64,000 nucleotides of DNA, taken from positions 26,228,001 through 26,292,000 of the forward strand of contig CM052816.1 in assembly GCA_028534125.1 (NCBI GenBank). The letters run 5' to 3'. The notes below the pieces were generated by a model. It worked only from the letters and a program-made list of their open reading frames with translations. It searched no databases and was not told where the DNA came from. Numbering within the stretch: position 1 is the first letter of the stretch; every line of letters begins with the position of its first letter. The stretch comes from Lama glama (taxonomy: Eukaryota). The position numbers and the translations under genes were made by a program. This document shows positions 1-64,000 of the stretch, piece by piece.

Positions 1-25
1 AGACTAGAAGAGTATTTTCTACTAC

Positions 26-1407
26 CTGTGTATAGTTACTCTATGTAAAGGTAAAGGTGTTCTTTTTCCTTTTGGTTGATGCTACCACTGTTTAAAATGC
101 TAAGTATGCTCAAAATTGATCTTCCATAATAAAGATGCAAACTGAAAAAAATACGCAAAGTGAATGACAGTGGAGTCATTACGTTTCACCACAGAGTAAT
201 ATAAAAGCACAATTTGAGAGCTGCATCTAAGATATACCTTTCCCCCAGTCTTTCCTAGGAATTGTTAATAATGGTGGGAGATTTCACATTGTTAATTGAG
301 AAACTTGAGGAAATTATCATTTTGATAGCTCTTGTCTTCCTTTTGAAAGGGAGAAAAATGGGCCACTTCTGTGAACATAATTTCATTTCTCCAAGCTGTT
401 TAAGATAGTTATTTTCATGTGGAATGTTCACATCAGCTTGTAAACCGATATATAAGAACTTAAGTTAAAATGTTTCCACTCCGTATACTAATGTGTAGCT
501 CTTGTATTCATCCAAGAATTGGGCCCCTCACAATTATAGCATCTGTTTTTGTTTGGTTAATTTTATAATCTCAGATGTTTCCATAAATCCTGAATTAAAG
601 AGAAAACTGCTGGGACCAATTTGTGTGGGTAGGCTAAATGTGGTAGTCTACCATCACTGCGCAACAGTGTTTTGCTTTCCTTTCCCTATGGTTTGTTATT
701 ACAGATATCACATTTCGGCAAATGCTTCCATGCTTTAAAAAAAAAAAAAAGGAAAAATGATATTGCACAGAAAATGGTCAATTTCATCTCATCTCAGTTA
801 GATTATGGTATTTGGGATTTCGGTCATTTGCGCCATCGAGAAGATGATAAACATGTTGGTCACTTTTACCTCTATCAGAAAATTTTCTGCCAAGTTCAGA
901 GTTGTTTCTAGTTCCTTAAAGTATTTCAACACACAAGGACAAATGCTTCTCTAGTAGTGAAAAAACAGGGTCAATGAGGAGGATGATCAGGGATTCAGAA
1001 ATACCATATTGTTTTCTTAAATGTACTTCAAAGAAAAATAGTCACAGTAAAAATATGGAACATTGTAAATAGGCCACGATTTTATGTCTTTCTATATGAC
1101 TGGTCCAATTCTGCCATACTGAGTAATTAAGAACCAGCACGGTGTCTTTATAGATTTCTTTCTAACAACACAGTAATAAAGGGAGCAGTTCTTTTTATTC
1201 TCTGTTCACTTCATGAAGAACTGAATGGGCAGTGACTTTTCAAGCGGCTCTAAGATTGCACTGAAATTAGAAAAGCCTAAAGTATGTGGAAAATACGTTC
1301 ATTGTTTTAGAGTTCCCTCAGATTGTAGGGTACAACTTACAAGACAGTCAACTTAAATATTTATTCAGTCATTGTTAGGGTATTTTTTTTTTTAAATCTC
1401 ATTAGCA
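26..1407 (-). pseudogene. Candidate decayed multi-exon gene fragment (possible unitary pseudogene, weakly DH/RhoGEF-like)
   Basis: Series of minus-strand polypyrimidine-AG acceptors and GT donors delimiting 1260-1120, 914-870, 732-652, 339-238 and 141-26. Translations are protein-like (ELETTLNLAENFLIE; HGSICRNVISVITNH...; EDKSYQNDNFLKFLN*QCE...; FASLLWK...) but several contain stops. Family assignment is inference only. Confidence 0.4.
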
Positions 1408-2029
1408 CTGAAGACAATGGAGTCACAAATAAAAAGAAGCATCTCTGTCAACTACTGCTCCTTTGCTGTCTAGGTGAAATCCTTTTTGAGTTCTGCTCAT
1501 TTGTAGATGAATGATTTGGGGGACTACACTGGAGGATTGATATTTTTAATTGAAGGCAAAAAAAGCCTGCTAGTTCTATCTCTCAGATTGTAATAATTTT
1601 TTCCAATAAAATGAAGTTATTTATCTAATTTTCATTTAGAAGACAATTGAACTTTTTCAAAATGGTTCTAGTTCTTTTATAAAAATTAATTGATGGCATT
1701 CATTTAAGTCAAACTTCTGAATTTTTAATTTTGGAACTAATTTTATGTGCTTTGGAGAATGTAGTTTCCTCCTTATTGAGAAATGTAATATAATTTCATT
1801 TATCATTATAGCACTGAGGGATGCTCTTAAAATAATAAGTTATCTTTTATCAAGCTTTCCCTTACAAATTATTTGAATTTTGGTTATTTTAGGTAAGAAC
1901 TTGCCATTGTATTTAGTGAAAACTTTGTAGTCAGTTTTAGTTATGAGACATGGTGAAGAAAGGTATAAAATAAGCTGTAGAAGAAAGTAGCAAATCTGAC
2001 TCTTAAAACACTGTAAGGAATAGGTACAA

Positions 2030-2185
2030 AGTTACAGCTCTGGAGTATAAGACCCTACATCAAGTAGTTAACGTCTCTGAGCTCATGAATAACAACAACA
2101 ACAACAACAACAACAACATTGAAGGGGTACTGGGAGAATTAAGTGAGAAACTAGTGTAACATGCCTAGCACAGTGTCTAGGATAA
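2030..2185 (+). mobile_element. MIR SINE relic with internal (AAC)n microsatellite
   Basis: MIR core-like 'caagtagttaacgtctctgagctca...gagaattaagtgaga...cctagcacagtgtct'; (AAC)n at ~2092-2117. Confidence 0.65.
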
Positions 2186-2873
2186 ATACTCTCTCTCTCT
2201 ATATATATATAGGTCTAGGTATAGATCTACAGAGCAATAGATATAAAATTAAAAACATATATAATATTAAAAATTAATTATCTCAAGTGTCACATCGATA
2301 ATTTTCAAACCTTTCTTTGTCAAAACTTGTGTGATTTAGATATGACTAAACAGAAAAAAATGCCAAAGAAAATCAAATCCTTCTTGCTTTATAATATGCC
2401 CTTTCAAGTCTACCTAGAAGTGAATATATGCATATTTAAGCAATTATAGAAAGAAAGGTGAAGAGTATCAATAATATTCCAATTAATATTTATATTTCAT
2501 TTGGTGTAAAATCCTAAAATTAGTTCTAATAAAAGACCTAAATTAGTGTCAGAAAATAATTTATTATTAATAATTTGGATTCACAAGTATTTAGCAATTT
2601 TTTCCTGGAGGATTCAAAATAATTTTTGTGTTATTTACATAAACACACATTACTTTATTAAAACAAAATATATTGTTTCTTTTAAACTTTTTTCTGTATT
2701 TTAAAATTTTAACTTCCTTAGTTCTACCAAACAAGAGCATATAAATAATAATTTAGAAACGTTAGTATTTTGAAACTTTCTATAATCTTTTTTGCTATAT
2801 ATACAATATATTTAAACTAAAAATGTTATTTAATCCCAGTACTAGTAAAACTATTTTTAACATTTTGTGTCTC

Positions 2874-3312
2874 TGTGAGGTCTGGTTCCCTAGAAACCAA
2901 GCCTGCAACTGGGAATCAGGTGCGAATGGTTAATTTAGTGCTCTAGGGGCAAGGGAGGTAAGGGGTGAGGCAGGGGAAGGAGCTGGGGAAGTTGGTGGAA
3001 TCAGCTCAAGTCTCAGGTTGATGATCTTATGGAGAACTTAGAGAATGGACTGCACTCCAGTGTCGGTCACCACTTGAGACAATAGGCCAGGCCATTGTGT
3101 TCTGTATAATTTAGTCATTGACTGCAGGATGCCCCCATAGGAGGGGGTTGTAACTGTAAGCAAGGCAGTTCCTATTTGGTGAAGGACACCTCTTCAGAGA
3201 AAGGAGGCGGTAGTGAGCTGTCAGCAGGCTGTGCCCATAGCAGCTGTGATGTGGATGCCCTGACCCAGTAAAAGTGATAGATATAGAGGATGCACCTACA
3301 GCATTCACTACA
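2874..3312 (-). mobile_element. Ancient ERVL solo LTR (LTR33-like)
   Basis: TG...CA termini; 'ggtctggttccctagaaaccaagcctg' and 'cagcattcactaca' resemble recalled LTR33 ends. Confidence 0.6.
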
Positions 3313-4938
3313 CTGTCCTTTCAGACCTAAACAAATATGGATTATTTTACCTACAGAGTAAAATTAGATAGTATGCTTTATTTTAATTCCTTTTTAAAAC
3401 TTTAACAATGTACGATGAATATTTTTCCATGTTAACACATACATTTCTGTAACAGATGCATACTTCATTATAACTACAGATATCTCACATCTGTCAGATT
3501 ATTTTCAGATATCTCTTTTGGTTGGAAAAGTATTTTTATTTAAATATTTGTCTCGGAAGTTACAAGTGTTGAACTATTTATTGTTTTATCTTTCATACAT
3601 TTCCCCGAGTTACATTTATGTACCTCTCCTTGTCCTTACCCCTACGTAAATAAACTTCTACATTGCTCTTTCTAGGGTAGTTCTTTTCCAGTTAGTTTCA
3701 TCTCTTGGTCTTGGTCAAGATTGCAAAAAATGAATGTCTTTTTATGCCAATGCTTGAATCCAAAAACTTAAATTAGATTTACTTCTGCTTAAATATGAAA
3801 AAAAGTTAAATTACTCATGATGTGGAAAAATTGGATAGAGAAATTGTGACTAGTGAAACTAGTTTTGCTCAGAGAAAACTTTCTGTTTCTTTATGTGTTT
3901 CGGAAATTTTTCTAGCTTTTCACTTTCATCCAAGAACTTCATAATGGATAGCTATGTGCCCTAGAAATTTTGTGCTACAGTGATTAAAACATGTCAGGAC
4001 TGATATATATTTCAGGGTTTTCAAATTTTCCTTTGAGTCCATATTTTTTATGTTTAATATAAGTAGATCATATTTTTGTCATAATTTTATATATAATTTG
4101 AACGGCTTTTAACTTTCTGCATATCTCATTTTGGTTTCTATTATACACAAGCAGCCAATATTTATTAAGCATCTATTTATAAATCATTGGATGAGAAGTT
4201 GTGGAAAATTGGAAAGTATTCAAGGTCCCTGACCTCAAGGAGCTTAAAATCTAGATGTGGGGAGAGATAAATAATGATATAGGAAAAAATAACCACATGG
4301 AATTGAGGTGGCAAGACAATCTGTTAATAAGCAATGGCATTGTAAGAAAATATGTTTTATACGTTCATATGAGAACCCAGCATGACTTAGAAAACTTTCT
4401 TTAAACAGTGGAATTTGAACTGCTATTACAAGATACGGAGAATCTGGCAACCACAGAAGATGGGAGAGGCTTCTAGAAAGAGAGTTAAGAGTTTGAATGA
4501 GGCAGAGAGGTAGAAAGCCCAGGCAGAGGTCTGACTATAATTTTTTAGGAAGTTCATATGATTCAATAAATAAAACCAAATCAGGTAATTTGGAAGGAAA
4601 AAAAAGGAAGGAGAAAGGAAGGAGGGAAGGAAGGAGGGAAGGGAAAAAGAGCGAAGGAGGAAGGAAGAAAAGTCCTAGTTGGCTGTCCTGACTTTCAGAG
4701 AAATTTTCACATCTTTTGTACTAAATTATGGAATATAGCATTTTCATGTCTTATTCATATTGTCTGAAGATGCTGGCCAAATAAGTCCCTCTTAATTTAA
4801 GGAAATGCAAATTGTTTAGTGTTTTTTAAGTTTATTCTCGTGAATAAGGACAAGCAGTATGTTTTATTTTTTAATATATGATTTGAGTGAGACTTGGAAA
4901 TTTTGTTGGTCTTCACAGATCATATTATTTCTAAACTA

Positions 4939-5143
4939 TAGTTGACCCTTGAACAACAGGGTTTTGAACTATGTGGGCCCACTTAACACATGAATTTCTA
5001 ATACCGTTGTAGAACAAGATCTAAGGTTGGTTGAATCCGTGGGTGTAGAACTGAAGACACAAGGACCAAGTGTAAAGTTATACATGGAATCTTGACTGCA
5101 CAGGGTTGACATGCTAATCCCCATGTTGTTCAGTGGTCAACTG
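4939..5143. mobile_element. Tigger-family (Tc1/mariner) non-autonomous DNA transposon, Tigger2-like
   Basis: Terminal inverted repeats 'tagttgacccttgaacaaca' / 'tgttgttcagtggtcaactg' flanked by TA at 4937-4938 and 5144-5145. Confidence 0.85.
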
Positions 5144-5849
5144 TACAGCATCCAGAAATGGACATTCAGAAAAAAAGAATGTAAAAAAAGTTCAGCTTCA
5201 TTTTCCTGCACAAAATGATAAAAAAGCAAGAAGGATGAAAAACTTTGGAGGAACTTCTGTAATTTTATCTTCCATAAAAATTAAAATGTTGCCTCAACTC
5301 CTGTATCAAACCGTGAAGAACAGCTGTTGAATGTGGTATTTATATCATAGCAAGAGAGAATATTAAGGGAGATATCATAGCATTGCAGATTTGGGGTGGA
5401 ATCTAGGGTAATCCAGAAGGAGGTGGCATGGCCCTGAGAAACTCAAGCAACAATCCCTACTTTGGGATTGTGGTTGTGGGCCAAGTTTGTTAGCAGGAAC
5501 GTCCCCAGTCGCATTTCACCCAATGGTATGGGGTTGGGGGTCGGGAAATCTGGCTTGGATGAGACTGTGTTCATTCTTACCCAACACTCCTTTCAGAAAC
5601 AGTGGAGTAGAGTGTGCATATTTGCAGCTGCTGGTGATGATGCCTGAAGAGAAAGAAAGAAATACTAAATGAGCACACAAAACACTTGTGTGTGTTATAA
5701 CTGAGAATTTGCTAGTCAGCCCAAAGGGAGAAACTAGAATGACCAGAGCCCATATGAAACATGATAAAGTGTGTGACAGATATGTTGAATAGGAACACTG
5801 GGGCAACATATTTGAATTGCCATGCCATGTAACCCAGCCCACGCTCCCA

Positions 5850-6420
5850 ACACGTTACTATTTCTTTCCATAGCAGGTAGCTCACCTGGAGGAAAAGGCC
5901 TCCACTAAAAGGTGAGGAATAATAAGAAGGGAACCATCAACAATACTACCGGGGAAAAAAAAGGAGGCAAGAAATACAAGGAAAAAAGTAACAAGTGAAA
6001 CTACACATCAGAAGAAAAATTACAGCAGAAAGTTGAATACATGAATCAAATATTTTTTATTATTATGTCAGACATTAAAATATAAACTTTTTGAAACAAC
6101 AGTTAAAAAACAGATATAGTGTATCCTATTCAAAAGGAACAGATGGAAAAAGAGCTGGGAAAAAAATGAAAGAAACATATAACACAATTACAGTGAAAAA
6201 ACAATCACAGAGAAGCAACAAAATGTGAAATGAATATGTTACAAACAGGATCATAGACATATAGGAAGGGATTGAAAATTATAGCAAAATAAAGTGTCAA
6301 AGAACAAAGATTAATAATTAGAAAAATAATACACAAAAGATGGATAAAGAAAAGCCAATAAATGGACAACTGGGAGGAAAATTCAAAAATATAATAGAAG
6401 AAGCCTTATAATAAAGAAAG
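5850..6420 (+). mobile_element. Highly decayed L1 ORF1-region fragment
   Basis: Strongly A-rich sequence typical of old L1M 5'/ORF1 regions; boundaries approximate. Confidence 0.4.
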
Positions 6421-6979
6421 AGTTCAGTTTTTGTCATACTTGTATTAAAGTGTTGCCTCTGATAATAACCCCAATTTACTTACGAAAAATGTCTAAATAA
6501 TAAACAAATAACTAGGAGAAAAATTGGAACCCTATTCAGTATTAATAAGCAGTTAATGCAGAGCCACTACAAGCATATACAGTGATATTTTAGATATCTA
6601 AACTCCTAAAACTTAGCACCAGAATTTCTCAGATTCCAAATTTCTCACCTAAAACTTTGGTTAGAGAGCTTCCAAGAAGTATTACAGAGCCCACGATCTG
6701 AAGTTCTGTTAGCATTATTCTTAAAGGGTACTGGGCCATGTCTACTTGGAACATTTCACTCCTCCCTACTACAGAGATCCAAGAGACAGAGTTTGGGAAG
6801 GTATTGTTTTGTTTTGTTTTCTTTTCTTTTGATACACTTCTGGAAGTCAGTGACACCACTGAGCTCTTCTTTGGCTCTGTACAAAGCCATGTACTACTCC
6901 TTCTCTTTCTAGAGATAAGTAAAAGATTTAAGAGACATAAAATAATACAGCATTTCTTAGGTCACAAGAAATATTTCTT

Positions 6980-8231
6980 TTTTTAAACATTTTTTATTGA
7001 TTTATAATCATTTTACAATGTTGTGTCAAATTCCAGTGTTCAGCACAATTTTTCAGTCATTCATGGACATATACACACTCATTGTCACATTTTTTTCTCT
7101 GTGAGTTATCATAACATTTTGTGTATATTTCCCTGTGCTATACAGTGTAATCTTGTTTATCTATTCTACAATTNNNNNNNNNNNNNNNNNNNNNNNNNNN
7201 NNNNNNNNNNNNNNNNNNNNNNNNNNNNNNNNNNNNNNNNNNNNNNNNNNNNNNNNNNNNNNNNNNNNNNNNNNNNNNNNNNNNNNNNNNNNNNNNNNNN
7301 NNNNNNNNNNNNNNNNNNNNNNNNNNNNNNNNNNNNNNNNNNNNNNNNNNNNNNNNNNNNNNNNNNNNNNNNNNNNNNNNNNNNNNNNNNNNNNNNNNNN
7401 NNNNNNNNNNNNNNNNNNNNNNNNNNNNNNNNNNNNNNNNNNNNNNNNNNNNNNNNNNNNNNNNNNNNNNNNNNNNNNNNNNNNNNNNNNNNNNNNNNNN
7501 NNNNNNNNNNNNNNNNNNNNNNNNNNNNNNNNNNNNNNNNNNNNNNNNNNNNNNNNNNNNNNNNNNNNNNNNNNNNNNNNNNNNNNNNNNNNNNNNNNNN
7601 NNNNNNNNNNNNNNNNNNNNNNNNNNNNNNNNNNNNNNNNNNNNNNNNNNNNNNNNNNNNNNNNNNNNNNNNNACACTCATTGTCACATTTTTTTCTCTG
7701 TGAGTTATCATAACATTTTGTGTATATTTCCCTGTGCTATACAGTGTAATCTTGTTTATCTATTCTACAATTTTGAAATCCCAGTCTATCCCTTCCCACC
7801 CTCCACCCCCCTGGTAACCACAAGTCTGTATTCTCTGTCTGTGAGTCTATTTCTGTCCTGTATTTACGCTTTGTTTTTGTTTGTTTATTTTTGTTTTTGT
7901 TTTTTAGATTCCACATATGAGTGATCTCATATGGTATTTTTCTTTCTCTTTCTGGCTTGCTTCACTTAGAATGACATTCTCCAGGAGCATCCATGTTGCT
8001 GCAAATGGCATTATGTTGTCGGTTTTTATGGCTGAATAGTATTCCATTGTATAAATATACCACCTCTTCTTTATCCAGTCACCTGTTGATGGACATTTAG
8101 GTTGTTTCCATGTTTTGGCTATTGTAAATAGTGCTGCTGTGAACATTGAGGTGCAGGTGTCATCCTGAAGTAGATTTCCTTCTGGATACAAGCCCAGGAG
8201 TGGGATTCCTGGGTCATATGGTAAGAAAGGT
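6980..8231 (-). mobile_element. Young 5'-truncated LINE-1 (camelid-type 3'UTR, ORF2 C-terminus), split by an assembly gap
   Basis: ORF 7904..8248(-) encodes the L1 ORF2 C-terminus (PYDPGIPLLGLYP...MFTAALFTIAKTWKQPKCPS...WYIYTMEYYSAIK); T-tail at 6978-6984; perfect 14-bp TSD AAGAAATATTTCTT at 6966-6979 and 8232-8245. Confidence 0.95.
7174..7673. other. Assembly gap (500 N) with duplicated flanks
   Basis: N run; 7075-7173 is repeated identically at 7674-7772. Confidence 0.97.
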
Positions 8232-8509
8232 AAGAAATATTTCTTCACAGCTTAATTACATTAGAAGACAGCTTAATTTAGTACAGAAATTATATAGGTT
8301 ATTCATGTATTTATTACATAATTATACTGATTAATTTATATAAATGAGAAGCATTTCCACATACATTGTTCAATATATTTACACAAATGGAAAGGTCACA
8401 ACCTCATTTTGAACATTTAAGAAGTCCTGGTCATTTTGGCATGCAGAGTGCATTGTTAGAAAGCAAAAATGGTACATTAATTGTGAAATGATAGCTATTT
8501 CTTTGTCAT

Positions 8510-9500
8510 GAGAGCAAGCAATGACTCAGAGGGCAGAGCCAAGACCCTGATGCGCAAGACAAGAGCCAAGAGAACAATGTATCATGAAATTATTCCCAGA
8601 GGGCAGAGCTGGTCCCTAACCAAAGAACAATCTCTGTTTCCAGAATAAGGGGCCTTTGAAAATATGTACCTGACCAGATTTCATGACTGCTATGGATCAA
8701 TGGCTCTATACACCTTCCATTTTCCTCTTTCTTGAATAAAAGTGTCTATTACAGTTATCTTACCCCTATCTCTCTATTGCATTTTGGACGTATGTGTGGA
8801 GGTGAGGTGGGCAGGGCAGATAACTTGTCATTGCAGTTTACAGAGAGTCACATTTGAGCAACTGCATCTGAGTAACTGGTTCAGTGGAGACTTGTCCTCC
8901 ATATTTAATGATGCAATCCTGGACTTAGAGCTGTTACTGTAATTAAACAAGACTTTTGGGGTCTTCAGAGGCAGATAGTGTATTTTGCACGTGCAAGGGA
9001 CGTGTGTTGTTGTGACCAGAGGCTGGAGGGTAGTTGTTTGTCTTCAGAGATGACTCTCCGGCAATCCTTATCATCTCTCTATGTGCATGTCTCTCATGAA
9101 GAAGTACACAGTCCATTTCTCCTTGAATCTGGGCTGGCCTTGTGATATACTTTGATCAACAGAACTCTATGGATACGGTGCAGTGCATTTGAGAAGCTGG
9201 GTTTTAAAAGGCCTGGCAGCTTCTTCTTTGTTCTTTTGGTATACTCTTGTTGCTGTTAAAGGAATCCTAGCCTAGACTAAGTGACCAGAGACTATGAGGA
9301 AAGCAGGGGGCCCAGCCACCCCAGTTCCCCTGCTGAGCTTAGCCCCAGTGAACTCAGCTGACTTCAGCTATGTGAGTAAGCTCAGTAAGACCAGCAAGGC
9401 TTCCACCCAGCCAACCTACAGAACAGTGACAAGCAAAACATGATTAATGTTACGGGTCACTGAAATTCGGAGCAGTCTGTTACACAGCAACGAGTAGCAG
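8510..9500 (+). mobile_element. ERVL-MaLR relic: MLT1 internal fragment plus MLT1-type LTR (~9030-9500)
   Basis: MLT1 LTR motifs 'cttgaatctgggctggccttgtga', 'ccacccagccaacctacagaac', 'gttacacagcaa'. Confidence 0.6.
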
Positions 9501-11419
9501 TAGCGTGAAGTGCTCCCAATTGGATTTCAGATGTTTCTAGCCATGTGTTAGAAACTAGTGAAATATGCCAGGCAGGATACCACTTAAAAATATTTTTTGG
9601 TTAAAGGAAAATGAGACAAGGGCTTGCATATATAGGGAGAAAGCAAAGGGAGAGGTTGGAAAGAATGGCAAAAACAGCATTGCCTGCCTTCGACTTTAGC
9701 TATAAGCCTAAACTCCTGACAGGGTCCTGCAGGAATGAACAGATGGCACTTGGAAATATAGCTTCTTGCCAGTGTAACAAGAGTGACTTGGAAATTACCA
9801 GTGTGACAGGCATTTTCTCTCTTTGTGTGAAGAGAAGGAGCACAGCTGCACTCTGGCTCTTTGGACACTGACCACTTTGTGGCCACTGGAGGATGGTGCC
9901 GGGATGTAGATGTTGTTCTTGCCGTTGGGCAGGTGCGCTGCAGAGTGTCCCTGCAAGGACCTCTGCTGTCTTCATGAACGAGTTAGTGAGCAAGAGAACA
10001 TGGAACGTGCTAAGACCATCTATGAGCTCCTAAAACTCCACTCCTCCTTGCTCTCCTAGATCAAGCTGGGTCATATTTTGAGGTGGCTTCATTAACATAT
10101 GGGCAGTGGAGTAGTGAAATTCAGCTATCATTGTTAACATGGCCTTATTTGAACTCGTAAGTTGATGACTCCTGGACAAATTCAGGCCACATCGTGATAC
10201 TTTTATTTATATATGTAATTGTATTTAATATATATGTTATATATAATATAATAATACATACTTATATACCTAAGTATAATATCTTTTTGTAGTATCGTGT
10301 TTCTTTCATACACATTAACTCTTTTAAAAGCCTCCTGACCAACTTGTGAAGTATGTAGGGCAATATTATTTTCTTCATTTTTAGCTGATAAGTAAAGTCA
10401 TCTTAGGAGATTAAAGGACTTTCCCAAGATTACAAAATAAAAATGAAAGAACTAGTTTAGCTCTCCTAATTGTAGTAATCAGTGGGGTTTCACTGCTTAC
10501 ATGCCAGATTGGATATAATTTATATAAGTACTGACTGTGGAATTTTTCATCTGTATGCATATCAGTATATATATGTATACACATACATACATACATACAC
10601 ACACATTTGTACACTCATCTACACATGTGTAAATTTATTCTGAAGACACATTCTTATATCTTAAAATATATAAAAACAAAATATTACTGTGATATAAATT
10701 ACTATCTTGTCATAAAAATATATTCCCCATAAAATGTTCTCTCTATATATGCTAATACAGTATATCAAAAATATGTTTGCTTACTCTGTGTATTCATTTA
10801 TTAAAATTATTCTTGCAAATTCATTTCTATTATCTAGCATAGTGTTTTAGGTATAGTCACTACTGATATAATGTTGTCTAGCAAAAAGGTTATGCATCAC
10901 CAGTTTCCACTGAAGTAAGCTGTCATCAGCACATTTCCTTATGAAATAATATTCATTAAAAATAGGATATTCTGTTAGCTAAAGTGACAGCTCGTCACCT
11001 TGTCAATTTCCTCTAATAATATACACTCCTACATTAGGGTGCTAACAAGACAGAAGGTAGCATTTCAGTCGTCTACTACAGTGTCAAAATGGGAGACTAG
11101 ATATACTGTATTCAAATAAAAGATGCCAATTAAATGCATTCTCTCTACAGTCAGTGCTTCAGTACCATACAATAATGTGATCTGTATCCTTGTTACCCAT
11201 TATTAGATACTAGTGGCCTACCACATTCAGTTTCTCTCTTCCTCTCTCCTTTTTCAGTATTAACCCCAAGCATATTTTCATAGCTACTACAAGACTTGGT
11301 AGGGGATTGCCATATCAGGGAATGCTGAGATCTGGAGCTTTGGCAGATGCACAGGAGTACAGAAAAAAAATAACCAAAACACTTATGGGAGGAAGCATAA
11401 TATATAAGATGAATATGTT

Positions 11420-11630
11420 TGGAGTCTGTCAGAATAAAATTGAAATCTTTACTACTGCTCAGCTGTCTGACTTCATGCAAATAATTAACTTTTCCAATCC
11501 TCAATTTCTTTTTATGAAAATGGGGATATTAGTTCTACCTCATGGGAGAGTATGAGGATTAAATGGGACGACGTTTGTAAAGGGTTTAGCCCAGAGCCCA
11601 GCATGTAATAGGAGCCCAGTAAATGCCAGC
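11420..11630 (+). mobile_element. MIR SINE
   Basis: 'cctcaatttctttttatgaaaatggggatattagttctacctcatggg...tgaggattaaatgg...gtaaagggtttagc' matches the MIR core. Confidence 0.8.
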
Positions 11631-12657
11631 TCTCGCCATGTGCCTCATTTTAAAGATGCCATTCCACTGAGAAGTCAGTTCTCCATCTTATTGTTGCTCC
11701 TCTGAATGCTTTAAGGGGTTTTTATCTTTGTTTTTCAACAGTTTAACTAGACATACCTAGTTTTATTTTCCTTTATATTCAAAGAAAATGCTTGAGGTTC
11801 ATTGTAGTAACTTGTGGCTTGAAGTCTTTTACCTGCTTTGAAAAATTCTCAAAAATTATCTTTGTAAGACCTGCGTCTAGTGCATTCTCTTTCTTCTTTG
11901 CCTCTAGAACTCCAGTTATACCTGTGTCAGTCTTTATTCCTGAGTCTAGAATTCTGTCCCTTTCCATATTTTTAATTCTTTTTAAAATTCTGCACTTCAG
12001 CCTGACTAAACCTCTCTCTAGCTATGTCTAATTTTCTGGTAAATTCCTTTATTAGATTCTTTCTTTTCTGTAAAATTTTATTATAAAAAATATTCAGACA
12101 CGCTGAAGAGTTGAAAGAATTTCACATTAAACAGCCAGATGTCCACCAACTAGATTCTGTCATTAATATCACATTATACTTGCATTATTATGTATCTGCC
12201 TAACCATCTACCTGTACATTCATCAGTCCATTTACTCTTTAATGCATTTCAAAATAAAATGTAGACATCACTACACTTTCTTCTAAATACCTCAGCATGC
12301 ATGCCATTAGCTAGAATTCAGTATTTGTTGATAGTAGTTTTTTTTTTGAGGTAGAATTTATATACATTGAAATGTACAAATCTTAAATATTCACTTACTG
12401 AGTTTTGATAAATGCAAACACTTGTGCAACCCAACCCTCTACCAAGAATAGAACATTATCATCAGCCAAGCCCCTTCCCAGCCAGTCCCAACTTCCACAC
12501 CCATAAGCAAGCACTGTTCTAATTTTTTTTCCACCACAGGTTAGTTTTGCCTGTTCTAAATCTTCATATAAAGTGAATCATACAGTATGTATCTTTTATG
12601 TAAGGCTTTTTTACACGTGATGCTTTTGAGATGCATGTTGTTAACTATATTAGCAGT

Positions 12658-13128
12658 TGTATTAATTTCCTAGGGCAGCTGTAAAAAAGTATCAAACATT
12701 GAGTGGCTTAAAACAACAGAAATTTATTGTCTCACAATTCTGGAGACTAGAAGATGAAATCAAGGCATTGGCAGAACCTTGTTCTCTCTGATGGTTCTTG
12801 AGGAGAAGTCATCCTTGCTGCTTCTAGCTTTCGGTGTTGGCCAGCAACCTTTGGCATTCCTTGGCTCAAAGATGCCTCATGACAGGCGGATAATGTCTTC
12901 TTACTGTGTATCTTCATGTCGTCTTCCTCTGTGTGTCTGTCTCTGTGTCCGAATTTCCCCTTTTCATAAGGACACCAGTCATATTGGATTACGGCCCACC
13001 CTAATGACCTCATTTTAACTTAATTACCACTATAAAACCCTCATTTCCAAGTAAGGTCACATTGTGAGATACTTCGGGGTTAGGACTTAAACATGTCTAT
13101 TTGGAGGATATAGTTCAACCCCAAAACA
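12658..13128 (-). mobile_element. MLT1 (MLT1B/C-like) MaLR solo LTR
   Basis: 'tgtattaatttcctagggcagctg...ggcttaaaacaacagaaatttattgtctcac...aaggacaccagtcatattggatta...ttcaaccccaaaaca'; TG...CA ends. Confidence 0.9.
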
Positions 13129-13500
13129 GTAGCTTATTCTCTCTTATTTTTGAGGATTATTCCATTGTATGGATAGTTCACAATTTATTTTTAATCTGTT
13201 CTCTTGACAGACAATTGAACTGACCAGTTTTGAGCTACTGTGACAAAGATGCTGTGAGTATCCTTGTACATTTATTTTTGTGATTGTTCATTTCTCTTTC
13301 TTGAATATTTGAGAATGGACTTGCTGGATCACAGGTAAAAATGCATTTAGTTTTATAATAAACTGTCAGATCTTTTTCCAAAGTGTTTTTTGTTGTTGTT
13401 GTTGTTTTTTACCATTTTGTACATTCACTAACAAAGTATAAGAATCCTAGTTGCTCTACTTTGTCATTGTCACTTACAACCTTGTCATTGTTATAAGTAA

Positions 13501-16500
13501 TTTTTTTTGTTTCTTATTAAGATTTTATTGATGACAAAAGAGCTTAGAACAATTTGGCCAAAAATCAAAAGTTACATTGTGTTGGTACAGCTGCTCCTCA
13601 ATTTAGAAAACTCAAGAGTAACCGCTGCTATGAAAGTGGAGAACAAAGAAAACAGCACGGAGAGGAGGCAAAAGCATGCCTCTATACTGCCTACCAAAGA
13701 AAGGGGACCAAAGCCCTACAGCATTGGTAATAAGTCAGCATCCTTGCCAGAAGAACAGTGGCCTGTGTGTCTCCATCTCTCCCATGTATAAGCTGGAATC
13801 TGGAGTCTTTGGGATAAGGGCCAGTGTCAGATGCACTGGAAAGGGGAATCTGGGGAGGTTAGGATCACCAGAGCTTGGGTAGGTGGAGGATAGTCCCCAA
13901 CTAGGTGGTCACTAGGGAAATGAATGTCCCGGCTTCGGTGTATGAGGAGCTCGGGTCTGGCGCTCTCAGCTACGCAAACCCAGGAGGATGACCACTCTAC
14001 TTGCCAAAGTGACAAATTCCTCTAAGCTGCTTCTGCACAGGACCAAATTATTTCTGAAACTTAATCCTTTTCCCCCAAAGCAGAAGTAACTCTACCTTAT
14101 GGAAACTGCATCCATGGGTAGAAGGACTTCGGCAGGAAACAAGGAGGGCATGGAGCTCAGCATGTCTAACTGTCCATAGGGGCTGTGGGTGCCCCACTAG
14201 GGGTAGGGATGGGCCCTCTTGGCTGCTGCCTTCTGCCAAATCCTCAGGAAGGACCCCGCAGGAAGAGGCCACTGCCCAGGAAATAGCCACCTTCCTGGCA
14301 GACTAGCCTGAGTCCCCTATTGGGGATGGGGGGCAGTGAGTGAAGGGTGAGCCCACTGCCCCTGAGAAGCACTTTGCTTCCCAGAGTCCCAGGGAGAATG
14401 GAGTTGCCTGGCCCTGAATGCTGCTCCCTCACCACCCTGATGTGCAGAGAGACGCCACTGGAAGCTAAAACTGAAAACAAAAATTCTTCTTGCAATTGCA
14501 TCACAGGTGTTTATCCTAATCTCTACTTGTTTGGTTTGTTTAAACTTCATTTCTGGAAGCTACTCACATCACCCAGGTCCACCACTAAGATTTGGGAGAC
14601 AAATTTAGGAAAGTCTTTATTTCAGTACTTCTTTGAAAGACTAAAAAGCAAATAGAAGCCTCCCAAACATGTATTTTCTTTAAATGGAAACCCTCTTAGA
14701 GCAGAGGCAGCGTGACGCCTGTGGTTTCAGAGCCGGTGTGGATAGCACACCTCCGTGGGGCACTGCTTAGCACAGCTGTCACCTGCAAGGAGTCTGCCTG
14801 GGCACAGAAATGTGAAGTTTTTTTTTTCTGCTAAAATGTAGTTCCCTTTAAATAAAAGAGAAAAAGAAAAGAATAGAGGAAAGGACTCCTCTGAGATGAG
14901 GGTCTTCCTTGCTCCCTCCTGGTTGCAGACCCAGGTATGGACACTTTGAGTTCTGGGCCTGCTTGGCAGCAGAGATGGTGGGGCTGGCTGGTAGGCAGTC
15001 CTCCGTGGCAGGACCTATGTTCTGCTCTCTCCTCCCTCAACTCCCTCTCCTCCTGACTAGGTTCCTGGGCCTGCTGAACTGTATGAGGCTCTCCTGCAGA
15101 TTGTACAGCCCTCACCTGGGTCCCACCCCTAACCCCCAGCAGGTGGTTGTAATTCAGCAGGTAGTTCCAGAGCGGCTGCTTGGACAGGGTCTTTGTGTTG
15201 CCCATATCATGCTCTGGTCAGGGCCACAGTGGGCTAGCTGGGGTTGTTTAAAAAATCCAATGCTTTGGTGCTTATTTTCCCACATACAGGAGAAGACGAT
15301 AAAATTGTTCTCGAACCCCTGAGATACAGTCATGCTGCCAGTCTCCACCCCCTGGTAGGGCCTGGTGGGCAGGGAGTCACTGAACTGCATGTACTGCTCT
15401 GGAGGAGCATTGATCCTCATAGGACATGATGATGGACATGATGATGGCAATCTGGCCCAGCATGGCACCTGTCTTCAGTAGCTTTATCATGATCTTTTCT
15501 TTGTTTGCAGCCTCTGCCCTGTTAGGTAGGAGCCTGAACTGATGATCTCCTCCTGGCCCTGGGTCACACAGAACATGTTCATACAACCCACTGCTATTCT
15601 GACAAGCGCCTCTGTAGAAGATGCGGGACAGGAAGGCGCTGAATGAAGGATATATCAGATAGTGGACCAGAGGCAGATGCAACAAACGGGATGAATGCCT
15701 AGCCCCACCAGGTGCTCAAAGAGTGACTGAGCCAGCCCAGCCTTGGCTGCCTTCCTGCACATCACCACGGGGTCCAGCTGGCAGTGATCACCCATGAGGA
15801 TCAGCTGCTTGGCTCCTAGGACACAGGGACCATGCCCTCTGGGGCTCAGCGGCCTGGGTGACTTCATCCATTAAAAAGAAGTGGAAATGCATCTTGGCAA
15901 GCCTTGGTCACCCACACGTGCAGCCGATGACATCTGTGCTCATGAGCAGCAGCCTTTCTGTAGTGTGCCTCTGGTGCACAGATGACAGTTCCCCATTCCT
16001 GTCTTTCAGCTACTGCAGTTTCTGGAGCTCTGCATCGCTACCCAAGTGCCATGTCTGGTTGTGTGAAGTCAGCAATGACAGTGGGGAATCAATGACTTTG
16101 ACGCTCTGCCTTGGGGCAGAGCTACAGGACTTCCAACCAGGTCTGTGGATCTTCTTGGTCAGCTGATCCTTGGCTGCAGCACAGGCCCAGCACCCTGCTG
16201 AGCCAGATGGTAGATGACTATGGCTGAGGGGACCATCTTCTGTGTGCCTGGTGGTCCCCTGATTTGGCTCAGCAGCCTCTGCAGCACGGTCTTCAGGGAG
16301 TCAGCCTGAGAGTGGTGGCAGTCAAGGAGCCCTGGTGCCGTGAAGTGTTTGGGCAGCTGTCACTTTTTTATCACACCTAGCAGTTTACGGTAAATGTAGC
16401 CTGCCCCTGGAGGTTTGTTCCACAGCAGATGTTTTCAACACTCTGCAGCATGTCAAATGAGGCTGACTTCCGCATGAAATCCACCCGGAAGTTAAGAGTC

Positions 16501-17958
16501 TCTCCACAGTGTGCCCACACTGCTCTGCAGCTCAATGGTGAGCTTGTTGCCATAGTTACCAGGGACTCTGATGACGTTGGCCCATCCTTTTCAACAGGGG
16601 CACCAGGTCCCCTTTGAACCACAGGCAAATCCTATGCCCCTGCATGAGCCACATGTTTCTTAACCAAGTTATTACTAAATACTGATTGCCAGAGTCAGTC
16701 TTGGGCAAAGTGAGGAAGGCAGTTCTCTTCTTGTTATGGCCTAGGTCCCACCTGACGGTGATGTTACCTTGAGTCTGGGACTCTTTCAGTTTCTTACGAT
16801 AGTTGGCTTCCAGGTTGACCAGAGGGCCAAATATCTCCTGGTACTGGTAAGAGTCCTCATGCCAGGTTCATGTGCTGGGGCCCCTTGTCCACCACTGGCT
16901 TCTCCAGGTCCTCCAAGGTGGTGGAAGGATTTTCATTCTAGAGCTGCTCCAGCTGGCTCATCTACTTGCTAGTAATCTGCGAGCTCACAGGTGTTCCTGC
17001 TCAGAGGGCATGATGACCAAGCAGGACAGGAAGCAGTGGTCCTGGATCAGGTGCTGCCATGTCAGCCATCCCAGTTGACTAACTTAATGCTGCTCTGACT
17101 GGTGTGGGGCTGCCTGCAAAGCAGCCCCACGACCCAGGTGGCTTCGGCAGGAATGAAGCCGAGGAAGGAGGCCCTGACGCAGCCGCAGTTGTAACACTCC
17201 TGGACCTTTTCCTCCACAGCCCATGCTATGCAGAGTCGCCTTTTTGCATTTTGCTCTCAGAGGTGATTTACGATGTGGCCGGTAGAAGCATTAACGTGAC
17301 CTATAGAACCACTTCTTGCTGGTATCACAGTAAACCGTGCAAGCCAGATACTATATTCCTCACTAACTGCAGGCTTGTATGGGGAGATCCTTCCTGTAAC
17401 AGGTATTGTCTTCATCCTCTTTGAAGTTTAACTCTCCGGACAATTGGCTGCTCTTGGCCACGCCCACAGCCTCATGCGGTTCTGCAGCGTGGTGCGGAAG
17501 CGCCCACCTGCGATTCCAGCTATCCTCCTGCAGCGCCCACACAAACCCGGCCTCCAGAGCTGCCCCCTCCAGGGGCACTGGTGGCGTAGGGAGTGTCTGT
17601 CCGGCCAGGGAGGATGACCTCAGTAAATTCGAACTTGGGGCCCTGCAAATCAAAGCCCAGCAGATCCGCCTCCTTCGAGTGCAGGAAGGTGCGCATGCGC
17701 GAGCTGAGCACGTATGCCTCCAGGCTCGTGGTTCCGCCTCCTCACAGCTCGTGAGCCTCTCGGTGGGCGGAGATGTAGATTCAGCATCTTCGCCTGTGCC
17801 TTTCCTCCCCCAGGCCAGAGCTCAAAGGCCGCTGCTGCGGAAGGTTGTCGGCCTGGTCTTGAGCCACTTTGCCTGGGGCCACACACTCAGGGCTGTCCTT
17901 GCTGCCCTCGTGGCCACCCGTCGCGTCGCTCACGACACCAGCAGGAACCGCCGTCTCC
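13501..17958 (-). pseudogene. UPF1: Processed pseudogene of UPF1 (regulator of nonsense transcripts 1), full-length ends with an internal deletion
   Basis: Intronless collinear UPF1 peptides across shifting frames: [116 protein letters not shown]. Start codon ATG>ACG at 17729-17727; stops and frameshifts; Walker A GPPGTGKT>GPPGTQKM (16257-16234). GC-rich 5'UTR 17730-17958; 3'UTR ~15054-13510; AATAAA at 13529-13524; A tail 13508-13501. Confidence 0.97.
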
Positions 17959-17968
17959 TGCTGTAAGT
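17400..17968. promoter_or_regulatory. CpG-island-like segment at retrocopy 5' end with NRF1 palindrome and GC box
   Basis: About 35 CpG in 560 bp by hand count; TGCGCATGCGCG at 17690-17701; GGGCGG at 17765-17770. Confidence 0.45.
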
Positions 17969-18839
17969 ACGTTGCTTTAATTTTACTTATTCTGGGGGAT
18001 GTGAGGTGGCCTCCATTGAATTCCTGATTTAAGATACTGGTTTTTTTAGTTTTAGAATTTCTACTTTATTCTTTTGATATAAATTCCAGTTTTCTGGTTG
18101 ATTTCTCCCTCTTGTAATCTGTTACCACAGTTATTTTAAAGGCTTTTTCTGAAAACCAGTATCTGAATCACCTAGGCCTGAGTTTGGCTGCCTTTTTGCC
18201 CCTTTTAGTTTTCTGCCTTTTACTTTTTAGTTTTTACCTTTCTGCCTTTTCTGTCTTTCAGTTTGCATACCTGGTAAATTTTTTATTGACTTACTAAAAT
18301 TATGTGTAAAAATTTTCGCGGTTCTTGAAACGTCATCTTTCCCTAGAGAGGAGTTCTTTAGTTTACGGCAAGCAATTAGAGAAGGCATGGATTACTTTAA
18401 TTCAAACGGGTTGAGCTGATTCACAGCTGAGTTCCATTCTTTGTAAAGCTGGTTTATTTCTGGTTTAACCACAACCTTAGACTATAACTTTTGTGGTGTC
18501 CAGTTGAGCCCTTGGGGTTTTTATCAGAACCCCATCCTTCTAGTGGCCCCTTAATCCCATTTTTTAATCTCTCCAGAACCATGAAACTGGCAAAAAATCC
18601 TGAGTGGTTTCTCAAACTCCTAGCAGCTACTTTCTGCCCTGCGTTGTAACTTCTCTGCCAGCTCTACTTACAAATTAGCAAATGCCTCAGGGGGAAACGG
18701 GTTCAAACTACTGGACTCAGTTTTTTGAACTCTTCTCTCTAGAATCTTGGCCTCTTAGGTCCTGGCTGTCTTTATGCCTTTGAACTCTAATTTTAGTCTT
18801 TTTAGGCTCGTGAGATTGCTGAAGTTCTTTAAAAGACTA

Positions 18840-19930
18840 TTGAATGTTTAAAGCAAAACCAATAATAGGTGTGGGATTTGTAGAATATGAAAACATGGCT
18901 AATATACAAGGTCTTGAGTGGGAATTAAATGAAATTATACCATTATATCTTTTTTTGGATTGTTCTTTAAATAGTATAATAGTATTTGAATTGAGACTGT
19001 GTTAAGTGTGTGTATGGCTGTCTGTAGGGTGACCACTACACACACAGTGGACACATACACAGAAAATTATTGCTAAAAGTCAATAAAATACATAAAATTG
19101 AATAATAAGAATTATTCTGCAAGCACAAAAGGCAGTAGAAATAAATGAACAATGAATAAATAACATATGAGACAAATGGAGAATAAATACCAAGATAGTA
19201 GAATTAAACTGATCTGAACAAAACCATAATTCCATTAACTGTAACTGCATTAGATAGAAATTGTAAGAATGTATGAAAAGAGCCATCTGAATGTTGTTTA
19301 TAAGATATTTTTTATAATATCTAAAAGCACAACTAAGTTTGATTTAAGAGTGGAAAAAGATGTATAAAATGAAATAAATCTGTCATGTGACACAGCAATT
19401 CAAATTCTAGGTATTAAGCTAAGAAAATGAAAACATATGTCCATTAAAACTTGTACACAAGAATGTTCATAGCAGACTTTATTCATCATAACCAAAATTT
19501 GAAAACAACCCAAAAGGCCTATTAATCTGAAAATGAATAAAGAAGTAGCATATTTATATTATATACAGTAGAACACAACTTAACAATTAAAAAGTGAAAT
19601 TTTGATTGGTGAAACAACGTGGATAAATCTTAAAAATACGTATTATCTGAGTGAATGTAACTGGGGACAAAGGAGTACTTACACATGACTTCATTTTACA
19701 TGTGTTTCAAAAACAGGGAAATCTGTACCATTGCTAATATAAATTGGAAACTGGTTACCTCTAGGGGAATGCAAACTAACTGAAAAGGAAGAATGAGGAA
19801 AATTTTGGGGGTGAAGAAAATGTTCTATGTATTAATGTGGGTAGTTGTTACAATTGCCAGAATCATTGAACTGTATTCTTAAGATACATGCATTTTATTT
19901 TTCATGATTTATTCTTCAGCAAAAAGAGCA
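18840..19930 (+). mobile_element. Old L1 (L1MC/ME-like) fragments including 3' end
   Basis: 'aaaacttgtacacaagaatgttcatagcag...ttattcatcataaccaaaatttgaaaacaacccaaa' and 3'UTR 'gaaaatgttctatgtatt...attgaactgtattcttaagat'. Confidence 0.75.
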
Positions 19931-20859
19931 TCACTTAAAAACAAATCTGGACTAAGACATTATTTTATTTGTTTCTTTATAACAGAAGATAGTAGGTACA
20001 TACAACTTGTTAAAAAATATTAAAGAAAAATGACTCGAAAGGTAGAGCTGGACTTTTTGCCATCTTATTTAGTGAATCAATTAGTAACGTATAACCACAT
20101 ACGGGATTGAAATCATTGAAAAATACGGTAGATCAATGAATTCCTTCTTCCAATAATATGATGGTTCTCATAGAACTAGTGCATGTCGCATAACGTGTGT
20201 CCAAAATATTTGATAAACAGAGGAAGGAAAGTATTTGAATTTACAGAGTAGAGTGCTTTCTCTTTGAGCCATGTATTGAAACTTAATAAAACATTAAATA
20301 AGGGAGCCATTTACTCCCTTATTTAAAATGATACATATTCACAATTGTATTATAATTTGAACTGAAAGAAAACTTAACTAGAGCCTTTTAGTCAAAAGAA
20401 TTTAAGACAATATTTAAATATTTTAAAGATTTAGGATAAAGATGGACATAATGGATAAACAAATAGGTGTTCGTAGTAGAGAAATGAAAACTAAAAAGAG
20501 GTCAAATGGAAATTTAAAAAGTGAGGTGAAAAACTCACTGGAGGTCATAACAACAGATTGGACAATGAGAAGAGATCATAAATATGCAGATAAATCAGTA
20601 GAAATAAACCAAAGTCCTCAGTGAAAGAAATAAAAAGAGTTGTATTGACCTGTTTATTGTGGGACAGCATAGAATTTGGACATACATGGAATTGGAATTA
20701 GGAGGGGAAAATTGCATTAGAGAAAATTATTTGGAGGAAAAATGATCAAACCTTTTCTAAGTTAAAAAAAATGAATGTTTAGTTGCTTATTGAATGTATA
20801 AGCTCCTTGTGATGTACAAAGTGAACTTTTCTTATCCAGCAAACTGATTTTCCATTTGA

Positions 20860-21200
20860 GAGTTATGATTTTAAGTTTCACTGAGATACAGTTGAAAAAA
20901 GTCAACTACACATATTTAAAGTGTACAGTTTGGTAAGTTTTTACATATGAATATACCCCCCACATTTACTTATTATGCCCATTTATATATAATTCCTCTT
21001 GCTTATCCTCTCCCCAGTCTCCAGACAGCCAGTGATCAGAGTTCTGTCACTAAGTGTTAGTTGGAATTTTCTGGAATTTCTTATAATTGGAATAACACGG
21101 AATGTACTTGTTTTGTGTCTGGTTTTTCTTTGACTCAGCATGATTATTTGGAGGTTCATCCATGTGGTTGTGTCTATCATTAGCTCATTTTCTTTTACTA
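20860..21200 (-). mobile_element. L1MB-like 3' end
   Basis: 'atttaaagtgtacagtttggtaagttttt...ttgactcagcatgattatttggaggttcatccatgtggttg'. Confidence 0.75.
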
Positions 21201-22809
21201 AGTGGTAATATAATTCTCTTCACTGACTATAAAACTCGTAAAACTAAGCTTATGGTGATAGAAAAGTGATTGCCTCAAGCAGAAGGGTGAGGATATTGAT
21301 TGGAATGGGCCCTGAGAGAAGTTTCTGTGGTATAGGAGCTGTTTATAGGGTGTAAGCATTTGTCAAAACCCATTGGACTATATTCTTAAGATATGTGAAT
21401 TTCACTGATTGTAGTTTATACCTCATGAAAAGAAAAGGCAGGGTATGAAAAACAACCAGATATACTGCCCAGTTGCCTTCATAGTTGGTTGATATTACGT
21501 GCTTGAGTCAATGATTTGTTTTTAACGTTTCTGGTTATCTAGAAGTATTACCTTTAGACATATTTTTCAAGCATTTTCCTATGATTTAACTCTTTCGTGA
21601 AGGCAAGTGTACTTTATGATAGCTTTTACCAAAACACTCTACCTAAATCAGTTGTTACTTTCCCTAAGTTGTCTTTATGGAAATAAAATCCATGCCCCAA
21701 ATTGAGTATACCTATGATAATGCCCAATAAATTATATATTAGAATGGCATTGCTAATGTTAAGGCCTCATTTTTATAATTTTTTCTTTGTCAATAAAAAT
21801 AAAATATGCACACCTTATATCAGATAGACTTAAATTTTGTCATAAAAATTGAGACATCATTCAAAGTAATTTGTAAATCAAATAATTTCAGTAAAATAGT
21901 GTATTTTTATTGAATGACAAGTGATTGAAGTCTAGGCATTCATTTATTCATGTAAACATTTATTAACTAGTTCCTGTAAGAGTAGGTGTACAAATTTACA
22001 TGCTTTACCTGTCCCAGGATATCTTTGGTTTTTCAGTACTAGATATTAGCTTATATAGAAAAGTGATCATATTTTTATATGGTTTATTATAAACTTAAAA
22101 TTGGACTGTATATCATTAAGCTGTATTCAGTATTGGAATGTTACTGAGTATATTCAATACTCAATATTGCATGCAGTATTATACTCTATTTTAAGCTAAA
22201 TGTAACGTTAGTAGAGGGTGTTGTATTTATCAGAGCCCACCTCTTATAACTGTCTTTTCTGTTCAGTTGTCTATTTAGTTTAAATACTGTTCATAATGGC
22301 AGAGCAAAAATGTACACGTTAGTATCCAAGTGTCTCTGAAAAATAATTACTCGGGCAGATACACAAATCTGTAGTGTCCTGGCTTGAATTTGCTTCTGTA
22401 GGATTTGGATCATTATGACTTTCCATTTAGAATCTCAGTACCATAATTATCATTTAATTATACTTTGTCTCCATATTTTTCCTTCTTACCACAAAATTTC
22501 GTTATCTGATGCTCTGATGGGACCTAGAATGGGACTAGGAGCCTCAATGCTGAGCTGTTCGCTACTGGAAACTAATACCACTCTCCTGAAAGGAAAGAGC
22601 TGTTGTTCCTAGAAGTACTTCAGATTATTTGTTTCATCAGGCCTTCTCCTTTCTGTACCCTGACCTCAATTCTGCCTCTCTCCTCCTTTGCTCATCACTC
22701 CAGTTGCTCAGGCCTCCATCTGACCTCAGGGACTGACAAACTAATTCTTATGTTTGGTACTTAGAGCGTTCTTACTCACATCTTTACAAGACTGGTTTAT
22801 TCTTTCTTT

Positions 22810-24075
22810 TCTTCTTTTTTTCCCTTGGTGAAGTATAATTAACTTAAAATATTTTGTTAGTTTCAGGTATACATCATAGCAATTTGATATTTTTATATAA
22901 TTCATATAAGGTTGTTATATAATACTGGCTGTTTTGCTTGTGCTATATATATCTATATGCTGTTTATTTTATACCTAATAGTTTGTGCCTCTTAGTCACC
23001 GTCCCTTGTTTTGCCCCTCCCCCTACCCATCCCTCCTGTGGTAACCGCTAGTTTGTTTTCTGTATCTCTGACTCTTTTATTTGCCCACTTGTTTTATTTT
23101 TTTGGATTCTACATATAAGTGAAAACATTTAGTATTTCTTTTGCTGTCTGACTTACTTTACCAAGCATTAATACCCTCCAAATTCATCCAGGCTGTCAAT
23201 GGCAAAAGTTTATTTGTTGTGGTTGAGTAATACTCCATTGTGTGTGTGTGTGTGTGTGTGTACGTGTGTGTACCCCACATCTTTATCCATTTATCTGTTG
23301 GTAGACACTTAGATTGGTTTCATATCTTGTCTATTGTAAATAACACTGCAGTGAACACTGGGATGCATGTATCTTTTCAAATTAGTGATTTTGTTTTCTT
23401 TGGCTCTATACCCAGGAGTGGAATTGCTGGGCCATATTGTAATTCTGTTTTTAATTTTGGGAGGAACATCCGTACTGTTTTCATAGTGACTGAAACAATT
23501 TACCAACAGTGTAAAGAGAGTTCTCTTTTCTCTACATTCTTGCCAGCACTTGTTATTTCTTGTCTTTTTGATGCTAGCCATTCTGTCAAGTGTGAGGTGA
23601 TAAATCATGGCAGTTTTAATTTGTTGAGCATCTTTTCAGGTGCCTGTTGGCCATCTGTATGTCTTCTTTGGAAAAATGTTCAGATCTTCTGCACATTTTA
23701 CAAATCAGATTGTTGGGTTTTTGCTGTTGAATTTTATGAGCTATTTATATATTTTGGATATTAACCCTTCATTGGTCTTATCATTTACAGATATCTTCTC
23801 TCATTCAGTAGGTTGTCTTTTCCTTTTGTTGATGGTTTCCTTTGCTGTGCAAATGCTTTTAAGTTTGATTAAGGTCCCATTTGTTTATTTTTGCTTTTGT
23901 TTCCCTTGAGGAAACAGATCCAAAAATATATTGCTAAGGCCTATGTCACAGTGTTCTGCCTATGTTCTCTTCTCGAAGTTTTATGGTTTTAGGTCTTACA
24001 TTTAGGTCTTTAAAAACTTTGGAGTTTATTTTTGTATATCATATGAAAATATGTTCTAATTTCATTCTTTTTGTG
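22810..24075 (-). mobile_element. LINE-1 3' portion (ORF2 C-terminus and 3'UTR), with (TG)n at ~23238-23270
   Basis: ORF 23309..23608(-) 'YHLTLDRMASIKKTRNNKCWQ...RTLFTLLVN' is decayed L1 ORF2; T-rich tail ~22800-22820. Confidence 0.9.
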
Positions 24076-24462
24076 TAGCCAAAGAGGTAGTGGATGCTCA
24101 CCTTGAAAGCAGCTGGTCTAGGACCTGTTGGCCTGTGGTGAAGGCCAGATATGTGAAAAGGCAGGTGGTGAAGTAGGAGATGTTTCTACATGGAAAGGCT
24201 GGTACCATGGACCGCAGCAGCCTCTCCATTGTGCCTTTCTGGAGGTCCTACGTCCTTCAGGTATCATTTAGGGTAAAAGGTAACTTCATCTTCATACTGG
24301 ATAGGGCAAGGTGGGACATATAGTCAGTAGCATCACCTTGAATCCCTGGGAGGATTGAGATCTGGAGCTCACCCAGGAGCTCCCAGGCCCTCAGGGATTT
24401 GTGCAAAAGGAGGGGCAGGAGTGCTCACACTGAAGAAAGTCTGGCCTCTAAAAAGTACCATT

Positions 24463-24620
24463 GAGGGAAAGGATATAGCTCAGTGGTAGAGTGCTTAGCG
24501 TGCATGAGGTACTGGGTGCAATCCCGAGTACCTCCGTTAAAGTATAAATAGATAAAAAATAAACCTACTTACCTTCCTCTGGGGAAAAAAAAAGCCAATG
24601 TAAAAAAAATAATTTTTTTT
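24463..24620 (+). mobile_element. tRNA-derived SINE (camelid Vic-1-like)
   Basis: A box 'tagctcagtggtaga', B-box-like 'gggtgcaatccc', A-rich tail; 13-bp TSD AAAAAGTACCATT at 24450-24462 and 24621-24633. Confidence 0.9.
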
Positions 24621-25616
24621 AAAAAGTACCATTAGAGTTTGGTGGTGGTGGTGGGGCAGGATGAGACAGTTGTTACTATGTAGGCATGTTTTTAGTTGAG
24701 GAACAACAGACCTCCCTCTATTAGTTTTTGTTAGGAGCTTTATCCCAGGAGTTCTCAGCAAGCATCCCCATTATAGGGCTGAGAACACAGAGGTTTAGGG
24801 ATGTCAGACAGCTGCTCAAGGACATGCAGGTCAGAACCGAGAACCTTCCAAATCGAGGGCTGCTTGACATTTTCTCAAAGCTACAGCAGCTTGATCTTCC
24901 CCTGACCTGTAGGAAAAGGATCTGGGGAAACTCATTCCTACCCAGTTTGGAGACAGTGTGCAATGCAGACACAGACTATGAAAGCCCTCCTTTCTTCAAA
25001 AAGAGGACACTGATGTTTCTTTTTTTTTTCTTTGCTTTCTTTATTTCTCTCTTTTCTTTTTTTAATATTCAGGGGAGTTTGGGAACCTCATTTTGTAGAT
25101 TTCAGATTTAGCAAAAGGACAAAACACAAAGATACTCATTGCCTAGTGTGAAGTGAAAACAAGTATTTTCTCTGATATCCTTTGAATATGTGCAGAGTGA
25201 CTTTCCACCCTCTGTTGCAGCTGGTTGGGTCTCATGGAGGCCCACATTCCTTTGGGAGTGGGGCTATGGGGCACTCTAATGGGAGAGGCCTGGGAGGACC
25301 CCGGGGAGAGGGGTTTTGAGAGGAGATTCTGTCATACCACAGTCTTTTCGGGTTCTTGGGTGTTAGGACCACTCTGTGACCATACTGGCCTCAGACCTGC
25401 TCTAGTTATTGTTGGTGGCTTGATGCATCTGCTACCTGCCAATAAACTGGAGGAATTAAATCCATTGACCAGCTGCTCACCAGCCTTCTGGGTGGCCAGG
25501 CCGAGAGGAATCACAGGCCTGCTTTGATATTACTGGAGGAGGGGACCCCAACAATAGTAATTGTTGGTGAGGATGTGGCGCATTTGGAATCTTGATACAT
25601 TGCTTGTGGGAAGGAA

Positions 25617-25945
25617 GGATAGCCTCTCAGATAGCTCTGAGGAATTGCTCCAAAGAGGTAGGGAGCAGGTATGGTATGTGAATTTTGGCTAGTAGATACA
25701 TGCAGTCGAAAAAGGTGACTGCTAGTCATGAGGATCAGATAGCTCAGTTTGTGTTTTTAGCGCTTTTCTATGTTTGCGAAGATACAAGAATCTGAGGTCA
25801 TTTTAACTGTCTAGAGACCTATATGTCCAAAACTGTGAATCTATCCTGAATTCCTTTCAAGGTGTACTTGTAGGTCAGCGACTACAGTAGCTCATGACTT
25901 TATCCTTGTAGAACTGGAATGTCGAGCAGCATTCTTTGTTTACCC
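25617..25945 (-). mobile_element. ERV1 LTR fragment (MER41-like, cetartiodactyl type)
   Basis: 'agcctctcagatagctctgaggaattgctccaaagagg' and 'atcctgaattcctttcaaggtg' resemble recalled artiodactyl MER41-type LTRs. Confidence 0.5.
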
Positions 25946-26259
25946 TCAGCAGGGCAGTGTAATCTGAGGATGTGGGGTTTGCTTAGGTTCTAGGTGGTGA
26001 TGTGGAAATTGCACAGATACTCAATTTAGATAGATAGACCCCGGGGTGAATAGCCTTGAGCCACCGAGAGGAAGAAAATATAGGTGGAAACTCTCAGCAT
26101 TTAACACAGAGGTGTGGTGTTCTGGGGGCTCCCTGCCTGCTGTCAGAATCAGCCAAAATCAGGGCCACACGCTGTGGGTTTCCGGGATTTCCCAAATGGA
26201 AAGTTACCCCAAAGAGGGGAGAAACTGCAATTTCACAAGGATTCTCCTGAGCTAAGCCT

Positions 26260-26652
26260 GTACACTTGTGCTATGCACATCCTGCTTCCTGGAATGCTCT
26301 TCCACCCCCCTCATTTCCTGGATTACTTGTATTCACGCATCAGAAGTCCACTGAGGGGTAGCTCTGGGAGAGCAAGGACCCATTTATCTTGTCCTTGCCA
26401 TGTCCCAGTGCCTAACAAACAAATTTGGGCACATCATATCCTCCTCCAGAAAGCCTTCCTTAACTTGCCCCTCCTCTGCAGTCCCACAGTCCCCTGTTAA
26501 TAATGATGTCTCTGCCTTTTTACGTATCCCTAATTAAATATTAGTTCACTTCATTGTGAGTTCTTCAGATAAAACCCTGGTATTCTGTCTGTGTACCCAG
26601 CACTTGGCTTTGAATGAATGGTCGCACTTAGATGTTTGTTGAATGAATGAAT
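26260..26652 (+). mobile_element. L2 LINE 3' fragments
   Basis: 'cctggaatgctcttcc', 'cctcctccagaaagccttcct', terminal 'tgtttgttgaatgaatgaat'. Confidence 0.65.
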
Positions 26653-27599
26653 ACGAACTGCAGTGGACCCCCAAGTATTAGAGGCTGAGATACTCATCTT
26701 TCATGTACTCACTCATTCATTGGGTACTACAGTCTGCCAACACATTAAGAACTGAGAATGCAGTGCCGTGTTACACAAACCTTTATTGTGTAGAGTTAGG
26801 TCCTTAAACAGTTAATTCTGCTGTTTGCAGTCAGTGTGGAGTCAAGAGTCACACCTGAGTTTGTCTCAAGTTTTTCTCTAGAAAAGTGGCTGATAAATGG
26901 AGATCCTTTTGAAGTTGGGGGCTGGACCTAGTGAGGTAGGCTGAGAACTATTTACCATTGAGGTGGAGCCTGTCCTTGTCTAGAGAATAGAGGCCCAGCT
27001 GGATGATGCTGTGAGTCTGTCAGCTCAGCTCAGCTCTTGGAACACCTGCTTTGCAGGCAGGATTGGGCCCCTTGGGGCTGCTGGTGGATGCAGAGCACAT
27101 CCAGCCCTATGTTGGCTCCATTCTTTACCTGGCAAAGGAGGGGTTGATACTTGGGGATGCAGCTCATTTGGTGCCTCTCCATCTGTGTTCACTGCACAGC
27201 TCATATCCTGTGGTTCAGTCTTTTTGAACCATTTGCAGTTTCTCTACCTGGCTGTATTCTCTCACCCCAGAGTCTTTGCACATACAGTCACTTCTTTTCT
27301 GAAAGTCTTTCCTCTTCTCTCCTGACCTGGGTAGTTTTCTGATCATCCTTCATGTCTCAACTTAGACACCTCCTCCTCCTCCCAATAACACTTCCAAGCT
27401 GGGTCAGGGACTACTTCTGGTTCCCAGAATACCCTGTGATTCCCCTATCACAGCCCTAGTTCCTGTCTATGTAAGCATACATTGTTTGTCCCTGTTACCT
27501 CCAGATGGCGACCTCCATGAAGTCAGGGAATGAGATAGTCTAATTAAATATGTCCTGTCAGACCCCTAGTACTCAGCCCATTGTCTGCTCTGTGTGAAA

Positions 27600-28010
27600 A
27601 ACCAAAGTCCTGATGAATGGATAAACAAAATGTCATATAACCATACAATGGAATATTATTCAGCCTTCAAAAAGACAGAAATTATTACACATGCTACAAC
27701 GTGGATGAATTTTAAGGACATTATACTAAATGAAATAAGCCAGTCACAAAATGACAAATAACATATAATTTCATTTATATGATGTGTCCAGAGTAGTCAA
27801 GTTTATAGAGACAGAAAGAATGGTGGTTGCCAACATCTTGGCGTCGAGGGACATGGAAGCTGTTGTTCAGTGGGTAAGAGTTTCAGTATTGCAAGTTCTG
27901 GAGATTTGTTGTACAGCAATGTGAACATATCTAACACCACTTAAATGTGCACTTAAAAGTGGTTCTGATGCTAAGTTCTATGCGTATTTTATCATAATTA
28001 AAAAAAATTA
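27600..28010 (+). mobile_element. L1MA/MB-like 3' end inserted among L2 fragments (27270-27590, 28010-28420)
   Basis: 'gatgaatggataaacaaaatgt...atacaatggaatattattcagcc...aaatgaaataagccagtcacaaaa' and A tail at ~28000. Confidence 0.85.
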
Positions 28011-28604
28011 ACATCCTTCAAGACTCTCCTCATGTAGACCCTGCTGATGTCTCAGATCTCATGTCCTCCCTCTCTCCCTTGCTTTCTTTCTGCTCCATTC
28101 ACACCAGCCCCCTTGCTATTCATTGAACATGCCAAGTTCCCACCTTGGGCCCTTTGCCCATGTTGTTCCCTCTGTCTGGAATGGTTTTCATGGCCAAATC
28201 CTTCTTGCCAAATTGGGACACAGCTCAGGAGTCACCTCGACAGAGAGGCTATCATTGTTTCCCTTTGTAGAGCTATTTTCCCCACTACTCTCTATTAATT
28301 TATGCTCTTTCTGCTTTTGAAATCACTTTCTTCAGATTTTTATTCTCCTGCCTAATATCTTTTCTCCACTAGATGTGGGCAGGGGCAGTGCCTGTCTTGT
28401 CACTGTAGTCTACACAGATTGCCCCAACTGTTGAACACCCTGAAGCCCAGAAAGCTTCATTAGTTGGGGTGATCTGTGTGGACCTGAGGAGAAGTAGAAA
28501 AAATGAACCTATGATGTAGATGAGACCAGTGACCCCTTAACTTCCCTATGGAAGGGTGGTGCATGCGCTAAATGATTAAGACAAACTCTGGAAGAACAAT
28601 TTAC

Positions 28605-29180
28605 GTCCCTTCTTTCCTCCCTCCCTTTTTGTGAATAATTCCTTTCAAGCTTCCTTCTGTACATTCTTCTTTCTGTCCTTTTTTCCCTCCACATTTCTTC
28701 CCATCTGTTTCTTTTCTTCTTCCCTCCCTGCCTTTCCTTCCTTTCTATTCATGCATCTATCCATCCATTCTTCCTTACATATTTCTATCCATCTGTTTTT
28801 CTATGCAGCCAGCCAGCCAGCCATCAATCCATCATTCCTTCCTAGCTACGTCAATTATTCCCTTCCTTCCTTTTTCCCATTCATACATTTTTTATGCATC
28901 CTCTGTCCATCTTTCCTTCATTCCTTACCTTCTTCCATCCATTCGTTATTCCTTGCTTCCTCCCCATTCACTCTTTTCTTCCATCTGTCTATCCATCTTT
29001 CCTTCCTTTCATTCGTATTCTCCTTTCCATCTATTTCTACATGTTTGCTCCCTCCCTCTTCCTTTTCTTCCATTCATCTTTTTTTGCCTTTCATCTGCTT
29101 ATCCATCTTCTATCTCTTCTTCCTTCCACTCATCACTTCTTTCTTTCATTTATCCATTTTCCCTCCTTTCCATGCACACT
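28605..29180 (+). repeat. Degenerate (TCCA/TTCC/TCTA)n pyrimidine-rich low-complexity tract
   Basis: ~570 bp nearly devoid of G, built of ccat/cctt/ctat units. Confidence 0.9.
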
Positions 29181-29499
29181 AAATTGTTCCTTTAGTGCTC
29201 CAGGAACTATTCCAAGGACTGGATAGTTAAAACCAGAGTCAGTGCAGCTAAGTTTAACTTAATTTTGCTCCAGTTTTCCTTTTCCTATTTAGGAAAAGAT
29301 GGTTGTTTTGGACCTCAGAACCCCAGAACCCTGGTGTAGTTGGAAAGAATGAGGGAGGAAGCTGTGGTATAAAAGACCAGCAACGGACCCAACGACACTG
29401 TGAGAGTGTTGAAAAACAGACCTTAATTCTTGAAAACTTACAAGGTTCTCGTTACAGGGTTTCCTGAATTGATCCATGAACTAGAAAATAATAGGTGTG

Positions 29500-30760
29500 C
29501 ACCAAAATTCATTTTTGCTTTTGTTTCCCTTACCTGAGGAGACAGATCCAAAAATACATAGCTAAGACCTATGTCAAAGAGCATAATACCTCTGACTTTT
29601 TTTTTTCCTTCAGAATTTCTTTGGCTATTTGGTTTTCTGTGGTTCCAATCCAAATTTTAGAATTATTTGTTCTAGTTCTATGAAAAGTATCATTTGCGTT
29701 ATAGGGGTTACATTAAATCTGTAGATTGCTTTGGGCAGTTTGGACATTTTAACAATATTAATTCTTCCTGTCCATGAACACGGGATATCTTTCCATTTGT
29801 TTGTATTTTCTTCAGTTTCCTTCATTAGTGTCTTTGAGTTTTCAGAGTATAGGTATTTCACCTCTTTGGTTAAAATTATTCCTTTCTGATGTGATTGTAA
29901 ATGGGATTGTTCTTATGATTTCTCTTTCTGGTAGTTCATTATTAGTGTATAGAAATGCAGCAGATTTCTGTTTATTAAACTTGTACCCTGCAACTTTACT
30001 TGAATACAGTACTAGTACTTTAACTTACTAGTTTATTTAATAATGAATTTATACAATTTAATAAATAAATTTGTTATATTTAAATTTAAGACAGTTTATT
30101 TTTATTTAATAATAAATATATTACATTTCTATTTAATAATTCATTTATTTAATACAGTACTGGTACTTTATTCATACTTTTTTTTGTAGCGTGTTTAGGG
30201 TTTTCTGTATATAGTATCATATTACCTGCAAATGTGACAATTTTATTTCTTCCTTTCCGATTTAGATGCCTTTAATTTCGTCTTCTTGTCTTGATTGCTG
30301 TGGCTGGAACTTCCAGTAATATGTTAAATAGAAATGGTGAGAGTGGGCATACTTGTCTTGTTTCTGATCTTAGAGAACACTTAGTTTTTTTTACCACTGA
30401 GTATGATGTTAGCCATGGGTTTGTCATAAATGGCCTTTATTATATTGAAATATGTTCTCTTTATACCAACTTTGTTGAGAGTTTTGATCTTGAATGGATA
30501 TTGACTTTTGTCAAATGATTTTTCTGTGCTGAGATGATTATGTGATTTTTATCTTTCATTTTGTTAATATGCTGTATCACATTGATTAGTCAATATTGAA
30601 CCATCCCTGGAATAAACCCAACTTGATCATGGTGTATGATCCTTTTTATGTATTGAATTTGATTTGCTAATATTTTGTTGAAGATTTTTGCATCTCTGTT
30701 CATCAGAGATATTGGCCTGCAGTTTTCTTTTTTGGCAGTGTCTTTGTTTGATTCTGGTGA
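29500..30760 (-). mobile_element. LINE-1 ORF2 (RT region) fragment with internal deletions and an AT-rich insert
   Basis: ORFs 29625..29861(-) '[29 protein letters not shown]' and 30590..30781(-) '[24 protein letters not shown]...[13 protein letters not shown]'. Confidence 0.95.
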
Positions 30761-33019
30761 GCCCTTCCCTGAAATCCCCATATGATATGGCTCCTCTTTT
30801 TGTCCACAGTGAGTCTTTGTTACTCTTTTTGTCTAACTCCTAGCTCTGATCTAAATTACCTGTTAGCTTACTTGTACATTTTCTGTCTCTCTCTATGTAT
30901 TAGAGTAGAAGCAGGCTGTACATTGCACAATTCAGGTGGCCCTGTTCCATTGTGGTCAGTGTGAATGGAGCAGGACAGTGTAAACCTGTACACCCTCACA
31001 CTTGGCCCTCCATAATAGCCAGAGTTTCTGGTAAATGCTATTATTCCAAGTCCCCAAAACAGTGCCAAGTGCTCTAAAAATATTTGTTGATAAAAAACTC
31101 TTGAATTGAATGGTTTGAAGAGACTAAGGGAGGTAGTAAATTTTATTTTAGTCATAATCTTTTCTATTTCAGTTGCTTTGTTGATTTCTTGAAAAGAAAA
31201 AAATAATCCTACATTGAAAACCTAGTGAAAATAACCAAATTTCTATGTAAGTTACAAAGAGAAAAATGAATTATTTAACTGAACTGCTTAAAAAAGAAAT
31301 TGCTGAAGAATAATGTGCTCATGTTACTGATACTTTAGTTTAATATTAATGATTACAGTCAGAATATATTTCTTTGTCTTTAATACTTGGATCTGTATTT
31401 GTGTATTAATCATAAATAATGTGCTACCAGTATGGGATATTTCTCGTCTCTATAAACCTTTTGGGATATGACCACTTTGCAAGGTAGATTAGATTTCATA
31501 ATAATTTATATGCGTCTTTGAACTGAAAATATTTCTCATTCTCAAACACGAAATGTTATGTTGATAAAAAGTGATACCACTTGTTGTTTATAAGCAAGTT
31601 ATACTTTTTCTTCCAAAATTTCAAGCAAACATAATAATATAGTTAAGTAAAGAAAATCTGAATTTGTAAACCACAATTTTAAAAGACCAGCATTTTAAAA
31701 TTTAAAATACATTCTCTATCATGTAGCATATATTTATTCAGTTTTAGCATAAAGATCCTGCATATAGTCTTTTTCATTTTCCATTTTCTAAAAAGTATTT
31801 AAATGCTGCAGGGTTAAACATTTTGTTCATTCTGATTGATCTTTGAGTGAATGAATGACATGAGTGCTTCAGTCAGATTAGGTCATCTTGGCCTAGCTGA
31901 TTAGTGGTTGATTCTGTGTACATACATTTTGTTCCCTGGAATTGATAACAACCACAGAAAAAGCCAGCCCTTTCGCCTTCCAAACCGATCGACAAAATGC
32001 AAATGCTGCAGTTACTGTATTTAAAAAAAGTAGACGTTGTATTAGACCACAGCCATTTCCTTCTTTTTCTCTGCGGTGTCATTTGAAGTCTGCTTTTTAA
32101 AACAAGTTGAACAAATGAATCCTTCTGTCCTCACTTTCAGTTGTCAGCAGTGCTCCAGTGTGAGATGAAATAAATTGCCAAGCCCTTTCATCTTCTATAA
32201 TCAGCACTGCACAGCTGAGTACACCCACAGCCCTGCATGCCGCCTCTGCCAGCACTTACTCTGTGCGGAACAGGAAGTCTTTGTTAGTGCCACATATCCA
32301 AAGCTCTGCACAGGAGAGAGTTTATTTTGGTTCTCTCCTTCATTTCTTGCTTCTTTGCATCTTCTTTTCTCCCTGTCTGCACAAGTAATGTGCAGTCCAT
32401 TATCTGTAGGAAAGAAGTTTTTAGGAAGTAACATTATTTTTTAAAAAACACATCTGATGTAGTTTTCTTTTTCCGACCCTACAGTACAGTGAAGGTTAGC
32501 ATCATTGCTTTTAGTCCTATACAGATGGATGAAATTTACAAATTAAATATTACTTGGAGGAACCTTAAACCATGTCTTTATCGTATCAGAGTTCTACATT
32601 TTTAAAAGCACAGAAGCAGCATATGTGTGTTTCTATAACCAAAGCACGACATCCACGGAGATTTACCTACTGCTGCTTAGTTGTTATCTTCCAGCTCCCA
32701 AACTATGTGGGAGTGTATTGGGGAACGGAACAGAGAACGACAGCTTGATATAGGGGCTAGAGACATATACCTGCTAGTTTGGGGGTGATTGTTTGTTTTG
32801 CGTTGAGCCAGTTTCTTTGAAGACCGTTCTTCCTCTGTTCCCTCTGATTCTGGTGGGGCTGTCAGTAGCTGATTCCTTCTCATCTTCAGCCTCTCCTCCC
32901 CCTATTCCCCCGAGTTGGCAGCACTGCATGTTTGCTGCAACGTTCCAGGTCATCAGGCACTGTTCTAAGTGCCTTGTATTCATTTATGTTTATTATAGGC
33001 ATTAACTTGGCTATTTGCA

Positions 33020-33180
33020 CAACAAAATGATGATTGGGACAATTTATTGCCTCCATTCTCCAGATGAGGAAAGTGAGGCACAAGTTAGCTAAGCAGTTTG
33101 TCTAATAGCATACAATTGTTAAGTGGTGGAACTGAGATCCGAACCTGGGTAGTGTGTCTGCAGATTGTTGCTCTTATCTA
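33020..33180 (-). mobile_element. MIR SINE
   Basis: 'ctccattctccagatgaggaaagtgaggcacaag...aagtggtggaactgagatccgaacc'. Confidence 0.8.
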
Positions 33181-33189
33181 GTACACCCT

Positions 33190-33545
33190 AGTGTGGCTTG
33201 CAGGGTGGGCAGATGACCCTGTACCCCAGCCCCTGGACACAGAGATTGGTTCAGGGCTGGGCATGTGGCCCAAGAGGAGGGAGACGGTGCAAGTAGAGAG
33301 GTGTGCATGCTGTCTTCCTGCAGGAGTTACCCAGCCGGCAGGATGGGACCAGGCCGATTGGAGACATCATGTCCATGACAGGTGAAGATGGAGCTCTAAT
33401 GATACTTACTGGATTCTGGTCCAGCTGCCCCTGAATTCAATTTACCTCAGGATGTTTTTGTTCTTTGCTTTAATGTGAGCCAATAAGTTCCTCTTGTTTG
33501 TTCAAGCCAACAACATTTGGATTTCTCTCACTAAGAAAGGTTATT
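33190..33545 (+). mobile_element. Old MLT1-type LTR relic
   Basis: 'gattggttcagggctgggcatgtggccca', 'atgtgagccaataagttcctc'. Confidence 0.55.
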
Positions 33546-36500
33546 GAGTTATAGATGGGAAAGAGCAGAATTTCCAAAAATTCCCAAGTCATGCTGGATG
33601 TTCCCCCTCTACCTGCCATGACCCGCCAGGGCCATTTCAAACCCACATTAGCCCTTAAAAATGATAAGGTCAATTCAGCTAAGCCACCCAGTTCTTAAAA
33701 AGAGGCTTTTTAAAAACGAGAGGCTATGCTGATCTGGAAATGTGTATTGATCTTTTAATTTGAACTTATAAATTTAAATTTTATCTCAGTGGAAAGAGAC
33801 TAGAAAAAATTAATGCTTTCTAGCCAGTTTCTGGTGAGTGAGACCAACCAAACTTGAAAACCAATGAAAACAACAGCAGACCAGAAAAGTCAATTATTCC
33901 GTTTGAATTAATTTTGTCCTTTGAGATGGTTACTATTATTATCATCTCCATGTTACAGATGGAGTTTTTCAGTAACTTTAATGGTCACACGTATGTGAAG
34001 TGGTAAAAGTGAGGATTTGACCAGGTAGGTAACTCCTGAGGCCACACTGTTACACCGAATTCTCTTGTAGAAGGTGCTTAATAAATGTTGAACTGAACTG
34101 AAATTGTCGAATTTACCGTGTGCCTTGGCTAGGAAGAAAACAGGCCTTTTGTATTACGAAAAATAAACGGCAACCCAAGATTCTAAGAAGTAGCCATAGT
34201 CACAGTTCCTCCTTTCTCTGGAGGATGTGATTACCTTAAGATAAATCCCAGTGTGCAGAATTACTTTACTGTCATCAGCATATACAATTAAATATTTATT
34301 AGGCAAATTAATGTATTTAAATTTGTTTAAAATTAAGCTGACCACTAATAGCTCTGCTCATCAGTTAAGACATTATATGTTATTCTACAGCTTAAGAACG
34401 TTTTAATGGCTGATAAAATTGCTCCCTAGATTCTAGCAGCTTTCAGATTTTGAAATTACAGCTGAAGATACTCTTAATCATTCCTAAATTACCAACTACT
34501 CACTGTTCACCTCTAAATTGTCTAATTGATCCTTCCATTTGAGGAAAATAATAAATAGAACTTCCCGAGAGATAAATTATTTACAGGGTAGGTATACCTT
34601 ATACAGTTGTGAATACTTTGAAGACACAGTTGGCTGTAGAATGGAAAACAATTTGAATATAACAAAGTCTGTGTATTTAGCTAAGTTGGAGGGAAAGGAC
34701 CAAGAAAATTTCACTATCGTAGAGCTGATTAAAATAATGGTATTGAATTCAAGTGTTTCCCTGTATAAATTGATGTTTATCAAGTTTCTAAACTATGTGT
34801 ATCTATTTCCATTTTCTTAATGTATCTTTTTAGGGACAGATGTTTAATTATGCATTCCTACCACTAAAATGTGGTAGGGCCTTTGAACAGATCTCTGATC
34901 ACTTGGAGATTAAGCATCAGTTAAGACTTTTTATCCAGACTCAAATTATTCCATCAAATACTTCCCAGCTCTGAGTCAAAATGGAAGAATTGTAAAAAAA
35001 CAAAACAAAACAAAACAAAAAAAAACCACACACACACAAAAAAGAAGACAGTGATTGTAAAAAGATGTTATGGTCTCTGTATACACATATAAAGGAATAT
35101 ATAATATATTCCAAACCCTCAGCTGGAGAGGATGCTACTCTTGGATCATGCTTTTCCAGTACATTTAAATATACCAACACCACTGTGTCGTTGGCATGAG
35201 CTGAGCTTCCAGCCTGGGAAGAGCCACACTGAACTTGGAGTAACTCTGATATCCCCTTTTGGGGATATTTCTGGAAATTAGAAAAATCAGATAAAATATA
35301 CACTATTTTATCTGGCTAACTGTATTTACTCTGAAAATTCTGTGATCGTTATTATAACTTTTAAATTCAGTTGAACATTTTGAAATGCCAGTTCTGTGCA
35401 AAGTTCTGTGCTTTGTGCCGTGGATGATACAATGATCAGCAGACGTGAACCTTGTCTTTAGGACTTTAATCAGCGGGGATAGAGAGGGAAAACCTTAATC
35501 ATAAAAGGTGTATGTGCTATAAAAGAGGTGAAAAGTCTATTAGGAATAAAGCAGAGGCAGAGAGCAATTCTTCTGATTAAGTGATGGAGCTATGGCTTCA
35601 GGAAAATAGCTGCATTTGGAGTAGACAGATTTTGATGTGAAAAGAGGTAGCGATGAGGACTTCCCATGAATAGGACATCTTTTCATATGAATTCCAAAAC
35701 CTCCTAGTGATGAGGAGAGGGCACTAAGTATATAGATTAATAAGAGTCTAGACCCTTGTAGCAGGCTCATATACCAGCAGTTTCTGTTTGTTTGACCTTA
35801 ATTCCAACATATACTATTTGACTTCTTTCTGTGACTTCTTTAAATCGTTGTAAATGCACTTTGTGTGACTTGGCTTACCAATGTCTCTAAGCCTACAGAA
35901 AATGGAGGTGAAGTACTTAGTAAATATCACACAGAAGCAACCTGCCATTCTGAACTCACAGTTAGGCATTATTCTCCTCCCGAGGCTTGGCTTGCCATTC
36001 CTTGCAGGCATGATTCAATAAGGCAGAGGCAACTTACTGTTTCGTTGTGAGCACCATATGAGTGGCTAGAATTGGAGTCTCGCAGCGTGAGACCCTCACA
36101 CCTTGACACCTGAGCTGGGTACCGTCCAAGCTCCTGAATCCAGGGTTATTCCCTTCCCGCTCACCACCTCTTTGCCCCTAACTGGCTGTGGTATTGTTAG
36201 TGAGTCAGAGGTGTCGGAAGTGGAACCCACTGTGACACTGAAAAGAAGACACTTTGACCCTGTCCACTTTCTCCTTGTGCTGAAGGTGTGCTCCACTTAA
36301 AATGGTGTGTTTTATTTCAGCTGTTTGTGAAACATGGTGTTTGCCTAGTTGCAGCATTTACACCATCTCTTGCTTAGCCTGGGGATCCCAACATTTATAT
36401 CAAACCTACAGTTGCTAATTTACAACTGCGAATACCCGTTAGTTTGTTACAGTGCTAATTTAATTTAATTTCTTATGAATGAGAAATTCTGAGGTACAGG

Positions 36501-36729
36501 TGCAGTCAGATTCTTTGATCTTGGTCATTGACACCTCCTGGCCCTTCAGTCTTCACAGTTTCAGTTCCATAAAAATTCAGTAATCTTTGAAAACTTTTCT
36601 GTACCATTTGTTCTGTTAGAACAAATGTTGCCAACAAAGCAGTCTACAGTTAAACTGTGGTAGTATGTTCTAAATGTCATGAAATGTATTTGGCTATTCA
36701 GGTGGGACTAGATCCAAATGGCAAAAACT

Positions 36730-36920
36730 GTAGCATTCGGATCTTGGTATACATAAGAATCATTAAGATGTTTGTCAAACATGTAGGTTCATGGTCTCAT
36801 CTCTAGTATATCCAGTACAGTAAATTTGGGTGGAAGTGGGGCAGGAATCTGCACTTAAATTTTTTCACAACTTTCCCAGATGGTTCTGGTACAGTTGGTT
36901 TGCAGAACACTTAGAGGAAA
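36730..36920. mobile_element. MER5-like hAT-Charlie relic
   Basis: 'agaatcattaagatgtttgtcaaacatgtag...gtggggcaggaatctgcactt...cccagatggttctg'. Confidence 0.55.
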
Positions 36921-37699
36921 AAATGTAAAAGTAGCTACTTATAATTAATCATCAATATTAATTACTAATCATAATTAATATCAAGTTTGAGTTTTTATTA
37001 AATTAATGCTATGGGAAAAGAGAATGTTGACTTTTGTGACATATAACAGATTCAAATCTCTAATTGAGAAAAATACTTAAGTGTCCACAGTGTCCTGTGA
37101 TGTGTCCCTTCAGTGCATTTATGAATCAACTGGAAGCCCTTTGAAAATTTCCAATAGGCTGTGGACCACACTTTAAGAATCACTTTTCTAAGCTGTCTTA
37201 AAATTATGGCAGGATGCCCAGAAGCTGATATTTAACAGCCATGGAAATATATCTACTTAAAATCTTACAAGTAAAAACAACTTTGGGAAGCCAGTTTCCA
37301 CTTCAGTATTTGGCACTGGATGAAAGTTTCACATCCACATTGGAGATCCTCATTCAATGACATAGACACTTCAATATTCACATTAAATTCATTTAGTAAA
37401 AATAACAGCTGAAGAATGTGCAGCTGAAGTTGATCCCTGGCGGCATTTAGTTTGTTTACAGTCTATTTTGGCTGTGGCCATTATCCATGTCTACAGCCTT
37501 TGCACATACTTAAGAGGAGCCACACAGATTATAATCTAATTATAGGGAAGTATAAAAACAAATGTCTCTGCAAGCAAATACTGAAATATTTCAAAGTCAA
37601 CAAAAGCTATAATTGCTCAAATTTAAAAGCAGCAAGTAAGTAAGCAAATACATATAAAAGTGTAAAATTATGTGACCTCAGGTGATTTCTGTATTTCAT

Positions 37700-40600
37700 T
37701 TTTATAGTTTTAAAACTTTTTATTGCAGAATAATTGACATACAAAAACTGCACAAGTTTAAAGTATGTAAGTTTTGACATTTGTGTATGCCTGTGACACT
37801 ACCACCTCAATGAACATATCCATCATTTCCGTTAGTTTCTTTGTGCCCTTTTGTAATCTCTCCCCCTCCTCCTTCTGCTCTGTTCATCCTCAAGCAGCCA
37901 GTAATCTGCTTTCTGTCTCTACACATTAGTGTTTATTTCCTAAAAGTTTATGTAAGTGGAATCATGCACTGTGTACTCTTTGACTTCTTTTATTCTGCAT
38001 AATTGTTTTGAGATTCATCCTTATTGTTATATATGTATCACTTGTGTCCAGTAGTACACTTTGACTTCTCTTGTCCTTAACCTTTTGCTATTTTTATCAT
38101 ATAGTTTACTTTTACATGTTATAAACCCCACTACCTTATTTTCATTTTTGTTTAAATAATTATCTGCTACAAAGATTTAAGTAATAAGAAAAATTATAAT
38201 ATTCTCATTTCCAGATATTTAAAGTTTCTGTTGCATTTGCCTATTTGACCCATGAATTATTTAGAAGTATATTGTTTAGTTTCTTAGTGTTTGAAGATTT
38301 TTAAAATTATGTTTCTGTTGTTGAGTTCTTTTATTCTCTAGTGGCTGGAGAATGCACTCTGCACAATTTCAATTATTTTACACTTACGGACCAGGATGTT
38401 GCCTATCTTGGTATATGTATTCCATGGACACTTGAAAAGCATGAGTAATCTGCTCTTGTGAGATGTAGTGCTCTATAAAGATGTTGATTTGATCTTACTG
38501 GTTGGTGGTGTTGAATTCTATATATCCTTGCTGATTTTCTGTATAGCTCCTCTGACAATTTTTGGGAGAGTGGTGTTGAAGTATTCACTGTAGACTTGTA
38601 TGTTTCTCCTTTCAGTTTTATCCGTTTTGCTTTATATATTTTATAACTCTGTTGCTTCGTACATACACATTGAAGATTTCTGTGTCATCTTGGTCTGTTA
38701 ACAATTTCATCATTATATAATGTTCATTTTTGGGGCTAGTGGTTTTTGGGTTTTTTGCTCTGAAGTGTACTTTATTTAATCTTAATATAGCCATTCTTGC
38801 TTTCTTTTGATTGATGTTGTATTGTACTTTTCTTCCCTATCTTTTAACTTCCAGCCTGATTATGTCACTTTGTTTTTAGTGAATTTCTTGTAGACAGCAT
38901 ATAGTTGGGTGAATTTTTTAAAAATCTACTTTGTCAATCTCTCTCTTTTAATTAATATGTTTAGACTATTTATATTTAATGTAATTATTGATGTGGTAGG
39001 GCTTAATTCTGTCATTTTATATTGTGTTTTTTGTTTGTTCTCTGCTTCATTTCTTTTTCTTTTCCTGCCTTTTTGTGGGTTACTAGAACATTTCTTACAA
39101 TTTTTAAAATGTTTTTGAGTACATCTCTGGCTTTTTTGGTGGTCTCACATATAGATATATTTATCTAGCTATATCTTATTGCAGTCCACTGGTCCTGTCA
39201 TTTTACCATTTTGAGTGACATACAGAAATCTTACCTCCCTTTATGTCACTGTACTTTCCTCCATTTATAATATAATTATCTTAAATATTTCTTCTCTCTG
39301 TATTTAGAACCACATCAGACAGTGTTAAGATTTTTGCTTTATCCATGAAGCACATTTTAGAAAACTCAAGAGGAGAAGCAAAATCTCTTGTATTTATCCA
39401 TTTTTTTTGTATTTATTTATTTTTATTGAAGTGTAGTTGCTTACTGTGTTCTTTCTCCCTACGTTTTGTTCTAGGCTTCCGTCTTTTATTGTTTCTTTTT
39501 GTTTAGTGAATTTTGTTAAAGGTAGGTCTTTTAGTGACAAATTATCTTAGTTTTACTTTATCTGAATGCTTTGATTTTACCTTCTTTCCTGTAGCATACT
39601 TTTACTGGGCATAGGATTCTAGGTTGACAAAAATTTTCTCTCCGCACTTGAAAAATATTGTGCCACTTCCTTCTGGCCTTAATAGTTTCTGATGAGAAAT
39701 CTGTGGTAATTTGAATAGTTTTTCTTTATAGACATTATTTTTCTCTAGTTGCTTTCAAGAATTTTTGTCTTTAATTTTCAGAAGTTTAATTAGGGTGTTT
39801 GGTTTTATCCTGTAGGGTTCATGCTGCTTCTTGAATCTGTATATTCATGTGTTTTGTCAGATTTCATAAGTTTTCAGCCTTTTTTTTTTTTTGAGCACTT
39901 TTTCAGCCTTGTCCTCTTCTTCTGGGATTCAGTGACATAAGTCACTGAGTCTCTCTTCATTTTTATTTTTCAGTCTGTTTTCTTTCTATGGTTCAGAGTG
40001 GATAACTTCAGGTGTTCTAGTTCACCAGGTTCTTTTCTATGTCCACTCCATTTTGCTACTGAGCCCATTTACTGAGCTTTTATTTAAATTATTTTTAAGC
40101 TCTAAATTTCTGTTTGGTTCTTCTTTGTATTTTCTTATTGCTAAAACTTTCTACTTTTTTGAGGTTTTTTTCTTTTAAGTGTGTTCTTAATTGCTCTTAG
40201 ACAAAGCATTATATCAGGACTGGTTTGAAATCTTTGCCAGATAATTTTAACATCTCTATAATCTGCATCTGTTGATTGTCTTTTTTCTGTTTGAGATTTT
40301 CCTGGTTCTTGGTATGATGAGTGATTTGAAGTGAAACCTATTTTTTAAGTTTATAATATTTTTGTATTATGTTATTAGACTCTGGATCTTAAACTTTCTC
40401 TTTTAGGTAGCTTTCTTTCACATCACTATGGAAGGAGGAGGGGCAACACTGCTTCATTAGGGTGGGGGTAGGAGCCTTAGTGTCCCACCTGGTTTCTGGT
40501 GACATCATGGGGAGGGGAGACTTACTACTAGTTGGTGGGTTTGAAAAGACCTGGCTACCTTTTTGTCCTTCTCTGACTCAGCCCCAGAAGAGGTGTTGTG

Positions 40601-41850
40601 GTGCCCCATTAGGGCTTCAAGGGTTGGAAACCTGGGTTCCCCTCTGGCCCTTTGCTGGTGTGGGTGATGTGGGGCTGCAGTTTTTGTTTGTCATGTCTGG
40701 CTGGACTAGAGAGATTGTTGTCTCAAGTTTTACATCTTGCTGTGGTGCCCCAACCATGGTCCTTTGGCTAGAAGGAAGAAGCTTTTGCTGAGGATTTTTT
40801 TTTGTCTACAGATGTTGGTATTTTTGGCTTGTGTGCTTGTTTAGCACCAAATATGGAATGTGTGAGGGAAAAAGAAAACCCCAGGAACTCACCACCATGT
40901 TGTTCCTTGGGTCCTTAGTTCCCTAGTTGGTTTACTTTCTTCTCTCTGCCCTTTCGGTATCTTCGTAATAATGCCCAGGGTTTTAGTTGTACTTAGTGGG
41001 AGGGATAGGGAAAATCTGGGTCAATTTTGATTGATTTTTTTCTTACTATTATGGTTCATGTTTTCCTGCTTCTTTGTATACCTGATCATTTTGTATTGGA
41101 TGCCAGATTATGTGATTTTCATCTTGTTAGTGGCTGGATATTCTGTATTCCAGCTGATATCCCTAAACTTCATTCTGGGACTTACTTAAGTTACTTGGGA
41201 ACAGTTTCAGCCTTTGGGGTTTTGCTTTGAAGATATTTTGGGCAGGACCAAAGCAGTGCTTAGTCAAGGACTGATTATTCCCCACTATTGAAGAAAGACC
41301 CTTTTGTATACTCTACCAAGTGCCCCATGAATCCTGAGTTTTCTTTCCTTTCTGGCTCATGGGAACAGGCCCTGTTCCCCGTCCTCTGTAAGTGCTTGGT
41401 ACTGTTTCCTCTGATTCTTTTGGGTGTTTCTTTCCCTGGCCTTGGGCAGTTTCTTCACATGCATGTATAGACAGTACTCAGTTGAATACTCTAGGGGACC
41501 CTGTGCTGCTCTCCAGAGTCCAGTCTCTATGTACCTCTCATCTGTCTGGTACTCTGGTTTGTAAACTCTAGCTACCTTGGTCTCTCTGGTCTCTCAGCTT
41601 TATAGCCACAACTCAGGAGTTCTGGTGGACTTTGCTTTTTTTCCCCACCCTGCACCACAGCCTGGAAACTCTCCTGAGACAGTAAGCTGCCATAGAGCTT
41701 ATCTTGTTTCTTTCCCATCTCTACAGGATTACATTTTTTCATTGACTAATGTTGTTGTGAAAACTGTTGTTTTATTTATTGTTTTGATTATTTCAGGTGG
41801 GAGGGTGAATCTGGTTCCTGTTACTCATTTATGGCTGGAAGTGTAATTTT
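37700..41850 (-). mobile_element. Composite of old L1 pieces (3' end 37710-38040; ORF2-5'/ORF1/5'UTR-like 38060-41850)
   Basis: Extended T-rich decayed L1 text, e.g. 'tttcttgtagacagcatatagttggg', 'cacttgaaaaatattgtgccacttccttctggcc', 'tttctgatgagaaatctg'. Confidence 0.85.
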
Positions 41851-42359
41851 TCTTATTTCAAATCCACAAATGTGCGACTGGAATAAACCATCTCTCAGTC
41901 TGCGTCTAGCTCTATTATCCTATGATTCTGTAGTTTGAAGTTCAGGTCTATGGAGTAGATAGGGTCACTGCTTTCTCTTTTTATATGTGGAACACCTAGT
42001 CACGGGGAAGACTTTTAAAAAGTGACACTTAAATAGATTTGCTAAGTGCTAGTTACTATTCCGAGTCCACAGTGCCTTATCTGTAATTCTTGGAGCCAAT
42101 TTTGTATTTTCCTATTTTAGAAAGGTCTGTATACCAAATATAACTTTATACCCCAAACTAAGTCTGAGGTAGCTCTTGGTAATCTAATATTTTCATATTT
42201 TTATAGCAAAAAAAGGAATATTAACACTCAGTAAATAAGTAAGGATTATACATAGCCCAATTTCAGTTTAGGTCAAGTTTTGCTGCCTGCTAAATTTGTC
42301 AATTCTTTGGTTTTTAGCCATTTGGTTTGAGAATTTTGGATGAGGGATTATATACAGGT

Positions 42360-42560
42360 GCTAATTTACTTAATCCTCTTAATCAACCTTTGAAATAGGC
42401 AATATACTTGTGATTATTTTACACATGAGGGAAATGAAGCATAAGGAGTTAAATAACCTGCCCAAGGTCACACAGCCAGCAAGGGACAGGTCCAGGATTC
42501 AAATGCAGATATCCTGGCTTCAGAATCTGGAATCTTACCCATTGTACATTATTGCCCTTC
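42360..42560 (-). mobile_element. MIR SINE
   Basis: 'attttacacatgagggaaatgaagc...gttaaataacctgcccaaggtcacacagcc...ccaggattcaaa'. Confidence 0.85.
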
Positions 42561-43226
42561 CTCAGGGAGCCTCCAGTCAGGGCAGTCCCGGAAGTCAAGC
42601 CTGACCCCCAGTATTTTCATGGCAGAGGGCTTCTTGGGTGTTAGGTTTATCTTCACTGGGAGACACTCTCTGCACTAGCATGATCTGAGGATATATTTGT
42701 ACTTGACTCAGCTCCCAGACAGACTCTTGTCTGTGTTACCGAAGAACTCCTGCATTTTCTGCAGGTCTACATTTGGGTGCTTGGGGACCTGTTATGATCT
42801 GAACCTGAGAAGGCTCAGATCTGAGTTCTAGGTCTAGAATACCAGGTTACCTAGTAGTTGTCTAACATGGAAGTAGGCTATTTTGGGATGGGGTTTTTTT
42901 GTGTCCATATTTGAAAGTTGGCTTCTCATTCTCTTTGCTGAAGGCCCTGTTGGTTTTTTCTGATTTCCCAAGGTGCCTCAGGTTCCCGTTTAGAGTCTTT
43001 AGATCTACTTCTGGTCGTACAGGTGGTACCCGGTAGAGAACTCATGACCATGAGGGTAATTAGGGGCTGGAATCGAGTCTGTGACCCATTCCACAGATCC
43101 TGTGGCTGTCCACACTAGTAAACCACGTTAGGACCTCACCTGATGAGAGAAGGGGCACTTTGTTCTAGCACACACTTAGGTGGACCCTGGGCTACATGTG
43201 GTCCTGCCCCAAGGGTTCCCCAACAC

Positions 43227-43610
43227 TGTTATGGACTGATTGTGTCACCCTCAAATGCATATGTTGAATCTCCCACCCCAGTGTGACTGCATTTGGAGAT
43301 GGGGCCTTTATGGAGGAAATTAAGGTTAAAAGAGGTAATTAGGGTGGGGCTCTGATACGATGGAGCTGGTGTCCTTGTAAGAAGAGGAAGAGACATCAGA
43401 GCTCTCTCTCCAAGCACTCAGAGGAAAGGCACATGCAGACACAGTGAGAAGATAGCCATCTACAAGCCAGAAAGAGAGTCCTCATTAGAAACCTGATTTG
43501 CTGGCACCTTGAACATGGACTTCTAGCACCCAGTACTGAAAGTGAATGTTTGTTACATTTAAGTCACTCAGTCTGTGGAATTTTATAAAGACAGCCCAAG
43601 GAAACTGGTC
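43227..43610 (+). mobile_element. MLT1A/B-like MaLR solo LTR
   Basis: 'tgttatggactgattgtgtcaccctcaaatgcatatgttgaa...ggtgtccttgtaagaagagg...gctggcaccttgaacatggacttc'. Confidence 0.9.
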
Positions 43611-46600
43611 CATCCTGCAGCCATATGGAGGCAAGGTAGAGTGACCCTGGAAGGGATTTCCAGAAAATCTGTAGCCTGAGCATCTAGCACATGTAAGTGG
43701 CAACGTGAGGGAGCTCTCAAAGTTACCCTGACTTTTCCTTAGTGATAACGTTGTGCTAATTATCTAAGCTCGGTTTTATGCCTCCTTCTTTTATTCTAGT
43801 TTTCTCAAAAAGCTAGATCAACACCAAGCAGGCTCTTACATGTCATATTCCTTGAGGTCTGTCTTCTGAACAAGCTCTAGTATTACGCCTAATCCATGTG
43901 TAGTACTAGACATTATTAGTTACCTAAGAGAGAGGTAGAGAAAATGTAGACACAGTTAAAATCATTTTACCTTTGGAGGACTGTTTGGATTTGCATTTAA
44001 TATGTTGGGGAAAAAGGGATCTATGTTCATCTTTCAACATTTTAAATCAAATAACAGGGCATATTGTCCTTTTGCCTTCATCTCCACTAAGAAAAATTTA
44101 GTTTGGACACTGATTTTTATATAAACTGTTTTGCCTTTGTAATCCACTTTTCTTTCATTTAATTCTGTTCTTTTAACGTTTAACACCTTTATTTGTTTTT
44201 GATTCTTCCTTTCTACCATTCTTAGGGGAAAAAAACCTTTTAAAATGTTATACATTAGGAAAATAACCCTATCTTCTATCCTCCAAAGAATACATCACCT
44301 TATCATACAAACTCTAGGACTTTTATTTACCTGTGGGTTTGTGTATAAGGTTAGACCTCTCAAGAGAGTTGGATGATGACAGCATATGGGATATGTTATT
44401 AGTATTAAGTTTTCCCCATCTTTTCCAGGTGTAACTAAAATTTCCATAATCAGCTGTTTATTTTGGAGTTATCTGGGAGTTTCTTGATGAAAAATGGATT
44501 TCTGGGCTGGTTAGAGTCCTGCTGGATCAGATCAGAGTTCAAGAATCACTAATTTAAACCCCAAACCCTGGGAGGGCAGATGCCATTTCTTTTCTGTTCC
44601 TTGTAGCTCGTTAGTACCGAGAAACAGTACTGTGCACGGGATGGTTGCTGAACAAACGTTTTTGTTTGAATTTCCTTTTATTACATTAAGGTTAGATAAG
44701 GTGGAGCTGTATTTGTTTTATGAATAAACAATTTTCTTTGCTTTCAGACTGCATTTTAGAGGTCTGTCAACTTCCTCCCACATAATTGGGGCTGGAAAAT
44801 ATCCTTTACGCAACTCACCATTATTGACAGTGACAAAGAAATTTGCTTTTCACTAATGCATTATCATGCTATGTGGAAATGTTTGGAGGATGGGGAGCAA
44901 ACTGTTTTCTCTTCCAGGCAACAATACCCTGCCATGACCTTGACATGATACACATTAATTTTACATTATATCCAGGAGTCAGGGAGAAAATTAAAGCTCC
45001 TGCTATTGTCTCCTCAAAAAGACTGATAACCTTCTGGCAGGAAGCTCAGTCATGCTAAGACTGCCTGTCCCACCCATGATCTATTGACCAGAATGCCCGC
45101 ACTTACATTGAAAATCCCTAACACACTCAGCTCTTCGGCTTCCATTTTAATGAGCATTTATTTAGCCTTTGGTTAGAAAAATTTCAATAGGATCAGACCT
45201 GTGAAACCCGATTCTAACTCAACTCTATGGTTTTTTAATACAATTCTACGTGTGTGTTGATCACAATGACTGGATATCTAAGATTAAATTAAGACTAAAT
45301 AAATCAACTTCATGAAATAGAAAAATTGAGTAGCCTCTGCTTCATTGATTCACTAGAAGCCAAAACGTCTATAGTTAAAAATGAGGTAAAATAGGCAGTT
45401 TGAACACTCAAAACTCAGTCTGGATATCTGCTAAAAGATAGTGACAGATACATGGTAGACAGAAAAGAGTTAATATTTTATAAGAACTCACTCCAAATAA
45501 TTAGTTAAGATTATAGCATTATGTGATTTTCCACCAATTATTCCAGTACCCCGGCTTTCCTTGTATACCTGTTAGTAAAAGTGCAATGTTAGGTGTCAAG
45601 GATTTCTGAGTGGACCGTGACACTTGACACTAAGGACCTACTAACAGTTTCTTAGAATAAAAAGGAAGTTAAAAAAAATCCATAAATGAAAAAAAGCTTG
45701 TTTATCTACTCATTCTAGTTTGCAGAATAATGTGTTGAAACAGCATTCCTTATGTCCAGTTCTGGGGGAGTTGGATACTTCTGGTATAAACATGTACTGA
45801 ATGATTTGTAATCCATCCAGAGGCAACACATTGTCAACATGGCAAATGTTTAAGCCAAGAGTGGATGCACTTAGCTTGGGAATGGACAGAAAGACTCTAC
45901 CAAGAGAAACAGAGTTGGTCAAATGCGTTCTAGCTTTTATACAGTTCTAAGAGACACTTCTTAGAATTCTTCTTCCTGAAATAGAGTTTGTCTTTTTTTT
46001 TTTTTCTCTTAAAACCTGATGAGGTTGTTTGTGTCTATATTGGATGTGCCAGATGGAAAGGTTTACTCATTAGAGGCAGCTGTTTTAGCAAATTACCTCA
46101 CTACAGCATAATGACAGAGTTACAACAGACTACTGAAGAAAATCCTTTCTCTTCCCAGTGAGATCATGAAACAATTTCAATGAGATTTTTCTATATACTT
46201 TGGAAATGGTTCAGTTGGACACATGGGTGATAAGAGGAGGTATTTTTTGTTCATATTTCATTCAATATTTATATTTAACGGCATACATACAGGATATAGA
46301 TTTACAATTTGATTTCTTTTTCAACTAATGGATTCATTATCTTTGGTGAATGATCTCATTAGTTCCTTGAGTATGAATGATCCTGCTGGGGAAGATTTCT
46401 CCCTTTATAATATCCCATTTAAAATATATGTATGCCTTACACGTGATCATAGCTCTCCCTTTCACATTGGAGCCTCACAGTTATAGCGTTACTTTTGAGA
46501 TTCTTATAAGGGAAGGATGTGCTTAGGCTTTCCTTGCCTAGAAAAACCCCTTTATTTCTTCAAATAAAATTTCCTCAATACGATGCCATACTTACTTATG

Positions 46601-47409
46601 TTGAATTTCCACTATAGCACATAGGACTTCAACAAGGATGGAGAAATAGTTTTTATATATGTGTAGAATATTATCATTTTAAAGTGTTTATATGTATCTG
46701 TGTGTGTCTATTCTCATTTTATTCTGCTAATAACCTTTTGACGTAATTATTCCCGTTTAACAGAAGTGGACATTTAAAGTTCAGTTATGCTTGATGATGC
46801 ATTAGGTCAAAGAAGCTGCTAGTTGGTGAAGTCATCTAGGTTATTTTCAACGGTGGTCACTATCTAACTATCTGGTGGCATCCATTTGGAACCATAATAT
46901 CAGGAAACATCCACCTGAAGTTTGAAGATATTTCATTAAAAAAGAAAAAACAACAGACATCCGTATGTATGTTGCTGGTATGGGTACTATGATCTGGTGA
47001 AGTTGGAGGATCTGCTGGATTGTGTGTAAATTTTCATGACTGTGACCCCTTTTTTTCTTTGTAACACCTCGTGGGTGTTGACGACTAACACCACTCCGTT
47101 TAGTGGAAGGGTTGACGTCTCAGTGCCATAACTGAACATTATGCCCAGCAGGGTTTATCCACGTGGCTTTAAGTGCTGAAACTTGGCTGTGAGAATATAG
47201 ATTGTCATTTAGGATTCATTACTATTCTGATAAGTACAGTTAGTGTAACAATTTAGACTCTAACTTGAGTTACTTTCTGTGATGCATTTAGTAGAACTAA
47301 ATTTTATAAATCTTACTTTATTAGGAATCAAGTGTATGTGATCTTTCTGCGTATGTATAAGCTTCCTTAACTTGTTTTACATCAGAGTGTCTCACATCCA
47401 GGAGAGATA

Positions 47410-47441
47410 CATATATGTGTGTGTGTGTGTGTATATTTAAA

Positions 47442-47485
<44 letters not shown>

Positions 47486-47490
47486 TATAA
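47410..47490. repeat. Compound (TG)n/(TA)n microsatellite
   Basis: Direct reading. Confidence 0.95.
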
Positions 47491-48592
47491 AATAGCCAGA
47501 AGATTAGTAGCTGAGGGTGTTAGAATTGTATTGCCTTTTGTTGCCTTCTTAATGGTCTTTAATCTTTTGGGTTACCATCCAAAGTCATGATGAGTCTTCT
47601 CCAGAAAGTGGAGAAGCCCTGCCCTCGCAGCTATCTGGGGGAGTCGACACATGAGTAGAGAACCTGAAGAAGCAATAGTAGTGGGACCAAATCACATGAA
47701 TCTCCCATGAAGAACAAAGGTTACCTGCCAACCAGGACAAGTTACGTGGGGAAGTTGTCACCCACTCCTGGATGACCCCTATTGCTGTGTCTCTCTTTCC
47801 ATGCTTTCATATTAGTCTTTAAATGTAAGATAGTGTTAGAGCCCACAGTGCTGTATTAGGAGCCATCCCTGGGGTCATGGTTGCCAGTGACAGCAGTGGG
47901 ACAAAGAGGGAAAGATGGCTTCCAGACTCCATTGTCACCAGGGCTGAAAAAGGAAGGAAAGTCTCCACCCCTGCTAGCAACTTCTACTGCTGGGACTATG
48001 AGCAATTTAAGGAGGCTCCACAGTCACTCACAACTTAAAGTTTCTAAAAATTTTCTAAATGCAAGGCAGTTGTACATTCAGGGCACCAAACACTTCATGC
48101 TTTCTTTCCTGTCTTGATCATTTAGAGAGCAGGGTGTCCATTCTCTTGCTCTGCGATTACTTCAGAACATTATACATGTGAAGGACATAGCTGGGGGCAC
48201 CTCTCTGGAGATTTGTAGTTGTGGTTGATTCTGGGTATCACATTTAGGCACAGGTTAGCAAAGCTGGGGATGGGATAACATACTAGTTGCAGGAAAGTCT
48301 TGACATGGTGGACAAGTTGAGGAAGCATTCTCAAAGACTGGAGGCAACAGGGCACTAAAAAAACATGAGTTTACATGGCTAAAGTTGACTTACTTTCATC
48401 TTGTACAGCATGAATGCCTACCAGTACAGTTTGTGCTATTTTATTAACAAAATTATTCACAGCTATTATGTGAGTCCTTAATCAAATTTAGTCTGTTCTT
48501 GAATATTCAGAGAAGATTCTTCCTGAATAATGCCTAAGTTCTTTCATCCTTTTCTTTTTTTCTGAGGAAGTCTCATACATCCTAGCTGGTTT

Positions 48593-48662
48593 TTCTTCTT
48601 CTTCTTCTTCTTCTTCTTCTTCTTCTTCTTCTTCTTCTTCTTCTTCTTTTTTTTTTTTTTTT
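48593..48662 (+). repeat. (TTC)18 followed by T16
   Basis: Uninterrupted TTC x18 at 48593-48646, T run 48647-48662, inside a decayed L1 ORF1-like fragment (~48490-48830). Confidence 0.95.
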
Positions 48663-49249
48663 GGCTTGTTCATTTGAGTTTAGTATGTGATTTCCTTAGA
48701 TTTTTTTCTATGGTAGTTCACTATCTTCCTTAATCTTTCAGTTTTGTCGTCAACAAATTCGATGACTTCTCAGCTCATCTGTCTTCTAGGTTGTTAATTA
48801 ACATACCAAAGAATAGTGGTCCTAGTATTGATTGATCCCAAGGGAGCTTTCCTGTTAATCACTTCGATCTTAGGGTTAGCCATTTTTCTTATTCTTTGTG
48901 TTCTCCCTATTAACTGCTCTTCATTCTATGTGAAGATTTTAAAAAATTCACAGCATGAGAATTTATTTTTACTCTCTTCTTAATATTGCTCATGAATACT
49001 TGTGCCCCACTTGCACAGTTTTCGTGGATCTTAGAGTCTGAAACCTTGCCTGTGTGTAATGAGGGGTTTGGGCTGGATGACCTTCTGATTCTAATGTTTA
49101 TGATCTTTGTCCCAACTAGAAACGAAAACGGGTGCCAGGGTCTGTCACAGAGAAGAATAATTAGCATATCCATTAACTTGGGTCCCATTAACACATCCAG
49201 TGTTTTTCAGCTGAGCTCTACTTTCTATAAGTGACTGCTAGTATATGGT

Positions 49250-49570
49250 CCAGGTTCAGTCTCAGCATTTCTGTGATCTGGGTGTGTGACATGGAAGAAG
49301 TACCTGTGCCTCGTTCTTCTCTATAAAATGGGTATAGCAAGACCTCATCATTGTGTTGTGAAGAGAGTAAACGGGTGAGTGTGAAAGCACTGAGTGCACA
49401 GTGCTGTAACAAGGCACCCATTTTCATTGTTCCTGTACCACCTGATCCACTAGACACCTTGTGAAGTAGCAAATCGTTAGTATGATTATGCCATCACCTG
49501 TTCTACAGGCTGGGAAATAGAGGCTAAAAGAAATTAAGTGATCGTCTCAGGGTTGACCACGTGGTGAATT
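49250..49570. mobile_element. Two MIR fragments, tail to tail (+ 49250-49420, - 49460-49570)
   Basis: 'ctgtgcctcgttcttctctataaaatggg...tgtgaaagcactgagtgcacagtg' and 'gggaaatagaggctaaaagaaattaagtga'. Confidence 0.65.
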
Positions 49571-50054
49571 AGCACAGAGATGGTGCACCTGCAGCCCCTT
49601 TGCTGCCCAGGGAGGCTGTGTGTGCTCTCGCCAGAGCAGGAAGGCCCTCTTGAAGCTGACCTTGCATGCTCAGCCGGCTGGCACGCTCCATGTGCATCTT
49701 CCCAGAGCGTTTGGTTGCTTTGTGCTGCAAATGAAAGCAGTTCCCTTGCACAGATGTCTGAGAACTCTAACCGCGGATCTCACTCTGGAGCCCTGCACAG
49801 TAACCCTCCCCTTATCTCTCCTATAAATAAATAAGGAGTAAGCTGGGAATAATCACCAGACCAGACCTTCTCTTAATGGTTCCATCTCCCCTGATTACCC
49901 TCTTGTCCTCTTCATGCCCATGTGGTGCACAATTTCAGTTTGCTGTCACTTTAGTCTCTGGGTGGCTCAGTCCAGTGCCGTGGGCACTTAGCTCTCTTGT
50001 TCCCCCATCACACCTACCGTTCCTGCACCTTCTTTTTGTGTGTGTGTTCATTTA

Positions 50055-50150
50055 ACTAATAACCTTTACTTTTTAGAGCAGTTTTAGGTTCACAGCAAAA
50101 TTGAGCAGAAAGTACAGAGTCTCCACATACCCTTTGTCCCTGCACACCAC
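50055..50150 (-). mobile_element. Short L1MA/MB 3' end
   Basis: 'tttttagagcagttttaggttcacagcaaaattgagcagaaagtacagag'. Confidence 0.8.
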
Positions 50151-53118
50151 CACCTTTTTTTTTGAAGCAAAGATAACAATGCAACTTTCCCATCTTTACA
50201 CAGGAAATGCTACTTCTCAAGTTAACTGCAGTAGCCCAGTGCAATAAAGAATTCATAACAATAGCTGTGGTGCTGAACATTACCCTTCTAATCATAGATT
50301 TTATTGGAAGCCATATACCTTTTAGAGTCGGCATTTCATTTGCCTCCTTTGCCTTGTAGAAAGCCTGCCACTGTGACAACGAGTAGGAGTAAAGCTAGCG
50401 GTCTTTTCCAAATTCTTTCTTAGACGCAGAGCAAGAAAGAAAGAGAGAAAAATCACACCGATGTTTCTAGCCATTTGTGTTAAAATACAAAGCAAACAAA
50501 ACAAGGCACATTCAAAAATGGTGTGCTGGGCAGCCTCCATTAATATTTATCTTGGCATTAATATTGATAAGGAAGTACTTTGTAGCTGGGCTCTGTTGCC
50601 TCCCCCAGTGTCCTCCAGCTCTGTGTTCTCCGCCCTGGTGGCCATTAGCTCCCTCTCCCTCTGTACCCAGAGCTTCCGAGAGGCTTGGCAGGCCTCCAGC
50701 TCACTTATGCTTAAATGGACACTCAGGCTCCCACGGACACACAGCTAAATAGAGGCCAATAATTCAATACAGTATGACTGTACTGGGGCTGCTAGTAAAT
50801 CCATCAAGCAGTAAATATCATCTGAAGCCAATGCAAGCTTTTATCTTTCCAATTTTTTTGTATGTCTGAGCGAAGCCCAGGCATTCAGCGAATCATGTAA
50901 TTTATTCTGCGGTGCTGAGTCTGGGCTGTCTCAGGCATCATATTGACTTTTTTTTTTCCATCTGTCAGGGGCAGTCAGCGGCTCTGCTGTTGTGGGAGCG
51001 CATCGCATTACATCTCTTTATTTATTTATTTCTGCTGAGGCTTTGTAGAATGATTGGGCAAGAACGCATTATCTCAGATCAACGAATACTAAGAAAAGCA
51101 TCTGAACATCATTACGACAGCATGTTAAACATTTGTCCTACCCAGTTTGTTAAATCAGCAAATGTATTTCCAGCAAATGCTGGTAATTGTTCATAAAGGG
51201 CTCCCTACTGCAGGGTTTTATTAAGCTGAAAATATGGCCTGTTATTTTCTTCAGCTCTTTAGGTCAGTGGTGATGCCTATATATTGTAAATAGTGCTGAA
51301 CAGCTGCTGTATCATCTTGTTCTGGTGTCTCTGTGTCTGCACACAGACACACACCTCCTCGCTCTATCTCTGAACGTTGTACACATATTTTGTGCACATG
51401 TGTATGTCCATATGATATAAAGTACTGTGTATCTACTTAGCAAAGTTAATAACATGATTAGGTTAATAATCAGGTTATGGTATCCAATGGTTAGAAAATA
51501 TCTTGCCTTCCAGTCAGTCAAAATTTAGACTGGGAGCAAATGGATTTGGGTTACTCTTGCTGTACTACTGAAAACTTCAAAAGTATGAACCCTACATTTG
51601 AATGTTATTTTGAGCTCTCTCAGTCTTCCTTCTGTGTAACCTACAAACTGAACAGAGAAGCGGGAGGAAGACGACTGTCCCCAGAGTCCTTCACAGTGGG
51701 ATCTGAGACTGCTAAGGGCAGACATACCCAGTGGTGCATAGCATGGCTGGATGATGAGACCCTAAGTTCAGCCTGCTTCCCCGCTAAGGCATCCCCCTAA
51801 ATCCCCAGCCCTTCCTCTAAAGCTGATTATTCTGCTTCTGAGACTCAGCTGGACTCTCAGTTAATTCAGTTTGGATTTGATTAGTGTCTGACTCTGGGAG
51901 CGCACATCAGAGAAAAGTATTTTGAAAGTAAGTGTCTTGATCTTCTTTAAGTAAATAAACATGGATTATAAATGTACTTCCTAGAAGCATCAATGCAGAA
52001 TGCACAAATGGAGCAGTGCCTTAGAATCAGCCATGGTGTTTGCCCAACTTCTCCTTAAAAATGTTTTTTAAAAAGAGATCAGACCTTTTTATATGCCTAT
52101 AAGTGAGGCGATTCATTTTTATAAAAGAGGAAGAATCAACATAGTTTTGAGAACCTGGTTCCTCCATATGTATGATTAGATTTTTAAAACATAACGTCCC
52201 ATTCCTTTGGAAGGCTTTGTGCTCTTTGAAAAAAATGTGTTGGTTGTACTTGAAAGAAAATATCTCCCCCTGGACTGATGGTGAAAAACGACTTTGTGTT
52301 TCAAACTGCGTTATTAGTGTCACTACCTCAGAAAATATCAAATTGGTTTCTCCTGCCACATCTGACCAGGAGAATCTAGGTAAATGTGAGTCTCGTTCTG
52401 AGACTGGATAAAGTCTTTGCTCACACTCTTGGCTGTACAGTTAGCTACATCCTTCTCTTGTACATGACAGAGAGCGTCAATGCATATGTTTACTTCGACT
52501 TCATTAACCTCCAGTTAGAAAGTCCTGCACAGTACTTGCTGCTCTAAGTATTCCAAAGAGCAGCCACACTGTCTTTCTAAAGAAACACATTAAAAGGCAA
52601 CTCACTGAGCCATTTTCTAACACCTGAGAGCAATTAACGTAAGCAGAGACAGGAAACATCATCAATTATTTAAAATAAAATGAATATGTAATGCTGACCT
52701 TCTCCAACTGACATCAGTTTTATACTTACACCTGAATAAACTCAAGGGAACACAAAACCCACAAGGCACTACACACTGCAGTTTGCAGTAAGGCCGGCGG
52801 TGGTCACAGGGAGAGCTGCCTGGCCGGCTGCATTCAGCACAGAGAGGGCGGTGTGGGAGTCCAGGGCACCTGATGAGGGTGGGTGGGCCTCTGGCTCCAT
52901 GAATGCCTCGTGGGCACCCGGGACTAGCAGCTTCATGTACAAGCTCTCTAGCTTTACAGTTTCTTTATTTTATATTCCCACCATCTTAAGGGGAGGGCTA
53001 ATATTTCTGTTATTACATAGTTCTGAATATATGTGTGTCTATACATATATATATATATATATTCTATTATTTTTATTTGCTCACATGAGGTCATTAGTCT
53101 TTTTCTTTTCTTCTACAG

Positions 53119-53150
53119 TTAGCCTCTGTCTTGGAGGAAAATAAGAAGTG
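53119..53150 (+). other. Candidate 32-nt internal exon (LASVLEENKK + TG)
   Basis: Strong acceptor 'ttttcttttcttctacag' and donor 'GTG|gtaaat'; open in phase 0. Confidence 0.3.
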
Positions 53151-55789
53151 GTAAATATGGGCTATGCTTGTTTGGGAAGCCCAGAGAGATGTGTTTATAG
53201 AGCTGCAATATCAAGTTGCTGGAACTAAATGAATCATCTGCTTTCTGAACAGAGAGTCCTTCTTAAATAGAAGAACCTAGACATTCTCTAAGAGCAGTGT
53301 CACTGCCGGGGGATGGCGGAGGGTACATGGGGGAACGTGGAGTTTATTACCTAATGTAATTGCTGTGCGTGACATAAGGCATGAGCCAGGATTTGGCACA
53401 GAGATGGTTGGAGATTTTCAGAGCAAAACATATTAGACACAAAGTACAAAAAGTTCTTTCTGACTATTCAGGCTAAACAAGGCTTAAAGTGCTGGTGTCT
53501 GTTTTTTTCCCTGACCTGTGTTAGTGATTGCCATAAAACTCACAGAGGGCCTCGTGCAGAATGAGCCAAGCTTCCAACTTGGGCAATCCTCTTAAGATCC
53601 TTTTACAGATATTCTGAGACTTGGGCTAATAGTTCTTGGTTGCAAGTCTCGGGCATGACTAAAAAGGCAAAGTTGATTATTAGTTTCTGGGACCAGATTT
53701 ATCAGCTGCTCCTTGGGCTATTATTAAGAATCTGCCTTTCTGTTATAAAGCCTTAATTTGCTTTTTTAAAGGAAGTTGTCTATTCACAGTGGCACAGAGC
53801 CCAATCACAAACAGGTTTCATTTGAGAAGCTTAAAAAAAGACAAGGGGATTGTTTGTGAAGGCTAATTACAGATAAACAGCAATACAGTTTTTATGCTGT
53901 CTTCATAATCCTATGGCCAAAAAAGGCTTTGTTCCTTTTAACATGACATTACACATCTTAAACTTTAATGTGAATAAATGGCTTTAGGGGGAGAGCTTAC
54001 AGGAAGAATCCTTTTTCCACTGCATTCTTCATCACTACCATATCAGATTTTCTCTCTCATGCAGAGAGAGGATGCTGGGTTTTAGAAATCCATGCTAAGA
54101 AGCAGAGCTGGGATAGTGTAAACAAAATTCACAGACAGCACAACACAGTCTTTTCACCCAGATATTCTTGATCAGTTAGCCATCTATACAGCCAAGGAAA
54201 AGGGGCCTTGATCACTGCTGTGTTTTGAATTCCCACAGCCATAGGTGGGAGCACAGCTTCAGGGTAAGCGGTAGACTCTCGAATGTCATAAATCCACTTA
54301 TTTCAGTGACATACACATGGTAGTATTCATATCTGGGCTTGTATACTTAAAGAACACAGAAAATCAAAACTAGGTTATTACAGTTGGAGAATAAAAAGTA
54401 GAAAAGGAATTGTGGTTAAATATGTTAGAAACAAAGTATTATAAAGTTTGTGATTCTGGGAAATTGTTTATTCAGGATTAACAACCAGAAAGCTATAACC
54501 CTATCCAGAAGCCAGGATTTAATATAGAATTCTCTCCTAGATTCTGTGTCACTCAGAGCCACTAAGCCCAGAAATCAGTAGAAAGAGGGACATTTCCCCG
54601 GTTAGGGAATCTGAGTCAGAATTTGAAGGGACATGTTAAATGAAAACTCAGCTTTTTAACTGCTATCATTGCAGAAATCTCTGCCGAAACCATTACTTAA
54701 AAGCATAGTCCCTGAGACTGTGGCCTTGAGTCAATTTAGAGCTACTGCCCATGGAGAGACTGAGTATTCTTTATGATCAAAGTCTTGCCAATGCAGAGCC
54801 TTTACGTGGAAGGCAGATGGTATGGGCAGAATCCGATGAATGGATGAAGGCAGGATGAGGGTAGTGTGGGACAGACAGAGATATTTCCCTTAGTCATAGC
54901 AGGGAAGAGTCTTTGACCTAATGAGAACTTGTTACCAAAAATCTCTTGCCCACCAGAGAAGAAGCTTAGCTTGATCTTAATTTCAGGAGGAATAGGACTG
55001 GACAGTGGGGAGATGGGGTGGAGGGCTCTCAGTGTCAGGGACCAGCATCATTTTCTTGACACGTAGGAAAGGGCCAGCATGGAAAAAGACACTATTCTCT
55101 ATACTGCCTTTAGATTTGAGCTTTCAGCCATGTATTTCATGCTGCTTCATATAATATTTTCTTCAACACAGTCTTAACATCACATCTGTGTATTTGTATT
55201 TTGCCTTTGTTTTTGAAAAAATACTGTTACATTTAGAAAAGGTGTTCCAACCCGTCCAACTATACTTCTGTCCAAGGAGTTATACCCTTGAAAAATGTCA
55301 TGGTTGGCTAAATCACCTTGACAAGATAAGGTCTCTTAGTCAGTTAGGAGATTAAGGGAAAAACAAAAACATGTAAAGCTCCTGGAAGACATCCAGTTCC
55401 TAAAACAAGCAGCTTTAGAGCTCTGTGACTCTTCTTTGCTTCTCCTTTCTCCGGCTGTTCAGGAACTGTGGCTGTGGCGCTGTTGTTCTCTCAGTAATCC
55501 TTGAAGTGTTCTATTTTATGCCCGCCAAGCCACCCCTTAATGTGTTTGCAAATATGATGGCAAATTGCACCTTAAACATTTTTGGTATGAAAAATAAAGC
55601 TCCATTATCTCAAAAGCCACAACTGACAGCATTTTAGTGGGTGGAAGATTACTATATACTAAATACTGTTTGTAGTTGTGGTACGTACGGTGGTATATGA
55701 TCTTCATGCTTGTATTAACTATCTGTTAAACTGATAACAGTTAGCTGTCGTTTCAGGGTGTAATCTAATCATTCTCAATTAATGATGCT

Positions 55790-56320
55790 GTCTATGTATA
55801 AAGTTCTGAGTTGAAGAATTTTAGGTATTGCTTTAGATTGTAAGCTCCATCCCTGTATAGAAGTATTCCCAAGGAGTGGAGAGCATGCGTAGAAAGAATG
55901 TGAAAGTGGGTAGTGCGGTGTATTGGAAGGACTGAAAGGAAGCCATGTGGGATAGAGGGTCTTAAACAGACTGAGGACAGAGCCTTGAGCAATTGGCAAT
56001 GTTGAAATTTTGCAAAGCCCACACCAGACTTAATACCAGTGGGAAACTATTGAAAGGATTTCAAGCCTAGGCTGGAAAGAAGGCACCCATGTTGATAGGA
56101 GTTCATCATGGATTGAATACGGGGATGAAGGAGAGAGAGAGATCTCAGGGAAATCTCAGATTTCTGCTTGATTGGCTCTGTGTGTGGTGTCTTTATGTGA
56201 TACAATAGAAAACTGGAAGCAGGATCAAAGAAAGATCCTGCCTTTGGTTTTGGATGTGATAGATAGCTTTGGAGTATCCAAGCAGAGATGCCGGGGGAGT
56301 AGTTTGAAAATTCTAAATAA
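55790..56320 (-). mobile_element. L2 LINE fragment
   Basis: 'attgctttagattgtaagctcca' and 'gattgaatacgggg...tctcagatttctgcttg...tttggttttggatgtg'. Confidence 0.55.
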
Positions 56321-56543
56321 AGCCTATCAATCCCCATAACACACAGAGTGACACGTCATGTACCCTGCCAGGCTGATTAAAAAATTCACCAAAAGACAAA
56401 AACCTTAATATTTGACCAATAGTTTGGGTGCTTTCAAATTCATATCAGGTCCTCTTTCAAATAGCTCTTTTGAACTTTGTTAATATATAGGTCTGTCCTT
56501 TCCCTCCCTGCTGAATTTGATCATACTCCTCAACTTGAGTATC

Positions 56544-56704
56544 ATATGTCCATGAATGACTGAAAAATTGTGCTGAACACTGGAATTTGACACAACATTG
56601 TAAAATGATTACAAATCAATAAAAAATGTTAAAAAAAAATAAAAATACACAATATACATGGAAAAAATAGAAACAAAAACAAAAACAAACAAACAAAAAA
56701 AAAA
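56544..56704 (+). mobile_element. Very short 3' end of the same young L1 family as 6980-8231, with composite A tail
   Basis: 56544-56632 is the near-exact reverse complement of ~6984-7072. Confidence 0.9.
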
Positions 56705-58079
56705 CCTGTCTTCCCTTGCTTACCTCAAACATTTTTCAGAGAGTATTGATTTTACCTGATAAAAAGAGAGCCTGTCATTTTGAAGAAACTGAAGTGTGAT
56801 AGTCATAGGACTTTTCGCTGGTGAAGATCTCTCTTTATTAAATTTAGATTTAAATGCTAAGTCTCACCTTATTTTTGCACAATAAACAAATTAGGTCTGA
56901 AGCTCAAAAGAGACATAAAATTTTAATCTATGTATAGATGTGGCTATGGATGAAATTGCATAAGAAAATAGACTAGCCTATTAAGAAGGATGCTCCTCTT
57001 AGTTTTCTACCAACAACTTTTAACCCGTACTGTTTAAACATGCCGGTCATTGCATATCGATTAGACATAATATTTTATTCTAGTTATTGGCACCACTTGA
57101 TGCTAGTTTAATGGCCTTCAGTGGGGAAGAGGAAGTATACAGATGCCACAGCCACCACTGAATCTTTTTAAATGAGGGGTTTACGCTAGTATCCGCAAGA
57201 GTCTTAATTTCATACAATATGACAACTGCTAACAAATTTTAAGAATTGACTGCTAAAATTCTCTCTTTTCCTCTCTGCTGAAACCTTTTTAAAATAGAAA
57301 CATAGAGCATGGATAATCTGAAAATTAGATAATCCATTACAGGGTAATCAAGAGGTGACTGTATAAGCAAATATTAAGGATTTTATACATCATTACCCAT
57401 CAAAACTCTTACTCTTTGAGCTTTTCAATATATGCACTCTCTTCTGTACACATACTCACAGGAAGTTGAAGGCTCCCATGAGAAGCCATAAACTACTTTT
57501 TGCAGAAGCAAACAGAGAAAGCCTCATTGGTCACAGGGAGCTGGTTCTTTATGAGTGGAGGCTAAAGGCATCAAAAGAACCATTGCTGTAAAGAGTAGTG
57601 ATCACCTCTGCCTAAAGTAAACCAAGTTTACGATACATTTATTATTGGGCCTGGATTGTAGAATTGGGTTTACTGAAAACTGTGAGTTAGATCCTTTCAC
57701 ACTATTTCTGTACTTGTATTTTCATCTGTCAAATAATGGATTTATTTGAAAGACCTCTAAAGACCCTTTCAATCTGTATATTCTCCAAATACTCAAATAT
57801 GGAGGGTACTTGGAACACTCGATAGACCAGCTGATACTGTGGACCAGCCTACCTGTCCTCCTGCACCCTCATGTCTAATCGCCTTTCTGCTTAAACATTT
57901 CCATAGCCGGTAGCTGAATTGGCCTGTTATATCCCTAACTAACCATGTTCGCAGTCTTTTTGGTTGATGTTAATTTCCATCTTAGAAGATGAATAGGATG
58001 AATGGCCAAGTTAGCCATAGTCACTGTTGTTCTGATTACTTGACCTAGCCCAGAATCATCTTTTTTATTCTTCTTTCTA

Positions 58080-58640
58080 GCCTCATTCTTTCCATACTGC
58101 CTCAGTTATTTTTCTAACCCAAATATTACTACTGTACTCAAAACCTTTAATTAGCATTTCAACTTGGGAAAAGAAAAGGAAAACCTCCTTAGCCTGCTGT
58201 TCTAGGCCTTTCACTGTCAAATTCCAAAGTACTTTGAAAGTTTCTGACACCCTTGACCTTAGGAACCCTTGTGGACAGACTATCACGATTCCCAGAAAAA
58301 GGCTCTTAGCTGTGTGTTTTGTCAGCCCCACTTGGAGTGTTCTTCTGCTTGTGTCCTACAAGCAAAACTGCTTATTCTTGCAGGTTCTCCTCAAACGTTG
58401 CCTCCTCTGTGAGCTTTTCCTTACTCACCCTGAAGAATTATTTTCCCTGTCTGCCAGTGGCTATCACTTACTTCACATGTTCATCCCTCTTGTCCATTGG
58501 TTGTCACATTCTCAGATGTCTTATATTTTATAGTGCTGTGACTGTCTCTTCTGGTGGAAAATGAGCTCTTTGGAGACAGGATTGATGTCTTATTCATCTT
58601 GAACCTTCAGCACCTAAAACAGGGCTCACTAAAAGCAAAT
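58080..58640 (+). mobile_element. L2 LINE fragment
   Basis: 'tgagctctttggagacaggattgatgtcttattcatc...cagcacctaaaacagggc'. Confidence 0.6.
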
Positions 58641-58829
58641 GTATTAAATTAGTTCAGGCTCCTAAAAGAGCACTTGAAGATAGGGCTGGAGTTTGAGTCT
58701 CATTTATGGTAGAACTGGACAGTGAATCTTTCTTGGGGTTTTCACTGACTGTTATTTTGGGGAAGTTATTTGTTGCTAAAGCTTGGTTTTATCATCTAGA
58801 AAATGATCTCAAGATAGTGATTGTTGCTG

Positions 58830-59160
58830 TTCACTGATTTCCTTATTCTCCTCTAATTCTGTGAGTATGATTGCATTTATTAGCTCTTGTATAGTTAAGG
58901 GGAATCATGTGACTCATTCTGGATAATAATTTGTGAAAGGAAGGGGTATGTATTGTTTCCCATGCACGCATTTAATTCCTCGTGAAAAACTGAAAGCTTT
59001 CTCTTCCTTCTGTCAGAGCAACTGGGAGCATTCACGATGGTGGCTGCTTCGTCAGTCTAGGACCCTGAGTAACTAAGATAAAAACTACTCTCTGTGATCC
59101 ACAGTGCACAAGCAGCAGGAGCAAGAAATAAATTTCTGCTTTTTTTAAACCACAGAAATC
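58830..59160 (+). mobile_element. Old MLT1-type LTR relic
   Basis: 'agttaaggggaatcatgtgactcattctgg', 'gatggtggctgcttcgtcagtctagg', 'gagcaagaaataaatttctg'. Confidence 0.55.
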
Positions 59161-59789
59161 GAGTGCATGGGGAATCAGCCTGGTAGAGATCCCTTAGTTA
59201 AGGAATGGTCCCCTTCTCCCATATCATCCTGAGCAGCTCCTGCCATGAGACTCACAGTGTGGGAAGGATACATGCATGGGTACATGTTCTTGGTTGGCTT
59301 TTCTCCATGGTTTTCCTGGACCATCTGTAGCTACATCATCTGGGAAGGTTATCAAAAATCCAGATTCCAGGGCTCCAACCCGTTCTAATAAATCAAATTC
59401 TTAGAAAGTCTGGCCAGAGAATCTGTATTTTCAGTAAGCCCTCTCAGTGCTATTATGGATTTCATGAGGAACCATGTATCTCTCTGGCTGCTTTGAATTA
59501 AATGAAAATATCAGCTCCTGGAGGGGAAGGGCCTTCTTTATCTTGTTCACGTCCTATTCCAGCATCCAGCACAGGGCTTGGCATGTGGTTGCTAGGTAAT
59601 TAATACATATTCATTGAATATAGGTGGAAAGAAGATCATAATTCCTGCCCCACCTATCTCAGGGGCATTCTGTGAGGGTAAAATGACATAATGAGTGTGA
59701 AATTGCTTTGTGTGCAGGAAAGGAATACTCCATCACACCAAACTAGACAGTAACTATCCCTTTAACAGCATTTACATTTAAACCCATAA

Positions 59790-59965
59790 TGGCTGACCTA
59801 CAGCTGAGACTCACCGGGAGGGCTTGTTGAAACCCAGAATTCTGGGCACCATCTACAGAGTTTCTGAGTCAGTAGGTTTGGGATTGGGCCTGAGAATCTA
59901 CATTTTAAGCAAGTTCCAGGTGTTCCTAATAGTCTTGCTCTGGGCCATGGTTGAAAGCTGTTACA
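59790..59965. mobile_element. MER5A-like hAT-Charlie element (a second relic at ~59320-59475)
   Basis: 'cagagtttctgagtcagtaggtttgggattgggcctgagaatctacattttaagcaagttccaggtg'. Confidence 0.75.
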
Positions 59966-60986
59966 CTGGAGCTACATATAGATCCAGAAATGTTGACTCC
60001 AGGGCTCTGTTATTGATATTTTCTTCTATTTTACTACCATTCTTGCATTTATGAACATACTCATTTTTTATGATATTCCTTTCTTAATTTATTTTTGATT
60101 ATAGATTATGAATATATGGAGAGCCTGGAAAGTCAGTGCCAACCACAGTTAGACACTTCTCATTACTATTTTAGAGTTAAAAAATGGATTTCTTTCCTCA
60201 TGGAATCCTTACAGGTGAACTATTTTGAAAGATTTTTAAAATTTTATTTTTGGAAGTTGAAAGGAAGAATCATCACTGGGAAGAAATTTCTAATCAGAAT
60301 TTTTAGCTATATTTGTTATACCTGATCTGCCAGGTGCATCTATCCTGTCATAAGATGCCTTCAGCTTAGGTGTGTTTCGTTCCCTTTATTTCCTCTCTGT
60401 GTGCTAAGCATGGGAATGTTCTGTGTTCTGTGAGTTTGAGGAGACATTAATAGTGTGGAGCTATTTTTATAAAATTTGGAAATTCTCCTTGAATCCTAAA
60501 CCCTGAAATAGTTAAAGCAGGATTTGTTTCATGTTTTCTCTTTTCCTAAGTGAAACAAATAAAGCGCTATTAAATGAATGATTTACATGTTGACAAAATG
60601 AATACACAGCTGGAGACAAAAATCCAAGATGACTCTTCCAAATTTAGTACTTATTAGTGGGCCTTTGTTTCTCACAAATGTCAGTGAACTTATGTTAGAT
60701 TCCACTTCCAGTTCCAAATAGAGGCTCTGGTCTTCTTTCCAGTGACTGTCAAAGAGACTTCAGTGTCTGTACGAGTTATATCTGTCTCCTAATACATCCA
60801 CGTTAGATCTGACCTTTATTGTTTGTAAGTTATAATGAGTGTATGCACACTTCAGATCGAATTTCTGTTGCTCTATTTAATGAAATCAAATTGTGCTAAA
60901 ATATCAAACACATCATTTTACCCCCCTGCCCCCTAAAAAACCCCTAAGGACAGTTATTTTCTTTAATGCTTTCCAACAGTATACTG

Positions 60987-61112
60987 TTACTCAGTATTGG
61001 ACAGCAACCTTCTGAAATAGAAGCTATTCTGCTCTTGTGTCCTGAGCCATTACTCACTAATGGACAGCAACCCTCAAATATAGAAGCCATTCCAATCTTC
61101 TGCCCTCACACT
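60987..61112 (+). repeat. Diverged 63-bp tandem duplication inside a candidate terminal exon (60980-61169)
   Basis: Units 60987-61049 and 61050-61112; 47/63 identical, no indels; LLSIGQQPSEIEAILLLCPEP / LLTNGQQPSNIEAIPIFCPHT. Confidence 0.85.
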
Positions 61113-63834
61113 GATACCCAGAAGCCCTTAGGGGTGCCAAGAGAAGACCCACAGAATTTTCCCATTTAAAAGAAACTATAAACATGTTTCATCATAAGTG
61201 AAGGCATTAAAACTCACCTTTATAAGGTGTTTTAAGGGAAAACATTTTGATCAAATAAAACTGGAAGTACAGGAATTGAAAAAGTTAAACTTTTAAAAAT
61301 GTATTTGTTTTCTCAAGTGAATAATTATTAATTCATATTTCCTGAATGTCAGCTGTTGCCCCCAAAATCCATTTTTAAAGTTAAAACTTTAATAAGTCTA
61401 TAATATTTTTGACCATAGTTTCTTCCAAATTAAGGGATAAAATGAAGTTTTAAGAAGGTAAAATATGAAAAGAATATTATTGATTTATAGTTGATGTGTT
61501 CGAATCCAAAAGTATGATTAATGTTAATAGCAATTTGAAAAATTTTCATCAGCAGAACTAAATTTATTCTCAACATATTTTGTATAATTGTATGTTTTGT
61601 ATAATTTGTATAATTAAATATTTGTATAATTTTGTATACATACAAAAAACGGAAAAAGAAAATGTTCTCTCTTACCTTCTTAATCCTTGTTTTCAAGTGT
61701 CCAATTGGAGACAGCTCAAAACAAGGCAAATAAAAGAAACCAGTGCAACAATGGTAACAACAAAATAACATCAGTAAACAATGACTGGTAACAAACCTTA
61801 GATGTTATTAACAACACTAGTTCAGATGTTTGGAAAGAAAATGAAAAAGCATAGAAATACAAATGAGTTAAGCATCACAGAAGAAAGACTCTTAAAGTCC
61901 ATACCATACCTTTTGTTAAATGTGTGAGTGGGAGTGTCATTATCATGGTAAGACCAGGATCATTGACTCTCTAAAGACAATGCTATTGAATGTTACCAGA
62001 GGCATTGTCATAGTAGTAGTCACCCAGGTTAGAAAGATCCCTACCGGAGATACTGCACTATTAGGACTGCATTTAGCTGCAAGTAACCAAATCCCCTACT
62101 TAGAAGCTTAAACATGTCAGAGTTGTGTGTCATGTGACATGATATCTAAGGGAAAATAGCCCAGGTGTGGGTCGCTGGCCTAAGGGTGCAGTCAGAGCAC
62201 TAGGCTTCTAACTTCCAACTCAGTCATCCTCAACTTGGGGCTTCTGTCCTCATAGATGCAAGATGGCTGCTCCACTCACAGGCATTGACTCTTTGTTCCA
62301 GGCAGGAAGAAAGAGAAAGGATGAGAAAGAGAAAAAAAAAAAAAGTGTCATCTAGGATGAGTTTTCCTTTCTGTTTGAGAAGGAGCATCCACCCTGGGGC
62401 TTCTGCAGATAGTTACTGGGCAGGACTGTGACTCCTGGCCACCCCTGGTTGCAGTGGCTATGGGAAGGTGATTTTGTCAGTCTTGGAGCCTGCCCAGTAG
62501 AGGAAGACAAGGGAAAAGGGAGTCATGACTGGCTTTTGATGAACTAATCCATGATGTGCACTGCAATGGCACTGTTAGGGCAACTACTGGAAGAACTTTT
62601 ACTGGAGATAATCCTGCTCCCTGAAGACTTCTCCCCGTGGCACCCCTGCCTGGGAACTTTTTGTTAAAGCACATTTGTTGAAGATACCTTGGTAAATGAC
62701 AGGTTTTCTGGGGGAGATCTCTGCTAGAGATCTTGTAAGGATACTTTTGCTTAGATTCTTTTGCCATTGTCCTACCAGAAACTGTTAGGGCAGTTGAATT
62801 AAACACACATACATTTACCTAGAGCTCCCAGGGACAAACATTAATTCTCAGAGACACCGCAGCCTGAACTCCTTCAGTGAACAAGGTGATTCTCCATACA
62901 TTGGAGTCGGTACTTCACATAATTATGGAGAGCAATCTTTTTTCTTTTCTTTCCTTTCCTTCCTTTCATATTGTTACACTAAAGGCCTGCCAGGCATAAG
63001 AAAGGGACCCACAGCTAAGCCAACTCCCCATTAATGACCTCTCCTTCAAATACACAAAAACCCAGTCAAAGCTTCGAGATTACTGTTAATAAGTATTTGA
63101 TTAAATCTTTAGCCAAGGGTCCTCCAACTCCTTGATTCCTGTCTGGGGGAGGTGCGTTTTTATTCCCCAAATTACATCATATTCCCCCAGTAATATATAT
63201 AATTGCCTATCCTGCTGAGTGAGGCTGCATTACACATGAGCTGAGAGTAGTCTCTGGCTGATCTCATTCAAATCTGGTAGTGATATTTGCTAACTTTTTG
63301 ACTGCCCCACATCTTCCTTTTTGAGAGGATGGCATAATGTGCGAGCCTTAGTAGAGTTCACGACTCTGCCTTCAGCAAAAGGGAACTGGAATTCTGGGAT
63401 AACATTCAAAATGCTAACAACCCATATAACACAGGCACCACCAAGCAGAATCAACCGTGACTGTACATTGCACCGGTGTTGACTGGCAGGAGTCCAGCGT
63501 AGGGCAGGGTCTCTCCCTTCTCCCACCTAAGGCAGCTGGAACGTGAGTATATGACTTTGGTCAGACAGCTAGGTCCTCTAGCCCAGAACTTTCTGTTTTG
63601 AGCTAGTGATAAAAAGGCAGAGGGCTAGTTCAAATTAATCTGAGTAGTAGTGTCCAATGGGAACAGTGTCCTGTGATCCTGTGATCCTGTGGCTGTGGTG
63701 GGTTTTTTTTTCCTGTAAATAACCTGTTTATTTTTTCTAAAAAGCCACAATAGAAAATGATTAGTATGTAACTATGTAACAATATTTATATCCATTACAA
63801 TCTTCAAATTCATATTTTAAAAAGTTTAAGTGTT

Positions 63835-63972
63835 GGTGGGGGAGGGAATCGCTCAAGTGGTAGAGTGCATGCTTAGCATGCCTGAGGTCCTGGGTTCAAT
63901 CCCTCCTCTAAAAATAAAGAAAGAAACCTAATTACCTCCTCCCTCCCCCTTAAAAAAAAAGAAAAAAAAACC
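63835..63972 (+). mobile_element. tRNA-derived SINE (camelid Vic-1-like)
   Basis: A box 'tcgctcaagtggtaga', B box 'gggttcaatccc', A tail; degenerate TSD agtttaagtgtt (63823-63834) / agtttgagcgtt (63973-63984). Confidence 0.9.
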
Positions 63973-64000
63973 AGTTTGAGCGTTAACTACTGGAGGCCCT

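Follow-up and report, generated by a model that had tools for sequence, protein, structure and literature searches.

A decayed UPF1 retrocopy in the llama genome as a probable source of exons for a long antisense RNA

Introduction

Can the strand opposite a dead retrocopy supply exons to a new transcript, and does that transcript encode a protein? The question is raised by a locus of Lama glama contained in a window of 64 000 nt (GenBank assembly GCA_028534125.1, contig CM052816.1, positions 26,228,001 to 26,292,000), numbered here from its first letter. A preliminary description of this window proposed a hypothetical chimeric gene, in which a first exon antisense to a UPF1 retrocopy would be spliced in frame to two distant exons to encode a protein of 156 aa. 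The retrocopy, the splice sites, the coding potential and the presence of the region in RNA runs were analysed, and the proposed exons were compared with those of a model predicted in alpaca (Vicugna pacos). The features are listed in Table 1.

Table 1. Features of the locus (window positions unless another reference is given)
Feature	Position	Strand	Remarks
Left copy of the candidate target-site duplication	13489..13500	.	ATAAGT at 13493-13498
Decayed UPF1 processed pseudogene (retrocopy)	13501..17958	-	Parental exons without introns; UPF1 domain match
Exon A of the alpaca model	16450..16575	+	Residues 1-42, ATG at 16450; antisense to UPF1 CDS; 42/42 residues identical
CpG-island-like segment, candidate promoter/first exon	17400..17962	.	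GC 0.62, 35 CpGs, observed/expected 0.65
Exon B of the alpaca model	17403..17962	+	Residues 43-229; antisense to UPF1 5'UTR and first ~110 codons; 184/187 residues identical
Proposed exon 1	17714..17962	+	83 codons; part of exon B in another frame; no homologue, no Pfam family
Right copy of the candidate target-site duplication	17959..17970	.	Donor GTAAGT at 17963-17968
Proposed exon 2	53119..53150	+	32 nt; strong acceptor, moderate donor; single copy
Proposed terminal exon 3	60980..61169	+	AATAAA at 61254-61259; weak acceptor; single copy
Exon C of the alpaca model	G000 C1:26309004-26309072 (window-equivalent 81.0 kb)		22/22 residues identical
Exon D of the alpaca model	G000 C1:26389313-26389380 (window-equivalent 161.3 kb)		22/23 residues identical
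Exon E of the alpaca model	G000 C1:26414721 onward (window-equivalent 186.7 kb)		About 23/24 residues identical

Results

Between about 13501 and 17958, the minus strand carries a UPF1 processed pseudogene in a decayed state. From 13501 onward, the copy consists of a poly(A) remnant, the 3'UTR, a CDS broken up over many frames and finally the 5'UTR. The poly(A) remnant was read from the sequence as a run of T, with the reverse complement of AATAAA (tttatt on the plus strand) near 13526-13531. Twelve distinct blocks align with the parent on C11 at 68-82% identity (positions 15573-16775 of the window were outside this comparison). The blocks abut without introns; for instance, 15054-15204, 15202-15355, 15351-15520 and 15518-15573 each match their own parental exon. 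In Pfam, UPF1_1B_dom was matched on the retrocopy with 31.5 bits against a cut-off of 28.5 (E=1.7e-7), and AAA_12 with 21.3 bits, under its cut-off of 27. UPF1-like peptides are spread across all three minus-strand frames, so that the reading frame is disabled, and the parental ATG is altered.

Homology with the parental 5'UTR extends to at least 17953. Global alignment of the 5'UTR part with the parent scored 131, only slightly better than the 111.9 +/- 6.5 of shuffles (shuffle maximum 132), and a collinear exact match of 13 nt was found; local alignment of the same part gave no alignment past the start codon. The retrocopy is flanked by a pair of 12-nt segments, equal at 9 of 12 positions, for which a target-site duplication is plausible but weak. 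The bases in these flanks are as had been claimed, GTAAGT on the right and ATAAGT on the left. A literature search combining UPF1 and retrocopy, by titles and the openings of abstracts, returned no work on a UPF1 retrocopy.

The frame-b ORF at 17400-17963 gave a single protein match (E=3.6e-112, 98% identity), XP_072815028.1, a RefSeq-predicted 'uncharacterized protein' of 298 aa from V. pacos. Over window positions 17403-17963, 98% of the residues are identical, and the next residues are encoded 63 kb further downstream. The five coding pieces of this protein map in order to one strand of C1, with exons C, D and E located outside the window, 63, 143 and 169 kb downstream. Exon order, strand and the donor 17962|17963 are the same in llama as in the alpaca model, and the 298-aa ORF is intact in the llama genome (293/298 residues identical, five differences). 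The protein needs a splice at 17962|17963 because its junction codon is CT|G and unspliced read-through meets a TAA at 17964-17966. The frame of exon B (frame b) is antisense to that of UPF1 and codon-aligned with it, and contains no ATG within the exon.

Splice sites were scored with an approximate matrix. With this matrix, the sites of exon C (acceptor 10.19, donor 12.01) and the donor of exon D (12.60) are canonical. Scored in the same approximate way, exon A has a donor, GAC|GTTGGC, that is weak here (-0.31) and an acceptor of 1.61, and exon B has a weak acceptor (0.71) and a donor of 6.15. Exon A may be an ab initio extension instead of a transcribed exon.

Part of the segment 17450-18250 occurs in 18 of the 24 listed runs, of which eight are on record as RNA. 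Seven of these eight, from two studies and with sizes of 178-937 million letters, contain the same 22 of 76 sampled words (a share of 0.29), and the eighth has a share of 0.13. A share of 0.29 is compatible with an identical piece of about 250 nt and, just as well, with a longer piece from a relative that has diverged slightly or with unspliced or contaminating DNA, and it was not used to place exon ends. The lower shares of 0.07-0.18, found in five runs, were given no weight.

The alpaca model could be an annotation artefact without a stable spliced transcript, the words in the RNA runs then coming from genomic DNA, unspliced background or a relative. XP_ records are computational predictions, the word share is ambiguous as described, the splice sites between exons A and B are weak, and a search of run contigs for Logan-derived ORF fragments of exon B found none, which is a weak negative. 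An artefact is nevertheless unlikely: a gene finder working without transcript evidence would hardly be expected to place three exons of 68-75 nt over 170 kb, the sites at exons C and D are near consensus, and random DNA carry-over at the depth of these runs would hardly assemble into the same words in all seven.

CpG-island-like segments were defined by a length of at least 200, a GC content of at least 0.5 and a CpG observed/expected ratio of at least 0.6. Only 33 of 6380 windows of 200 nt passed the GC and ratio thresholds, all within 17121-18060, and 17400-17962 is the only segment in the 64 kb that qualifies as CpG-island-like. Being the only one, this CpG-rich 5' end may give the retrocopy a promoter function. 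Parental CpGs were kept at 7 of 31 positions in this 5' end versus 4 of 90 in the body of the retrocopy (p=0.006). A promoter donated by the retrocopy, as had been suggested, is plausible. Should exon A be real, exon B would be internal, and the main promoter would not be the CpG island.

As suggested by only five substitutions and a lack of homology, the transcript is most probably a lncRNA, non-coding and restricted to its lineage. A homology search with the alpaca protein recovered, among 6551 candidates of near length, nothing but the protein itself, and the 315 shorter candidates included no significant match. Weak matches came from antisense-UPF1-like ORFs of Logan contigs, and the ORF of the alpaca model matched no Pfam family. 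At the same place, the antisense frame of the parental UPF1 runs for 153 aa without a stop. Old repeats contain both exon D (201 first-look candidates; 39 scored copies elsewhere, 69-89% identical) and exon E (835 candidates; 39 scored copies elsewhere, 68-74% identical). Olfactory receptor 51J1, which differs at 15 of 317 residues between alpaca and dromedary, is identical at 317/317 residues between llama and alpaca; compared with these 0/317 differences, the 5/298 of the ORF give no apparent sign of constraint. The 298-codon ORF seems to have arisen incidentally, from a GC-rich gene whose codon-aligned antisense frame is poor in stops, together with repeat-derived 3' exons.

Alternatively, the strand antisense to the retrocopy could have given rise de novo to a protein-coding gene specific to the lineage. 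Its product would come either from this RefSeq ORF or from a frame that starts at ATG 17714 (frame a) and runs open for 136 aa, across exons C and D and on into E. The first is intact in alpaca and llama and is annotated as coding by RefSeq, and the openness of the second across three exons also speaks for such a gene. We consider it improbable, given that no homologue or domain was found in these searches, that 229 of the 298 codons belong to an intrinsically open UPF1 antisense frame, that repeats are the source of two of the three 3' exons, and that the receptor gene has no differences over the same comparison. In addition, ATG 17714 stands in a weak Kozak context, as previously stated, three ATGs precede it in exon B, and the RefSeq start depends on the weak intron between exons A and B. 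Improbable as well is an extended scheme, in which the CpG-rich 5' end of the ancient retrocopy, 18-32% diverged, would have been kept unmethylated as promoter and first exon of a 170-kb camelid unit, whose first long ORF would yield a de novo protein of 136 aa from ATG 17714, itself a product of CpG decay (CGTACG in the parent, CGTATG here).

The positions, phases and motifs of the gene in the preliminary description were all found as reported. ATG 17714-17716 opens a frame of 83 codons that reaches GCT|GTAAGT (17962|17963) in phase 0. The 32-nt piece has a pyrimidine-rich acceptor and a GTAAAT donor, and the third piece is preceded by ...ccaacag, ends in TAA and is followed by AATAAA. Once joined, 249+32+190 = 471 nt give one ORF of 156 aa with a single terminal stop. 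By the approximate matrix and within the window, donor 1 ranked 145th of 3622 plus-strand GTs and donor 2 ranked 185th; among 4196 AGs, acceptor 3 ranked 229th and acceptor 2 ranked second, being the only outstanding site.

Chains of exons were then counted with thresholds equal to the weakest sites in the proposed chain. Downstream of exon 1, 172 internal-exon candidates were present, 24 of them open in phase 0. Three-exon chains from exon 1 with a poly(A) signal at most 500 nt from the stop numbered 1048, of which 990 encode 100 aa or more and 157 reach or exceed 156 aa; two-exon chains numbered 80, four of which reach at least 156 aa. With 157 other chains of at least 156 aa available to the same exon 1, an in-frame three-exon chain is no rarer than chance.

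No evidence of use was found for 53119-53150 or 60980-61169, and neither piece matched the alpaca protein. The alpaca model, the only annotated product with this donor, uses neither of them; it splices elsewhere and reads 17714-17962 in another frame. The piece 53119-53150 falls inside its 63-kb intron and, if included, would bring a TAG into its frame. For the 90-aa frame-a ORF of exon 1, none of 8 homology candidates was significant and no relative of 49-158 aa was present among 5.8 billion proteins; the peptides of exons 1 and 3 matched no Pfam family. Exons 2 and 3 and the 156-aa ORF are most probably chance combinations of splice-like sites within the first long intron. The gene as written is scarcely credible, since its accurate description, the high rank of the acceptor at 53119 and the single-copy state of both downstream pieces are set against 157 chains equally good or better, a weak acceptor 3, an annotated product that goes elsewhere and peptides without relatives or families. 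What stands of the chimeric gene is a plus-strand RNA, antisense to the retrocopy, that leaves through 17962|17963 according to the alpaca RefSeq prediction.

Over the whole window, Rfam returned 0 families. Two weak Pfam matches, to Mitoguardin (50377-50745) and to 7tm_3 (34944-35315, minus strand), were searched in the genome, which gave nothing firm.

Discussion

The account that we favour, and hold to be probable, is that the plus strand of the retrocopy gives exons to a long, spliced and probably non-coding antisense RNA, the previously proposed protein being a chance assembly. The starting point is an old processed pseudogene of UPF1, carried by the minus strand between about 13.5 and 18.0 kb. 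The llama genome is very close to the alpaca lineage, in which the plus strand of this copy would supply exons to a long transcription unit, spliced and about 170 kb in length. Its main exon would be 17403-17962, or a shorter form that begins within this segment, and would be antisense to the 5'UTR and the N-terminal codons of UPF1. This exon would end at the GTAAGT donor on the boundary between pseudogene and flank and be followed by the three small exons C, D and E. The CpG-rich 5' end of the retrocopy is inferred to be the likeliest promoter.

Some retrogenes inherit the CpG-rich 5' ends of their parents as promoters, and chimeric retrogenes recruit nearby exons. Retrocopies of these kinds are read in the sense direction and usually keep the parental ORF. 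The present locus resembles them in that a CpG-rich 5' end may serve as promoter and would be joined to outside exons, but the UPF1 retrocopy is read backwards and its parental ORF is destroyed. XP_072815028.1 is the orthologous model in another genome, itself a prediction, and it differs from the proposed gene in frame and in downstream exons.

The preliminary description had also raised an antisense action on UPF1 mRNA. This is unlikely because the proposed first exon is only 68% identical to the first exon of the parent, over 244 nt, and the longest exact match of exon B to the parent is 13 nt; the extended complementarity to the parent mRNA that is expected of a trans-NAT was not found. 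In human, 180 of 256 retrocopy-derived lncRNAs are reported to be on the opposite strand, and the PTENP1 antisense RNA and the Oct4-pseudogene-5 antisense lncRNA are described as acting on their parent genes by sequence complementarity (PMC7290577). As in the human lncRNAs, a dead retrocopy would here give exons to a spliced, apparently non-coding antisense transcript; the differences are that the case is camelid and annotated as protein-coding, and that the UPF1 retrocopy is too diverged from its parent to regulate it in trans as an antisense RNA, a mode of action that has been proposed for some of the human lncRNAs (PMC7290577). Antisense transcription at a processed pseudogene locus is shared with PTENP1 and Oct4-pseudogene-5, here from a predicted model, but complementarity to the parent is poor, unlike what is described for those two RNAs.

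The best reading of the locus is a retrocopy-derived antisense lncRNA, a known kind. No new mechanism is involved, given that catalogues for human already list hundreds of antisense retrocopy lncRNAs (PMC7290577). The case shows how a dead retrocopy may be reused backwards: its GC-rich 5' end provides a CpG island along with an antisense frame that runs far without a stop, and a consensus splice donor results from one base in the candidate target-site copy of the flank, where G stands in place of the A of its counterpart. The locus further draws attention to a RefSeq 'uncharacterized protein' with an ORF for which antisense codon structure and repeat-derived exons largely account, which would be of use in the curation of camelid annotations and of lists of de novo gene candidates.

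Predicted splicing from the antisense donor

Frame b (188 codons, 17400-17963), the plus-strand frame lying antisense to the 5' end of the UPF1 retrocopy, served as query against 1.84 billion cluster representatives. One protein was matched (E=3.6e-112, 98% identity): XP_072815028.1, a 298-aa 'uncharacterized protein [Vicugna pacos]'. Its exons A and B lie inside the window. Residues 230-298 had no match there; these last 69 residues are encoded downstream, on the same strand of the contig that carries the window (C1 of the genome, G000), by exons C, D and E. Splice sites are canonical for all three and near-consensus for C and D. The 298-aa ORF is intact in this genome, with five differences from alpaca. 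The codon at the exon B/C junction is CT|G and unspliced read-through runs into TAA at 17964-17966, so that XP_072815028.1 is possible only by splicing at 17962|17963. The donor and, roughly, the exon proposed in the preliminary description are those of the alpaca model, in a frame other than the annotated one. The two partner exons proposed there fell away: the alpaca model joins exons 63-169 kb away, beyond the window, and 53119-53150 would bring an immediate TAG in its frame.

Features of the UPF1 retrocopy and of the two exon sets
Feature	Location	Strand	Description
Decayed UPF1 processed pseudogene	window ~13501-17958	-	Peptides, Pfam domain, exon alignment, poly(A) remnant
CpG-island-like segment	window 17400-17962		GC 0.62, 35 CpGs, observed/expected 0.65
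Alpaca exon A, residues 1-42	window 16450-16575	+	Identical 42/42
Alpaca exon B, residues 43-229	window 17403-17962	+	Identical 184/187
Alpaca exon C	G000 C1:26309004-26309072	+	Identical 22/22
Alpaca exon D	G000 C1:26389313-26389380	+	Identical 22/23
Alpaca exon E	G000 C1 from 26414721, stop 26414792-26414794	+	Identical ~23/24
Preliminary exon 1	window 17714-17962	+	ATG (17714-17716) to GCT|GTAAGT donor (17962|17963), 83 codons
Preliminary exon 2	window 53119-53150	+	32 nt, ...ctacag acceptor, GTAAAT donor
Preliminary exon 3	window 60980-61169	+	...ccaacag acceptor, TAA end, AATAAA 61254-61259

Evaluation of the three-exon chain

The sequence facts of the preliminary chain were reproduced. 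Exon 1 ends in phase 0 after a start codon in weak Kozak context, exon 2 follows a pyrimidine-rich acceptor, exon 3 has its terminal stop and poly(A) signal, and the three pieces, joined by script, gave 471 nt and one 156-aa ORF. Several frames are open in the 65% GC sequence around the exon-1 ORF. Splice sites were scored with an approximate matrix. On this matrix the acceptor at 53119 was outstanding (2nd among 4196 AGs) and that at 60980 ranked 229th; the donors at 17963 and 53151 ranked 145th and 185th among 3622 GTs. Chains were then enumerated with exon 1 fixed and the weakest sites of the preliminary chain as thresholds. Downstream of exon 1 there were 172 candidate internal exons, 24 of them open in phase 0, and 1048 three-exon chains had a poly(A) signal at most 500 nt from the stop. 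At least 100 aa were encoded by 990 of these chains and at least 156 aa by 157, so an in-frame chain such as the preliminary one is expected by chance. The observation was thus right to the letter, yet as a chain it is at chance level; with the annotated frame also different, the 156-aa ORF was not retained.

Coding capacity of the alpaca model

Frame b runs antisense to UPF1 in alignment with its codons, and rare sense codons are the sole source of stops in such a frame; at the corresponding place the antisense frame of the parent is open over 153 aa. Weak matches of frame b included similar antisense ORFs on short Logan contigs. Three ORFs of 134-255 aa (P0002, P0003 and P0005, on Logan contigs of 900-3300 nt), called as proteins, resemble the antisense frame of the UPF1 N-terminal region; they look like a recurring gene-calling artefact on GC-rich mRNAs. 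Relatives of XP_072815028.1 were sought at near lengths (one match among 6551 candidates, itself) and at shorter lengths (none among 315 candidates), and no Pfam family was found for it. Exon C is single copy in the genome. Exon D and the stop-bearing exon E lie inside old interspersed repeats (201 and 835 first-look candidates; 39 scored copies of each elsewhere, at 69-89% and 68-74% identity, respectively). The repeat stretches that hold them, C1:26389206-26389486 and C1:26414647-26414967, have hundreds of copies at ~70% identity.

An olfactory-receptor look-up (nine candidate ORFs from five genes of this genome) gave one exact match, alpaca OR51J1 (317/317 residues), from which the dromedary orthologue differs at 15/317. 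This puts the window's genome very near alpaca, and at this distance five changes in 298 residues look fast rather than constrained. Judged from sequence, the product is most likely a lineage-restricted lncRNA.

Origin of the exon and candidate promoter

UPF1-like peptides were spread across all three minus-strand frames of the retrocopy, and its UPF1 1B domain scored above the Pfam cut-off. Its blocks matched successive exons of the parent (contig C11, same genome) at 68-82% identity, with introns absent, and its 3' end carried a T-run together with AATAAA in complement. The flank copies, 12 nt each and a putative target-site duplication, were identical at 9/12 positions; as previously described, the left one reads ATAAGT and the right one GTAAGT. 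Collinear but weak homology to the parental 5'UTR reached 17953, which places the donor GT in the flank, outside UPF1-derived sequence. The divergence, set against neutral rates, would make the insertion much older than the camelids. The UPF1 start codon has been lost (plus-strand CAT to CGT) twenty bases from ATG 17714. This ATG corresponds to CGTACG in the parent, here CGTATG (window 17714-17738 against parental L022:1719-1743), and is consistent with CpG decay.

CpG observed/expected was 0.18 in the retrocopy body versus 0.65 in 17400-17962. The usual CpG-island criteria were met by 33 of 6380 sliding 200-nt windows, every one within 17121-18060. Parental CpGs were still CpG at 7/31 positions in the 5' end versus 4/90 in the body (Fisher p=0.006). 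Such retention does not prove, but is compatible with, a segment long shielded from methylation in the way of a promoter active in the germ line. The alpaca model puts a further coding exon, A, upstream. Exon A is doubted because its donor (GAC|GTTGGC, -0.31) and the exon B acceptor (0.71) are weak here and exon B offers frame b no ATG; exon A may be an ab initio addition supplying the model's start codon.

Transcription and possible antisense action

A run search with 17450-18250 listed 24 runs, 18 of which contain part of the stretch. RNA is on record for eight: seven, from two studies, share 0.29 of 76 sampled words and one shares 0.13. The 0.29 share could come from ~250 identical bases or, just as well, from a 513-nt overlap with exon B that has diverged by a few per cent. 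Another four runs, whose type is not on record and which carry one organism label, share 0.92-0.96 and are presumably DNA.

In the preliminary description the RNA would also be antisense to the UPF1 5' end. Over 244 nt, exon B and the reverse complement of the parent's first exon are 68% identical, with a longest exact match of 13 nt. Duplex-based regulation of UPF1 by exon B RNA is thus unlikely.

Other features of the window

A run of 500 N at 7174-7673 is either an assembly gap or withheld sequence, and the long ORFs around 7008-7924 are its artefacts. A 124-aa open frame at 34944-35315 (minus strand) gave a weak 7tm_3 match (E=6e-4, 19.9 bits; cut-off 33.5) and has a weak second copy on contig C17 (61% over 39 aa); possibly the frame is what remains of a class-C receptor pseudogene. 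A weak Mitoguardin match at 50377-50745 (plus strand; E=0.003, 17 bits; cut-off 25) is probably spurious or very old; a DNA search of the genome found no further copies of 50300-52500. Microsatellites comprised a perfect (TTC)18.7 at 48593-48648 and (AT)22 at 47445-47489.

Significance of the locus

From the preliminary interpretation, the donor and the antisense exon were kept and the promoter possibly so; exons 2 and 3, the 156-aa ORF and UPF1 regulation were not. According to the counts in PMC7290577, 256 human lncRNAs carry retrocopy-derived sequence, on the opposite strand in 180. The locus is probably one more retrocopy-derived antisense lncRNA of this kind. Of minor interest are the retention of a CpG island, an ATG (17714) that corresponds to the parental CGTACG, here CGTATG, and a donor located in a putative target-site copy.

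What the first reader, a model, noticed from the sequence alone, without database searches (positions are those of the whole stretch)
16658..16690. UPF1 retrocopy is a fossil of the long-loop isoform UPF1LL
Seen: the minus strand reads K T D S [GGC AAT CAG TAT TTA GTA ATA ACT TGG TTA AGA = [11 protein letters not shown]] N M W L M Q G. Known: mammalian UPF1 has an alternative 5' splice site adding 11 aa (GNEDLVIIWLR) to the regulatory loop of domain 1B; this long isoform is the minor one in most tissues and has different RNA-binding and NMD target properties. Inference: since retrocopies sample germline or early-embryo mRNA, this one shows UPF1LL was expressed there in an ancient ungulate ancestor and sets a minimum age for the splice event.
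Basis: partly seen in the sequence, partly recalled or inferred. Interest (0 to 1): 0.7.

Follow-up and report, generated by a model that had tools for sequence, protein, structure and literature searches.

The report
Old UPF1 long-loop retrocopy, antisense-spliced
A long-dead, intron-free copy of the UPF1 gene carries the 33-base insert of the known minor long-loop isoform; this likely reflects an ordinary chance capture that does not redate the isoform, and RNA data from a related species show the copy's opposite strand spliced into what is likely a non-coding RNA.

Summary
Observation confirmed. 16690-16658 (minus) reads [11 protein letters not shown] and aligns without a gap to long-loop UPF1 (6EJ5, 143 bits), against an 11-residue gap in short-loop chains (107 bits). 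It runs straight into the next exon, so the template mRNA was spliced at the distal donor. The copy is a decayed processed pseudogene: residues 2-937, 64% identity, 12 stops, 24 frameshifts, no intron, poly(A) signal and A-tail. The interpretation adds little. The insert is invariant in primates, rodents, bats and a porpoise, so orthologues already date it to before these groups split. The copy looks laurasiatherian (weak evidence), so it would be younger than that bound. The long form is 15-25% of UPF1 mRNA, so catching it once is unremarkable. About 2.45 kb of the copy, insert included, is thus likely an antisense exon of a spliced, probably non-coding RNA. Such retrocopy exons are a known class; heavy mismatch to the parent and no sign of constraint argue against regulation.

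The parts
16657..16689 (-). 33-nt exon-7 extension of the long-loop isoform (codon frame 16690-16658, [11 protein letters not shown]); the proximal donor dinucleotide at 16689-16688 reads GC
   Evidence: the phase is inferred from the human siRNA target
15055..17726 (-). Decayed intronless UPF1 coding remnant, residues 2-937; 553 of 869 aligned residues identical, 12 stops, 24 frameshifts; residues 938 to the end are missing
17727..17970 (-). Likely 5' UTR remnant and decayed start codon (reads ACG); CpG-rich (G+C 0.64, CpG o/e 0.69), part of the only CpG-rich stretch in the window
   Evidence: identity as 5' UTR is inferred
13514..15054 (-). Likely 3' UTR remnant, with AATAAA at 13529-13524 (a second at 14621)
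   Evidence: a high-depth X19 contig, likely the parent's 3' end, fits 13514-13552 and leaves the window where the A-run begins
13501..13513 (-). A-rich tail remnant; no significant target-site duplication found
   Evidence: best candidate reached by 24% of random places
13224..13253 (+). 3' end of an upstream exon of a plus-strand spliced RNA, followed by the donor GTGAGT (13254-13259); exon start not determined (contig has 119 nt before the junction)
   Evidence: loose end maps here, 28 of 30 bases, 0 chance matches in 100 shuffles
13254..15510 (+). Inferred 2257-nt GT...AG intron ending in a pyrimidine tract and CAG
15511..17962 (+). Inferred 2.45-kb exon antisense to the UPF1 copy, containing the 33 nt; followed by GTAAGT at 17963 (possible second donor at 17967)
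   Evidence: contig ends at 15511 and 17964/17966 in X15 and X17; downstream exon not seen

Best explanation
This is a dead processed pseudogene that carries the long-loop form of UPF1 exon 7, likely copied by LINE-1 machinery from an mRNA that used the distal 5' splice site, probably by chance from the minority pool in an early laurasiatherian germline; in a related species its opposite strand is now joined by splicing into a plus-strand RNA that is likely non-coding and likely has no effect on UPF1. Shown: the insert, the spliced continuation, no introns, decay, a poly(A) signal and tail, and one RNA contig that bridges 13253 to 15511 at canonical splice signals. Inferred: LINE-1 as the copier, the date, chance capture, the downstream splice at 17962, and lack of function.
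For: Gap-free match to 6EJ5 against an 11-residue gap in short-loop chains. Colinear over residues 2-937 in 2672 nt, largest insertion 12 nt. Continues into exon 8, not into the intron read-through seen in 8 genomic ORFs. AATAAA and A-run. Divergence at non-degenerate sites 188 of 1023 (K2P 0.215), 0.155 at A/T sites, 11-15 times the per-lineage distance to the relative. Long form is 15-25% of UPF1 mRNA (passages). Antisense exon: X17 contig carries 119 extra nt before 15511, of which the 30 shown map to 13224-13253; donor and acceptor are canonical only on the plus strand; a contig starts or joins at 15511 in 3 of 3 RNA runs laid, two of them RNA on record and from different studies. No function: longest ATG ORF in the joined exons 83 aa; exon divergence to the relative 2.85-2.9% against 1.7%, 3.05% and 3.0% in three flanking contigs; longest identical run to the parent protein 9 residues; endo-siRNAs are minimal outside rodent oocytes and erode as pseudogenes decay (PMC13399003, passages).
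Against: No target-site duplication was found. No parent-gene DNA or whole genome was available, so dating rests on protein-determined positions and a low-complexity hinge (about 4 log units between the best laurasiatherian and primate scores; pig and deer scored below primates). The junction sequence is shown for 1 of 3 RNA runs only; in X19 contigs also run unspliced past 17962 to 18079. Contigs carry no strand and their depth (60-74 on the exon, 2.5-9.4 beside it in X15 and X17) cannot rank expression. The DNA control run X5 laid almost nothing (4 of 30 bins). The RNA comes from a relative, not from the window's own species. The neutrality test has little power at 3% divergence.
Confidence: 0.8

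Rival explanations
1. The long-loop form was enriched or dominant in the ancestral germline, perhaps because the parent's proximal donor was then a weak GC, and the copy records that state.
For: The one copy seen is the minor form; the proximal donor reads GC where human has GT. Isoform ratios vary among mouse tissues and human cell types (PMC5861435 section 15).
Against: One draw at 15-25% needs no enrichment. T-to-C decay affects 18 of 239 determined T sites in this copy, so GC is readily explained by decay. Short-loop proteins are annotated in camel, donkey, yak, zebu and deer.
Confidence: 0.08
2. The antisense RNA is a working trans-antisense regulator of UPF1, pairing with parent mRNA or pre-mRNA; the antisense 33 nt could single out the long-loop form.
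For: The exon spans nearly the whole remaining coding region plus the insert; it appears in runs of two studies, one labelled reproductive system; both splice signals are intact in the window's species as well. The class exists (PMC5397607, PMC7290577).
Against: 18% mismatch at non-degenerate sites and 24 frameshifting indels; at most 9 identical residues in a row; the insert differs from human at 4 of 19 compared bases; no constraint on the exon; non-rodent oocytes make few endo-siRNAs.
Confidence: 0.05
3. The RNA signal is not a spliced antisense exon: it is DNA carry-over, a polymorphic genomic deletion or an assembly artefact.
For: Contigs are unstranded, RNA libraries can hold DNA, and the DNA control was uninformative.
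Against: The bridged ends fall exactly on GTGAGT and a pyrimidine tract plus CAG (about 0.5 such donors and 1.4 such acceptors per kb in the window); X15 also holds contigs across the skipped 13405-15540 stretch, so that DNA exists in the relative.
Confidence: 0.08
4. A DNA-level duplicate, or a copy of partly spliced pre-mRNA with a remnant of intron 7.
For: The 33 nt are AT-rich, like intron; no target-site duplication.
Against: Exactly 11 codons then exon 8; no insertion above 12 nt in 937 residues; poly(A) signal and tail.
Confidence: 0.01

Closest known systems
Mammalian UPF1 long-loop isoform (UPF1LL, isoform 1; PDB 6EJ5; PMC5861435; bioRxiv 10.1101/2021.01.27.428318)
   Same: Same 11-codon extension at the same junction, 8 of 11 residues identical, same spliced continuation.
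   Different: Non-coding decayed copy; proximal donor GT reads GC; residues 938 to the end are missing.
Processed pseudogenes as archives of transcript isoforms (Shemesh 2006; Podlaha and Zhang 2009; seen only as citations in PMC4772013)
   Same: A retrocopy preserves one splice form of its parent.
   Different: The form preserved is alive, well studied and conserved, so nothing lost is recovered.
lncRNAs with antisense retrocopy exons, candidate trans-NATs (180 human cases in PMC7290577; mouse oocyte endo-siRNA sources in PMC5397607)
   Same: A spliced RNA takes up a retrocopy in antisense orientation.
   Different: The copy is very old and heavily mismatched to its parent, the exon is unusually long (2.45 kb), the lineage is likely non-rodent, and no small RNA or regulatory effect is shown.

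Membership tests
Processed pseudogene | Introns absent | tested here: met
   residues 2-937 in 2672 nt, largest insertion 12 nt
Processed pseudogene | Poly(A) signal and non-templated A tail | tested here: met
   AATAAA 13529, A-run 13513-13501; likely parent contig departs at 13514
Processed pseudogene | Target-site duplication | tested here: inconclusive
   best match reached by 24% of random places; none clear; loss is expected at this age
Processed pseudogene | Disabled reading frame | tested here: met
   12 stops, 24 frameshifts
UPF1 long-loop isoform | 33-nt in-frame extension between ...TDS and DMRL... | tested here: met
UPF1 long-loop isoform | Spliced at the distal donor into exon 8 | tested here: met
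   copy continues NMWLMQG, genomic ORFs continue GDFKF
UPF1 long-loop isoform | GT at the proximal donor | tested here: not met
   reads GC; a single transition in a copy with 18% decay, not needed once spliced
lncRNA with antisense retrocopy exon | Spliced transcript on the opposite strand covering the copy | tested here: met
   bridging contig and plus-strand GT-AG signals; strand inferred from the signals
lncRNA with antisense retrocopy exon | Non-coding | tested here: inconclusive
   longest ATG ORF 83 aa in the two joined pieces; other exons unknown; no Pfam match above cut-off in 37 of the window's 47 long ORFs
Endo-siRNA source or functional trans-NAT | Extended near-perfect complementarity to the parent mRNA | tested here: not met
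   18% mismatch at determined sites, at most 9 identical residues in a row; 9 of 206 runs reach 7 residues; parent DNA not available
Endo-siRNA source or functional trans-NAT | Small RNAs made, or parent level affected | not testable with these tools
   no small-RNA or knockdown data

The most novel reading that the evidence does not exclude
A fossil of the long-loop UPF1 mRNA has been turned into an antisense exon of a spliced RNA that pairs with UPF1 transcripts and, through the antisense 33 nt, selectively tunes the long/short isoform ratio and so the specificity of nonsense-mediated decay in this lineage; with probable stop codons in a 2.45-kb internal exon, the RNA might itself be cleared by UPF1, closing a feedback loop.
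Probability: 0.04. Interest if true: 0.75.

Novelty: new member of a known kind. Interest (0 to 1): 0.27.

Why it matters
As it stands it is a tidy example of a retrocopy archiving a minor splice form. It confirms that the long-loop mRNA was really made (not merely encodable) in a germline or early-embryo cell tens of millions of years ago, but it does not move the isoform's known age or reveal tissue bias. The antisense exon gives a concrete testable locus for asking whether an old, mismatched retrocopy can still act on its parent outside rodents; it would matter to the NMD field only if an effect on UPF1 were shown. No paper on a UPF1 pseudogene came up: 'UPF1 pseudogene' gave 0 papers and UPF1+retrocopy+pseudogene+antisense gave 1, a LINE-1 review seen only as a listing; the library lacks most subscription journals and genome annotation databases were not searchable.

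Tried and rejected
Whole-genome search for other UPF1 copies and the parent gene: no genome held. Protein search with residues 30-80 only: 0 of 24 candidates passed; the whole 95-residue piece worked. Target-site duplication: not significant. Parent long/short junction in RNA: no parent contig was laid over 16600-16780, so the ratio could not be read; the tool leaves human-like records out. DNA control X5: 4 of 30 bins covered, uninformative. Host gene: 37 of 47 long ORFs scanned against Pfam (left out: 6 that cross the N run and 4 minus-strand ORFs inside the copy); two matches, both under the curated cut-off (7tm_3, Miga), and the 7tm_3 ORF has no PDB match, so taken as chance. No tRNA, no Rfam match. 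Dating by diagnostic residues over the helicase core: almost no informative columns; residue 120 is at a possible CpG and uninformative. Testis or oocyte long-loop fraction: not found in the text read (the values are in figures that are not held; bioRxiv supplements were not opened). Earlier scan findings: none in 3 look-ups. Loose ends at 15808, 17222, 16562 and 18027-18156 were not pursued; they are short low-identity matches, parent-gene pieces or repeats.

Full report
Observation. The minus strand at 16861-16577 translates as an unbroken 95-residue piece of UPF1 domain 1B with [11 protein letters not shown] at 16690-16658. Against the PDB it aligns without a gap to the long-loop chain 6ej5_A (143 bits, 8 of 11 insert residues identical) and with an 11-residue gap, exactly at the insert, to the four short-loop human chains listed (106-107 bits). 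The first 19 bases match the human long-loop siRNA target printed by Fritz et al. at 15 positions (compared by eye); one of the four differences turns the proximal donor GT into GC. The insert is 27% G+C inside a 54% G+C remnant, the mark of its intronic origin. This is far beyond chance.

What the copy is. A frameshift-aware alignment to a long-loop rodent protein covers residues 2-937 on 17726-15055 with 553 of 869 residues identical, 12 stops and 24 frameshifts; the largest DNA-side insertion is 12 nt, so no intron is left. Eight genomic read-through ORFs continue from the insert into GDFKF, whereas the copy continues into NMWLMQG, the next exon: the template was spliced at the distal donor. 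A CpG-rich stretch upstream is likely the 5' UTR. AATAAA lies at 13529 and an A-run at 13513-13501; a high-depth contig in run X19, likely the parent's 3' end, fits 13514-13552 and leaves the window just where the A-run starts. No target-site duplication stood out. Residues 938 to the end have no match anywhere in the window. It is a processed pseudogene; LINE-1 as the copier follows from established knowledge.

Age, and what it says about the isoform. At codon positions fixed by the near-invariant protein the copy differs at 188 of 1023 sites (K2P 0.215), and 0.155 at A/T sites that cannot be CpG. That is 11-15 times the per-lineage distance to the related species seen. With a generic mammalian rate of about 2.2e-9 per site per year (recalled) it gives roughly 70-100 million years. 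The glycine-rich hinge scores best against donkey, rhino and Rousettus (27.2-27.3) over primates (20.8-22.9) and rodents (11.9-19.7) under the middle gap setting, the same three leading in all three settings; but pig and deer (21.0) score below the best primate and the region is low in complexity, so this is weak. It suggests an early laurasiatherian parent. Meanwhile the insert is letter-for-letter the same in 14 of the 194 stored proteins, from hamster, gopher, marmot, chinchilla, monkey/human, two bat genera and a porpoise, plus 8 genomic ORFs. The four platypus proteins seen are short-loop; no marsupial or afrotherian name appeared among those listed, and only 15 of 1506 members of the main cluster were shown. 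Living genes therefore date the isoform to the common ancestor of primates, rodents, bats and whales (about 90 million years, recalled), at least as old as the copy. Gowravaram et al. already call it present exclusively in mammals (PMC5861435: passages, section 15 part 1 and the supplement's legends). Fritz et al. put it at about 15-25% of UPF1 mRNA in diverse cells and tissues (bioRxiv 10.1101/2021.01.27.428318, passages). One capture at that frequency says little about germline enrichment. The GC donor is most simply decay: 18 of 239 determined T sites became C. Retrocopies as archives of isoforms are an established idea (PMC4772013, one passage and citations; PMC5470649, passages).

Public runs hold the stretch: 14 of 24 listed at 0.93-1.00 of the words, labelled as three coded organisms (one run of unknown kind), and six RNA or probable RNA runs at 0.18-0.40. 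Four were laid. The three RNA runs come from a relative about 2.9% different and share the same substitutions. Contigs of X15 and X17 span the insert with no indel, so the relative keeps it. In X17 the contig over 15511-17154 has 119 further bases before 15511; the 30 shown map uniquely to 13224-13253 on the plus strand (28 of 30; 0 in 100 shuffles). The skipped 2257 nt begin GTGAGT and end in a pyrimidine tract plus CAG; read on the minus strand the ends would be non-canonical. X15 breaks at 15511 and X19 has 30 unlaid bases there. X15 and X17 break again at 17966 and 17964, beside GTAAGT at 17963; the next exon was not seen, and X19 runs on unspliced to 18079. Contig depth is 60-74 on this exon and 2.5-9.4 beside it in X15 and X17, which fits, though the tool warns that contig depth cannot rank expression. 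So about 2.45 kb of the copy, insert included, is likely an antisense exon of a spliced plus-strand RNA. The DNA control failed (X5, 4 of 30 bins), strand is inferred, and tissue is not established (X15 is labelled reproductive system, X17 is a metatranscriptome).

How that RNA most likely works. The two joined pieces hold no ATG ORF above 83 codons and the window shows no host gene. Retrocopy exons in antisense lncRNAs are common: 180 human cases (PMC7290577, passages); in mouse oocytes some yield endo-siRNAs (PMC5397607, passages). But that route needs a rodent Dicer form, is minimal in other oocytes, and fades as the pseudogene decays (PMC13399003, passages). Here the longest identical run to the parent protein is 9 residues and the exon is no better conserved than its flanks: 2.85-2.9% against 1.7%, 3.05% and 3.0% (low power). 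The most likely reading is neutral exonisation through cryptic splice signals. A regulatory role, even an isoform-selective one through the antisense 33 nt, is not excluded but unlikely (about 4-5%).

Verdict. Observation right; identification right; the evolutionary inference is true but weaker than what orthologues already show. The antisense exon is a new member of a known class. Interest 0.27.

Noticed in passing
window 13224-13253, 15511-17962 (+): Spliced plus-strand RNA takes up most of the UPF1 copy as an antisense exon in RNA runs of a relative; a 2.45-kb internal exon is unusually long.
   Followed up: partly
proteins P0129, P0130 (also P0186, P0008, P0011): Two NCBI-annotated fish isoforms (Dicentrarchus labrax X2, Cebidichthys violaceus X3) carry an unrelated extension of about 13 residues at the same loop junction, with similar sequence in other percomorph entries. 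This may be an independent long-loop isoform; the 'mammals only' claim was checked against zebrafish and frog alone among non-mammalian vertebrates. RNA support not checked.
   Followed up: partly
window about 15055 (-): The copy jumps from residue 937 into what looks like 3' UTR; about 200 C-terminal codons are missing. Later deletion or a second unusual splice event; untested.
   Followed up: no
proteins P0002, P0004, P0005, P0024: Several mammalian UPF1 models have a further 6-9 residue insertion after ...VIKVPD (alternative acceptor); the copy has the common form without it.
   Followed up: partly
window 17251-18000: The only CpG-rich stretch in the window is the copy's 5' end (CpG o/e 0.61-0.69) despite its age; it may have stayed partly unmethylated.
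   Followed up: no
window 12660-13130 and 13135-13490; 18000-18500: Flanks look like an old MLT1-type LTR and old LINE-1 fragments (recalled resemblance, no repeat library available); the upstream exon and its donor lie in the LINE-like piece.
   Followed up: no
window 50377-50745 (+) and 34944-35315 (-): Weak Pfam matches below cut-off (Miga, 7tm_3); the second has no PDB match; likely chance.
   Followed up: partly
window 7174-7673: Assembly gap of 500 N.
   Followed up: no
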